Shown here: piece by piece, positions 1-64,000 of the stretch | Layout of the letters: every line of letters starts with the position of its first letter | How positions within the stretch are numbered: the first letter of the stretch is position 1 | Assembly: GCA_040954595.2 (NCBI GenBank) | Contig: CM082576.2 | Span: 2,268,760 to 2,332,759 of the forward strand | Length of the DNA: 64,000 bases | Direction of reading: 5' to 3' | Origin: Balanoglossus misakiensis | Lineage: Eukaryota > Animalia > Hemichordata | The notes under the pieces: model-generated | Told to the model about the DNA's origin: nothing | Databases searched by the model: none | Seen by the model: the letters and a program-made list of their open reading frames with translations, nothing else | Position numbers and translations under genes: made by a program

Positions 1-66
1 CTGTGTCTGTACATGGATCCGTTCAGAATTTCTCATTCATTTGTTTTCATTTTTTATGATGATCAG

Positions 67-207
67 GAAAGAGTGGCAAGCCCTGGGTGAGATGGACAGA
101 GACACTGCCAAGCAAGCGTTCTGTAGTTTACTCGACAAAAGGTGTCCGACACTGAAACCGTGGGTAGAAGCACACAAAACAGAGAAGGAAGAACAGGAAA
201 GGAAAAA
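67..207 (+). CDS. ACBD3: ACBD3/GCP60 internal exon (end of the acyl-CoA-binding domain); gene starts upstream of the window
   Basis: cag|G acceptor at 66/67 and AA|gtagg donor at 207/208. Reads KEWQALGEMDRDTAKQAFCSLLDKRCPTLKPWVEAHKTEKEEQERK, matching the ACBD3 ACBP C-terminal helix. Phase is compatible with the next exon. Confidence 0.85.
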
Positions 208-547
208 GTAGGTCGCCTATGAATTCTACCAAATTAGTCGGCAATGTGTCACTGTCAGAGCTTTGGCTGAAAAATCAGATACAATAATCTTATACTAAAT
301 ATCAAAATAGATTTTGGAAAATTCAACAAATATACTCTATGAGGCGATGCGATGCTTAGACTTAACATCGGCAAAATATTACTGGCAGAGAAGTCTCTGC
401 TGGATGTGTGCTCGTGGTTGCTGGCTAGGTTTCCCTGGAAACAGAACAGCTGCAATTGAACAGTGAGTTATTGCAGTGCTGTAAGTGCAAATGCTATAAA
501 ATTCCTCAGTTTATCCGCTGTGAATAGCTCCATTGTTGCTTTTGCAG

Positions 548-661
548 GAAAGAAGAGGAAGACAGGCGGAGACATGAGGAGGAGGAAAGAGAAAGAGAGA
601 CTTTAGAAGAAAACGCCAGAAAACAAGCAGAGGAAGAAAGGATACGACAAGAACAACAAAG
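548..661 (+). CDS. ACBD3: ACBD3 exon, E/R-rich charged coiled-coil region
   Basis: ttttgcag acceptor and AG|gtgcaa donor. Reads KEEEDRRRHEEEERERETLEENARKQAEEERIRQEQQ; phase 2 at both ends. Confidence 0.85.
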
Positions 662-926
662 GTGCAATGATTTTCTTGATGTCATGTCTGCTGATGTGGG
701 TGTTTTTACTAATACCATAGATCATAGAATCATTATAGTCTCTTGTACATGATTAAGAACCCCTGCCCTGCTCCTGTCTTGCCCCTTGCCGATGATACAC
801 CACCCTCTCACACTTCTGATCCTCCTCACCAACAGACAAAATAAATTGAATCACCTGGTCTGTCTTTCATTAACTGATATGTTCTACACCGATGCCAACC
901 TTGGGATGTCTTCCTTTTTATTTCAG

Positions 927-1014
927 GTTACAAATCAAACAGATGCTAGACCAGCAGACATATCCACAGTTTGCGCAGTACGCAGCACAGCATTACCCAA
1001 ACAGTCCTGAACAG
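927..1014 (+). CDS. ACBD3: ACBD3 exon, Q domain first part
   Basis: tttcag acceptor and CAG|gtgagt donor. Reads LQIKQMLDQQTYPQFAQYAAQHYPNSPEQ, typical of the ACBD3 Q domain. Confidence 0.88.
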
Positions 1015-1511
1015 GTGAGTGTAATGTCATGACTGGTCTGCTGTTTTATTTATCCTTGGAGGAGGAAATTATCCAATCCATGTACATTATCACAAAATTC
1101 CTCTTCAACATCAGCTTAGTTAGATCAAATGCAAATTAATCATCGCTTTTTTTGAGTACAAAGAAAATAATTTACATTATTCTTGCGTGTGGTTTGTTTG
1201 CCTGTGAGCAACGATAACTCTGGTCTTTCCTGTACACTTGTTGCCATGGCAACTTATACATTATAAATGACACATTTCCATAGTAACGCCCACGTTATCC
1301 CCTTCAGTGCTCACACGTATACAGTATTATTTATTTTCATTTAATACCAATGCTAACGAGCCATAAATTGTTTCCTAGTCCAGCATATGGCTTCCTAATG
1401 ACCCATTATATGTTATTTTCTCACTTCTGGCAAGGAAGCAGATTTTTTGACCAGTGTTGTCGTCAAGTTGCTCATCCAAGTGTTTTCCTGGTTTTCGTTT
1501 TTTCCCCCCAG

Positions 1512-1629
1512 CAACAAACCTTGATAAAACAACTGCAAGACAATTATTTTGCGCAGTATATGCAGCAAGTCTATCAGCAGCAGTTACAGGCACAGCAACA
1601 GTTACAAGCTCAACCACAACAATTAACAG
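1512..1629 (+). CDS. ACBD3: ACBD3 exon, Q domain second part
   Basis: Polypyrimidine-cag acceptor and G|gtaag donor. Reads QQTLIKQLQDNYFAQYMQQVYQQQLQAQQQLQ. Confidence 0.88.
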
Positions 1630-1803
1630 GTAAGCAGAGATTCGATCAAGGGCAGTGCTTTTAAGCCTACAGTCGTATCAGTGGTCATTTTGGAATTTGT
1701 ATCCTTCAGTCGTGTTAGTGGTCATCCATTTGATCCATGGCAAAATTTAAGCCTTTGGTCGTGTCAGTGGTCATTATGGAACTGGGTCTCCTTGTGTTTG
1801 CAG

Positions 1804-2100
1804 GTATGAATGGACAAGCTCAACCACCAATCGATCAACAACAACAACAACAACAACAACAACAAACACAACAGCAGCAACAGGAGTCACTTCCCCAACC
1901 GGAGGCGGCCCCGAAACCGGAAGAAATCGCCACGACAGTAGTGATGAACGGAGAGGAGAAGCCAAACCACGAAGGAGAGCAAGCTGTGATGGGGAACAGC
2001 GTCGGAGAGCAGGGAGAGGAAGCTTCACAGAAAGAAGAGAAATCACAAGACGGGGAAGATGCTGCAGGTACTGACAGATTTACTGATGAAAGTAGTGGTG
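1804..2100 (+). CDS. ACBD3: ACBD3 exon, low-complexity Q/E-rich linker with polyQ (donor at 2100 or alternatively 2067)
   Basis: tttgcag acceptor at 1803/1804; open frame GMNGQAQPPIDQQQQ... Two in-phase (phase 1) donors: G|gtactg at 2067 and G|gttagt at 2100. Confidence 0.75.
1837..1883 (+). repeat. (CAA)n/(CAG)n coding microsatellite encoding polyglutamine in ACBD3
   Basis: caacaacaa... run visible in the sequence; translates to QQQQQQQQQQTQQQQQ. Confidence 0.9.
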
Positions 2101-2797
2101 GTTAGTATGTGCTTTGTTTTTGCTTTCGCTGCCGATGGTGATGGTTGCGTGTTGTGTTGTCCTGCATTTCACCGGTGTCCACCCATCCATCATACCCAAG
2201 TAACTGTGGTAAACGTTAATGCTGTGTGTGCGCCATTTTTAACCAGAAAAGTAAGTTGATAAATGCATGCATTTTATTATTGATTTAAATATTTAACCTT
2301 TGGAACATCCATATAATATCATGTCATTTGGGTTCAAAAGATGTGTACTTCTATGTTTTAGAGATCTATAGAGGATTATTGGCAGCTTTATCATGAATGT
2401 ACTTACAATAATACTGTTACAAGGAACCATCCTTATTAACATAATTACAAACATCTTGGATAAATTCGCTCATCAAACATTACACACCACATTCTGCACA
2501 TGACCTGTTCCTGTAATTGACAGACTTTCCTAACTAGAACTAATGATCTGAATGTCTTTTAGCATGCAAACCACATTTGTTTGTACTAAAAATGTGAGAG
2601 GTAGATGAAAAAGCAGTCAGGTTTATAGCTTTCGAGTGTTAAACACATCATCTGAAATGAACTGTACATTGGATAGAACGCCAACAGAAAACTGATACTG
2701 TTCAGTGAAGGATGACAAGCTCACATAAAGTAGACAATATTGTTTATGGAACATAGAATACTCACAGCAAGTCATATTTTTGCCTGTCCCCTCTCAG

Positions 2798-3094
2798 AGG
2801 AGTCCTTCCCTCCGATCGCCAATGCCTCAATGTGGACAAGACCCCAGATCAAAGAGTTCAAAGATCAGCTGAGGAAAGACACAGAGTCGGTCATCAAAGT
2901 CGGACGCGGCGAAACAGTAACAGTCAGGGTTCCCACCCACGAGGAAGGCACCTGTCTATTCTGGGAGTTTGCCACAGATTATTACGATATAGGATTTGGA
3001 CTGTATTTTGAATGGTCAATTGCACCGAGCAATGCAATTAGTGTACATGTTAGTGAGTCTAGCGATGAAGAAGATGATCTGGAGGAGGAAGAAG
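2798..3094 (+). CDS. ACBD3: ACBD3 exon, GOLD domain N-terminal part
   Basis: ctctcag acceptor and G|gtaact donor. Reads [13 protein letters not shown]...[39 protein letters not shown]...[10 protein letters not shown], diagnostic of ACBD3/TMED8 GOLD domains. Confidence 0.95.
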
Positions 3095-3360
3095 GTAACT
3101 ATGGTAACATATAAGAATTGAAAGATCTGATGTAATGTGATGGCATATGAAGTGATTATGTAAAATGGTAAAGGTTTTCAAATGCAAGCTTACAGAGAAG
3201 ACAAGGTGCTAATCCAAAAGGGAAAAAAATGTTCGCTCCATACATCTTCGAGGAATTAGGAAAAGCTATACACACTTAGGAAACTACAGTCCTACAGTGC
3301 TGATTCTAGAGAAAGGACTATTGATCATATGTATGGTTTCCCTCTCTCTCTCTCTCCAAG

Positions 3361-3569
3361 GTGAAAGGGGCGATCTTGAACGAGGCCGGAAAGATGACCG
3401 CCCACCAACCGATGAAATTATACCAGTTTACAGAAGAGATTGTCATGAAGAAGTATATGCTGGCAGTCATGTCTATCCGGGCAGAGGGGTGTATTTATTA
3501 AAATTTGATAACTCTTATTCTTTATTTAGGTCAAAAACTTTATTTTATAGAGTATACTATACAAGATAA
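3361..3569 (+). CDS. ACBD3: ACBD3 last coding exon, GOLD domain C-terminus
   Basis: (ct)n-caag acceptor. Reads [52 protein letters not shown], the conserved ACBD3 C-terminus. Confidence 0.95.
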
Positions 3570-6500
3570 ACAAGAATTAACATCTGGGGGAAAATATTAT
3601 ATTATTTTCTTTTTTTGTGCCTAAGATATTGTATTATACAAAACAGACAAATTAGCCAAATGAGAATACATAACAGAGTATATGAGGATTTTTCCCTTTT
3701 TCTGTCAAAATATTTATTATTCGACATAATTTTGAAATGTATCAAATTGCAGAGATACATGTTAAATCTGTTTCGTTCCCTGTTTCCCTGATTGTATTGT
3801 TACACAGGTGAGAGTTCCTGCACCATGCACCCATAAATAGTGGCAGCTTTGTTTGTGTATAGCGCCACCAAGTGGTCATAGCTTGTGAAATGAAATAGTT
3901 TGAATACAGCAATATATGGCCGTGTTTTTTATTTACAGGTCACGAAAATTTCGTTCAAATGTACATGTCCCTGAAACGGGTTCTGTAATTAATCGTCGAA
4001 TCTCTGCAGAATGTGCAAAAGGAAGTAATCTGGTTATTGTGAACACGCTGTAGCCACATACACAAGCTCAAACGATGAAATATGTCCCCCCCTGTGGGAC
4101 CGCAAATATGCTAATCATTGTAGAAAATGGAAGATAATTTTGAATAAAAATTTTAATTTGCTTCATTGGTAAGCATTTCATGCAATGTGATTATTTCTCA
4201 GACTGGACAATTTGGCATGGTTGACCCCCCCCCCCCCCCACACACACACACTTTGACCAGTTTTTCTCGAGTTGACTGAAAGATTCTTTGCCGTGATTTG
4301 TTTAGTTGCAGTACTGTGTGGGAATACAGTAGCATGTATTTGCAGAACAGTTAGTATATGAGCTGCAGTTTCCAACACTGACCCAGGATATGCACATGCA
4401 TGGTGCATTCTGTTTTTCACAAAGGGAATGGTTTGTTTGTCTTGTGTTTTGTTGTTCTTTATTTTTACCCCTTGCTTTATCACGAGAAGACAGTTGCAGT
4501 CATGTATAATTTGCCATTTTACTTTAAATAACTTTTATGTCAGCTTATATTTTTTTTACTGATCTTCTATTTTCCACTGACACTAGCTAAATAAGTAGTT
4601 TTAACATGGTGATCATGTCTTAGTAATGTTATATTGATAACTGAGACCGTTGGGCCTCTCTTTTAATGGCAGTTGTTAATTGCTATGGCAATATTGTGAA
4701 AATGGTGCTAATGTCTTGTTTGTTGTTTTGTTTTGTTTTGTTTCATAATCATTTCACATTGTGTACAGTTACAACTCAAGGGGTAATTCAACATTCAGCA
4801 CATTTTGTCCTCCACTGGTGTGTATGTGAATAGTCCGAGTTATATTCCAAAAGCCCAACTAGTAGTTGGTAGTAGAAGTCATTTTCTAAACCCAGCCCTG
4901 GAATAAATTGTATTGTAATGGAAAAATGTATAGCTGATAGTTAATGGATTAATTTTCAGTGATATTTCCATTTCTTTCGATGACTAACTCTGTATGGATA
5001 ATGGGCAATTACCTGTTGCATCAACCAACACAGTAGTACATTACTGCCATGTGAATAATGTGCTGAAAAATAGATTTACAGCAGAGAATGCGTATGTACT
5101 AGAATCGTAATTTGCTGACATTTTCCGACAAATGTTGAAGATCTTTTTCTTCAAAAAATGTAAAACAAGTGAACTGATAAGGGAGCTAAAAAGAATGTAT
5201 GCCCTCTGGTGGTGAGCATCAACTGACCTAGCTCGGGTTTCCTGACCCATTTCTGCCGCTGGCAGCGCTTTTTTGAACAGAGCAGCATGGGACCGTGACA
5301 CGTGGAACCAAGGTGTGAACGAAAGGGTGTCGGAAATATACACCCCCTTTCAACGATTGTGAGTACAAACCATTTTGTACGGCTACGGCAATCTGATTGA
5401 AATCAGCTGTAGACATAGACGGCGTGTTTACTCAGATCGAGGCTATAGCTACGTGTGACATTTTGCCACATGACATTGTGATTGGGGGACGTATGGAGAC
5501 TTGTCTCGGCCATATTGGTTAGCCTATAATTAGGTATGCGCATATTCAATGTGGGAAAGGATAAGACTCCATAAGGTGCGCGGTACGGCATACATGCAAG
5601 CAGAAATGTGGTGATTATGTAGAATTTATTATCAATTTGTGGACAAAATTTAAAATCATCAAAGTTGCCGCTTCATTGCTGTCCCATCCACAGAAGAAAT
5701 GTTTGCCTTGAGGAATTGCGAGGAAGTGATGTTTTATTTAATCGACTGATTAAATGTCCCCGTGTCACTAATCATAACATTATAAAGTGTTTCATAAAAA
5801 GATAGAATGTGCCAAAATTATCTGCGAACGTCTGAAGAGATTACGTTTAATATCGATATGATTTTAAGAAAGGGCGACAATAAAAATATTGCAGAAACGG
5901 AAGACAGTCAGCTTCGGAGTGAGGAGAAGGGAACAGCTGCACCTAAGTTGCAAAATTTCGAATACCGAGATGCGGAGACTTCGTGTAAACTGTTCAAACG
6001 GCGACAGTTAAGAATAACATAATATCATCCTCAATTATATTCCTCCACTTGCCAATTTTGCAACTGATTTCCGACGTCTTGCCATTAATCTCGGTTTTCA
6101 TCACCTGTCATCTTTCATCATCCTTCATTTAGAAATGCGCAAATGTCACCGCCAATGCCCGGCGCCAATGCCAACTTTTCCACTCTTAAAAGTTATAACG
6201 TTCGTTTTACAAATATTGACTTGATGGGATGCCATTCTACGCACGTTAAATCCCGAAAGGTCTCGCGTGACCTCCTGGTGTCAAATGTAATGCAGTAGTA
6301 ACAATACAGCTCCACAGATGAGCTATCGTGAAATCCTGCGAATTTGGTTCGGCCAACATTGAGAATCCGTGAGTGAAACTCGGAAAATGACAGTTATCAT
6401 AGTCGGTTGACCCGACTGTCACTCCACAGATACAAGATAGCGCTCTCTGCGGCGTTGATACACTCGAGTCGTCGGTGATTGTAACAGAAGACCGCTACAA

Positions 6501-6794
6501 GGCGTTTACAACCCCAGTTCAGCTGTCGGTGCTTGCCAGTTAACGACCGTTCCTCCCGTACTCAAACAACGCGCACTCTTTTCTCGCCGGAATTCTGTCG
6601 CTGTCTCAGATTGTCGATGTAAGCTTATTTCCAGTTGTGGGGAGTTGGCTGACGCCATAACGAAAGGTAATATCACTTCATTGAGTTGTCTGGGAATAGA
6701 TATGAACACTAAACGTACTAAAATCCTGTCTTCGTTGTATTTATCAATGTCTTGACTCTGACAAAAGAACATGACATCACCGATCGGTCGCTTG

Positions 6795-6818
6795 TCTGAC
6801 TGACTGACTGACTGACTG
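6795..6818. repeat. (CTGA)n microsatellite
   Basis: tctgactgactgactgactgactg seen directly. Confidence 0.85.
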
Positions 6819-8029
6819 TACGGTATTCATTGCCCGAAAAACACGAAATACCATTGACTGAACAGGAAAGCTGAACATCTAAGCAGTTTAGTTAAATAAT
6901 GTTCGCGAAAAGCTCTCAGAAGTCATCGAAAGAACGGGAAAGACAACCAAGGTCTTATTGTCTTATTACGAATTTCAAAATGATCAATCGATGGACGTGA
7001 CTATTCTCCAACATACGACACCGCCTATAGTCACTGGAGTGAACGGACAAAACGTTAACGAAGCTACTTATTATGATCATTAACTTTTTTTTAAAGAATC
7101 TATTTATTGGTGTTCAATCTTCGGAAAAGATGAAGTAGAAATAGAGTTCAGCGACAATGTTTCATATTATTGGCCAGCGGGTTGCAAGGACATCGATATC
7201 ACCTCGTAGCATACGTCTTCATTCAACATCCACCCCACACAGTATTGCGCGCAAGAATTATCTGAGTATGTCTCACAAGCAATAACCTTACAGGTTACAA
7301 ATAGTGTTTTACATCATTGCGAAGCAGGGGTCGGCAAATGCTATCTCAAGAAACGTGACGCACCTCGCTTATTCACAAAACCCGAGGTGAACTGTGTTGT
7401 TGGGAGACGTCGGGGGATTCTCCAACCTCGCGGTAAAATTTTCGGACGAAGGTTAATTGGGGTTGAAGGCAAACGGGAGCGGAGGGAAGTGTTCTCCTGT
7501 GTCGATCCCGACAAACAGCGTGATATCCATCCCTTCATCCATGACTGCCGCTATAAATAAATAAATAAAAGTTCGTCCGTGCGTGCGTGGTAACCCAAAA
7601 TTGCCCACACAACTTCTACATGTTCTAAGCTCATGTAGTTTGATGACAGTGCCCAGAAGACTATAACGACGTAGGGAGAGAGTTCAGATGAGCTGGCGAC
7701 TCAGTGAGATCCTGGCTTGTGTCAACCTCAGCTTCTTTCGAGGCAATACGTCGTATACACTTCGATGGCATGCCTACGACACATTTAGTTTTATTGTCTG
7801 TTTGTTCGACTGATCGGAAACTTAATACAAAATGTAGATGTGCGTACGAGAGAGCCCCTCTTGTACGTCCATGGTCAATGATACATTCCTAACACCCACG
7901 CTTAGCATATATTTTTCCATTAGTTGTAACTTTAGCTATTTTTCCAGTATATTTGTTCAGTGTATCACAGTTTCCTTCCCCTTTCCCTAAAGCATGATGG
8001 AATGCCCAGTATTTAGCATGTCAATACAG

Positions 8030-8191
8030 TAGACTCTCACAGCCCACGGTTCGCTATAAGGCTCTTCACTGACGCGCCCTCAACCGTTTAGCAAAGCCTC
8101 ATATGTGTTGTGTAGCGAACCTCTCGCCGGGCACACATGCAATCAGACTGTGAGCCTGCATGGACGGCAAGAGGGGTTGTGAGAGAGTCTA
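8030..8191. mobile_element. 162-bp MITE with TAG...CTA termini and a 10-bp TSD (possibly non-autonomous AcademH type)
   Basis: TIRs are TAGACTCTCACAGCCC (8030-8045) and GGGTTGTGAGAGAGTCTA (8174-8191). Flanks gtcaatacag (8020-8029) and gtcaatacgg (8192-8201) match 9/10. Internal inverted pair ggttcgcta (8048-8056) / tagcgaacc (8113-8121). Confidence 0.75.
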
Positions 8192-11100
8192 GTCAATACG
8201 GCCTATACCACGGTATGTGTTCAGATATATTTCTGAGTCAGTATTTTGTTCAGTGTATCAAGTACTACTTTTACTATGTCTAAAGCATGCTAACATACCC
8301 AGTATTGCCAACATAGCCGGAATGTGTGTAATAACATGATTGTCATTGTTAGGTCCGGACTTAAAAAAACGAGCATGCACACACAGTTTTCACGCACAGT
8401 AACACACATGCGATGGAGCGAACTCGCCCTTTGCGTCTTGCAGACTTCATGTCAAGGGGGCACTGTATGTACCGGAATGTATCCGTTTTGCAGTCTGATT
8501 TTATTATGCACGGACCATTTAATTTTCTGGCTTTTAAGTGGACATAAAACGTTTAACATGTTTAATGGGGATGTTCAGCCAAGCTTCGTCCGCGACCGTA
8601 AACGTATAGTCGACACACAGCCGATAGCATTTCACACACGACGCAGCAGAAGACATGCAACTATGTTGTGTTCGCCGCCCGCTACAATCATTGCAGCTCT
8701 AGGCTGTGGGCGGCGGACCCGTATGTCATGATATCATGTTGGTAGGCCTACTGGTACGGGCCGACAAATGTCCTATCTTCAGCTTTTATTTCCAGCGAGT
8801 GGCATTATGCTAATTTAATCATCACCTTCGGTCCATTGTCTCAAAAGCATTGATGAATTCCACGCTGCTTGGAAAACAGAGCAAATAATGTATTCTGATA
8901 AAATTAAACGTTTTCATTGACGTGAATTATGATTTGTTTACATATGTTCCGTAAACTAATCTCTACCAAAGTACTATGGGGAGATAGACTTAATGTATTT
9001 TTTCATGCTGCTGTTCAGCTTGGAGCTTCAACAACAGGTGTGAGGGACAGGAAATCCCTGTTCTCATTACATCAAGAATATTAATACCTATATTTCAAGC
9101 ATTAAGATTGCCCCTAGGTGGTTTTACTGTGTACTGTCAAGAAAGTACTTGCATATAAAAACTGAATCCAATCAAGAAAAGGAGGATTCTATGACTGAAT
9201 GTCAAATCAGAAAAAATGGATCCGTTGATGGCCAAACCCAAGAAGCTTTGCCTCCAAAAGCCTTTCAAAAATACACAGAAGTTGAGACGGCTGGACGTTC
9301 TATGGAAAATATTGATCATTTTCACTCAAGCAACTCATAGAAAATCATTTTACGTTGATTATTATGTTTACGTTGAGAAAGAACTGAACTTGGAATTTCT
9401 ATTGTACCATGTTGCATGCATAATGACCTCAGCTGTTGTTGTGTACCCGATAAAGTAGATATGCATGACGTTTCATACCATTACGTACATCATCCATCGT
9501 CCAATTACGTCATGTGGTTTCAGCTGCGTAATCGTGCTCTTGGTGGTGTCTAGAAGTCAGCGGTTTATTGGTGATCACGTCGGGTGCTATCGTGAACAGC
9601 AGACGACATATGACAGGTGCTTGTGACCTTTGGCGCGAACTCGTGAGCATGTACTTTTGACGTTGGTTTTAAAAACCTTGTTGATATTTTTTTGCTGTTA
9701 ATAGGCCTAATCTTTCGAAAAGTCAAACAGAATATTGTTCCAGGTTAGCAGAAGGTCCTACTTCAGATAATTATGGGGTGAATTGTACTTCTATCCTGTG
9801 TCATTCAATCTGATTTTCACTCAGCTGGAGAATTTAATAAAATGTACATCTCGCTTCAAATGCTATTAAAACCGACAAAATTAGGGAAGCGTGCCCCACG
9901 GTTAAATCAGTAACTTAACTATATTTGAGCCCAGAACATGTATACATACATCACTGCCTTATACAACGTAAGTGTTATAGCCGCCTTGAAGGGCGTACAA
10001 CGATATACGTGTTGAGAGTATTGGTTTAGGGCCGCAGCTGCCACGGTACAATGTAGTCTTACTGTAAAGCAACAAGTGTCTGTAGTCGTCTATTTTCATT
10101 TCATTTCTAGACAGAATATGACGTTACAGTAATGATTGTATAATTTGTTTTTTTTTGGTGGAAGGGTTATTAAAACTATACACGTGAATCATGTGGGTGT
10201 CATTAATACTACATGTATATGTATTGCTACGAGCTCATTATCGTCAGATACATTTAAATGAACACACAACAATGTACATAACACACTTCACGACGCATGT
10301 GAAATTTCCAGCATTCGCCAAAAATAATTTTCTTGTTTTATTATCACTCTATTTTTTAATCATTTCATATTGATTAAAAATAATAAAACGGGCGTGTACT
10401 GTATTTACGTATAGGCCTACTTGCGCATTGAGCACATATGTTTGGTTGCTATGGGGAATTTTGCGGTTGGTTGCTCGGGAAAGTGTGTGATTATTAATGA
10501 TCCAGTCATTGGTTTGAATAATGACATGGTAATTATCGATTCTTGCCCATCAGACTGATACCCCGGGAAACACGACAAAATCGAAGACGGGCTGCTCTGG
10601 TGAGGGGAGGTGTACAGTTGTCTATACGAGGAGAAACTCGACTTTTACCGGGAAGATAGTGATACGTGAACCAAGACGAGGCATGCTCAAACATCAGGCC
10701 AGTTGTCAGAATGACTTACACGATCATCGTGGAGAATGAGACGAGAGTGGAACGACTCCGAGATAGAGCGCCACTTGAGAAGTTCGCTGGAAAGTTCAGA
10801 TCACCACAGTTATCTCTGGTCACTGAGTATCCCGTCAGAGCTACCGGATACTGCAACTCTTGTAATGATCCAGTTCTGAGGCCGTCTTGAGAATAAGAAG
10901 GACATCACGGAATGTTGCCGTCCATCTCTTCACGCGCCATCGCCAAGCACACTTTTATTAATAATTGTGGGCCATGAATTCCTGGTGACATCGTTAATTG
11001 TTATAGCACCGTACATAAAACAGTCGACCGTTTAGCCAAACCAACTTTTCATTACGACTGACTCTGCCTTGAGCAAGCCACGCGTGACGTTCTTGCGGAT

Positions 11101-11354
11101 AAAAAAACAACATTTTTCGTGACGCACGAGTTCTTTACCTGATCACCTCAGACGAAAGTAGGTCAGTGTGGAATATTTCCCAGGTGTTACTCAGCCGAGC
11201 TGTATGCCCTGAATTGCCTCTTGCATTTTCTGATTGATGCTGTTTCAGCTTCGCAAGGCATAATACATCGGGTGAAGGACTGTGGGTAACAGAGCGAGCG
11301 AGCGAGACACCGTGATCTACGAAACGTGCGTTTTCTCGCCTGACAGGGACTATC

Positions 11355-13427
11355 ATGACTGCACTCCGACCGATCTCTTGGACTCGAAACCAGACTGGCG
11401 CGAAGTTATGGTACATTCTGGTTTACACTTTCGTCAATCTGTGCGATTCAAGCCACCTGCCCGATATGACGACCCTGACTTACTCGCGACCCGGGGACCT
11501 CGTTCTGGCCGGCATGTTTTCGGTGCACGAATTCGGTGCCGATCGTCGGTGCACGGACCTTCGTGAGTTTGGCGTGCTGCAAAAGATGGAGGCGATGGTG
11601 TTCGCCATCGATAAAATCAACCAACGGGAAGACCTCCTGCCCAACATCACTCTCGGTTTTCAAATCTACGACGACTGCGGTTTCGAGGACACCGCCTCTT
11701 TTATCGCCATGTCGCTTCGGGAGCACACCTGTGCAGACGGCGGCAGCTCCGACCAAAATGCCACGAAAAATATTGTGGGTGTGGTCGGAACGGAGTGGAG
11801 TTCGACGACCATACCATCCAATAAAATCCTCAACTTGTTACACATTCCGCAGATCAGTTACTACGCGACCAGTGACGAACTCAGCGACAAGAATCGATTT
11901 CCGTTTTTCCTGCGCACAGTACCCCCAGATCGCATGCAAGTCCAAGCCATAATCGATTTGTTGTTGCACTTCGGTTGGACGTACATCTCGACGGTGAACT
12001 CGGGTGAAAGTTACGCGCAGAACGGGATCAAGTACCTGACAAACGAGGTTGCCAAGCACGGCATCTGCATAGCCGTCTCCCTGGAAGTCTCGCGTTTCAA
12101 CGACAACACAGACAGCATCGTGCGCACTTTACGGAAGCACGGAAACGCCAAAGTCGTCGTCGTGTTTTCCGTGCCGCTGGAAGCAAATCTGTTTCTCAGG
12201 GCGGTCCGCAGAGCAGATGCGGCGGATGAGTTCATCTGGATCGCTAGCGACGCCTGGGGGCCAAACTTGCACCTGTACGGGAACCTACCGGCGGCAGCTG
12301 GCGGGTTTTTCATCAAGCTGTACAGCCAGGCAGTTCCGGAATTCGAAGAATACTTCAAGGGTCTGCACCAGCAAACCGAACAGAGTAACCCGTGGGTTGC
12401 GGAATTCTTGGAGAATTACGCAAACTGCACGCTCTTGGACTCTTGCGTAGAGGACCCTTATCCCCCGGGGTTCAGCAAATCCAGCCTGGTCTCCCTGGTG
12501 ATTGACGCCGTTTACACTTTCGCTTACGGACTGGAAGCATGGAGGAACCAGACCTGCGCAGGTGCAGCCGCGGCCAGCTGTTCTGCGATGGACCACATCG
12601 AAGCAGGCGACATAATCGATCATCTAAAATCTGTTTCTTTCGAGGGCACGACGGGCCCCATTAGTTTCGACGAAAACGGCGACATCCGCGGAAAGTACAT
12701 CTTCAAGACTTTGAAAGAGTTGGACGGGTCTTATGAGTTCGTCACCCTCGGCACGTGGGACGCGAGGAAGGAGTCGGACAGATTGGACCTCAACGACAGC
12801 GAGATTCACTGGAACTTCAGTAGTTCAACTGACGGCAACCGTATTCCCGAATCGGTGTGCAGCTACCCGTGTCTGGCGGGCCACTTTCTCATCCCAGGGT
12901 CCTCTCCGTGTTGCTGGGAATGCTTCGAATGCGACGAAGACGAAATCACGTCGAACGGTTCTCGGTGCCAAAAGTGCCCGCGCCTCTATTGGCCCAATGC
13001 AAACTTCACGGAGTGTGAGCCGATGCCGCCGGTGTACCTCCGCTGGAGCGATGCCTGGGGAATCGGTCTGGCCGCCATGGCCGGGCTCGGAACTGCGGTC
13101 ACCATTGCCGTTACGGCTATCTACATCAAGTATCGAGGCAGGACTCTAATCAAAGCATCGGGGCGCGAACTCAGCTTCATGATTCTTTTCGGTGTCTTGC
13201 TGTCCTTTCAGATGGTTTTCCTCTACGTCAGAAAACCGACCGACGCCGCGTGTGTCATGCGCCGCCTCGGATATAGCGTGAGCTGCATATTGCTGTACGC
13301 TCCGCTGTTGACCAAAGTAAATAGGATTTTTCGTATATTTGAAGCTGGTAAAAAATCCACCAAACGGCCTCGTCTAATCAGTCCCAAATCACAGGTTGTC
13401 ATAGCTACCATATTGATCATGATACAG
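11355..13427 (+). CDS. Class C GPCR, metabotropic glutamate receptor-like, coding exon 1 (Venus flytrap, 9-Cys domain, TM1 to TM4)
   Basis: Motifs GDLVLAGMFSVH, EAMVFAIDKIN, LLPNITLG, PQISYYATSDELSDK, FLRTVPPD, WIASDAW, nine-Cys PESVCS...CCWEC...WPNANFTEC, IKASGRELS, LLTKVNRIFRIF. Phase-0 donor CAG|gtaagt at 13427. Confidence 0.93.
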
Positions 13428-13522
13428 GTAAGTCAGTTTATGATGAGTCTTGTGATAGTTTTAGATAAATAAACATTTCTCCCTTTCCCTCCCACCTTTC
13501 TCCAAGCTCCCTTCTCAGTCAG

Positions 13523-13523
<1 letters not shown>

Positions 13524-13553
<30 letters not shown>
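13524..13553. repeat. poly(C) followed by (CT)n microsatellite in the GPCR intron
   Basis: ccccccccc ctctctctctctctctctc seen directly. Confidence 0.85.
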
Positions 13554-15114
13554 AAAATTCTCACTCTCTCCCCGATGTTGTTATTCAGACAACATCCCTT
13601 AGAAATGACTAATTTCGGTCTCGTAAAATGAAATGTTCATTATTGTTATTCTTCTTTGGAATGACGTGATGGTTCACGGGAATGACTGAAATATTCTGCG
13701 CATGACAGAGGACTAACCCAGGGCAGTAATTTCTCGATTTCACCGCGATGATGACTCAAATCACTCGACGATAATTCTGCAGTAAATTTATTTACGATCA
13801 GTACATGACGTAAAATACCGAAACTTTATGCACGTACTTTGTGGAAAGTAATCTGAAAATTCCATTGGACTTTATGTGCTCACACAGGCATCTCCCTTGT
13901 GTCGCGACTCCCAATTACTTGTAGAAAAGCCACTCGCGTATAAGAACAAACCGGGATCCGAGGTCAAACGAGCGACCACCGCTGACCTGACCGGCGCGTC
14001 TTCACACACATACTGCGGAAAACCATTTTGCTTTAATAGCAAACAGGTTTAATCTGTCGTATTACCTCATAACTTCTTTTATTGGTAAGTCTGTCCTCGT
14101 CAATAACTATCCAAGGTATCGACATTGATTCCGCCGCACCCCTGGACGCTAACTTAATACCGACAGGATCAGCTGAACTCCAACTGACTTACTGTCCCTG
14201 TGAATTTCAGTTTTTCACGAAAATTATCACGGAGAAATTTAAACTATTGTCAAGCCATTTTCAAAATCTTAATATCGTGAAGTTGTTCCACTCGTGTTAA
14301 CGGTCATCGTCCGCTCGCACACGGGTCGTTAGTTCGACTAGACCTTGGCGGGCGAAGATGGTTAACGGTGTATGAAGTGATGGCGATTTAGGATGTATTC
14401 AAGGCAAGACTTTTCTGTAGAGACTATAGACGTTTGCTGGGATGCAATCTCTTTAATCGGTGATGGGGACGCAATATGGCCATTCAGGTGTTTGTATCTG
14501 ATCCATAATCATTTAAGTACTAACATTAAACGGCGGAAACAAGATATGTCATATCACATGATATGTACACCAACTCAATTAAAATGTCAACTGTCGTCGC
14601 TCGCGATGTTTAAATTTATCTCACGCGCACAGCACCAGGCCTATAGTCGAGTTTGTCCCAGTCTTCTCAGAAGATGGCAAGAAAGTCTCCTTTGAATTTC
14701 CTTTGACTTTGCTCAATACTTATTCATTAAACACAATCTATAAATGATGCCATAAAAGTATTCATTATTTGCTCAGCAATATACTCTGTCAGTGGTCGTA
14801 TATTATTTAATATGTGAATGGTCAATTTTTATGCGAATCTGTTGCGCTGCACACTCCTTTAATTTGGTACAGATAATAATACATTTGTAAAGTAGGGTTT
14901 ACAATAAAATAAACTTATTTTAGTGTCGGCTTTTCCCTTGTATTGAATCTCGCACTCTCTGCAGCTCTGCGACCAGCACGCATATTTTGCAGATTGAAAT
15001 CATCGCGGCCTAATCAGTGAACGCTTTTATTTATCAACCAGGCTGTTTATCAACAGAATATCACTTTCCAACAGAAATAACCACAGTCTTCCACGTGGTT
15101 CTCATTTCTTGCAG

Positions 15115-15534
15115 GTAGTCATCAGTGTGTCTTTCGTGATATACGAACCGCCGAAGGCGAGCTACGTCCCGTCGATCACCCGGAAAGCGCACGCCGAGCT
15201 GCTGTGCAACATACTGACGTCAGAGGTCATCGCCTCGTTCACCTACAACACCGTTCTGCTCGTCCTCTGCTGCTTCTACGCCTTCAAGACGCGGCACCTG
15301 CCCAACAATTACAACGAGTCGCGCTTCATCGCCTTCTGCGTCTACACCACCTTGGTGATCAGCCTGGCCTACATCCCCACTTTCTTCGCCATCAACGACT
15401 CCAGCATCAGGGTCATCATCCTCTCCTTGGCAACCATGCTGAACGCCGTCATCATGCTCACTTTCCTCTACGTGCCCAAGATATACGCCGTACACTTCGT
15501 GCAGGACGTTAAGGTGGAGTCGCTACCGTCGTAG
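15115..15534 (+). CDS. Class C GPCR coding exon 2 (rest of TM4 to TM7, short tail); total protein 830 aa
   Basis: tttcttgcag acceptor, phase 0. Reads YNTVLLVLCCFYAFKTRHLPNNYNESRFIAFCVYTT...LYVPKIY, the class C TM5-TM7 signatures. Confidence 0.93.
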   Translation, partial: VVISVSFVIYEPPKASYVPSITRKAHAELLCNILTSEVIASFTYNTVLLVLCCFYAFKTRHLPNNYNESRFIAFCVYTTLVISLAYIPTFFAINDSSIRVIILSLATMLNAVIMLTFLYVPKIYAVHFVQDVKVESLPS

Positions 15535-15544
15535 CCGAGAGAAC

Positions 15545-15558
15545 GCTGCCATAGCAAC
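15545..15558. promoter_or_regulatory. RFX X-box-like motif about 2 kb upstream of DNAAF2
   Basis: GCTGCCATAGCAAC fits the X-box pattern GYYRCCATRGCAAC; function untested. Confidence 0.35.
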
Positions 15559-17608
15559 ATCAGCCGCTCTATACACGATTTTGTAAATATATACACATTT
15601 CCGTCGTGTCTGCGAATGCACAAAATTTACAATATCTACTTTTATCAAAAAGTATTTTTAAACGAATTTTCGGTATAATTTACTAGAATTACATTAGTCC
15701 GTGATAAAAATGTTAAATTTTATTGTGGTCTTATTGACTTTCCCCAAGGCGTTCGAAACAGTTGAACGTCAGAGACTTTGGTATGTACCGCTGAAGGGTG
15801 GTATCGGTGGTAAACTGTTCAAAATGTTAAATGCCATGTAGGAGACGTTAAATCTTGCGTACGAACAAACATGGTTATTTCAAATGTCTTGACCCCTTTC
15901 CTTTTTGCTTTTTCATTAACGAGTTTCATGATATTCAAAATAGCGGAGCATGGGATACACCTCTTCCCGGACCAAAAGATGACGTTGTACTTTTTTCTGA
16001 GGCTGTTTTTGGTTTACAACGCCTGTTGCACTGTTTATTAAAAATAAATTGAAAAGTACAGTAAATTTGAAAAATACAAGGTTGTTGTATTCATATATAG
16101 TCTAGAGATTATCTTCATGCCAAGAGTGTAAACAAACAAGGAAAGAATATCGGATCCCAGTCTCTTGATTGGATTGGGAAACTCAATTTAAACATGGTTT
16201 TACGAAGAGACACACGTTCCCGACGTGAAACAGACTTTCAGCCTATATAGTATTGGCGTATGCAAACAAAAAGGGAAATCATTTAAGTCAGGGAACAACG
16301 ATGCCTGTGGCGATCTGGCTATCACGTTGTGAATGCCTTAATAATTTATATTGTAAGAAACACTCTAATAAAAAATTGATGGATATTATTAACGCCGTGG
16401 GATCGCTAGATTAAGTGTAATTTGAATCGATTTTAATGGCAAACTTCCGGCATAATCACTAACAGGATAACTTTCTTAAAAATAGGATGTAATTATTCGT
16501 GAATTGGAGGGTCCAAGAGAAAGGCGCCCGCTGTCAATAATTTTCTAACAGCTTGTCGGATACACCGAGCAACGCGGTTTATGAGACTAATTCTAACAAC
16601 AACTTCCTCTCAGGAGAAGACCTTCATTGGACGAATATCTATAAAAGCTGTAATAATGACCTCTTTCATATATTTGATGTAATTGATACTGGCAATGACG
16701 CAGTTAGATTTGTAGACGTTTGTGCAAAAATGGGGTTTGTTGCCCATTTACAGCGTCAATGACCAACCTCTTTTTACCTGTGGAAACGCGTGAGGGGTTG
16801 GGATGCTGATTCCCTCACGAAGCCTATGCCATTTCAATGGTCTTTCCTAAAATAGTTAACCAAGAGGTTGAATACCCACATCTACACTCCATCGGCCGTT
16901 TTGTCAGAGGTATGTAGTAAAAAAACCCACAATTTTATTAATGATATTAAATAGAAGTTCTGACAATTTCTTGGGTGTGTACGTATGGTGTAGTTACGCA
17001 GCGTTGTGCATTCGATGGTTTTGTAAAAAGCGCCCCCTTGAGTTATGAATTCCACGCCACGAGAAACTTCAGAAGGTGTTGACCGTTTTCTCAGGTTCGG
17101 CCAACGTTTTTCACGAACGCGATCATGAATTCCAACATGTATGCCCTGTATTAAATTTTACTGTAAAACATTCGAAATCAGGAAATTACACGTTGTGTAT
17201 GCGTACGACGATTTATACTGTGGTATCCCCATGGTAGCTCTATCTAGGTCATGGTAGCTTCTGGAATTTAAAAGTTTGTATGGTTTCGGTCAGACGTGGC
17301 CCTTTATGTTCGCAAACCTCTGCACAGCGGACGAGCAACACAAGGCCGCTCGTCGGAAGGAGGCACTATTTGGAAGTCCTCTAATGAAACCCTAAATTTG
17401 TTATGTAATAAATATCGGCGTAACTGACTTTAAGATTGCTAAATGCACAATGTTCAGAACACCGTTTACTTTTAAAAACGCAAAAGACCACAAAAATGTA
17501 GTTTTTCCTCAGTAAAATACAGATCCCAACTATGAGGGCGGTATCACTTGACGACCAATTTGAACATAGTTGGGGAGTTTGTTTATGTTGCTGCCAGGAG
17601 GTTTCAAC

Positions 17609-19399
17609 ATGGCGTCCACGAGAGAAGATTTCGATATCACGAAAGATGAAGTGGAACGGCTGGCTAAGGCCTTTAAGGATGATGAATTTCGAAAATTGTT
17701 TCAAGAGTATGCTGAAGAAATTTCAGATCCCGAAAACCGGAGAAAGTATGAAGAAGAAATCAAACAAATGGAAATGGACCGTGGTATGGACGTCAAGTTT
17801 ATACACCCAAAGCCTTGTTACGTCTTGAAAACGAGTGTTAACGGCGACAAGAAAGCGTTCATAAATATATGCTCGAACGACTACGTTGGTAAGCCTTCAA
17901 CGAAGCCTTCGGTGCGTGAGAACGACGAGGGAAAGACGAAGAGAGGTATGGATTGGTCGATTCCTTACAGTCTTACGCCCCCTCGTGATGACCTCGACAA
18001 AGCTCGTAACAGGTGTGTTGTGTACGATTGTGTCTTTCACCCGGACACAACTCGAATGGCCGACACCAACCAGAGGTTTCGAAACATGATCAACGACACG
18101 GCCCTCGACGGTATCGAGAGGCAGTTTCAGGTGAAGCTGGACAGGAACAATATCAAAATGCCCAAAATGAACTATAAAGGAACGCCCACCCCGAGCATTG
18201 TTCGAAGTGCAAAACCAGATGGTCCTACAGGTGTGCAGGATGGCTTTGACGCCCTCAACATACCGTACCCCTATTCAGAAGAAGAATTGCAGGCAGGGGA
18301 GGAAAAGTCCAACAAGACTGCGAAAAGTGCAACAAAAATCTCGGGGAACAGGCAAACTGAGAGAGCGGACGATAATAAAAATACAGGGAAGGCCACCGTA
18401 CCAAAACATACAATAGTACACAGGGGTCATTTCGACATGCAAAACTTCAGAAATGCCCCAGATGCTATGCCCACTACAAGACCGCAAGAGTTAGTCGTCA
18501 GCATCCATTTACCGCTGTTGACATCTGCAAAAACAATAAACTTGGACATCTATGAGCAGAATCTGTCGATGGAATGTGCACAACCAGCCGCATACAGGCT
18601 AGACTTGAAACTGCCGTATAAAGTCAATGAAAGCCAAGGGGGTGCTAAGTTCGATAAGAGCAAGAGATGTCTAATTGTGACATTGCCAGTACTGCTACCC
18701 AAGATTCCCAATCTGCCCTCATTCGCCCCAAAAGAGGAGAAGCAACTTGTCCAGGAAGTAGTCCCGGATGACAAGGATGATGGCAAAGAAAACAGCAGTG
18801 ATGGAGCTGAGGATAAGGAAGACGTCAAAAGGGTGAACGGGGTCACCGAACTCTCCAAGGAACAGGAGCCAAGAGAAACAGAAGAAAAAACATCTCAAAG
18901 CAAGGATAGCAAGGTCATCAGAAATGAGGAAGATAAGGATGCTAATGATGACCAAGATGACACAGCTAGGGACTCATCTCCAGCCACAGCCACAGGTGAG
19001 GAAGTGCAAAGGTCAGAGGACAAACTGCCTGAAGAATCGGATGTGTCAACAAAAACAATGATGGAGAAGATAGACTACCAGTTACCGGACTTCTCTTACA
19101 AACAGGACACACAGACGGTCGTCTTTTACATAGATGTGCCAAACGTGGAAGCAGAAAGCATCAAGAAAGAGCTTGCTGCTGGACTCAGTGGAGTACACGT
19201 TACCATGGAAACCAGAGGAGAGGATGGGGAGGAGAGCCAGCACTACTCATTATGCGTGCAATTTCCGCCCAATTATGGCATCTCTCCAGACGTCGTCTGT
19301 GAAGTGGTCAGTGAACGGGTGATACTGTTACTCAAGAAGACGACTTTCAAGGGCACTTGGAACTCGCTCAAGATTGGGAAGGATGCAGACACACTTGAG
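17609..19399 (+). CDS. DNAAF2: DNAAF2 / kintoun (PF13) exon 1: PIH1 domain, CS domain, acidic linker, second CS-like region
   Basis: Reads MASTREDFDITKDEVERLAKAFKDDEFRKLFQEYAEEISDPENRRKYEEEI, FIHPKPCYVLKT, KAFINICSN, WSIPYSLTP, VYDCVFHPDT, LPYKVNESQGGAKFDKSKRCLIVTLPV, all kintoun motifs. ATG context caacATGG; donor GAG|gttggt. An upstream in-frame ATG exists at 17585. Confidence 0.93.
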
Positions 19400-21653
19400 G
19401 TTGGTGAACTTCACATAACTTTTAATCAAGCGCGCGACACACATAATCAGGGATTGTCTCAATTCTGTGTATTTGGACAGAGATTCTGATTTTGTTTTTT
19501 TAAGACTTAAAGAAACTGTTTGAATGTAGACCACGTGGAGGTGGGGTGAGGGGCCACAATACACCAGCTTGCTCTGCTACAATTTAATGATAAAAAATTA
19601 ATCCCCTTTAAAAACTTTCAGATAATATTACCGGTAAACTAGTTAAAAAGAGTAGTTTGTCAAGAGATTAAATGTACACACCCCAATCAAAGTCCATCTG
19701 CTTTGGGTAACTATAGATTCTTTGCAGCATCTTGCTGTGTCTGCATGAATAGAATGTTGTAAGTTACTTGAGTGGCTTTCCGACTGGACTGTGTTCATTA
19801 GATCAAAAGCTAATGAGTTTGACTCAGCTGCAACTTTGTTACTGTGGAAAATGATGAATTTGTTCTGTATCATCTAAGAGCTGACAAGATTTCAGTTTTT
19901 GTGTCAAAGGTCACACCTGATCTAAAAGGGTGCATGTCTATATATGCAGTGTTCTTTCGTTTTCATGCATCTTGTGATACAACTGTGCTGAGCTCCAATA
20001 GAAAAAAGCTTCTGCTTATCGCAGATGCGAAAATGGTGATTTTGATGGCCACTGTTACTTCAGTGTAAGCTCTCTGGATGAATGTGATTGATACCAGATG
20101 TTGTGTAAAAGCAGCCATATTGAAAAAAAAATGATGTGGAGATTGTGGTGTCTGATGCCAAAATAGTGCGTGGGTAAATATTGCTGATGGTATCCCGGGG
20201 TCATTCTGAGGGCAATCAAACATTCAAAGCTGATTGATCGGGTAGGTGGAATGTTTCCCCATATTGTGACTTTGTCGCTGGTTTCTCTGCCTCGAATTGA
20301 GATACTCTGTGCGCAAAGCTGTGTGTATATTGTACATCTGTGTCTTCATGTCGTGGCTTTATTGATTTAAATAAGTTGAAAGAAATCGTGGAAACTTTAC
20401 CAAAGTAACCCCGCGTTCTTTCATTATATGCATCCAATTTTATGACATTTGTGCAAGCGAGTGAACAGTTCAGACATTATGACGAGGTTTTGCGCTCATC
20501 TCTCACCTTTAATTCAAGAACATCACTTGGGAATTTTAGTTTGATTGAGTCGGGGAAACAAATTGCTTTTTTACTTTGCTTGTCAATTGATAAACTGCAG
20601 AAACCATTCACCGAGAATAAGTATTTGCAACTGAAAAATAATGGGAAAATGTTGCTGGAGCAGTAACATTGCCAGCCATAATCTTTATTTCCAATATTAA
20701 CAAAACATCTGTGACTAAATCCTTATTATTTTTCATTCCAGTTCCACATCAATCTGTAAAAATAGGACAGCCCGTTTTGGGAAAACATTACAAACTACAT
20801 GTACCGTACAGAGTTAGGCTGTTAGTGGGCTACATGTAGATCTCCGTCTGTCAGTTGATGTTTTGTCAACTTACACAAATTTTAACCCATTATATAATGT
20901 ACAAATATGGTATTTACTGTCTAATGGTTTTGTGGTTTCTCACATTCAGTATAACACTTTCACCCCTTGTTCCCTCTGGAGAGGTCCAACTATAGTCCAT
21001 AGAAAACAACTCTATGTCAGTGTCTCCTGTCCATCATTTGAGAAACCCAAAAGAGATGAGATGAGAATTTTGGGGGGACAAAGTCATTGATTCAAAGTGA
21101 CAATTTTTGATATGTACGTAATCATTTTCTTGCCTGCGTGCACATTAAACATACATAACAATGACCATGAATCTTCAGGAAAGCATACGTGTGTACATTA
21201 TTACTTCATTACGACTGTAGAGCTTTGTTGTCGGCTGCAAGGATTTACAGCAAAACGACAGCGAGAGAACTGTTAATAGCGCTAATAGGCACCCAGTGGG
21301 AGGAGTTGCAAAAGGGAACTTGAAAATTAATCCCCGGGAGAATCTTGCTGCTGCGGAGATTGACTCTTGACATTCTGCATGCATCAATCACAGCTGATAG
21401 ATTCCCGGTATGACCGTATCAGACTTCAGAGATGCTATTTCTGTGACAGAAAATTGCCACTTAAGTGGTTATCTTGTCAATCAGCCTGGACCATTATCAT
21501 TTCACTTATCCCAGTCATGACTCCTCTTTTTCCATACATGTAGGTGTTTAGGGGGACGTAGACACTGTCCATCAGCTGCTTGTCACTCCACTGTGTGCGC
21601 ACGTACAGAGTTTCCTTCAGGACTGAGTCGTTGTTTGTCGTTTGGTTTTGCAG

Positions 21654-21800
21654 GAGAGAAGTTTCCTGACGGCCGAAGGTCTGGAGAGCACCATCAATTC
21701 TATAGTGGAGAGGACGTTGGATGATTCCAGTAAACCGCACCAGTCTGTGAGCTTGGAAGTTACAGCAGCCACTGACGAAAAATTTGTTTTCGAGCTACAG
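21654..21800 (+). CDS. DNAAF2: DNAAF2 exon 2
   Basis: ttttgcag acceptor and CAG|gtgaga donor; 147 nt, phase 0/0. ERSFLTAEGLESTINSIVE...LEVTAATDEKFVFELQ resembles the short middle exon of vertebrate DNAAF2. Confidence 0.8.
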
Positions 21801-24508
21801 GTGAGAATTCTTTGCTGTACCGATGTTTAGCGCCGGTAGTGTGCAAGTGTATTTATGACTTTGAAGTCTCACAATATGATCCAGTATGGCTGACTGGTAC
21901 ATGTACATGTATCCATTATGGCAGATCCGTAACTGAGCCATTGTCATCAACTGATCACCACAGGATGACGTGGAGCAGTTCATCATCTGGTTAACTGAAA
22001 CCATATTTCTGTGACGGTTGTTAAATCCTGGCTCTGTCACCTTTGTCATTTGCGTCTAAGATTTCTTGCAGAAGTGACGTGTGTTGCCGATGCCTAATTG
22101 ACTCTCAGGGCTGTATTTCTGAGATCCTGGCTGCATAATTACTCTGTTTGTCATCGCTGGCTGCTGCATGTCGCCAAATTAAACCGCAGTATCAGTCATT
22201 ATAGGCCGGGTATGGTTTTCTACCCTGGCGAAGTCCTTACCGCACAAAAAGATACTCAGGTGACCCTTATGAGAAATCAAAGTCTGTGGCTGATAATTGT
22301 GCTGCACACAATGGATCTAAAGTACATGTAGCATCTGTGCTTGGGTTGTTACGAGTTGCTGCGGATGAGTTGAGCATTTTAAGCCTGTATTGCATTCAAC
22401 TTCCATTTCCAACAGAGACACAGTATGTGTTGATGTAACAGAATACCTAATAACTTTTAGCCGTAAGTCACACAATTTGGGCGTTGATAACCAGGCTTTG
22501 CTAGAGAAATTCAGTGCATAGTAAAAAAAACTTGTAAAATCATGTAAAATTTAAAGTCATATGGATATTGCAATGCTATCTTATTAGGTGAAGGAACTGT
22601 CATCGTGAATGTTTTAGATGCCTTGAAGACATGCACCAGGAAATCAAAAATATTAAAATTTGATTTTTCCTGGCTACACAACTGCAGGGTATTTGGTGGT
22701 GGGTGCGTGGGGGGGGGGGGGGGGGGAGTCTGATGATTAATTTTGCCCTGCTTTAATATCAGATTCTGTCAGAAATCTTGGTTTAATTCATCAAGGAGAG
22801 TGGGTACGCAGTTGATGGAACTGAGTGATGTCATGTATGATAATAGTGGATCACTCAGAATGTTGCGCCCCAGCATACAGATTCGAGAGAGCTGAATAAG
22901 AAAGATGCACAATTTTGACTTATGAGCAGAGCTGATTTTTTTTACAAAGGAAAAGTTGGGAGATGATTTTAAGTCTTTGGTGCTATTTCTCTCTATCCAT
23001 ACAAAACACGTCACTGTGCATACAGTCCTACAGTTTGAGGATGATGTATTCTCTGCAGTTCGTCCGGGCAACAAAAGTAGGTTGCCTGGACATTTGACGG
23101 ATGTTATCATCTCCTAAATGGATACAACTTTCTCCCCTCTATCTCTCCAGGCTGTTGTAAATCCTGGTATACCCCCCTGAGTTGCTGTAAATAATTTGTT
23201 TTCCATTGCTAGCAGTGAAGCCATTCTCTCATTGATTGATTGAAAAAATGGTTGCCATGGTAATTTATGTCATTGACTCGTTACTGAGTGACTTGGGTTA
23301 TCTTGTCACTGACATTTCCTGTTGTTGCCCTATATCAGTGTTTTCCCTTTGAATTGAGATTTTATTTAATATTATTTTTTAGCACAGATTTTCAGTTTGT
23401 GTGGTTAATTCTCGCTTAATCTCTGCAGCTAGCTGCACCATCCTGTGTACCTAACAGTTCAGTGTTCCACTTTCCAAAGGCTGCCAATACCCTCGGTGCG
23501 GGCAGAATCACCTTTACATATATACAATGTACGGTCCTTAACCACTATCTGGGTGCAATTAAGTATCAGCACATCTGTCAAAACATCTGTCCGTTCGGTG
23601 AATCCGTCCCTAATGTTACAAAAGTCTTGGTGACAGTGCAGAGTGCAATTATTAACGCGGTCGTGTTTTCCCTGTCAGAGAGATAGTCACCTTAATCTCT
23701 GCAGGGATTTATTGGCTGAAGATGTAAACCTGACCTTGTGGATCTGACGCTTCTACGCAACATGCAGGGACTGATTTATAAAATCAAACCCACAGTGTAG
23801 TCTACACGAGCATTGTATCATATCAGAACAAAAAAATGCTGACTGGTTACCCAGTAATTTGATCACTTGCAGTTCTATTAAAGAAGAAACCGACAGTTTG
23901 TGTAATCTAAACAGTTTTAATTTGATACAAAAAGGGAGTTATGTGCCTATATTGCACACTTTTCGTACATTTGAGCTGTTCAAGTGAGATTGAATTATTG
24001 TTGTATGAAAAAAGAATGGGATTCTGGTCATGATTACTTGTCGATTGGGGGACTCTGCTTTTAATAGAAATTCAGATTTCATGGCGGCCCCCAATGGGGG
24101 GAAGTTGTTAGTGGTTGCACTGATGGAGTAATTGCACGCAGGAGTTGATGTCTTCATCTGTAATCTCGTTTTCACACTCTTGAGTCTTGAAATTGTCTGC
24201 TAAGCCATGAAAACTTGCAAGGCTGGCATTTGTAGTGTGGGGTCCCATTCACGCTAAGTTAAAGGGTGAGGAACAACGAACATGCACCTGGGGAGTCTTT
24301 TCAGATCGTTCTGTTTTGGAGAGAACTGGAGTTTCTCATTTGCTGTGATCTCACATTTATATCACAGGAAGACAGACTTGGACATATTTTTTGCCGTTTT
24401 CTGAAAATGGTTTTCTCCCCCTGACCACATCTTTTGACCCACCTCTTTAAATTACACCAAATTGACGGCATCTCTAACCCACTTTTCTGAGTAAGTATTG
24501 AAGTAGGG

Positions 24509-24522
24509 GTTACCATGGCAAC
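24509..24522. promoter_or_regulatory. RFX X-box motif in DNAAF2 intron 2
   Basis: GTTACCATGGCAAC is a full match to GTNRCC-N2-RGYAAC. A second near match, GTTGCCATGGTAAT, lies at 23251-23264. Confidence 0.4.
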
Positions 24523-24790
24523 CATTAGTGAGTGATTGCCGAGCCACGCTGTGTGTTTGGTCATCAGCGAGGGGCACGCTATAAATACTTTGGAGATGGG
24601 GAATGTTTTTTTTATTGATGGGCTTTGCTCATTTAACAACAGCCAAACAGGTGAGATATTCTGCTTGCATGCAACGCGGCCAGGTTGCCTCTCTGTGTAT
24701 GTGTGGTTATGTGTGCGAGTGTAAAAGCATCCAAATTGAATGCCGTTTATTAACAATTAACCTTCTCTCCATTCTCTGCGTTTTAAACAG

Positions 24791-25456
24791 CCAAGCACGG
24801 GTGGCGGCGACAGCAAGGCCATCATTACTGCTAGTGCGTCTAGTGGTAAGGATGCAACAGAAGATCGCACAGAAACACTGGCCTCCAAGATGAGGGATCT
24901 GGATGTAGACAGTGCACCAGACATGGCAGCTGCCGAGGCCTCGTCTTCTGGTGGCAGCGATAGCAGCAGTTCAGCTGACAGACCGGTCGACATGGAGACG
25001 TCGTCAAGGAACACCTCCCGTTCAGGGAGACACAAGATCACCAAGTCGGTCAGTTTCAACGAGACAGTCGTCGTGGAGAACTTCAAGGAACGCTCCAAAA
25101 AGGCGCTGAAGAAAAAGCCTGGGAAAGTGGAAGTCTCTTTCAGGACTAAAGAGAGATTGAAAGAGAGCTCAGATGACGACTCTGAGTCGCCTTGTAGTCC
25201 AAGAAGCCCGTTTGGATTTGAAGGAGAAAAGGGCAACAAGGCGGGCAACAAGAAGAAAGGTTTCTTCAAGGAGTCGAAGAATGGAAGTGTGGATCAGAAG
25301 GGGTCGGGCACAGGGAAAAGCAACAAGGAACAGTCCAAGTCTGACAAACCATCGAATGCTGAGGATCCTGTATGGAAGAGCAGATCAACATCCAACTCTG
25401 AACCCCCAAAATCTGGGATCGATTTCTCGAATACCTTGATGTATGACTTGGACTAG
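24791..25456 (+). CDS. DNAAF2: DNAAF2 exon 3 (last); total protein about 867 aa
   Basis: ttttaaacag acceptor in frame with ORF 24890-25456. Contains KSVSFNE and ends IDFSNTLMYDLD*, the kintoun C-terminal F-x-N-x-L-x-YDLD motif. Confidence 0.87.
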   Translation, partial: PSTGGGDSKAIITASASSGKDATEDRTETLASKMRDLDVDSAPDMAAAEASSSGGSDSSSSADRPVDMETSSRNTSRSGRHKITKSVSFNETVVVENFKERSKKALKKKPGKVEVSFRTKERLKESSDDDSESPCSPRSPFGFEGEKGNKAGNKKKGFFKESKNGSVDQKGSGTGKSNKEQSKSDKPSNAEDPVWKSRSTSNSEPPKSGIDFSNTLMYDLD

Positions 25457-28400
25457 CACGTCGGAAATACCACCGATCAGCTGGGGAAAGGTTATTTGTT
25501 AGTGATTTAATGCGTCTGGTTTTAATGACGTCAGACTTTCATATTTTTTTTTCTCTGTTGGCTTGTGATTTACATCAGGTAGAGAATGTGGTCATAAGTC
25601 ACTGTGTTCATGATGGCCAAAAATGTGTTTGATTGACGTGGCATCGACCTTAGTGCAAAGTAATATTACACTTAACTGCCTATTAACATACTTGGAATAC
25701 TGTCGTTCATTCACAACCACTTAATGGCACTTTCTTACATCTTTATATTGCACTTGTCTGAAAAGTTGTTGCCTAGCCAACCCGAAGAAATAGAATTACT
25801 GATTGTCTGAGCATGGTTACACAATTTGTGTACTGTAATAACAAAATGATACAGTATAACTTTGTATTATTTCTGAAGAAAATTGTTTATGAATTTTTGT
25901 GTTATTCCTGCTTGCCAGGTGAGTGAAATGTTCTAGCATTGATAATCAGTACTACAAGCAGTAGGAAAATACATATTCTCGCAGAAAGAAATTACAAAAT
26001 TCTTACATGGAAAGATATGTTACCCAAACAATGTTGAAACGAAATTCTTTTTTTCTGTGAATGTGGGTCAAACCATATGGAAGAAAACATTTGGGTTCTA
26101 CTAAACTGTGGGAATGGAAGGTTAAATGTATCTGAGCAAAATATGCAGTCCAAGAACAGTAGTTGATTATTTACAGAAGCTTGCATTACTTACAGAATTA
26201 TTTTCAGGGAGGGTGGTACTCATTTTGGACCTATTTTTTCTCAGTGTTTTCATTGTGGGTGTGAAGTACACTTTCTTGTTACGCATCCAGAAGCATCTTG
26301 AAATTGCCCGGTGTAAAGCGTGTTGTCTTTCTCTTGTGTGAAACAAAAAATAGCAAAATCATGCCAAAGGATAATAACTCAGTGGATTCAAGTTAAAATA
26401 AGGAACTTGACACAAAAGAGGGAAATCAATTAAACTTTTAACCCTGACATTCACATCTGATAAGTTTCTAGATTTGCTGATTGCATGGACCATTGCGTTC
26501 TGATTGCTCAGTCCGCATGGCAACTAGAAAATAACACCGCAATTTTTTCTGCCTGTCAGAGCCAGACAGGTTACCTGCGACTGCCTCCGTAATTCCATTT
26601 CTTAGAGAAAGGTTATCAAGGTAAACGATCAGGTAATGGCCTGGTATCCCTTCCTATCTGTATCTGCTTTTTTTTGTAACAAGAGAAAGCTAACATGCTG
26701 AAAGTCATTTGCTGATGTAAGGAGAAAAACAATCCGGGTGATATGAAAGTGCTTTCTTTAAATTCGACCAATTTGTTGTTTTTTTCCCTTATGATACCAT
26801 CTCAAGTAGTTACGTGTATTTCCATCTCTTGAGTGTCACCCAACACGCTTGCTTTCTTGTCTCATTATCTTTGTAGATGCATGCTTGTATCAGCTGTGGG
26901 TGACAGCCACTGCTGATTTGCATATTGCTACCTTTGAAAATCCGGAGATAAGAAAGTTGGACCAGTCATCTTCCCCCCCCCCCCCCCCCTCCCCTTTTTT
27001 GTCTGCAGGAAGACGCATCGGTTTTCGTAAAGACACTGTGCCACTTTCCCCCAAGGGCTAAATGTTTTCTAAGTGTCGGAAAAGCAATGTATCAGTTTCA
27101 GTCCCACCCGGGAGTGCAATGAAAGACATTCGTGGAGTACGTGCTGTGATGTGTTTTCCGTCTTTCCCAGTCTGGGAATTTTTTTGGTTGAACGGTGAAA
27201 ACTTGCCTTCGTTCCATCATTGTAAAACTGGCAGCATTTCAAATGATCTCCCAGACTCTCTGGTACACTGCAGTGATTAAAATTTATTGGCTAAAACCGG
27301 TGAAGTGAAATTGCAGTTTATATTAAAAAAATATGGATGTGATTTATGAAAATTTATATGCTTTTACACCCAGTCCAGTCAGTATTTTTGGTGGAGGGTT
27401 TTGTTTTACAACTCCAAGGATGGCTGTTCTGTTGTAAATGATACAATACCCCATTTGATGTGAATTTGTTTTATTGCGAGTGGATTTCACGACGTATGTC
27501 ACTGCTGTAAATCTACCTTCCAACATCAGCGAAATCGATAAACGTGACATAAAATTCTGTCGTAAAAAAAACCATGAATGATGGTTGGTGTGGCTTGCCC
27601 CCTCCTGAGCCAGTTATAGTGTGTCCCATATCCATGGATTTGACAAGGTCACATTCTATGCTTTGAAAACTCAGTGAATGCGAACCACTGATATGCTGTG
27701 GCTTTGAGTGAATTATATGTTTTTAATTGGGTCATCTTTGTAATTTCTCTGCGGTAATCTCCCTGTTGATGAGAAAGGAATTTTAGAGTTAGTACTCAAA
27801 GATATCCTAAAATGATTCTTAATGTAGATCAATATCTGTCTCTCTCTCTTGAGAAGATTAAAGGTTAAAAAGAAATAGCCTTTGCTTTATTTTTATATGA
27901 GAATTTTTATGATAGAATTCTATTCTGAAATTCATATTAAAAATAGAATTTCAAAATAGAATTTAAATTGAAAATTCCTGCTATACACATCAAAACATCT
28001 ATGGGTAAAATAGGTAAACCATTGCTTGAAGAGGCAATGTTATTTTTCAGAAAGATGTTTATGTGTATTATTCATTGTTGACTTATAATTTTTCATAGTA
28101 ATGACAAATTTTGTATGATTACTATTCCAAATTTAGATATTTTCAGTGATGTTCACATCAAAACAAAAACCAGACCTTCAGGTGATATGCAAAACGAAAT
28201 ATGGCTCAAACAGTCTTGTTACTTTATTATAGCATTTGCCACTGTCTCCCAAACAGAAAAAAAAATTATAAAAATGAAAATAGAGCAAAAAAAAGGAGAG
28301 ATTTGTTTTTGTCACAATGAAATGTGTAATGAATGAAACTGACAATATAATTTTAGATATAAGTTTCTATGTGATTCTAAAAATAGCATTATTTTGCTAC

Positions 28401-30896
28401 ATCTGTAATGACTTTGAAACTGATGGGTTTCATGTCAAAGGTCATCATGAGATGTTTGAATGTACTTGTGTAATCAAAGGTGGATCTCTAACAAGGCGGT
28501 TGAAGCTCAGCCACCAATGAACATATGTTAGTGCCATATCTGTTATACATGTATGTTGAAGTCCTTGTCTTTAATTTTTGTTTTGGATAGTCGTTTTGTT
28601 TTTTCCTCTATCCTGTCTTCTGTTGCTTGGAATTAATCAAATGTAACGGAAATACTGGGTTATTAATTATTATAGGTTTGCTTGCAGTCATCAATTTTTC
28701 TGTACAGATCAAAAAAGATGCAGGGTTTTAAGAAATCATAAAAACGTGCATCACTATGTAACCTTGATAGTAATTTTGTAGACAGCAAACGCCAACTCTT
28801 TTATCGGTTTATGTCACAAACACACGTCAGTTTGAGAACAATATGGTCTGCATATAGATGACAAGGCTTTTGGCAGAGTCAACAAAGGGGTGCAGTGTAG
28901 ATTTATTTCCAAGTCTGCCAGAATCAGGGACTGTGAAGATGTTTGCTCCAGATACTTGTGTTATATTAATATTTTTTGAACCGTTCTCATCATCAAGTGT
29001 TTCTGTGACATAAACAAAGTTGCTAAATGTAGTTGCTGTTTGCTGTCAGTTCTGTCAATGATTGTTTATTTTTTTGTGACAAATTTGTCTTGTATCAGTC
29101 TGATAATCATACAGTTCTGAAATAAAAAAAATGATTAAAAAGTGAATTTGTTCTCCAGTTTGTTCTCTTTGGTCAAAATGTTATTGGTAATAAGAAGGAC
29201 CAGAAACTGATTTCCATGTGATCGGTTTAAGGCCTTCATTTTAATGCTCAGATCTCATATTCTATCCTCCAAGAAGAAAATCTTAGCAGATATCTTCAGT
29301 GCTTTATATTAGAAACTTAATTATCTCTCTTGGGAAAAGTGGAGTAAATGACAAGAGTTTATAGCAGCACTGTCGTTCACAACAGCAGGGTAATTTCTTC
29401 CATAGTACATGTATATTATACCTTCTGATGAAATTCGACCACAGTGATTATTGTCTTGAACTCATTTTATTTGGTTTTCTCATTAGCAGGGTGAATTGGT
29501 AGCTCCAGATATTTCCTCGTTATTTTTAGTATCTGAGAAGAAGGGAGGATATTATGTACGTGCACTCTTAGCATGTGGAATTTGTCTCTTCCAATATTAG
29601 GATAACTTTGAGAATGGCCAGAAAACCCACTTCTACTATTGTTATTTTCGTGAAGTTTTACGCATAGCTCAGCCAAATGGAGTAGAATGTCCAAAACAAC
29701 TCGAGAATTTGTCAAATCTACAACTGGCAACTTTTACCACTCTGATCACATCACACTTTCCTCATTTTTTTCTCCATTTCTCCAGACTTTACAGTGAAGC
29801 ATCTGATTACCGTTTTTGACTGACATGAATGTTTCACATCACCTGCCAGTACAAAACTGATGAAAGATTGAAATAAGAAAAAGGGTTCATAGGCATGGAG
29901 CCAGGAAATTGATGTCTGAGTTACATCTCCCTAGGGGCATATGCCTTTATAGTCTGGATGCACAAAAAGCATTCAAGTACCAGGATGAAGATTTTGTGCC
30001 ATATACAGGTCCATATATCCTAGATTTACAAAACGGGGCACAATCTGCAATTTTTGTCAACAATACAGTTGATAAAATGATGAAAGGGTGGAATATGAAA
30101 TCTACAGTCATTCTTAATAAATATGAAAACGAATTTGGTCGTCTGGTCATAATTCACTGGAGTAAAATAATGCAATCGAAATGCAATTTATCTCCATGTA
30201 ATAACATTCACATTAGTTGTGTATTTTAATGTTTCTAACACTGGGATTTCAGGACTTTATTAATGCGCTAAAGCATTGTGTGTGAGAGGTCAAGGGTCAC
30301 ATTGTATTAAAATTGTGACATATGTTATTTGCTCATGTCTTGTAACATCCCCATTAAGCATTCACGTCGTCTAAGCTCCATAATAATTTTAATGATTTGT
30401 GAAAATTAATCAAAATTTCATTTGTGATATCCAATTTGTGGGGAAATAATCTCAACTTGCCCATGGGATTAAAAAAATTCAATGAAATAATTTAGAATGA
30501 CCTGCAGGTAGGAATACATGTATATAGACACAATGGCAGATTTGCACAGCTGTAGTATGCAGTTCTTTATTGATTTTCATATTCTGTAAACAACTATAAG
30601 ATTCATATCTGACCAGCTGAATTAGCTGAATTTCTCTTTATATTTGCAAGATCATAAGAGGTGTGCTGTTTGAAAAAATCCCCACGGATGATCAAATCAT
30701 GAAGATTAATTTTCACTAATCCGGTAGTTTGTACACTTGTAAATAGCTTTAAAGCAATTGCTGTTCCTCAGAACATGAGAATTGCCACTTGCTTTTTTTT
30801 TAGCTTATTCTGAAATGTTTATTTATTTTGATTTAAAATATGCCGAATTGGAGTTTCTTAGTTTCTGCCAGTGATGGTAATCTTTAGTTTCCTGTC

Positions 30897-30913
30897 TGCC
30901 ACCAGAGGGCGTA
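30897..30913 (+). promoter_or_regulatory. CTCF-like motif upstream of the Shisa-like gene
   Basis: TGCCACCAGAGGGCGTA resembles the CTCF core CCASYAGRKGGCRS. Confidence 0.35.
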
Positions 30914-31836
30914 TTTTTAACTATGGATTTGGAAAGACATGTGTGGGTCAAATGGAGGTGTATGAGCTTTTTAATGTTAATTATATCTGAACACGTGACT
31001 ACTGACCCTATTAGCAACAACGCTATTTTCTTATTACAAAGTCTAATCATTAAATCCTTGCACCCCAAATAACGCTACTTTACATGTTCACACAATTTTG
31101 TCTCGTGTACACCGAGATCTGCCATTTGACTGCCAAGTACCTGGTTTGTATGGAAATGTGAACAAACAAGTACTTTGATTTCTAATTGTAGAATTTGGTG
31201 CTTTTCGATATAGGATCGAGACTCTATAGCCAAGTGTGAAATAGTTGATGTCGGCGGATTGCGAGCTAAGAGAATCGGTGTCAGAGTTAATGACATGTTT
31301 ACAACATACTCTGTAACTTGAAAGTCGAGAGAAAGGTCGTGTTATCCGTATGATATAATCTGCACCAACAGGCAAGCCAAGAAAAGAGAAGGTACTAAGG
31401 TAGGTGGTAAGTGGTTTTCATTTGTTTGGCCGCGATGTCGGATTTTCCACCTCAGGTGCGTTTTAGACCGTTTTTGTCCAAAACATCGGTAGGCCTAATC
31501 GCCTACTTCTTCTGAACACAATAGCATAGGGTATAGACCAACGAGAGAAAGACCGTGTTATATACACTCAAGTGTGCGAAACTCTATCCGGTGCCATGGT
31601 CCCACGAACATTCTCTGTCATAAACTTGTGATCAATCATGCATGGAAACGCCCACTGTGTCAGGTTGGTGCACAATGTAAACTTTGCGAAACAACGGTTG
31701 CTATGGCCTACGTTCATAGCGCACCTCACGGCCAACTTGGTTGTATGCAGCACAGAGCCCCTCGAGTCGTTTTAGAATAAAGTCTTGGATTGCATCGCAA
31801 GAAAAGTGTTATACTTGTGACGACTACTTTTACAAA

Positions 31837-31903
31837 ATGCGTTCTCTTACAGCAGCAGCGTTTGTGATTGTGAGTTTTGTGTCACTGTCACTATTTGTCA
31901 CAG
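31837..31903 (+). CDS. Shisa-like (six-Cys single-pass, STMC6-type) protein exon 1: signal peptide
   Basis: aaaATG start; hydrophobic leader MRSLTAAAFVIVSFVSLSLFVT(G); strong phase-1 donor CAG|gtaagt that matches the phase of exon 2. Confidence 0.75.
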
Positions 31904-33040
31904 GTAAGTCGTTTAAATCTAATTTCTATCGTGCCGAAGGACAGTTTGTAAAAGCGATGCCACGAAATTTTCTTAGCCAGCAAAACGCGGAATTTTGTAC
32001 AGGGGAAGTAAAGTTTGATACAGAATCTGAATTCCCTCAAACTTCGGACAACAGCAAAATGTGATTATCCCCACATAAGAATGTCAAGAGAAGAAACGCA
32101 GCAATCAGATTTAAATAAGATACAAAGTTGTGCTTTATATTTCGCTCTTAACTCGGCCAGTGCCCTTTACTTTCATTTCGACGTCACAATGACCGATTCG
32201 TAGAACAGGAACAATGGCACGAAGGAAGAAATGAGTCACGCTTTACTGTTTACATCTCTGATTCCAGATTTACGAACCAAACAACAGTGTTTCTGTTCTC
32301 GATTTTGTGTAAATTTATTTTCATGTTTTTATAGGAAAAGTTGACAATTGCCTATGAATCATTGGGGAAATAAATATAATTTGACATTGGCAAAGTAAGC
32401 ATTTTCTGTCGTGATTGATATTGAGATACAATGTATACGTAAACAGAATCACAATGCAGACCTTTTCTTACCAAAAGATTCAAAAGTGAACTTCTGCGAG
32501 GCATTAGATTTTTACACACATTAATTCTTTAAAAAAGATTTCTCACCTTACCAGCACAACAAAAAAATAACTTTTGAAAGTAACGTCATTTAAAACAACC
32601 GATCAAACAGGTTGTCCCACACTAACCTTCAAGGTGGCTAAGGTCAAACGTTTGGCGTCCACAATGATGTCATCCTTCCGAAGCCTGATCAGGACTTTTT
32701 TTTTGGGGGGGGGGGGGGGGGGGTCAATGCGAAGCTCTGTTATAATGTCAATTTCTATTTGTAATTTATACAAGTTTCCTTTGTTATTCAAGTCGTTTGA
32801 TTAACGAATCCCTAGTCTACGTCTATACATAAATGCAGTAGGCCTAAATAGTCCATGGGCCAGGACCCGATTTTTCATAAATTGGTATCAGAAAGATGGA
32901 CAAAGCCTCACATAGATTTTTGGAAAGGCCTATATCTCTAGATTATAAATTGGGGTGATAGCCCTGCCTATCGAGTAGCTTTCTGCATTTTTTCCCTCAA
33001 AAACTAATGTAAGAACCTAAAAATTTCCGACCCAAATTTT

Positions 33041-34120
33041 GGGGGTAGGGGAACTTTAAATTGCTGTAACTCCAGCAAAACTAAAGCCAGAACAGTCATT
33101 TACCACTCAAATTGTGTGTTTTTTAGAACTCTACCAAAATAATATTTTTTGGTGGTAATTCGTTTTGATTTGAGGTCAATAGAGGTCAAAAGGTCATGAA
33201 ATTCGGGTCATTCTGAACATTTGTAGTATGACTATTTCTTGAACGATTTTTTTGAACTTAAGTCTTTAAATGTCATTTACAAGATAAAATACTCTCCCAG
33301 AATCTATTTCAAACCAATAGAAAACCTTATTATTCATTTATGACCAGAAAAACACAAATAAAGAGAAACGACAGAAAGACATCCAATTTTCCACTCAGAT
33401 TTAAGGGTAGGGGAAACTTAAGTTCTTGTAACTCCGGCAAAAATAAACCCAGAACAGTCATCTACCACTCAAATTGTGTGTTTTTTAGAACTCTACCAAA
33501 ATAATATATTTTGGTGGTAATTCGTTTTGAATTGAGGTCAATAGAGGTCAAAAGGTCATGAAATTCGGGTCATTCTGAACATTTGTAGTATGACTATTTC
33601 TTGAACGATTTTTTTGAACTTAAGTCTTTAAATGTCATTTACAAGATAAAATACTCTCCCAGAATCTATTTCAAACCAATAAAAAACCCTATTATTCAAT
33701 TACGATCAGAAAAACACAAATACAGAGATACGGAAGAATGGCACAAGACTTCAGACCCTGTTATTGGGGTAGTAGTTGTAACTCCGGCAAAAATAAAGCC
33801 AGAAAAGTCATCTACCTCTCAAATTGTGTGTTTTTTAGCACTCTAGCGATTGTATATGTATTTGTTGCAATTTTGTTTTGAATTTAGGTCAAAGAGGTCA
33901 AAAGATCACAAGATTTGGGTAATTTCGAAAAATTATGGTACGAACATTTCCCGCATTAATTTTTTAAACCCAAGTCTTCAAATGTCATTTATGAGATAAA
34001 ATACTCTACACGATTTTTTTTCAGACCAATTGAAGACCTTATTATTCAATTACAATCAGAAAAAAAAATTAGTAGAGAAACGGGATAATAACAAACAATT
34101 TCCCACGGATTTGGGGGTAG
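33041..34120 (+). repeat. Three diverged tandem copies of an about 350-362-bp subterminal repeat in the left arm
   Basis: tgtaactcc...ctcaaattgtgtgtttttt recurs at about 33065, 33427 and 33777; each unit begins with gggtag. Confidence 0.85.
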
Positions 34121-34441
34121 GTTTGGCCATCTAACAGGTAAGTATACACCCAATTGATCATGCACATATGGTGTTTAGGAGAATGGATGTGCAAATTTGT
34201 GAACCTTTGCATGCTGCTCATGTGCACTGTACTTGTATGATGATTCCTAACAATACTACGAGAAGGGGCCATTATAGCATTGTAGCTCTGATTGTGTATT
34301 ATTGTTGGATACCATCCTTCAGTGTACAGGCACAGCAGATGACAAGCCAAGCATAGGTTCAAAAATCTGCTTGTTTTTTTTCCTCAACACAATATGAGCA
34401 TGATCTATTTATATTCAGGTCCAGTATAATAAATAAAAAAA

Positions 34442-34937
34442 ATGGCCTCGTCACTCTACAAGATCACGCCTCCTGGATAACTTTGCTGAATACAGCTAAC
34501 ATACAAAAATACAAACCAATTCAGGACCTCGCCATTGGTTTGGGCGAAGGTGAAATTCCTCAGGTGCAGTACCATCGGAAATGCCGAAGTCTCTTTACGA
34601 TGAAAAAGGCTCTTGAATCTATCCTTTCTAAAGAGCAGTCATCATCAACTGAGGGAACCAATACACTGGAACGTAAAAAAGAGGTCGAGCATACAAGGGT
34701 CTCGGTGTGATCACATTTGCCTATTTTGCTCCACCACCAAGTACATGAAGGGAAGTAGGACAAGAGCTCATTTAGTTCGTTGTCAGCAATTGCGTGCGGA
34801 CAACACATTAAGGGAGGCAGCAACAAGAAAAAACGACAGTAAAATTCGTGCACTTCTCAGTCGTGAGTTGGTTGCTGCTGAGGGTCACTATCATAGAAAG
34901 TGTTATAGGGACTATACAAGGCCTGATATTCAAGCAG
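34442..34937 (+). pseudogene. Transposase N-terminal remnant (left copy), frameshifted and with a deletion
   Basis: QVQYHRKCRSLFTMKK, then in another frame CLFCSTTKY...REAATRKNDSKIRALLSRELVAAEGHYHRKCYRDYTRPDIQA. These CxxC...YHxxC units resemble Academ transposase N-termini (recalled). Confidence 0.65.
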
Positions 34938-35700
34938 CGTAAGCAGGATTAGAGCAGATGTGGTGATGATACTTTCATGTGATTGTTTTTCTGCTGCAAG
35001 AAGTTCTTTTCAGCATTGTACTTCAGGTCAACAGTACCTATATCTAGTGAGACGGATATACAAGCACCCTACCATTTACATCATTGTCCCTTTGAATTCC
35101 GTATTTAGCGTATGCTGCAAGTTTTGTTGGTGGAATTGTTAACCTGTTTAACACCAATTTTGGTAACTAACTTGTTTGATAGATCAGTCAGGGGAACTAC
35201 CTCAGGGTTTGTGAACAAATCATTTCTGATAAAAGAAAATAACTCTTCTTGAGCAATTTGCAGGACATCCTCATAACTAGTATCTTGATCATGTTGACTT
35301 TCATCAACCTCCATATGACTTGAACCTGCTTGAGCAAAATAGGCAAATGTGATCACACCGAGACCCTTGTATGCTCGACCTCTTTTTTACGTTCCAGTGT
35401 ATTGGTTCCCTCAGTTGATGACGACTGCTCTTTAGAAAGGATAGATTCAAGAGCCTTTTTCATCGTAAAGAGACTTCGGCATTTCCGATGGTACTGCACC
35501 TGAGGAATTTCACCTTCGCCCAAACCAATGGCGAGGTCCTGAATTGGTTTGTATTTTTGTATGTTAGCTGTATTCAGCAAAGTTATCCAGGAGGCGTGAT
35601 CTTGTAGAGTGACGAGGCTTGCTTTATGGTCGGATTCATGACAGTCGAGAAAACAATCCCGTCGAGCCCTCTTGTGTGGAATAGAAGATGGGTTTGCCAT
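34938..35700 (-). pseudogene. Transposase N-terminal remnant (right copy), with deletion and frameshifts
   Basis: MANPSSIPHKRARRDCFLDCH...YHRKCRSLF joins to QAGSSHMEVDE...LFSFIRNDLFTNPEVVPLTDL, then continues as broken frames NLQHTLNTEFKG, GRVLVYP and SIITTSALIL. Confidence 0.6.
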
Positions 35701-36018
35701 TTTTTATTTATTATACTGGACCTGAATATAAATAGATCATACTCATATTGTGTCGAGGGGAAAAAATAAGCAGATTTTTGAACCTTTGCTTGGCTTGTCA
35801 TCTGCTGTGCCTGTACACTGTAGGATGGTATCCAACAATAATACACAATCAGAGCTACAATGCCTTAATGGCCCCTTCTCGTAGTAGTGTTAGGAATCAT
35901 CATACAAGTACAGTACACATGAGCAGCATGCAAAGGTTCACAAATTTGCACATCCGTTCTCCTAAACACCATATGTGCATGATCAGTTGGGTGTATACTT
36001 ACCTGTTAGATGGCCAAA

Positions 36019-37100
36019 CCTACCCCGAAATCCGTGGGAAATTGTTTGTTATTATCCCGTTTCTCTACTAATTTTTTTTCTGATTGTAATTGAATAATAA
36101 GGTCTTCAATTGGTCTGAAAAAAAAATCGTGTAGAGTATTTTATCTCATAAATGACATTTGAAGACTTGGGTTTAAAAAATTAATGCGGGAAATGTTCGT
36201 ACCATAATTTTTCGAAATTACCCAAATCTTGTGATCTTTTGACCTCTTTGACCTAAATTCAAAACAAAATTGCAACAAATACATATACAATCACTAGAGT
36301 GCTAAAAAACACACAATTTGAGAGGTAGATGACTTTTCTGGCTTTATTTTTGCCGGAGTTACAACTACTACCCCAATAACAGGGTCTGAAGTCTTGTGCC
36401 ATTCTTCCGTATCTCTGTATTTGTGTTTTTCTGATCGTAATTGAATAATAGGGTTTTTTATTGGTTTGAAATAGATTCTGGGAGAGTATTTTATCTTCTA
36501 AATGACATTTAAAGACGTAAGTTCAAAAAAATCGTTCAAGAAATAGTCATACTACAAATGTTCAGAATGACCCAAATTTCATGACCTTTTGACCTCTATT
36601 GGCCTTAATTCAAAACGAATTACCACCAAAATATATTATATTGGTAGAGTTCTAAAAAACACACAATTTGAGTGGTAGATGACTGTTCTGGGTTTATTTT
36701 TGCCGGAGTTACAAGAACTTAAGTTTCCCCTACCCTTAAATCTGAGTGGAAAATTGGATGTCTTTCTGTCGTTTCTCTTTATTTGTGTTTTTCTGGTCAT
36801 AAATGAATAATAAGGTTTTCTATTGGTTTGAAATAGATTCTGGGAGAGTATTTTATCTTGTAAAAGACATTTGAAGACTTAAGTTCAAAAAAATCGTTCA
36901 AGAAATAGTCATACTACAAATTTTCAGAATGACCCAAATTTCATGACCTTTTGACCTCTATTGACCTCAATTCAAAACGAATTGCCACCAAAATATATTA
37001 TATTGGTAGAGTTCTAAAAAACACACAATTTGAGTGGTAAATGACTGTTCTGGCTTTAGTTTTGCTGGAGTTACAGCAATTTAAAGTTCCCCTACCCCCA
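36019..37100 (-). repeat. Mirror copy of the three-unit subterminal repeat in the right arm
   Basis: aaaaaacacacaatttgag...ggagttaca recurs at about 36305, 36655 and 37016. Confidence 0.85.
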
Positions 37101-37317
37101 AAATTTGGGTCGGAAATTTTTAGGTTCTTACATTAGTTTTTGAGGGAAAAAATGCAGAAAGCTACTCGATAGGCAGGGCTATCACCCCAATTTATAATCT
37201 AGAGATATAGGCCTTTCCAAAAAACCATGTGAGGCTTTGTCCATCTTTCTGATACCAAATTCCTGTCTGGCCCATGGACTAAAACCCATGCAACTGTCTT
37301 AACTTCTTCTGATTCAG

Positions 37318-37477
37318 GTTCCCATGGTGTATACTGTGACGATCTTGGCTACAGTTGTCCAGATGAATTGTTTTCTGACAAATACTACTGCTGTGGTTCG
37401 GGGTTTCTTCAGTATTGCTGTGACTATGCCGACTGGTCTTCATATGATGATACATTGGGTGACGTAGCTACCATCAG
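37318..37477 (+). CDS. Shisa-like protein exon 2: Cys/Tyr-rich ectodomain
   Basis: gattcag acceptor and AG|gtaaat donor. (G)SHGVYCDDLGYSCPDELFSDKYYCCGSGFLQYCCDYADWSSYDDTLGDVATI has the C-C-CC-CC six-cysteine pattern. Confidence 0.85.
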
Positions 37478-37858
37478 GTAAATAAAATGTGTTGGTACAT
37501 CTGCAGTAATTGTAGCCTCGGTGGTCTGGTTGGACTTTTAAATATTACAATGGGTGAGCGAGTGTGATGGCGTGATACCTGTTACAGTAGCTGAGTGGAC
37601 TAGGGATACCTAATGGTGATGATTGGCGATCGTGGATGGTGGTGGGTTGGCCTGTGAAGCGTCTATGGGAATCTTGATATCTCCGTGTTTATTTTTAACA
37701 AAACTGCTCGTTTCGACGCGATATATGTATATACCATCATGACATGAAAATTTCGAAATCTACAAAAAATTATCTGAGTAAGATAAATTAGGCAGTGACA
37801 TCATGATAATATCTTAACATAAGATATATATTAAAAATTTATCTTTATTTGTCCACAG

Positions 37859-37986
37859 TACAACTATCATCATAATAATTTCATGCAGTGTTGTCGGTGG
37901 AATCATCCTTCTCATCATTTGTATCGCTGCCTGTGTGTGTTGCTGTGCTCAAGGGTCCGGCGGTAACAGAACCACTACTGTTACTC
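37859..37986 (+). CDS. Shisa-like protein exon 3: transmembrane helix with juxtamembrane Cys cluster
   Basis: ttgtccacag acceptor (phase 2) and C|gtaagt donor (phase 1). Reads TTIIIIISCSVVGGIILLIICIAACVCCCAQGSGGNRTTTVT. Confidence 0.85.
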
Positions 37987-38000
37987 GTAAGTGTACACCT

Positions 38001-41000
38001 ACGAAAAAACCCCACAAAAGTTGGCAAAGTCGGGAAATCGTCATTTTTGGCACTTTTCATGAGCTATAACCCATGAAAAGCGTCGAGAAACGACAAAAAC
38101 ACAAAAGTTGGCAAAGTCGGGAAATCGTCATTTTTGGCACTTTTCATGAGCCATGATTTTTTCAAAAAATGACGAAATTTTGAAAATCCGCAAAGTCGAA
38201 AAATTGTCATTTTCGGATGATTTTCATGAGCTATAACCCATGATTTTTTTCAAAAAAATGACGAAATTTTGAAAATCCGCAAAGTCGAAAAATTGTCATT
38301 TTCGGATGATTTTCATGAGCTATAACCCATGATTTTTTCAAAAAATGACGAAATTTTGAAAATCCGCAAAGTCGAAAAATTGTCATTTTCGGACGATTTT
38401 CATGAGCTATAACCCATGATTTTTTCAAAAAATGACGAAATTTTGAAAATCCGCAAAGTCGAAAAATTGTCATTTTCGGACGATTTTCATGAGCTATAAC
38501 CCATGATTTTTTCAAAAAATGACGAAATTTCGAAAATCCGCAAAGTCGAAAAATTGTCATTTTCGGACGATTTTCATGAGCTATAACCCATGATTTTTTC
38601 AAAAAATGACGAAATTTCGAAAATCCGCAAAGTCGAAAAATTGTCATTTTCGGACGATTTTCATGAGCTATAACCCATGATTTTTTCAAAAAATGACGAA
38701 ATTTCGAAAATCCGCAAAGTCGAAAAATTGTCATTTTCGGACGATTTTCATGAGCTATAACCCATGATTTTTTCAAAAAATGACGAAATTTCGAAAATCC
38801 GCAAAGTCGAAAAATTGTCATTTTCGGATGATTTTCATGAGCTATAACCCATGATTTTTTTCAAAAAAATGACGAAATTTTGAAAATCCGCAAAGTCGAA
38901 AAATTGTCATTTTCGGATGATTTTCATGAGCTATAACCCATGATTTTTTCAAAAAATGACGAAATTTTGAAAATCCGCAAAGTCGAAAAATTGTCATTTT
39001 CGGACGATTTTCATGAGCTATAACCCATGATTTTTTCAAAAAATGACGAAATTTTGAAAATCCGCAAAGTCGAAAAATTGTCATTTTCGGACGATTTTCA
39101 TGAGCTATAACCCATGATTTTTTCAAAAAATGACGAAATTTCGAAAATCCGCAAAGTCGAAAAATTGTCATTTTCGGACGATTTTCATGAGCTATAACCC
39201 ATGATTTTTTCAAAAAATGACGAAATTTCGAAAATCCGCAAAGTCGAAAAATTGTCATTTTCGGACGATTTTCATGAGCTATAACCCATGATTTTTTCAA
39301 AAAATGACGAAATTTCGAAAATCCGCAAAGTCGAAAAATTGTCATTTTCGGACGATTTTCATGAGCTATAACCCATGATTTTTTCAAAAAATGACGAAAT
39401 TTCGAAAATCCGCAAAGTCGAAAAATTGTCATTTTCGGACGATTTTCATGAGCTATAACCCATGATTTTTTCAAAAAATGACGAAATTTCGAAAATCCGC
39501 AAAGTCGAAAATTTGTCATTTTCGGACGATTTTCATGAGCTATAACCCATGATTTTTTCAAAAAATGACGAAATTTCGAAAATCCGCAAAGTCGAAAATT
39601 TGTCATTTTCGGACGATTTTCATGAGCTATAACCCATGATTTTTTCAAAAAATGACGAAATTTCGAAAATCCGCAAAGTCGAAAAATTGTCATTTTCGGA
39701 CGATTTTCATGAGCTATAACCCATGATTTTTTCAAAAAATGACGAAATTTCGAAAATCCGCAAAGTCGAAAATTTGTCATTTTCGGACGATTTTCATGAG
39801 CTATAACCCATGATTTTTTCAAAAAATGACGAAATTTCGAAAATCCGCAAAGTCGAAAATTTGTCATTTTCGGACGATTTTCATGAGCTATAACCCATGA
39901 TTTTTTCAAAAAATGACGAAATTTCGAAAATCCGCAAAGTCGAAAATTTGTCATTTTCGGACGATTTTCATGAGCTATAACCCATGATTTTTTCAAAAAA
40001 TGACGAAATTTCGAAAATCCGCAAAGTCGAAAAATTGTCATTTTCGGACGATTTTCATGAGCTATAACCCATGATTTTTTCAAAAAATGACGAAATTTTG
40101 AAAATCCGCAAAGTCGAAAAATTGTCATTTTCGGACGATTTTCATGAGCTATAACCCATGATTTTTTCAAAAAATGACGAAATTTCGAAAATCCGCAAAG
40201 TCGAAAAATTGTCATTTTCGGACGATTTTCATGAGCTATAACCCATGATTTTTTCAAAAAATGACGAAATTTCGAAAATCCGCAAAGTCGAAAAATTGTC
40301 ATTTTCGGACGATTTTCATGAGCTATAACCCATGATTTTTTCAAAAAATGACGAAATTTCGAAAATCCGCAAAGTCGAAAAATTGTCATTTTCGGACGAT
40401 TTTCATGAGCTATAACCCATGATTTTTTCAAAAAATGACGAAATTTCGAAAATCCGCAAAGTCGAAAAATTGTCATTTTCGGACGATTTTCATGAGCTAT
40501 AACCCATGATTTTTTCAAAAAATGACGAAATTTCGAAAATCCGCAAAGTCGAAAAATTGTCATTTTCGGACGATTTTCATGAGCTATAACCCATGATTTT
40601 TTCAAAAAATGACGAAATTTCGAAAATCCGCAAAGTCGAAAAATTGTCATTTTCGGACGATTTTCATGAGCTATAACCCATGATTTTTTCAAAAAATGAC
40701 GAAATTTCGAAAATCCGCAAAGTCGAAAAATTGTCATTTTCGGACGATTTTCATGAGCTATAACCCATGATTTTTTCAAAAAATGACGAAATTTCGAAAA
40801 TCCGCAAAGTCGAAAAATTGTCATTTTCGGACGATTTTCATGAGCTATAACCCATGATTTTTTCAAAAAATGACGAAATTTCGAAAATCCGCAAAGTCGA
40901 AAAATTGTCATTTTCGGACGATTTTCATGAGCTATAACCCATGATTTTTTCAAAAAATGACGAAATTTCGAAAATCCGCAAAGTCGAAAAATTGTCATTT

Positions 41001-44000
41001 TCGGACGATTTTCATGAGCTATAACCCATGATTTTTTCAAAAAATGACGAAATTTCGAAAATCCGCAAAGTCGAAAAATTGTCATTTTCGGACGATTTTC
41101 ATGAGCTATAACCCATGATTTTTTCAAAAAATGACGAAATTTCGAAAATCCGCAAAGTCGAAAAATTGTCATTTTCGGACGATTTTCATGAGCTATAACC
41201 CATGATTTTTTCAAAAAATGTCGAAATTTCGAAAATCCGCAAAGTCGAAAAATTGTCATTTTCGGACGATTTTCATGAGCTATAACCCATGATTTTTTCA
41301 AAAAATGACGAAATTTCGAAAATCCGCAAAGTCGAAAAATTGTCATTTTCGGACGATTTTCATGAGCTATAACCCATGATTTTTTCAAAAAATGACGAAA
41401 TTTCGAAAATCCGCAAAGTCGAAAAATTGTCATTTTCGGACGATTTTCATGAGCTATAACCCATGATTTTTTCAAAAAATGACGAAATTTCGAAAATCCG
41501 CAAAGTCGAAAAATTGTCATTTTCGGACGATTTTCATGAGCTATAACCCATGATTTTTTCAAAAAATGACGAAATTTCGAAAATCCGCAAAGTCGAAAAA
41601 TTGTCATTTTCGGACGATTTTCATGAGCTATAACCCATGATTTTTTCAAAAAATGACGAAATTTCGAAAATCCGCAAAGTCGAAAAATTGTCATTTTCGG
41701 ACGATTTTCATGAGCTATAAACCATGATTTTTTCAAAAAATGTCGAAATTTCGAAAATCCGCAAAGTCGAAAAATTGTCATTTTCGGACGATTTTCATGA
41801 GCTATAACCCATGATTTTTTCAAAAAATGACGAAATTTCGAAAATCCGCAAAGTCGAAAAATTGTCATTTTCGGACGATTTTCATGAGCTATAACCCATG
41901 ATTTTTTCAAAAAATGACGAAATTTCGAAAATCCGCAAAGTCGAAAAATTGTCATTTTCGGACGATTTTCATGAGCTATAACCCATGATTTTTTCAAAAA
42001 ATGACGAAATTTCGAAAATCCGCAAAGTCGAAAAATTGTCATTTTCGGACGATTTTCATGAGCTATAACCCATGATTTTTTCAAAAAATGACGAAATTTC
42101 GAAAATCCGCAAAGTCGAAAAATTGTCATTTTCGGACGATTTTCATGAGCTATAACCCATGATTTTTTCAAAAAATGACGAAATTTCGAAAATCCGCAAA
42201 GTCGAAAAATTGTCATTTTCGGACGATTTTCATGAGCTATAACCCATGATTTTTTCAAAAAATGACGAAATTTCGAAAATCCGCAAAGTCGAAAAATTGT
42301 CATTTTCGGACGATTTTCATGAGCTATAAACCATGATTTTTTCAAAAAATGTCGAAATTTCGAAAATCCGCAAAGTCGAAAAATTGTCATTTTCGGACGA
42401 TTTTCATGAGCTATAACCCATGATTTTGTCAAAAAATGACGAAATTTCGAAAATCCGCAAAGTCGAAAAATTGTCATTTTCGGACGATTTTCATGAGCTA
42501 TAACCCATGATTTTGTCAAAAAATGACGAAATTTCGAAAATCCGCAAAGTCGAAAAATTGTCATTTTCGGACGATTTTCATGAGCTATAACCCATGATTT
42601 TGTCAAAAAATGACGAAATTTCGAAAATCCGCAAAGTCGAAAAATTGTCATTTTCGGACGATTTTCATGAGCTATAACCCATGATTTTTTCAAAAAATGA
42701 CGAAATTTCGAAAATCCGCAAAGTCGAAAAATTGTCATTACGATTTCATGAGCTATAACCCATGATTTTTTCAAAAATGACGAAATTTCGAAAATCCGCA
42801 AAGTCGAAAAATTGTCATTTTCGGACGATTTTCATGAGCTATAACCCATGATTTTGTCAAAAAATGACGAAATTTCGAAAATCCGCAAAGTCGAAAAATT
42901 GTCATTTTCGGACGATTTCAAGTCAAATCCGCAAAGTCGAAAAATTGTCATTTTCGGACGATTTTCATGAGCTATAACCCATGATTTTTTCAAAAAATGA
43001 CGAAATTTCGAAAATCCGCAAAGTCGAAAAATTGTCATTTTCGGACGATTTTCATGAGCTATAACCCATGATTTTTTCAAAAAATGACGAAATTTCGAAA
43101 ATCCGCAAAGTCGAAAAATTGTCATTTTCGGACGATTTTCATGAGCTATAACCCATGATTTTTTCAAAAAATGACGAAATTTCGAAAATCCGCAAAGTCG
43201 AAAAATTGTCATTTTCGGACGATTTTCATGAGCTATAACCCATGATTTTTTCAAAAAATGACGAAATTTCGAAAATCCGCAAAGTCGAAAAATTGTCATT
43301 TTCGGACGATTTTCATGAGCTATAACCCATGATTTTTTCAAAAAATGACGAAATTTCGAAAATCCGCAAAGTCGAAAAATTGTCATTTTCGGACGATTTT
43401 CATGAGCTATAACCCATGATTTTTTCAAAAAATGACGAAATTTCGAAAATCCGCAAAGTCGAAAAATTGTCATTTTCGGACGATTTTCATGAGCTATAAC
43501 CCATGATTTTTTCAAAAATGACGAAAATTTCGAAAATCCGCAAAGTCGAAAAATTGTCATTTTCGGACGATTTTCATGAGCTATAACCCATGATTTTTTC
43601 AAAAAATGACGAAATTTTCGAAAATCCGCAAAGTCGAAAAATTGTCATTTTCGGACGATTTCATGAGCTATAACCCATGATTTTTTCAAAAAATGACGAA
43701 ATTTCGAAAATCCGCAAAGTCGAAAAATTGTCATTTTCGGACGATTTCATGAGCTATAACCCATGATTTTTTCAAAAAATGACGAAATTTCGAAAATCCG
43801 CAAAGTCGAAAAATTGTCATTTTCGGACGATTTTCATGAGCTATAACCCATGATTTTTCAAAAATGACGAAATTTCGAAAATCCGCAAAGTCGAAAAATT
43901 GTCATTTTCGGACGATTTTCATGAGCTATAACCCATGATTTTTTCAAAAAATGACGAAATTTCGAAAATCCGCAAAGTCGAAAAATTGTCATTTTCGGAC

Positions 44001-47000
44001 GATTTTCATGAGCTATAACCCATGATTTTTTCAAAAAATGACGAAATTTCGAAAATCCGCAAAGTCGAAAAATTGTCATTTTCGGACGATTTTCATGAGC
44101 TATAACCCATGATTTTTTCAAAAATGACGAAATTTCGAAAATCCGCAAAGTCGAAAAATTGTCATTTTCGGACGATTTTCATGAGCTATAACCCATGATT
44201 TTTTCAAAAAATGACGAAATTTCGAAAATCCGCAAAGTCGAAAAATTGTCATTTTCGGACGATTTTCATGAGCTATAACCCATGATTTTTTCAAAAAATG
44301 ACGAAATTTCGAAAATCCGCAAAGTCGAAAAATTGTCATTTTCGGACGATTTTCATGAGCTATAACCCATGATTTTTTCAAAAAATGACGAAATTTCGAA
44401 AATCCGCTTTCAAAAAATGACGAAATTTCGAAAATCCGCAAAGTCGAAAAATTGTCATTTTCGGACGATTTTCATGAGCTATAACCCATGATTTTTTCAA
44501 AAAATGACGAAATTTCGAAAATCCGCAAAGTCGAAAAATTGTCATTTTCGGACGATTTTCATGAGCTATAACCCATGATTTTGTCAAAAAATGACGAAAT
44601 TTCGAAAATCCGCAAAGTCGAAAAATTGTCATTTTCGGACGATTTTCATGAGCTATAACCCATGATTTTGTCAAAAAATGACGAAATTTCGAAAATCCGC
44701 AAAGTCGAAAAATTGTCATTTTCGGACGATTTTCATGAGCTATAACCCATGATTTTGTCAAAAAATGACGAAATTTCGAAAATCCGCAAAGTCGAAAAAT
44801 TGTCATTTTCGGACGATTTTCATGAGCTATAACCCATGATTTTTTCAAAAAATGACGAAATTTCGAAAATCCGCAAAGTCGAAAAATTGTCATTTTCGGA
44901 CGATTTTCATGAGCTATAACCCATGATTTTTTCAAAAAATGACGAAATTTCGAAAATCCGCAAAGTCGAAAATTGTCATTTTCGGACGATTTTCATGAGC
45001 TATAACCCATGATTTTTTCAAAAAATGACGAAATTTCGAAAATCCGCAAAGTCGAAAAATTGTCATTTTCGGACGATTTTCATGAGCTATAACCCATGAT
45101 TTTTTCAAAAAATGACGAAATTTCGAAAATCCGCAAAGTCGAAAAATTGTCATTTTCGGACGATTTTCATGAGCTATAACCCATGATTTTTTCAAAAAAT
45201 GACGAAATTTCGAAAATCCGCAAAGTCGAAAAATTGTCATTTTCGGACGATTTTCATGAGCTATAACCCATGATTTTTTCAAAAAATGACGAAATTTCGA
45301 AAATCCGCAAAGTCGAAAAATTGTCATTTTCGGACGATTTTCATGAGCTATAACCCATGATTTTTTCAAAAAATGACGAAATTTCGAAAATCCGCAAAGT
45401 CGAAAAATTGTCATTTTCGGACGATTTTCATGAGCTATAACCCATGATTTTTTCAAAAAATGACGAAATTTCGAAAATCCGCAAAGTCGAAAAATTGTCA
45501 TTTTCGGACGATTTTCATGAGCTATAACCCATGATTTTGTCAAAAAATGACGAAATTTCGAAAATCCGCAAAGTCGAAAAATTGTCATTTTCGGACGATT
45601 TTCATGAGCTATAACCCATGATTTTGTCAAAAAATGACGAAATTTCGAAAATCCGCAAAGTCGAAAAATTGTCATTTTCGGACGATTTTCATGAGCTATA
45701 ACCCATGATTTTGTCAAAAAATGACGAAATTTCGAAAATCCGCAAAGTCGAAAAATTGTCATTTTCGGACGATTTTCATGAGCTATAACCCATGATTTTG
45801 TCAAAAAATGACGAAATTTCGAAAATCCGCAAAGTCGAAAAATTGTCATTTTCGGACGATTTTCATGAGCTATAACCCATGATTTTTTCTAAAAATGACG
45901 AAATTTCGAAAATCCGCAAAGTCGAAAAATTGTCATTTTCGGACGATTTTCATGAGCTATAACCCATGATTTTTTCAAAAAATGACGAAATTTCGAAAAT
46001 CCGCAAAGTCGAAAAATTGTCATTTTCGGACGATTTTCATGAGCTATAACCCATGATTTTTTCAAAAAATGACGAAATTTCGAAAATCCGCAAAGTCGAA
46101 AAATTGTCATTTTCGGACGATTTTCATGAGCTATAACCCATGATTTTTTCAAAAAATGACGAAATTTCGAAAATCCGCAAAGTCGAAAAATTGTCATTTT
46201 CGGACGATTTTCATGAGCTATAACCCATGATTTTTTCAAAAAATGACGAAATTTCGAAAATCCGCAAAGTCGAAAAATTGTCATTTTCGGACGATTTTCA
46301 TGAGCTATAACCCATGATTTTTTCAAAAAATGACGAAATTTCGAAAATCCGCAAAGTCGAAAAATTGTCATTTTCGGACGATTTTCATGAGCTATAACCC
46401 ATGATTTTTTCAAAAAATGACGAAATTTCGAAAATCCGCAAAGTCGAAAAATTGTCATTTTCGGACGATTTTCATGAGCTATAACCCATGATTTTTTCAA
46501 AAAATGACGAAATTTCGAAAATCCGCAAAGTCGAAAAATTGTCATTTTCGGACGATTTTCATGAGCTATAACCCATGATTTTTTCAAAAAATGACGAAAT
46601 TTCGAAAATCCGCAAAGTCGAAAAATTGTCATTTTCGGACGATTTTCATGAGCTATAACCCATGATTTTTTCAAAAAATGACGAAATTTCGAAAATCCGC
46701 AAAGTCGAAAAATTGTCATTTTCGGACGATTTTCATGAGCTATAACCCATGATTTTTTCAAAAAATGACGAAATTTCGAAAATCCGCAAAGTCGAAAAAT
46801 TGTCATTTTCGGACGATTTTCATGAGCTATAACCCATGATTTTGTCAAAAAATGACGAAATTTCGAAAATCCGCAAAGTCGAAAAATTGTCATTTTCGGA
46901 CGATTTTCATGAGCTATAACCCATGATTTTGTCAAAAAATGACGAAATTTCGAAAATCCGCAAAGTCGAAAAATTGTCATTTTCGGACGATTTTCATGAG

Positions 47001-50000
47001 CTATAACCCATGATTTTTTCAAAAAATGACGAAATTTCGAAAATCCGCAAAGTCGAAAAATTGTCATTTTCGGACGATTTTCATGAGCTATAACCCATGA
47101 TTTTTTCAAAAAATGACGAAATTTCGAAAATCCGCAAAGTCGAAAAATTGTCATTTTCGGACGATTTTCATGAGCTATAACCCATGATTTTTTCAAAAAA
47201 TGACGAAATTTCGAAAATCCGCAAAGTCGAAAAATTGTCATTTTCGGACGATTTTCATGAGCTATAACCCATGATTTTTTCAAAAAATGACGAAATTTGA
47301 AAATCCGCAAAGTCGAAAAATTGTCATTTTCGGACGATTTTCATGAGCTATAACCCATGATTTTTTCAAAAAATGACGAAATTTCGAAAATCCGCAAAGT
47401 CGAAAAATTGTCATTTTCGGACGATTTTCATGAGCTATAACCCATGATTTTTTCAAAAAATGACGAAATTTCGAAAATCCGCAAAGTCGAAAAATTGTCA
47501 TTTTCGGACGATTTTCATGAGCTATAACCCATGATTTTGTCAAAAAATGACGAAATTTCGAAAATCCGCAAAGTCGAAAAATTGTCATTTTCGGACGATT
47601 TTCATGAGCTATAACCCATGATTTTTTCAAAAAATGACGAAATTTCGAAAATCCGCAAAGTCGAAAAATTGTCATTTTCGGACGATTTTCATGAGCTATA
47701 ACCCATGATTTTTTCAAAAAATGACGAAATTTCGAAAATCCGCAAAGTCGAAAAATTGTCATTTTCGGACGATTTTCATGAGCTATAACCCATGATTTTT
47801 TCAAAAAATGACGAAATTTCGAAAATCCGCAAAGTCGAAAAATTGTCATTTTCGGACGATTTTCATGAGCTATAACCCATGATTTTTTCAAAAAATGACG
47901 AAATTTCGAAAATCCGCAAAGTCGAAAAATTGTCATTTTCGGACGATTTTCATGAGCTATAACCCATGATTTTTTCAAAAAATGACGAAATTTTGAAAAT
48001 CCGCAAAGTCGAAAAATTGTCATTTTCGGACGATTTTCATGAGCTATAACCCATGATTTTTTCAAAAAATGACGAAATTTCGAAAATCCGCAAAGTCGAA
48101 AAATTGTCATTTTCGGACGATTTTCATGAGCTATAACCCATGATTTTTTCAAAAAATGACGAAATTTCGAAAATCCGCAAAGTCGAAAAATTGTCATTTT
48201 CGGACGATTTTCATGAGCTATAACCCATGATTTTTTCAAAAAATGACGAAATTTCGAAAATCCGCAAAGTCGAAAAATTGTCATTTTCGGACGATTTTCA
48301 TGAGCTATAACCCATGATTTTGTCAAAAAATGACGAAATTTCGAAAATCCGCAAAGTCGAAAAATTGTCATTTTCGGACGATTTTCATGAGCTATAACCC
48401 ATGATTTTTTCAAAAAATGACGAAATTTCGAAAATCCGCAAAGTCGAAAAATTGTCATTTTCGGACGATTTTCATGAGCTATAACCCATGATTTTTTCAA
48501 AAAATGACGAAATTTCGAAAATCCGCAAAGTCGAAAAATTGTCATTTTCGGACGATTTTCATGAGCTATAACCCATGATTTTGTCAAAAAATGACGAAAT
48601 TTCGAAAATCCGCAAAGTCGAAAAATTGTCATTTTCGGACGATTTTCATGAGCTATAACCCATGATTTTGTCAAAAAATGACGAAATTTCGAAAATCCGC
48701 AAAGTCGAAAAATTGTCATTTTCGGACGATTTTCCATGATTTTTTCAAAAAATGACGAAATTTCGAAAATCCGCAAAGTCGAAAAATTGTCATTTTCGGA
48801 CGATTTTCATGAGCTATAACCCATGATTTTTTCAAAAAATGACGAAATTTGGAAAATCCGCAAAGTCGAAAAATTGTCATTTTCGGACGATTTTCATGAG
48901 CTATAACCCATGATTTTTTCAAAAAATGACGAAATTTCGAAAATCCGCAAAGTCGAAAAATTGTCATTTTCGGACGATTTTCATGAGCTATAACCCATGA
49001 TTTTTTCAAAAAATGACGAAATTTCGAAAATCCGCAAAGTCGAAAAATTGTCATTTTCGGACGATTTTCATGAGCTATAACCCATGATTTTTTCAAAAAA
49101 TGACGAAATTTCGAAAATCCGCAAAGTCGAAAAATTGTCATTTTCGGACGATTTTCATGAGCTATAACCCATGATTTTTTCAAAAAATGACGAAATTTCG
49201 AAAATCCGCAAAGTCGAAAAATTGTCATTTTCGGACGATTTTCATGAGCTATAACCCATGATTTTTTCAAAAAATGACGAAATTTCGAAAATCCGCAAAG
49301 TCGAAAAATTGTCATTTTCGGACGATTTTCATGAGCTATAACCCATGATTTTTTCAAAAAATGACGAAATTTCGAAAATCCGCAAAGTCGAAAAATTGTC
49401 ATTTTCGGACGATTTTCATGAGCTATAACCCATGATTTTTTCAAAAAATGACGAAATTTCGAAAATCCGCAAAGTCGAAAAATTGTCATTTTCGGACGAT
49501 TTTCATGAGCTATAACCCATGATTTTTTCAAAAATGACGAAATTTCGAAAATCCGCAAAGTCGAAAAATTGTCATTTTCGGACGATTTTCATGAGCTATA
49601 ACCCATGATTTTTTCAAAAAATGACGAAATTTCGAAAATCCGCAAAGTCGAAAAATTGTCATTTTCGGACGATTTTCATGAGCTATAACCCATGATTTTT
49701 TCAAAAAATGACGAAATTTCGAAAATCCGCAAAGTCGAAAAATTGTCATTTTCGGACGATTTTCATGAGCTATAACCCATGATTTTTTCAAAAAATGACG
49801 AAATTTCGAAAATCCGCAAAGTCGAAAAATTGTCATTTTCGGACGATTTTCATGAGCTATAACCCATGATTTTTTCAAAAAATGACGAAATTTTGAAAAT
49901 CCGCAAAGTCGAAAAATTGTCATTTTCGGACGATTTTCATGAGCTATAACCCATGATTTTTTCAAAAAATGACGAAATTTTGAAAATCCGCAAAGTCGAA

Positions 50001-53000
50001 AAATTGTCATTTTCGGACGATTTTCATGAGCTATAACCCATGATTTTTTCAAAAAATGACGAAATTTCGAAATCCGCAAAGTCGAAAAATTGTCATTTTC
50101 GGACGATTTTCATGAGCTATAACCCATGATTTTTTCAAAAAATGACGAAATTTCGAAAATCCGCAAAGTCGAAAAATTGTCATTTTCGGACGATTTTCAT
50201 GAGCTATAACCCATGATTTTTTCAAAAAATGACGAAATTTCGAAAATCCGCAAAGTTGAAAAATTGTCATTTCGGACGATTTTCATGAGCTATAACCCAT
50301 GATTTTTTCAAAAAATGACGAAATTTCGAAAATCCGCAAAGTCGAAAAATTGTCATTTTCGGACGATTTTCATGAGCTATAACCCATGATTTTTTCAAAA
50401 AATGACGAAATTTCGAAAATCCGCAAAGTCGAAAAATTGTCATTTTCGGACGATTTTCATGAGCTATAACCCATGATTTTTTCAAAAAATGACGAAATTT
50501 CGAAAATCCGCAAAGTCGAAAAATTGTCATTTTCGGACGATTTTCATGAGCTATAACCCATGATTTTGTCAAAAAATGACGAAATTTCGAAAATCCGCAA
50601 AGTCGAAAAATTGTCATTTTCGGACGATTTTCATGAGCTATAACCCATGATTTTCTCAAAAAATGACGAAATTTCGAAAATCCGCAAAGTCGAAAAATTG
50701 TCATTTTCGGACGATTTTCATGAGCTATAACCCATGATTTTGTCAAAAAATGACGAAATTTCGAAAATCCGCAAAGTCGAAAAATTGTCATTTTCGGACG
50801 ATTTTTCATATATCCATGATTTTTTCAAAAAATGACGAAATTTCGAAAATCCGCAAAGTCGAAAAATTGTCATTTTCGGACGATTTTCATGAGCTATAAC
50901 CCATGATTTTTTCAAAAAATGACGAAATTTCGAAAATCCGCAAAGTCGAAAAATTGTCATTTTCGGACGATTTTCATGAGCTATAACCCATGATTTTTTC
51001 AAAAAATGACGAAATTTCGAAAATCCGCAAAGTCGAAAAATTGTCATTTTCGGACGATTTTCATGAGCTATAACCCATGATTTTTTCAAAAAATGACGAA
51101 ATTTCGAAAATCCGCAAAGTCGAAAAATTGTCATTTTCGGACGATTTTCATGAGCTATAACCCATGATTTTTTCAAAAAATGACGAAATTTCGAAAATCC
51201 GCAAAGTCGAAAAATTGTCATTTTCGGACGATTTTCATGAGCTATAACCCATGATTTTTTCAAAAAATGACGAAATTTCGAAAATCCGCAAAGTCGAAAA
51301 ATTGTCATTTTCGGACGATTTTCATGAGCTATAACCCATGATTTTTTCAAAAAATGACGAAATTTCGAAAATCCGCAAAGTCGAAAAATTGTCATTTTTC
51401 GGACGATTTTCATGAGCTATAACCCATGATTTTTTCAAAAAATGACGAAATTTCGAAAATCCGCAAAGTCGAAAAATTGTCATTTTCGGACGATTTTCAT
51501 GAGCTATAACCCATGATTTTTTCAAAAAATGACGAAATTTCGAAAATCCGCAAAGTCGAAAAATTGTCATTTTCGGACGATTTTCATGAGCTATAACCCA
51601 TGATTTTTTCAAAAAATGACGAAATTTCGAAAATCCGCAAAGTCGAAAAATTGTCATTTTCGGACGATTTTCATGAGCTATAACCCATGATTTTTTCAAA
51701 AAATGACGAAATTTCGAAAATCCGCAAAGTCGAAAAATTGTCATTTTCGGACGATTTTCATGAGCTATAACCCATGATTTTTTCAAAAAATGACGAAATT
51801 TCGAAAATCCGCAAAGTCGAAAAATTGTCATTTTCGGACGATTTTCATGAGCTATAACCCATGATTTTTTCAAAAAATGACGAAATTTCGAAAATCCGCA
51901 AAGTCGAAAAATTGTCATTTTCGGACGATTTTCATGAGCTATAACCCATGATTTTTTCAAAAAATGACGAAATTTTGAAAATCCGCAAAGTCGAAAAATT
52001 GTCATTTTCGGACGATTTTCATGAGCTATAACCCATGATTTTTTCAAAAAATGACGAAATTTTGAAAATCCGCAAAGTCGAAAAATTGTCATTTTCGGAC
52101 GATTTTCATGAGCTATAACCCATGATTTTTTCAAAAAATGACGAAATTTCGAAAATCCGCAAAGTCGAAAAATTGTCATTTTCGGACGATTTTCATGAGC
52201 TATAACCCATGATTTTTTCAAAAAATGACGAAATTTCGAAAATCCGCAAAGTCGAAAAATTGTCATTTTCGGACGATTTTCATGAGCTATAACCCATGAT
52301 TTTTTCAAAAAATGACGAAATTTGAAAATCCGCAAAGTCGAAAAATTGTCATTTTCGGACGATTTTCATGAGCTATAACCCATGATTTTTTCAAAAAATG
52401 ACGAAATTTCGAAAATCCGCAAAGTCGAAAAATTGTCATTTTCGGACGATTTTCATGAGCTATAACCCATGATTTTTTCAAAAAATGACGAAATTTCGAA
52501 AATCCGCAAAGTCGAAAAATTGTCATTTTCGGACGATTTTCATGAGCTATAACCCATGATTTTTTCAAAAAATGACGAAATTTCGAAAATCCGCAAAGTC
52601 GAAAAATTGTCATTTTCGGACGATTTTCATGAGCTATAACCCATGATTTTTTCAAAAAATGACGAAATTTCGAAAATCCGCAAAGTCGAAAAATTGTCAT
52701 TTTCGGACGATTTTCATGAGCTATAACCCATGATTTTTTCAAAAAATGACGAAATTTCGAAAATCCGCAAAGTCGAAAAATTGACATTTTCGGACGATTT
52801 TCATGAGCTATAACCCATGATTTTTTCAAAAAATGACGAAATTTCGAAAATCCGCAAAGTCGAAAAATTGTCATTTTCGGACGATTTTCATGAGCTATAA
52901 CCCATGATTTTTTCAAAAAATGACGAAATTTCGAAAATCCGCAAAGTCGAAAAATTGTCATTTTCGGACGATTTTCATGAGCTATTACCCATGATTTTTT

Positions 53001-56000
53001 CAAAAAATGACGAAATTTCGAAAATCCGCAAAGTCGAAAAATTGTCATTTTCGGACGATTTTCATGAGCTATAACCCATGATTTTTTCAAAAAATGACGA
53101 AATTTCGAAAATCCGCAAAGTCGAAAAATTGTCATTTTCGGACGATTTTCATGAGCTATAACCCATGATTTTTTCAAAAAATGACGAAATTTCGAAAATC
53201 CGCAAAGTCGAAAAATTGTCATTTTCGGACGATTTTCATGAGCTATAACCCATGATTTTTTCAAAAAATGACGAAATTTCGAAAATCCGCAAAGTCGAAA
53301 AATTGTCATTTTCGGACGATTTTCATGAGCTATAACCCATGATTTTGTCAAAAAATGACGAAATTTCGAAAATCCGCAAAGTCGAAAAATTTTCATTTTC
53401 GGACGATTTTCATGAGCTATAACCCATGATTTTTTCAAAAAATGACGAAATTTCGAAAATCCGCAAAGTCGAAAAATTGTCATTTTCGGACGATTTTCAT
53501 GAGCTATAACCCATGATTTTGTCAAAAAATGACGAAATTTCGAAAATCCGCAAAGTCGAAAAATTGTCATTTTCGGACGATTTTCATGAGCTATAACCCA
53601 TGATTTTGTCAAAAAATGACGAAATTTCGAAAATCCGCAAAGTCGAAAAATTGTCATTTTCGGACGATTTTGTCCATGATTTTTTCAAAAAATGACGAAA
53701 TTTCGAAAATCCGCAAAGTCGAAAAATTGTCATTTTCGGACGATTTTCATGAGCTATAACCCATGATTTTTTCAAAAAATGACGAAATTTGGAAAATCCG
53801 CAAAGTCGAAAAATTGTCATTTTCGGACGATTTTCATGAGCTATAACCCATGATTTTTTCAAAAAATGACGAAATTTCGAAAATCCGCAAAGTCGAAAAA
53901 TTGTCATTTTCGGACGATTTTCATGAGCTATAACCCATGATTTTTTCAAAAAATGACGAAATTTCGAAAATCCGCAAAGTCGAAAAATTGTCATTTTCGG
54001 ACGATTTTCATGAGCTATAACCCATGATTTTTTCAAAAAATGACGAAATTTCGAAAATCCGCAAAGTCGAAAAATTGTCATTTTCGGACGATTTTCATGA
54101 GCTATAACCCATGATTTTTTCAAAAAATGACGAAATTTCGAAAATCCGCAAAGTCGAAAAATTGTCATTTTCGGACGATTTTCATGAGCTATAACCCATG
54201 ATTTTTTCAAAAAATGACGAAATTTCGAAAATCCGCAAAGTCGAAAAATTGTCATTTTCGGACGATTTTCATGAGCTATAACCCATGATTTTTTCAAAAA
54301 ATGACGAAATTTCGAAAATCCGCAAAGTCGAAAAATTGTCATTTTCGGACGATTTTCATGAGCTATAACCCATGATTTTTTCAAAAAATGACGAAATTTC
54401 GAAAATCCGCAAAGTCGAAAAATTGTCATTTTCGGACGATTTTCATGAGCTATAACCCATGATTTTTTCAAAAAATGACGAAATTTCGAAAATCCGCAAA
54501 GTCGAAAAATTGTCATTTTCGGACGATTTTCATGAGCTATAACCCATGATTTTTTCAAAAAATGACGAAATTTCGAAAATCCGCAAAGTCGAAAAATTGT
54601 CATTTTCGGACGATTTTCATGAGCTATAACCCATGATTTTTTCAAAAAATGACGAAATTTCGAAAATCCGCAAAGTCGAAAAATTGTCATTTTCGGACGA
54701 TTTTCATGAGCTATAACCCATGATTTTTTCAAAAAATGACGAAATTTCGAAAATCCGCAAAGTCGAAAAATTGTCATTTTCGGACGATTTTCATGAGCTA
54801 TAACCCATGATTTTTTCAAAAAATGACGAAATTTTGAAAATCCGCAAAGTCGAAAAATTGTCATTTTCGGACGATTTTCATGAGCTATAACCCATGATTT
54901 TTTCAAAAAATGACGAAATTTTGAAAATCCGCAAAGTCGAAAAATTGTCATTTTCGGACGATTTTCATGAGCTATAACCCATGATTTTTTCAAAAAATGA
55001 CGAAATTTCGAAAATCCGCAAAGTCGAAAAATTGTCATTTTCGGACGATTTTCATGAGCTATAACCCATGATTTTTTCAAAAAATGACGAAATTTCGAAA
55101 ATCCGCAAAGTCGAAAAATTGTCATTTTCGGACGATTTTCATGAGCTATAACCCATGATTTTTTCAAAAAATGACGAAATTTTGAAAATCCGCAAAGTCG
55201 AAAATTGTCATTTTCGGACGATTTTCATGAGCTATAACCCATGATTTTTTCAAAAAATGACGAAATTTCGAAAATCCGCAAAGTCGAAAAATTGTCATTT
55301 TCGGACGATTTTCATGAGCTATAACCCATGATTTTTTCAAAAAATGACGAAATTTCGAAAATCCGCAAAGTCGAAAAATTGTCATTTTCGGACGATTTTC
55401 ATGAGCTATAACCCATGATTTTTTCAAAAAATGACGAAATTTCGAAAATCCGCAAAGTCGAAAAATTGTCATTTTCGGACGATTTTCATGAGCTATAACC
55501 CATGATTTTTTCAAAAAATGACGAAATTTCGAAAATCCGCAAAGTCGAAAAATTGTCATTTTCGGACGATTTTCATGAGCTATAACCCATGATTTTTTCA
55601 AAAAATGACGAAATTTCGAAAATCCGCAAAGTCGAAAAATTGTCATTTTCGGACGATTTTCATGAGCTATAACCCATGATTTTTTCAAAAAATGACGAAA
55701 TTTCGAAAATCCGCAAAGTCGAAAAATTGACATTTTCGGACGATTTTCATGAGCTATAACCCATGATTTTTTCAAAAAATGACGAAATTTCGAAAATCCG
55801 CAAAGTCGAAAAATTGTCATTTTCGGACGATTTTCATGAGCTATAACCCATGATTTTTTCAAAAAATGACGAAATTTCGAAAATCCGCAAAGTCGAAAAA
55901 TTGTCATTTTCGGACGATTTTCATGAGCTATTACCCATGATTTTTTCAAAAAAATGACGAAATTTCGAAAATCCGCAAAGTCGAAAAATTGTCATTTTCG

Positions 56001-59000
56001 GACGATTTTCATGAGCTATAACCCATGATTTTTTCAAAAAATGACGAAATTTCGAAAATCCGCAAAGTCGAAAAATTGTCATTTTCGGACGATTTTCATG
56101 AGCTATAACCCATGATTTTTTCAAAAAATGACGAAATTTCGAAAATCCGCAAAGTCGAAAAATTGTCATTTTCGGACGATTTTCATGAGCTATAACCCAT
56201 GATTTTTTCAAAAAATGACGAAATTTCGAAAATCCGCAAAGTCGAAAAATTGTCATTTTCGGACGATTTTCATGAGCTATAACCCATGATTTTTTCAAAA
56301 AATGACGAAATTTCGAAAATCCGCAAAGTCGAAAAATTGTCATTTTCGGACGATTTTCATGAGCTATAACCCATGATTTTTTCAAAAAATGACGAAATTT
56401 CGAAAATCCGCAAAGTCGAAAAATTGTCATTTTCGGACGATTTTCATGAGCTATAACCCATGATTTTTTCAAAAAATGACGAAATTTCGAAAATCCGCAA
56501 AGTCGAAAAATTGTCATTTTCGGACGATTTTCATGAGCTATAACCCATGATTTTTTCAAAAAATGACGAAATTTCGAAAATCCGCAAAGTCGAAAAATTG
56601 TCATTTTCGGACGATTTTCATGAGCTATAACCCATGATTTTTTCAAAAAATGACGAAATTTCGAAAATCCGCAAAGTCGAAAAATTGTCATTTTCGGACG
56701 ATTTTCATGAGCTATAACCCATGATTTTTTCAAAAAATGACGAAATTTCGAAAATCCGCAAAGTCGAAAAATTGTCATTTTCGGACGATTTTCATGAGCT
56801 ATAACCCATGATTTTGTCAAAAAATGACGAAATTTCGAAAATCCGCAAAGTCGAAAAATTGTCATTTTCGGACGATTTTCATGAGCTATAACCCATGATT
56901 TTGTCAAAAAATGACGAAATTTCGAAAATCCGCAAAGTCGAAAAATTGTCATTTTCGGACGATTTTCATGAGCTATAACCCATGATTTTTTCAAAAAATG
57001 ACGAAATTTCGAAAATCCGCAAAGTTGAAAAATTGTCATTTTCGGACGATTTTCATGAGCTATAACCCATGATTTTTTCAAAAAATGACGAAATTTCGAA
57101 AATCCGCAAAGTCGAAAAATTGTCATTTTCGGACGATTTTCATGAGCTATAACCCATGATTTTTTCAAAAAATGACGAAATTTCGAAAATCCGCAAAGTC
57201 GAAAAATTGTCATTTTCGGACGATTTTCATGAGCTATAACCCATGATTTTTTCAAAAAATGACGAAATTTCGAAAATCCGCAAAGTCGAAAAATTGTCAT
57301 TTTCGGACGATTTTCATGAGCTATAACCCATGATTTTTTCAAAAAATGACGAAATTTCGAAAATCCGCAAAGTCGAAAAATTGTCATTTTCGGACGATTT
57401 TCATGAGCTATAACCCATGATTTTTTCAAAAAATGACGAAATTTCGAAAATCCGCAAAGTCGAAAAATTGTCATTTTCGGACGATTTTCATGAGCTATAA
57501 CCCATGATTTTTTCAAAAAATGACGAAATTTGGAAAATCCGCAAAGTCGAAAAATTGTCATTTTCGGACGATTTTCATGAGCTATAACCCATGATTTTTT
57601 CAAAAAATGACGAAATTTTGAAAATCCGCAAAGTCGAAAAATTGTCATTTTCGGACGATTTTCATGAGCTATAACCCATGATTTTTTCAAAAAATGACGA
57701 AATTTCGAAAATCCGCAAAGTCGAAAAATTGTCATTTTCGGACGATTTTCATGAGCTATAACCCATGATTTTTTCAAAAAATGACGAAATTTCGAAAATC
57801 CGCAAAGTCGAAAAATTGTCATTTTCGGACGATTTTCATGAGCTATAACCCATGATTTTTTCAAAAAATGACGAAATTTCGAAAATCCGCAAGTCGAAAA
57901 ATTGTCATTTTCGGACGATTTTCATGAGCTATAACCCATGATTTTTTCAAAAAATGACGAAATTTCGAAAATCCGCAAAGTCGAAAAATTGTCATTTTCG
58001 GACGATTTTCATGAGCTATAACCCATGATTTTTTCAAAAAATGACGAAATTTCGAAAATCCGCAAAGTCGAAAAATTGTCATTTTCGGACGATTTTCATG
58101 AGCTATAACCCATGATTTTTTCAAAAAATGACGAAATTTTCAAAATCCGCAAAGTCGAAAAATTGTCATTTTCGGACGATTTTCATGAGCTATAACCCAT
58201 GATTTTTTCAAAAAATGACGAAATTTTCGAAAATCCGCAAAGTCGAAAAATTGTCATTTTCGGACGATTTTCATGAGCTATAACCCATGATTTTTTCAAA
58301 AAATGACGAAATTTCGAAAATCCGCAAAGTCGAAAAATTGTCATTTTCGGACGATTTTCATGAGCTATAACCCATGATTTTTTCAAAAAATGACGAAATT
58401 TCGAAAATCCGCAAAGTCGAAAAATTGTCATTTTCGGACGATTTTCATGAGCTATAACCCATGATTTTTTCAAAAAATGACGAAATTTCGAAAATCCGCA
58501 AAGTCGAAAAATTGTCATTTTCGGACGATTTTCATGAGCTATAACCCATGATTTTTTCAAAAAATGACGAAATTTCGAAAATCCGCAAAGTCGAAAAATT
58601 GTCATTTTCGGACGATTTTCATGAGCTATAACCCATGATTTTTTCAAAAAATGGCGAAATTTCGAAAATCCGCAAAGTCGAAAAATTGTCATTTTCGGAC
58701 GATTTTCATGAGCTATAACCCATGATTTTTTCAAAAAATGACGAAATTTTCAAAATCCGCAAAGTCGAAAAATTGTCATTTTCGGACGATTTTCATGAGC
58801 TATAACCCATGATTTTTTCAAAAAATGACGAAATTTCGAAAATCCGCAAAGTCGAAAAATTGTCATTTTCGGACGATTTTCATGAGCTATAACCCATGAT
58901 TTTTTCAAAAAATGACGAAATTTCGAAAATCCGCAAAGTCGAAAAATTGTCATTTTCGGACGATTTTCATGAGCTATAACCCATGATTTTTTCAAAAAAT

Positions 59001-62000
59001 GACGAAATTTCGAAAATCCGCGAAGTCGAAAAATTGTCATTTTCGGACGATTTTCATGAGCTATAACCCATGATTTTTTCAAAAAATGACGAAATTTCGA
59101 AAATCCGCAAAGTCGAAAAATTGTCATTTTCGGACGATTTTCATGAGCTATAACCCATGATTTTGTCAAAAAATGACGAAATTTCGAAAATCCGCAAAGT
59201 CGAAAAATTGTCATTTTCGGACGATTTTCATGAGCTATAACCCATGATTTTTTCAAAAAATGACGAAATTTCGAAAATCCGCAAAGTCGAAAAATTGTCA
59301 TTTTCGGACGATTTTCATGAGCTATAACCCATGATTTTTTCAAAAAATGACGAAATTTCGAAAATCCGCAAAGTCGAAAAATTGTCATTTTCGGACGATT
59401 TTCAAGAGCTATAACCCATGATTTTTTCAAAAAATGACGAAATTTCGAAAATCCGCAAAGTCGAAAAATTGTCATTTTCGGACGATTTTCATGAGCTATA
59501 ACCCATGATTTTTTCAAAAAATGACGAAATTTCGAAAATCCGCAAAGTCGAAAAATTGTCATTTTCGGACGATTTTCATGAGCTATAACCCATGATTTTT
59601 TCAAAAAATGACGAAATTTCGAAAATCCGCAAAGTCGAAAAATTGTCATTTTCGGACGATTTTCATGAGCTATAACCCATGATTTTTTCAAAAAATGACG
59701 AAATTTCGAAAATCCGCAAAGTCGAAAAATTGTCATTTTCGGACGATTTTCATGAGCTATAACCCATGATTTTTTCAAAAAATGACGAAATTTCGAAAAT
59801 CCGCAAAGTCGAAAAATTGTCATTTTCGGACGATTTTCATGAGCTATAACCCATGATTTTTTCAAAAAATGACGAAATTTCGAAAATCCGCAAAGTCGAA
59901 AAATTGTCATTTTCGGACGATTTTCATGAGCTATAACCCATGATTTTTTCAAAAAATAACGAAATTTCGAAAATCCGCAAAGTCGAAAAATTGTCATTTT
60001 CGGACGATTTTCATGAGCTATAACCCATGATTTTTTCAAAAAATGACGAAATTTGAAAATCCGCAAAGTCGAAAAATTGTCATTTTCGGACGATTTTCAT
60101 GAGCTATAACCCATGATTTTTTCAAAAAATGACGAAATTTGAAAATCCGCAAAGTCGAAAAATTGTCATTTTCGGACGATTTTCATGAGCTATAACCCAT
60201 GATTTTTTCAAAAAATGACGAAATTTTGAAAATCCGCAAAGTCGAAAAATTGTCATTTTCGGACGATTTTCATGAGCTATAACCCATGATTTTTTCAAAA
60301 AATGACGAAATTTTCGAAATCCGCAAAGTCGAAAAATTGTCATTTTCGGACGATTTTCATGAGCTATAACCCATGATTTTTTCAAAAAATGACGAAATTT
60401 CGAAAATCCGCAAAGTCGAAAAATTGTCATTTTCGGACGATTTTCATGAGCTATAACCCATGATTTTTTCAAAAAATGACGAAATTTCGAAAATCCGCAA
60501 AGTCGAAAAATTGTCATTTTCGGACGATTTTCATGAGCTATAACCCATGATTTTTTCAAAAAATGACGAAATTTCGAAAATCCGCAAAGTCGAAAAATTG
60601 TCATTTTCGGACGATTTTCATGAGCTATAACCCATGATTTTTTCAAAAAATGACGAAATTTCGAAAATCCGCAAAGTCGAAAAATTGTCATTTTCGGACG
60701 ATTTTCATGAGCTATAACCCATGATTTTTTCAAAAAATGACGAAATTTCGAAAATCCGCAAAGTCGAAAAATTGTCATTTTCGGACGATTTTCATGAGCT
60801 ATAACCCATGATTTTTTCAAAAAATGACGAAATTTCGAAAATCCGCAAAGTCGAAAAATTGTCATTTTCGGACGATTTTCATGAGCTATAACCCATGATT
60901 TTTTCAAAAAATGACGAAATTTGGAAAATCCGCAAAGTCGAAAAATTGTCATTTTCGGACGATTTTCATGAGCTATAACCCATGATTTTTTCAAAAAATG
61001 ACGAAATTTCGAAAATCCGCAAAGTCGAAAAATTGTCATTTTCGGACGATTTTCATGAGCTATAACCCATGATTTTTTCAAAAAATGACGAAATTTCGAA
61101 AATCCGCAAAGTCGAAAAATTGTCATTTTCGGACGATTTTCATGAGCTATAACCCATGATTTTTTCAAAAAATGACGAAATTTTGAAAATCCGCAAAGTC
61201 GAAAAATTGTCATTTACGGATGATTTTCATGAGCTATAACCCATGATTTTTACAAAAAATGACGAAATTTTGAAAATCCGCAAAGTCGAAAAATTGTCAT
61301 TTTCGGATGATTTTCATGAGCTATAACCCATGATTTTTTCAAAAAATGACGAAATTTTGAAAATCAGCAAAGTCGAAAAATTGTCATTTTCGGATGATTT
61401 TCATGAGCTATAACCCATGATTTTTTCAAAAAATGACGAAATTTTGAAAATCCGCAAAGTCGAAAAATTGTCATTTTCGGACGATTTTCATGAGCTATAA
61501 CCCATGATTTTTTCAAAAAATGACGAAATTTTCGAAATCCGCAAAGTCGAAAAATTGTCATTTTCGGACGATTTTCATGAGCTATAACCCATGATTTTTT
61601 CAAAAAATGACGAAATTTCGAAAATCCGCAAAGTCGAAAAATTGTCATTTTCGGACGATTTTCATGAGCTATAACCCATGATTTTTTCAAAAAATGACGA
61701 AATTTCGAAAATCCGCAAAGTCGAAAAATTGTCATTTTCGGACGATTTTCATGAGCTATAACCCATGATTTTTTCAAAAAATGACGAAATTTCGAAAATC
61801 CGCAAAGTCGAAAAATTGTCATTTTCGGACGATTTTCATGAGCTATAACCCATGATTTTTTCAAAAAATGACGAAATTTCGAAAATCCGCAAAGTCGAAA
61901 AATTGTCATTTTCGGACGATTTTCATGAGCTATAACCCATGATTTTTTCAAAAAATGACGAAATTTCGAAAATCCGCAAAGTCGAAAAATTGTCATTTTC

Positions 62001-63424
62001 GGACGATTTTCATGAGCTATAACCCATGATTTTTTCAAAAAATGACGAAATTTCGAAAATCCGCAAAGTCGAAAAATTGTCATTTTCGGACGATTTTCAT
62101 GAGCTATAACCCATGATTTTTTCAAAAAATGACGAAATTTGGAAAATCCGCAAAGTCGAAAAATTGTCATTTTCGGACGATTTTCATGAGCTATAACCCA
62201 TGATTTTTTCAAAAAATGACGAAATTTCGAAAATCCGCAAAGTCGAAAAATTGTCATTTTCGGACGATTTTCATGAGCTATAACCCATGATTTTTTCAAA
62301 AAATGACGAAATTTCGAAAATCCGCAAAGTCGAAAAATTGTCATTTTCGGACGATTTTCATGAGCTATAACCCATGATTTTTTCAAAAAATGACGAAATT
62401 TCGAAAATCCGCAAAGTCGAAAAATTGTCATTTTCGGACGATTTTCATGAGCTATAACCCATGATTTTTTCAAAAAATGACGAAATTTCGAAAATCCGCA
62501 AAGTCGAAAAATTGTCATTTTCGGACGATTTTCATGAGCTATAACCCATGATTTTTTCAAAAAATGACGAAATTTTGAAAATCCGCAAAGTCGAAAAATT
62601 GTCATTTTCGGACGATTTTCATGAGCTATAACCCATGATTTTTTCAAAAAATGACGAAATTTTGAAAATCCGCAAAGTCGAAAAATTGTCATTTTCGGAC
62701 GATTTTCATGAGCTATAACCCATGATTTTTTCAAAAAATGACGAAATTTCGAAAATCCGCAAAGTCGAAAAATTGTCATTTTCGGACGATTTTCATGAGC
62801 TATAACCCATGATTTTTTCAAAAAATGACGAAATTTCGAAAATCCGCAAAGTCGAAAAATTGTCATTTTCGGACGATTTTCATGAGCTATAACCCATGAT
62901 TTTTTCAAAAAATGACGAAATTTCGAAAATCCGCAAAGTCGAAAAATTGTCATTTTCGGACGATTTTCATGAGCTATAACCCATGATTTTTTCAAAAAAT
63001 GACGAAATTTCGAAAATCCGCAAAGTCGAAAAATTGTCATTTTCGGACGATTTTCATGAGCTATAACCCATGATTTTTTCAAAAAATGACGAAATTTTGA
63101 AAATCAGCAAAGTCGAAAAATTGTCATTTTCGGATGATTTTCATGAGCTATAACCCATGATTTTTTCAAAAAATGACGAAATTTCGAAAATCAGCAAAGT
63201 CAAAAAATTGTCATTTTCGGATGATTTTCATGAGCTATAACCCATGATTTTTTCAAAAAATGACGAAATTTCGAAAATCAGCAAAGTCAAAAAATTGTCA
63301 TTTTCGGATGATTTTCATGAGCTATAACCCATGAAAAGCGTCGAGAATCCACAAAAACGCAAAAGTTGGCAAATTCGGGAAATCGTCATTTTTGGCACTT
63401 TTCATGAGCTATAACCCATGAAAA
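38001..63424. repeat. Satellite array of about 290 copies of an 87-bp monomer filling intron 3 of the Shisa-like gene
   Basis: Consensus ctataacccatgattttttcaaaaaatgacgaaatttcgaaaatccgcaaagtcgaaaaattgtcattttcggacgattttcatgag (87 nt, 28 G+C) runs from 38151 to 63321, about 25.2 kb. Diverged 87-bp monomers lie at 38064-38150 and 63322-63408, with partial copies outside them. Confidence 0.99.
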
Positions 63425-63451
63425 CTTATGATTTTCATCTTTCTCTTACAG

Positions 63452-63639
63452 ATAACCAAGTAGCCCCTGCCACTCAAATGAACGTTGTGTCAAGCAATTC
63501 TGTGCAAGGTGGTTACTATGGAGCCCAGCCGCCACCACCGCCACCAACCTACAGCGCTCAACCGGCCTACGGGACCGACCCACCAATATATGGTCAACCC
63601 GGAGGTCAACCATCTCAATCATATCCATCCAAGACATAA
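63452..63639 (+). CDS. Shisa-like protein exon 4: P/Q/Y-rich cytoplasmic tail with PPxY motifs; total protein 180 aa
   Basis: ctttctcttacag acceptor, phase 1, matching exon 3. (H)NQVAPATQMNVV...GAQPPPPPPTYSAQPAYGTDPPIYGQPGGQPSQSYPSKT* contains PPTY and PPIY. Confidence 0.8.
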
Positions 63640-63761
63640 TTTTGAATCGACTATAATGTTATTCAGATTGATATTGGTAATATTTTCAAACCAATTCGTG
63701 TAGTTGCAGGCCTAATCATAATAATACTTTACACAAGAAGATTATTCAGAATTATATTACA

Positions 63762-64000
63762 CCAGTATATTGATGGTGTAAATCACGCTATTTGATTGGT
63801 CGAAACACGACACGTGACTGTGATATATTAGTCATATACCACAGTCATATATCATAGTCAAAGAAAATGCCTTTTTAAAATGTTTTATGCAAAGTTTCAA
63901 TATACTGGCATAATATAATAGCAATAAAACACCCCCAGCCATGGTATACCACTCGATTTTGACCAGTTCAACTCCCTATACGCACTCGCTATCGCTCGTG
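63762..64000. repeat. Probable interspersed repeat, truncated by the window end
   Basis: gattggtcgaaacacgacacgtgac...aataaaacacccccagccatggtataccactcgattttgaccagttc...tatacgcactcgctatcgctcgtg resembles hairpin-containing non-autonomous elements of marine invertebrates (recollection only). The end looks like the turn of a hairpin. Confidence 0.35.

What the first reader, a model, noticed from the sequence alone, without database searches (positions are those of the whole stretch)
31837..63639. A 543-nt Shisa-like coding sequence spread over 32 kb, with one intron that is almost pure satellite DNA
Seen in sequence: four exons (31837-31903, 37318-37477, 37859-37986, 63452-63639) join with consistent phases (1, 2, 1) into a stop-free 180-aa protein. 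It has a signal peptide, a C-C-CC-CC ectodomain, a TM helix with a CVCCC cluster and a PPxY tail. Intron 3 (37987-63451, 25,465 nt) has only about 14 nt of non-satellite sequence after the donor and about 27 nt before the acceptor. Established: this architecture defines Shisa-like/WBP1/CYYR1-type adaptors, whose PPxY motifs bind WW-domain NEDD4-family ligases, and satellite-filled giant introns are known from Drosophila Y-linked fertility genes. Inference: making the signalling tail requires transcribing about 290 satellite monomers, so array length or chromatin state could tune expression, timing or tail inclusion.
Basis: partly seen in the sequence, partly recalled or inferred. Interest (0 to 1): 0.85.

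Follow-up and report, generated by a model that had tools for sequence, protein, structure and literature searches.

The report
Satellite-stuffed intron, spliced out cleanly
An ordinary small membrane-adaptor gene, likely of an acorn worm, has a 25-kb intron that is 99.8% tandem repeat, and one sequencing contig joins the flanking exons exactly; the repeat likely grew there recently as tolerated filler because the strand that is read holds almost no false splice or stop-and-cleave signals.

Summary
The four exons give a stop-free 180-aa Shisa-like protein. One 400-nt contig of run X3 (labelled 'DNA?', probably RNA) joins 37986 to 63452 with no mismatch: one contig, one sample. The host is probably an acorn worm, a group with expanded Shisa genes (PMC7653359).

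Intron 3 holds two repeats: 289 near-identical 87-bp units (0.4% substitutions) set between about three older units, only 70% alike, joined at shared sequence. Both array edges carry a variant absent from the interior, which fits one array that grew in place. The sense strand has one GTRAG (the real donor), five YAG (one the real acceptor) and no AATAAA/ATTAAA. That explains the tolerance and gives no basis for regulated tail inclusion.

At 25 kb it is far below the megabase Drosophila Y introns, and closer to euchromatic satellite clusters and intronic VNTRs. This scan noted similar introns in other genomes. A regulatory role and the array's true length are untested.

The parts
31837..31903 (+). 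Exon 1 coding part: ATG and hydrophobic, signal-peptide-like segment
   Evidence: ATG preceded by an in-frame upstream stop 40 codons away; GT donor; hydropathy. Not covered by any read test.
32849..37281 (.). 4,433-bp foldback DNA element in intron 1: arms of about 1.9 kb, 1836 matches to 36 mismatches, each with a 362-bp tandem x2.9; ends TAGT..ACTA; AAA on both flanks (possible 3-bp target duplication); probably a non-autonomous, Academ-like transposon
   Evidence: High summed depth in X1/X2 and a copy with another flank in X3. The Academ label rests on TSD length (PMC10045372 passage: AcademX 3-4 bp) and on recalled termini; no Pfam hit for its ORF remnants.
37318..37477 (+). Exon 2: six-cysteine ectodomain
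   Evidence: Pfam Shisa_N E=2.8e-4, 21.3 bits against a cut-off of 22; top two ESM Atlas clusters are Shisa_N at 0.86 and 0.77, leads only
37859..37986 (+). Exon 3: transmembrane helix and CVCCC cluster
   Evidence: last 61 nt lie in the joined X3 contig
37987..38000 (+). Intron 3 donor (GTAAGT) and 14 nt not assigned to repeat
   Evidence: Only GTRAG in the whole intron
38001..38150 (+). Left type-B repeat units: one partial and one of 80 nt lacking 7 nt at the junction with type A
   Evidence: about 70% identical to type A, 95% to the right-hand B unit
38151..63328 (+). Type-A array: 289 units of 87 bp, 32% GC, 0.4% substitutions from the modal unit
   Evidence: edge variant 68C>T at 10 places, all within about 0.8 kb of the left edge or 2.1 kb of the right edge
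63329..63424 (+). Right type-B unit (87 nt) plus a 9-nt start of the next; shares 23 nt with type A across the junction
   Evidence: X1 and X2 contigs with other acceptor letters also carry B sequence here
63425..63451 (+). 27-nt acceptor region: branch-point-like motifs, pyrimidine tract and CAG
   Evidence: Pyrimidine fraction 0.92 against 0.38-0.69 for the eight commonest other AG contexts; CAG kept in three sequence versions
63452..63639 (+). Exon 4 coding part: Pro/Gln-rich tail with PPTY and PPIY, stop
   Evidence: joined to exon 3 in the X3 contig
63640..64000 (+). 3'UTR, running from about 63743 into a high-copy element that holds the only AATAAA (63923)
   Evidence: X3 contig continues to 63790; summed depth 1e5-1e6 from 63736 on

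Best explanation
This is a Shisa-like membrane-adaptor gene, likely of an acorn worm and likely working, whose third intron holds a repeat array that likely expanded there recently and is likely tolerated as neutral filler because the transcribed strand offers almost no false splice or polyadenylation signals. Shown: the B-A-B layout, the sequence shared at the junctions, the motif census and the exon 3-exon 4 join in one contig. Inferred history: a short array of about three type-B units sat in a small intron. A related type-A unit or block came in by recombination or gene conversion through the 23 nt that A and B share. It then grew from the inside by unequal exchange or slippage, so older variants stayed at both edges. 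Inferred splicing: the spliceosome pairs the only strong donor with the only pyrimidine-backed YAG, 25 kb downstream. The cost would be some 10-25 minutes of extra transcription (recalled rate of 1-2 kb/min). Inferred protein function, by analogy to CYYR1 (PMC11399591): a single-pass, probably palmitoylated adaptor whose two PPxY motifs would recruit NEDD4-family ligases for endolysosomal sorting of itself, a cargo or the ligase.
For: Join: an X3 record of 400 nt, depth 5.1, + strand, lies on 37926-37990 (record 1-65, 1 other letter = GTAA vs ATAA) and on 63452-63790 (record 62-400, 0 other letters); its loose end equals window 37957-37986. It carries the window's own letters at 63474, 63655 and 63716, where X1 or X2 contigs differ. 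Silent strand: 5 YAG, 1 GTRAG and 0 AATAAA/ATTAAA in 25,465 nt, against 693, 41 and 36 expected at the density of window 1-37986; the opposite strand has 289 TAG. One array grown in place: all 10 places of variant 68T are at the two edges, while 272 units carry 68C; neighbouring units share variants (lag 1: 35 shared vs 5.0 in shuffles, 0 of 400 shuffles reached it). Recent: 0.4% substitutions in the array against 11/338, 7/327 and 9/189 other letters in X1/X2 contigs over the unique flanks. Family abundant elsewhere: summed X1 depth 194,462 on the shared core vs about 16 on unique DNA, with many different loose ends (not a copy number). Ordinary gene: 16 Shisa genes in Saccoglossus and 4 in Ptychodera (PMC7653359 table passage); the neighbouring kintoun is closest to Ptychodera flava, 69%.
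Against: The join rests on one contig of depth 5.1 from one sample, possibly the window's own source, in a run labelled 'DNA?'. Neutrality is a default and was not tested. The signal-free strand is one monomer in one orientation: a unit lacking all three motifs arises in 4.0% of base shuffles but 46% of dinucleotide-preserving shuffles, so it explains tolerance and does not show selection. No allele with a short intron was seen, and no contig spans either A/B junction together with unique DNA. Three versions of the acceptor region hint at a further copy of the gene, which could be the RNA's source. Pfam Shisa_N falls 0.7 bit short of its cut-off.
Confidence: 0.72

Rival explanations
1. The array is a length-dependent regulator. 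It draws heterochromatin marks aimed at the abundant satellite family (for example after stress) or delays transcription, and so sets the level or timing of the adaptor.
For: Precedent: dispersed TCAST1 repeats suppress linked genes after heat stress, more so with more copies (PMC4537270 abstract); genes with intronic alpha repeats go down after heat stress (PMC7348797 abstract and passages). The family core looks abundant in this genome. The unit has 6 CpG, and its RNA folds better than shuffles (z=-2.6, 3 of 200).
Against: No expression, chromatin or population data were available. The array looks younger than the divergence between alleles, which leaves little time for co-option. The folded RNA has an empty centroid structure. 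The 10.9-bp AA/TT period is not special when all periods are considered (P=0.43). There is no polyadenylation signal for a tail-less isoform.
Confidence: 0.12
2. The gene and a repeat array are real, but the 25-kb length is an assembly product (collapsed or inflated).
For: 186 of 289 units are identical and there are 42 indel events, clustered in some bins (0.54 per unit at 42331-44485), as read errors would be. No read spanning the array could be laid.
Against: The longest exact repeat inside the array is 1,077 bp, so accurate long reads could be tiled through it. The variant pattern is ordered, not random. Shared edge variants and the exon join argue against a chimeric join of two loci.
Confidence: 0.08
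3. The array-bearing copy is silent or dying, and the joined contig comes from another allele, a near-identical paralogue or a processed DNA copy.
For: X3 is labelled 'DNA?'. X1 shows several contigs over exon 4, with depths 42 = about 13 + 29.7, and the acceptor region has three versions. Exon 2 differs in X1/X2 contigs at 12 listed sites, 10 of them amino-acid changing.
Against: The window's frame, splice sites and six Cys are intact. The X3 contig matches the window at every one of 339 exon-4/UTR letters, where the other contigs differ. X3 holds 28 million letters with a longest record of 6.4 kb, against 314-339 million and 43-107 kb for X1/X2, as a transcriptome would. No loose end at 63452 is listed for X1/X2 (60 rows hidden).
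Confidence: 0.08

Closest known systems
Shisa-like / STMC6 single-pass adaptors (CYYR1, WBP1, VOPP1, TMEM92, fly CG15760); PMC5578492 passages, PMC11399591 passages, PMC7653359 section 13 and table passage
   Same: Signal-like N-terminus, six Cys in C*C*CC*CC, one TM helix, Cys cluster after it, PPxY tail
   Different: No eight-Cys pattern of vertebrate Shisa (PMC10531659 passage). No aromatic residues in the TM segment, so the four-aromatic motif named in PMC5578492 is absent. No close homologue found. Subfamily not placed.
Rsp-like clusters inserted into 1.688 clusters in Drosophila X euchromatin (PMC7403614, abstract and passages read)
   Same: A young homogeneous array lies inside an older satellite cluster, with shared sequence at one junction and a short deletion at the other
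   Different: Here A and B are related (about 70%) and share 23 nt, not 4-7 nt between unrelated repeats. The array is 25 kb and fills an intron nearly to both splice sites. The earlier B-only state is inferred, not shown by synteny.
Drosophila Y-loop gigantic introns, kl-3 and kl-5 (PMC6508621, abstract and outline only)
   Same: Intron made almost wholly of satellite DNA, transcribed and spliced out
   Different: Megabases of simple repeats, about 90 h of spermatocyte transcription and dedicated RNA-binding proteins there; 25 kb of an 87-bp unit among ordinary genes here, with no sign of a special programme
Human intronic VNTRs: CACNA1C intron 3, 30-bp unit (PMC11118589 passages); ABCA7 intron 18 (PMC13747324, search listing only)
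   Same: Recently expanded, multi-kb tandem array inside an intron of an expressed gene
   Different: Those are described as locus VNTRs with known length alleles and reported trait associations. This unit belongs to an apparently genome-wide family, and its polymorphism is only predicted.
Dispersed TCAST1 (Tribolium; PMC4537270 abstract) and intronic alpha-satellite elements (PMC7348797 passages)
   Same: Members of a major satellite family lying in or near genes
   Different: Those are single repeats or short arrays (1-4 monomers for alpha) with measured stress-dependent silencing; here 289 units and no measurement

Membership tests
Shisa-like (STMC6) adaptors | Six Cys in C*C*CC*CC after the signal sequence | tested here: met
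   Cys 29, 36, 47, 48, 56, 57; pattern from PMC5578492
Shisa-like (STMC6) adaptors | Signal peptide | tested here: inconclusive
   Hydrophobic N-terminal stretch by hydropathy only; no signal-peptide predictor run; exon 1 not confirmed by reads
Shisa-like (STMC6) adaptors | Single TM helix with Cys cluster at its C-terminal end | tested here: met
   Hydrophobic windows starting at 69-94; Cys 97, 101, 103-105
Shisa-like (STMC6) adaptors | Cytoplasmic PY motifs | tested here: met
   PPTY 149 and PPIY 162
Shisa-like (STMC6) adaptors | Pfam Shisa_N at or above its curated cut-off | tested here: inconclusive
   21.3 bits vs 22, E=2.8e-4, exon 2 alone; Atlas 0.86, below 0.9
Shisa-like (STMC6) adaptors | Binding of NEDD4-family WW domains | not testable with these tools
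   Known for CYYR1 (PMC11399591); inferred here
WBP1/VOPP1/TMEM92/CG15760-type subgroup | Four-aromatic motif at the TM segment (PMC5578492 S1 legend) | tested here: not met
   No aromatic residue in the exon-3-encoded TM segment
Vertebrate-type Shisa (Shisa1-9) | Eight-Cys pattern C*C*CC*C*CC*C (PMC10531659) | tested here: not met
   Only six ectodomain Cys
Y-loop intron gigantism | Megabase intron of simple satellite | tested here: not met
   25,465 nt; 87-bp complex unit
Y-loop intron gigantism | Germline-specific programme with dedicated RNA-binding proteins | not testable with these tools
   No tissue or protein data
Euchromatic new-in-old satellite cluster (Rsp-like in 1.688 type) | Older units on both sides and shared sequence at the junction | tested here: met
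   B units 95% alike on both sides; 23 nt shared at the right junction and 7 nt missing at the left
Euchromatic new-in-old satellite cluster (Rsp-like in 1.688 type) | Orthologous locus holds the old repeat alone | not testable with these tools
   No own genome and no eukaryote genome collection; other contigs show B sequence at the acceptor side only
Satellite DNA (genome-wide family) as opposed to a single-locus VNTR | High copy number at other loci | tested here: inconclusive
AcademX transposons (intron 1 element) | 3-4-bp TSD; Academ transposase | tested here: inconclusive
   AAA on both flanks, which chance could give; no Pfam hit for ORF remnants; defining paper not held

The most novel reading that the evidence does not exclude
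This satellite family is 'splice-invisible' on one strand and so can fill introns wall to wall in that orientation only. The locus segregates as a natural series from a roughly 300-bp to a 25-kb intron, and array length tunes the level or timing of a NEDD4-recruiting adaptor through heterochromatin or transcription delay. That would be a ready natural experiment on intron growth by complex satellites in a deuterostome.
Probability: 0.12. Interest if true: 0.62.

Novelty: new member of a known kind. Interest (0 to 1): 0.3.

Why it matters
It is a clean, base-resolved example of how an intron can grow about 80-fold (inferred from the roughly 300 nt left without the type-A array) without breaking splicing: a young array nested in old units of its own family, with a strand almost free of processing signals. 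It gives a testable genome-wide prediction: intronic arrays of this family should lie mostly in the signal-free orientation. Gene finders and short-read assemblies would likely split such a gene and lose its PPxY tail. It does not reveal a new kind of system; both the protein family and repeat-filled introns are known.

Tried and rejected
No whole genome is held, so other arrays, paralogues and orientation bias could not be counted. No RNA holder was listed; X3's nature is inferred from its size and content.

Homologue searches with single exon pieces found nothing useful: exon 2, 0 of 5 candidates; exon 3, 0 of 13; the profile-free scan of 1.84 billion representatives gave 2 hits to long Cys-repeat-like proteins, not followed. 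These are weak blanks from 42-52-aa queries. The AlphaFold model of exon 2 without an alignment had pLDDT 52.9, so no fold search was run.

A 38-nt satellite pattern had 0 exact matches in metagenome contigs. Rfam gave 0 matches on 31000-39000. X1/X2 have no cover at 37950-37991; a hole proves nothing.

Rejected: regulated tail exclusion (no canonical poly(A) signal). Recursive splicing (no AGGT in the repeat). A long-period higher-order repeat (lags 7, 13, 22, 34 and 57 not above shuffles). PATC-like 10-bp periodicity as a special feature. A chimeric join of two loci (exon join plus shared edge variant). Origin of A from B by gradual change in place (sharp boundary, no intermediates).

Literature searches for satellite DNA in hemichordate introns and for invertebrate long intronic arrays listed no paper on this locus or repeat. 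The library lacks most subscription papers, and Pei and Grishin 2012 was not read.
Full report
Observation. Joining 31837-31903, 37318-37477, 37859-37986 and 63452-63639 gives 543 nt and a stop-free 180-aa protein, with GT donors, CAG acceptors and phases 1, 2, 1. It has six ectodomain Cys in C-C-CC-CC order, a hydrophobic N-terminus, one TM stretch followed by CVCCC, and PPTY and PPIY in the tail. Exon 2 alone matches Pfam Shisa_N at E=2.8e-4, 21.3 bits against a cut-off of 22; the other three exon pieces gave no informative family. The two best ESM Atlas clusters are Shisa_N, at 0.86 and 0.77, which are leads only. No second Cys pattern of this kind lies in the window. Intron 3 is 25,465 nt, of which 38001-63424 (99.84%) is repeat.

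Host. The neighbouring kintoun ORF is closest to Ptychodera flava (69%), then Glandiceps (57%) and Saccoglossus (51%), ahead of echinoderms at about 42%, so the window is probably from an acorn worm. Shisa genes are expanded there: 16 in S. kowalevskii and 4 in P. flava (PMC7653359, table passage and section 13). The protein is therefore an ordinary member of a known, locally expanded family.

Is the intron spliced? Three runs of one sample hold the locus, none on record as RNA. In one search (36900-38150) an X3 record of 400 nt, depth 5.1, lies on 37926-37990 with its letters 1-65 and one other letter. In one search (63400-64000) an X3 record of the same length, depth and strand lies on 63452-63790 with letters 62-400 and no other letter. 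Its loose end before 63452 is exactly window 37957-37986, and the single mismatch is explained by intron GTAA against exon ATAA. So exon 3 is joined to exon 4 at the predicted place.

What X3 is. X3 has 28 million letters and a longest record of 6.4 kb, against 339 and 314 million and 107 and 43 kb for X1 and X2. I infer that it is an RNA library; a processed DNA copy is not excluded but would also imply splicing at this junction. The contig carries the window's letters at 63474, 63655 and 63716, where X1 or X2 contigs differ, which favours the window's own copy as its source. Limits: one contig, one sample that may be the window's source, and the first two junctions were not seen.

Anatomy of the array. 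Type A spans 38151-63328: 289 units of 87 bp, 186 identical to the modal unit, 100 substitutions in all (0.4%) and 42 indel events. On both sides lie type-B units, also of 87-bp design, about 70% identical to A and 95% to each other. The boundary is sharp. At the right junction A and B share 23 nt; at the left the B unit lacks 7 nt. Variant 68C>T occurs 10 times, 4 near the left edge and 6 near the right, never in the interior, where 272 units carry C. Adjacent units share variants far more than shuffles do (lag 1: 35 vs 5.0; lag 2: 16 vs 5.1; 0 of 400 shuffles), while longer lags are not significant.

Reading of the anatomy. This fits one array, seeded into a short B cluster by recombination through the shared motif and grown from within (inference). 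The closest described process is Rsp-like entering 1.688 clusters at microhomologies (PMC7403614, abstract and passages). The array is far more uniform than the flanks differ between contigs (11/338, 7/327, 9/189), so its growth or homogenisation is probably recent and its length probably polymorphic (inference). The longest exact internal repeat is 1,077 bp, so the length is resolvable by accurate long reads in principle, but I could not check it. The core shared by A and B has a summed X1 depth of 194,462 against about 16 on unique DNA, with many different loose ends.

Why it is tolerated. The sense strand of the intron has one GTRAG (the donor), five YAG (the acceptor and four purine-flanked CAG in edge variants), no AGGT within the repeat and no AATAAA or ATTAAA. 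Ordinary DNA of this window would give about 41 GTRAG, 693 YAG and 36 such poly(A) signals in that length. The opposite strand has a TAG in each of 289 units. The true acceptor has a pyrimidine fraction of 0.92 against 0.38-0.69 for the commonest other AG contexts. This accounts for clean splicing. It does not show selection: it is one monomer in one orientation, and 46% of dinucleotide-preserving shuffles (4.0% of base shuffles) are equally clean. It also removes the sequence basis for regulated tail loss, since read-through gives 27 codons and a stop with no canonical poly(A) signal behind it.

Comparison. Y-loop genes have megabase introns of simple repeats transcribed over about 90 h with dedicated proteins (PMC6508621, abstract only); this intron fails the size and repeat-type tests. 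Intronic VNTRs such as CACNA1C (PMC11118589 passages) and dispersed TCAST1 or alpha repeats (PMC4537270 abstract; PMC7348797 passages) are nearer in scale and give precedent for the regulatory rival, which nothing here tests. For the protein, CYYR1 binds WWP1 through PPxY motifs and routes it to lysosomes (PMC11399591 passages); a like role is inferred here. Earlier unreviewed notes of this scan describe a 29-kb repeat-filled intron in an octopus kinase gene and a 12-kb one in a transposase gene. I did not test them and count them as leads, not support. No supplements were read.

Verdict. The feature is real and the junction is supported. The best reading is a normal Shisa-like gene carrying a recent, tolerated satellite expansion (0.72). 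Rivals are a regulatory role (0.12), wrong array length (0.08) and a silent copy (0.08). It is a new member of known kinds; interest 0.3.

Noticed in passing
window 32849-37281: 4.4-kb foldback element filling 82% of intron 1, with arms about 98% alike and an internal 362-bp tandem. An X2 contig runs into 25 unlike letters exactly at its right edge (record 13), a hint of a haplotype or copy without the insertion.
   Followed up: partly
window 37318-37477: X1/X2 contigs differ from the window at 12 listed sites in the ectodomain exon, 10 changing the amino acid and none a Cys; the 3 listed sites in exons 3-4 are all silent (Fisher p=0.022; 11 table rows hidden). Possibly a fast-changing binding surface, or a paralogue.
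   Followed up: partly
window 63446-63448 and 63597-63754: Three versions of the acceptor region with CAG kept, and several contigs over exon 4 and the UTR in one sample, suggest a further copy of this gene.
   Followed up: no
window 63743-64000: Very high-copy element with inverted segments begins in the 3'UTR and holds the only AATAAA after the stop (63923); the X3 contig reaches into it. It may supply the gene's poly(A) signal.
   Followed up: partly
window 11316-15534: Class C GPCR (ANF_receptor, NCD3G, 7tm_3) with a 2.1-kb uninterrupted ORF.
   Followed up: no
window 17570-25456: Kintoun/DNAAF2 orthologue, used to place the host; the ORF at 24761-25456 is presumed to be its last exon.
   Followed up: partly
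window 1287-3569: 3' exons of an ACBD3/GCP60-like gene (GOLD_2 match; poly-Q from a CAA repeat at 1836-1882; gene name recalled).
   Followed up: no
window 63425-63440: The 27-nt acceptor stretch contains an 11-nt match to the edge variant of the type-A unit, perhaps the original landing homology or a decayed unit (seen by eye; chance not computed).
   Followed up: no
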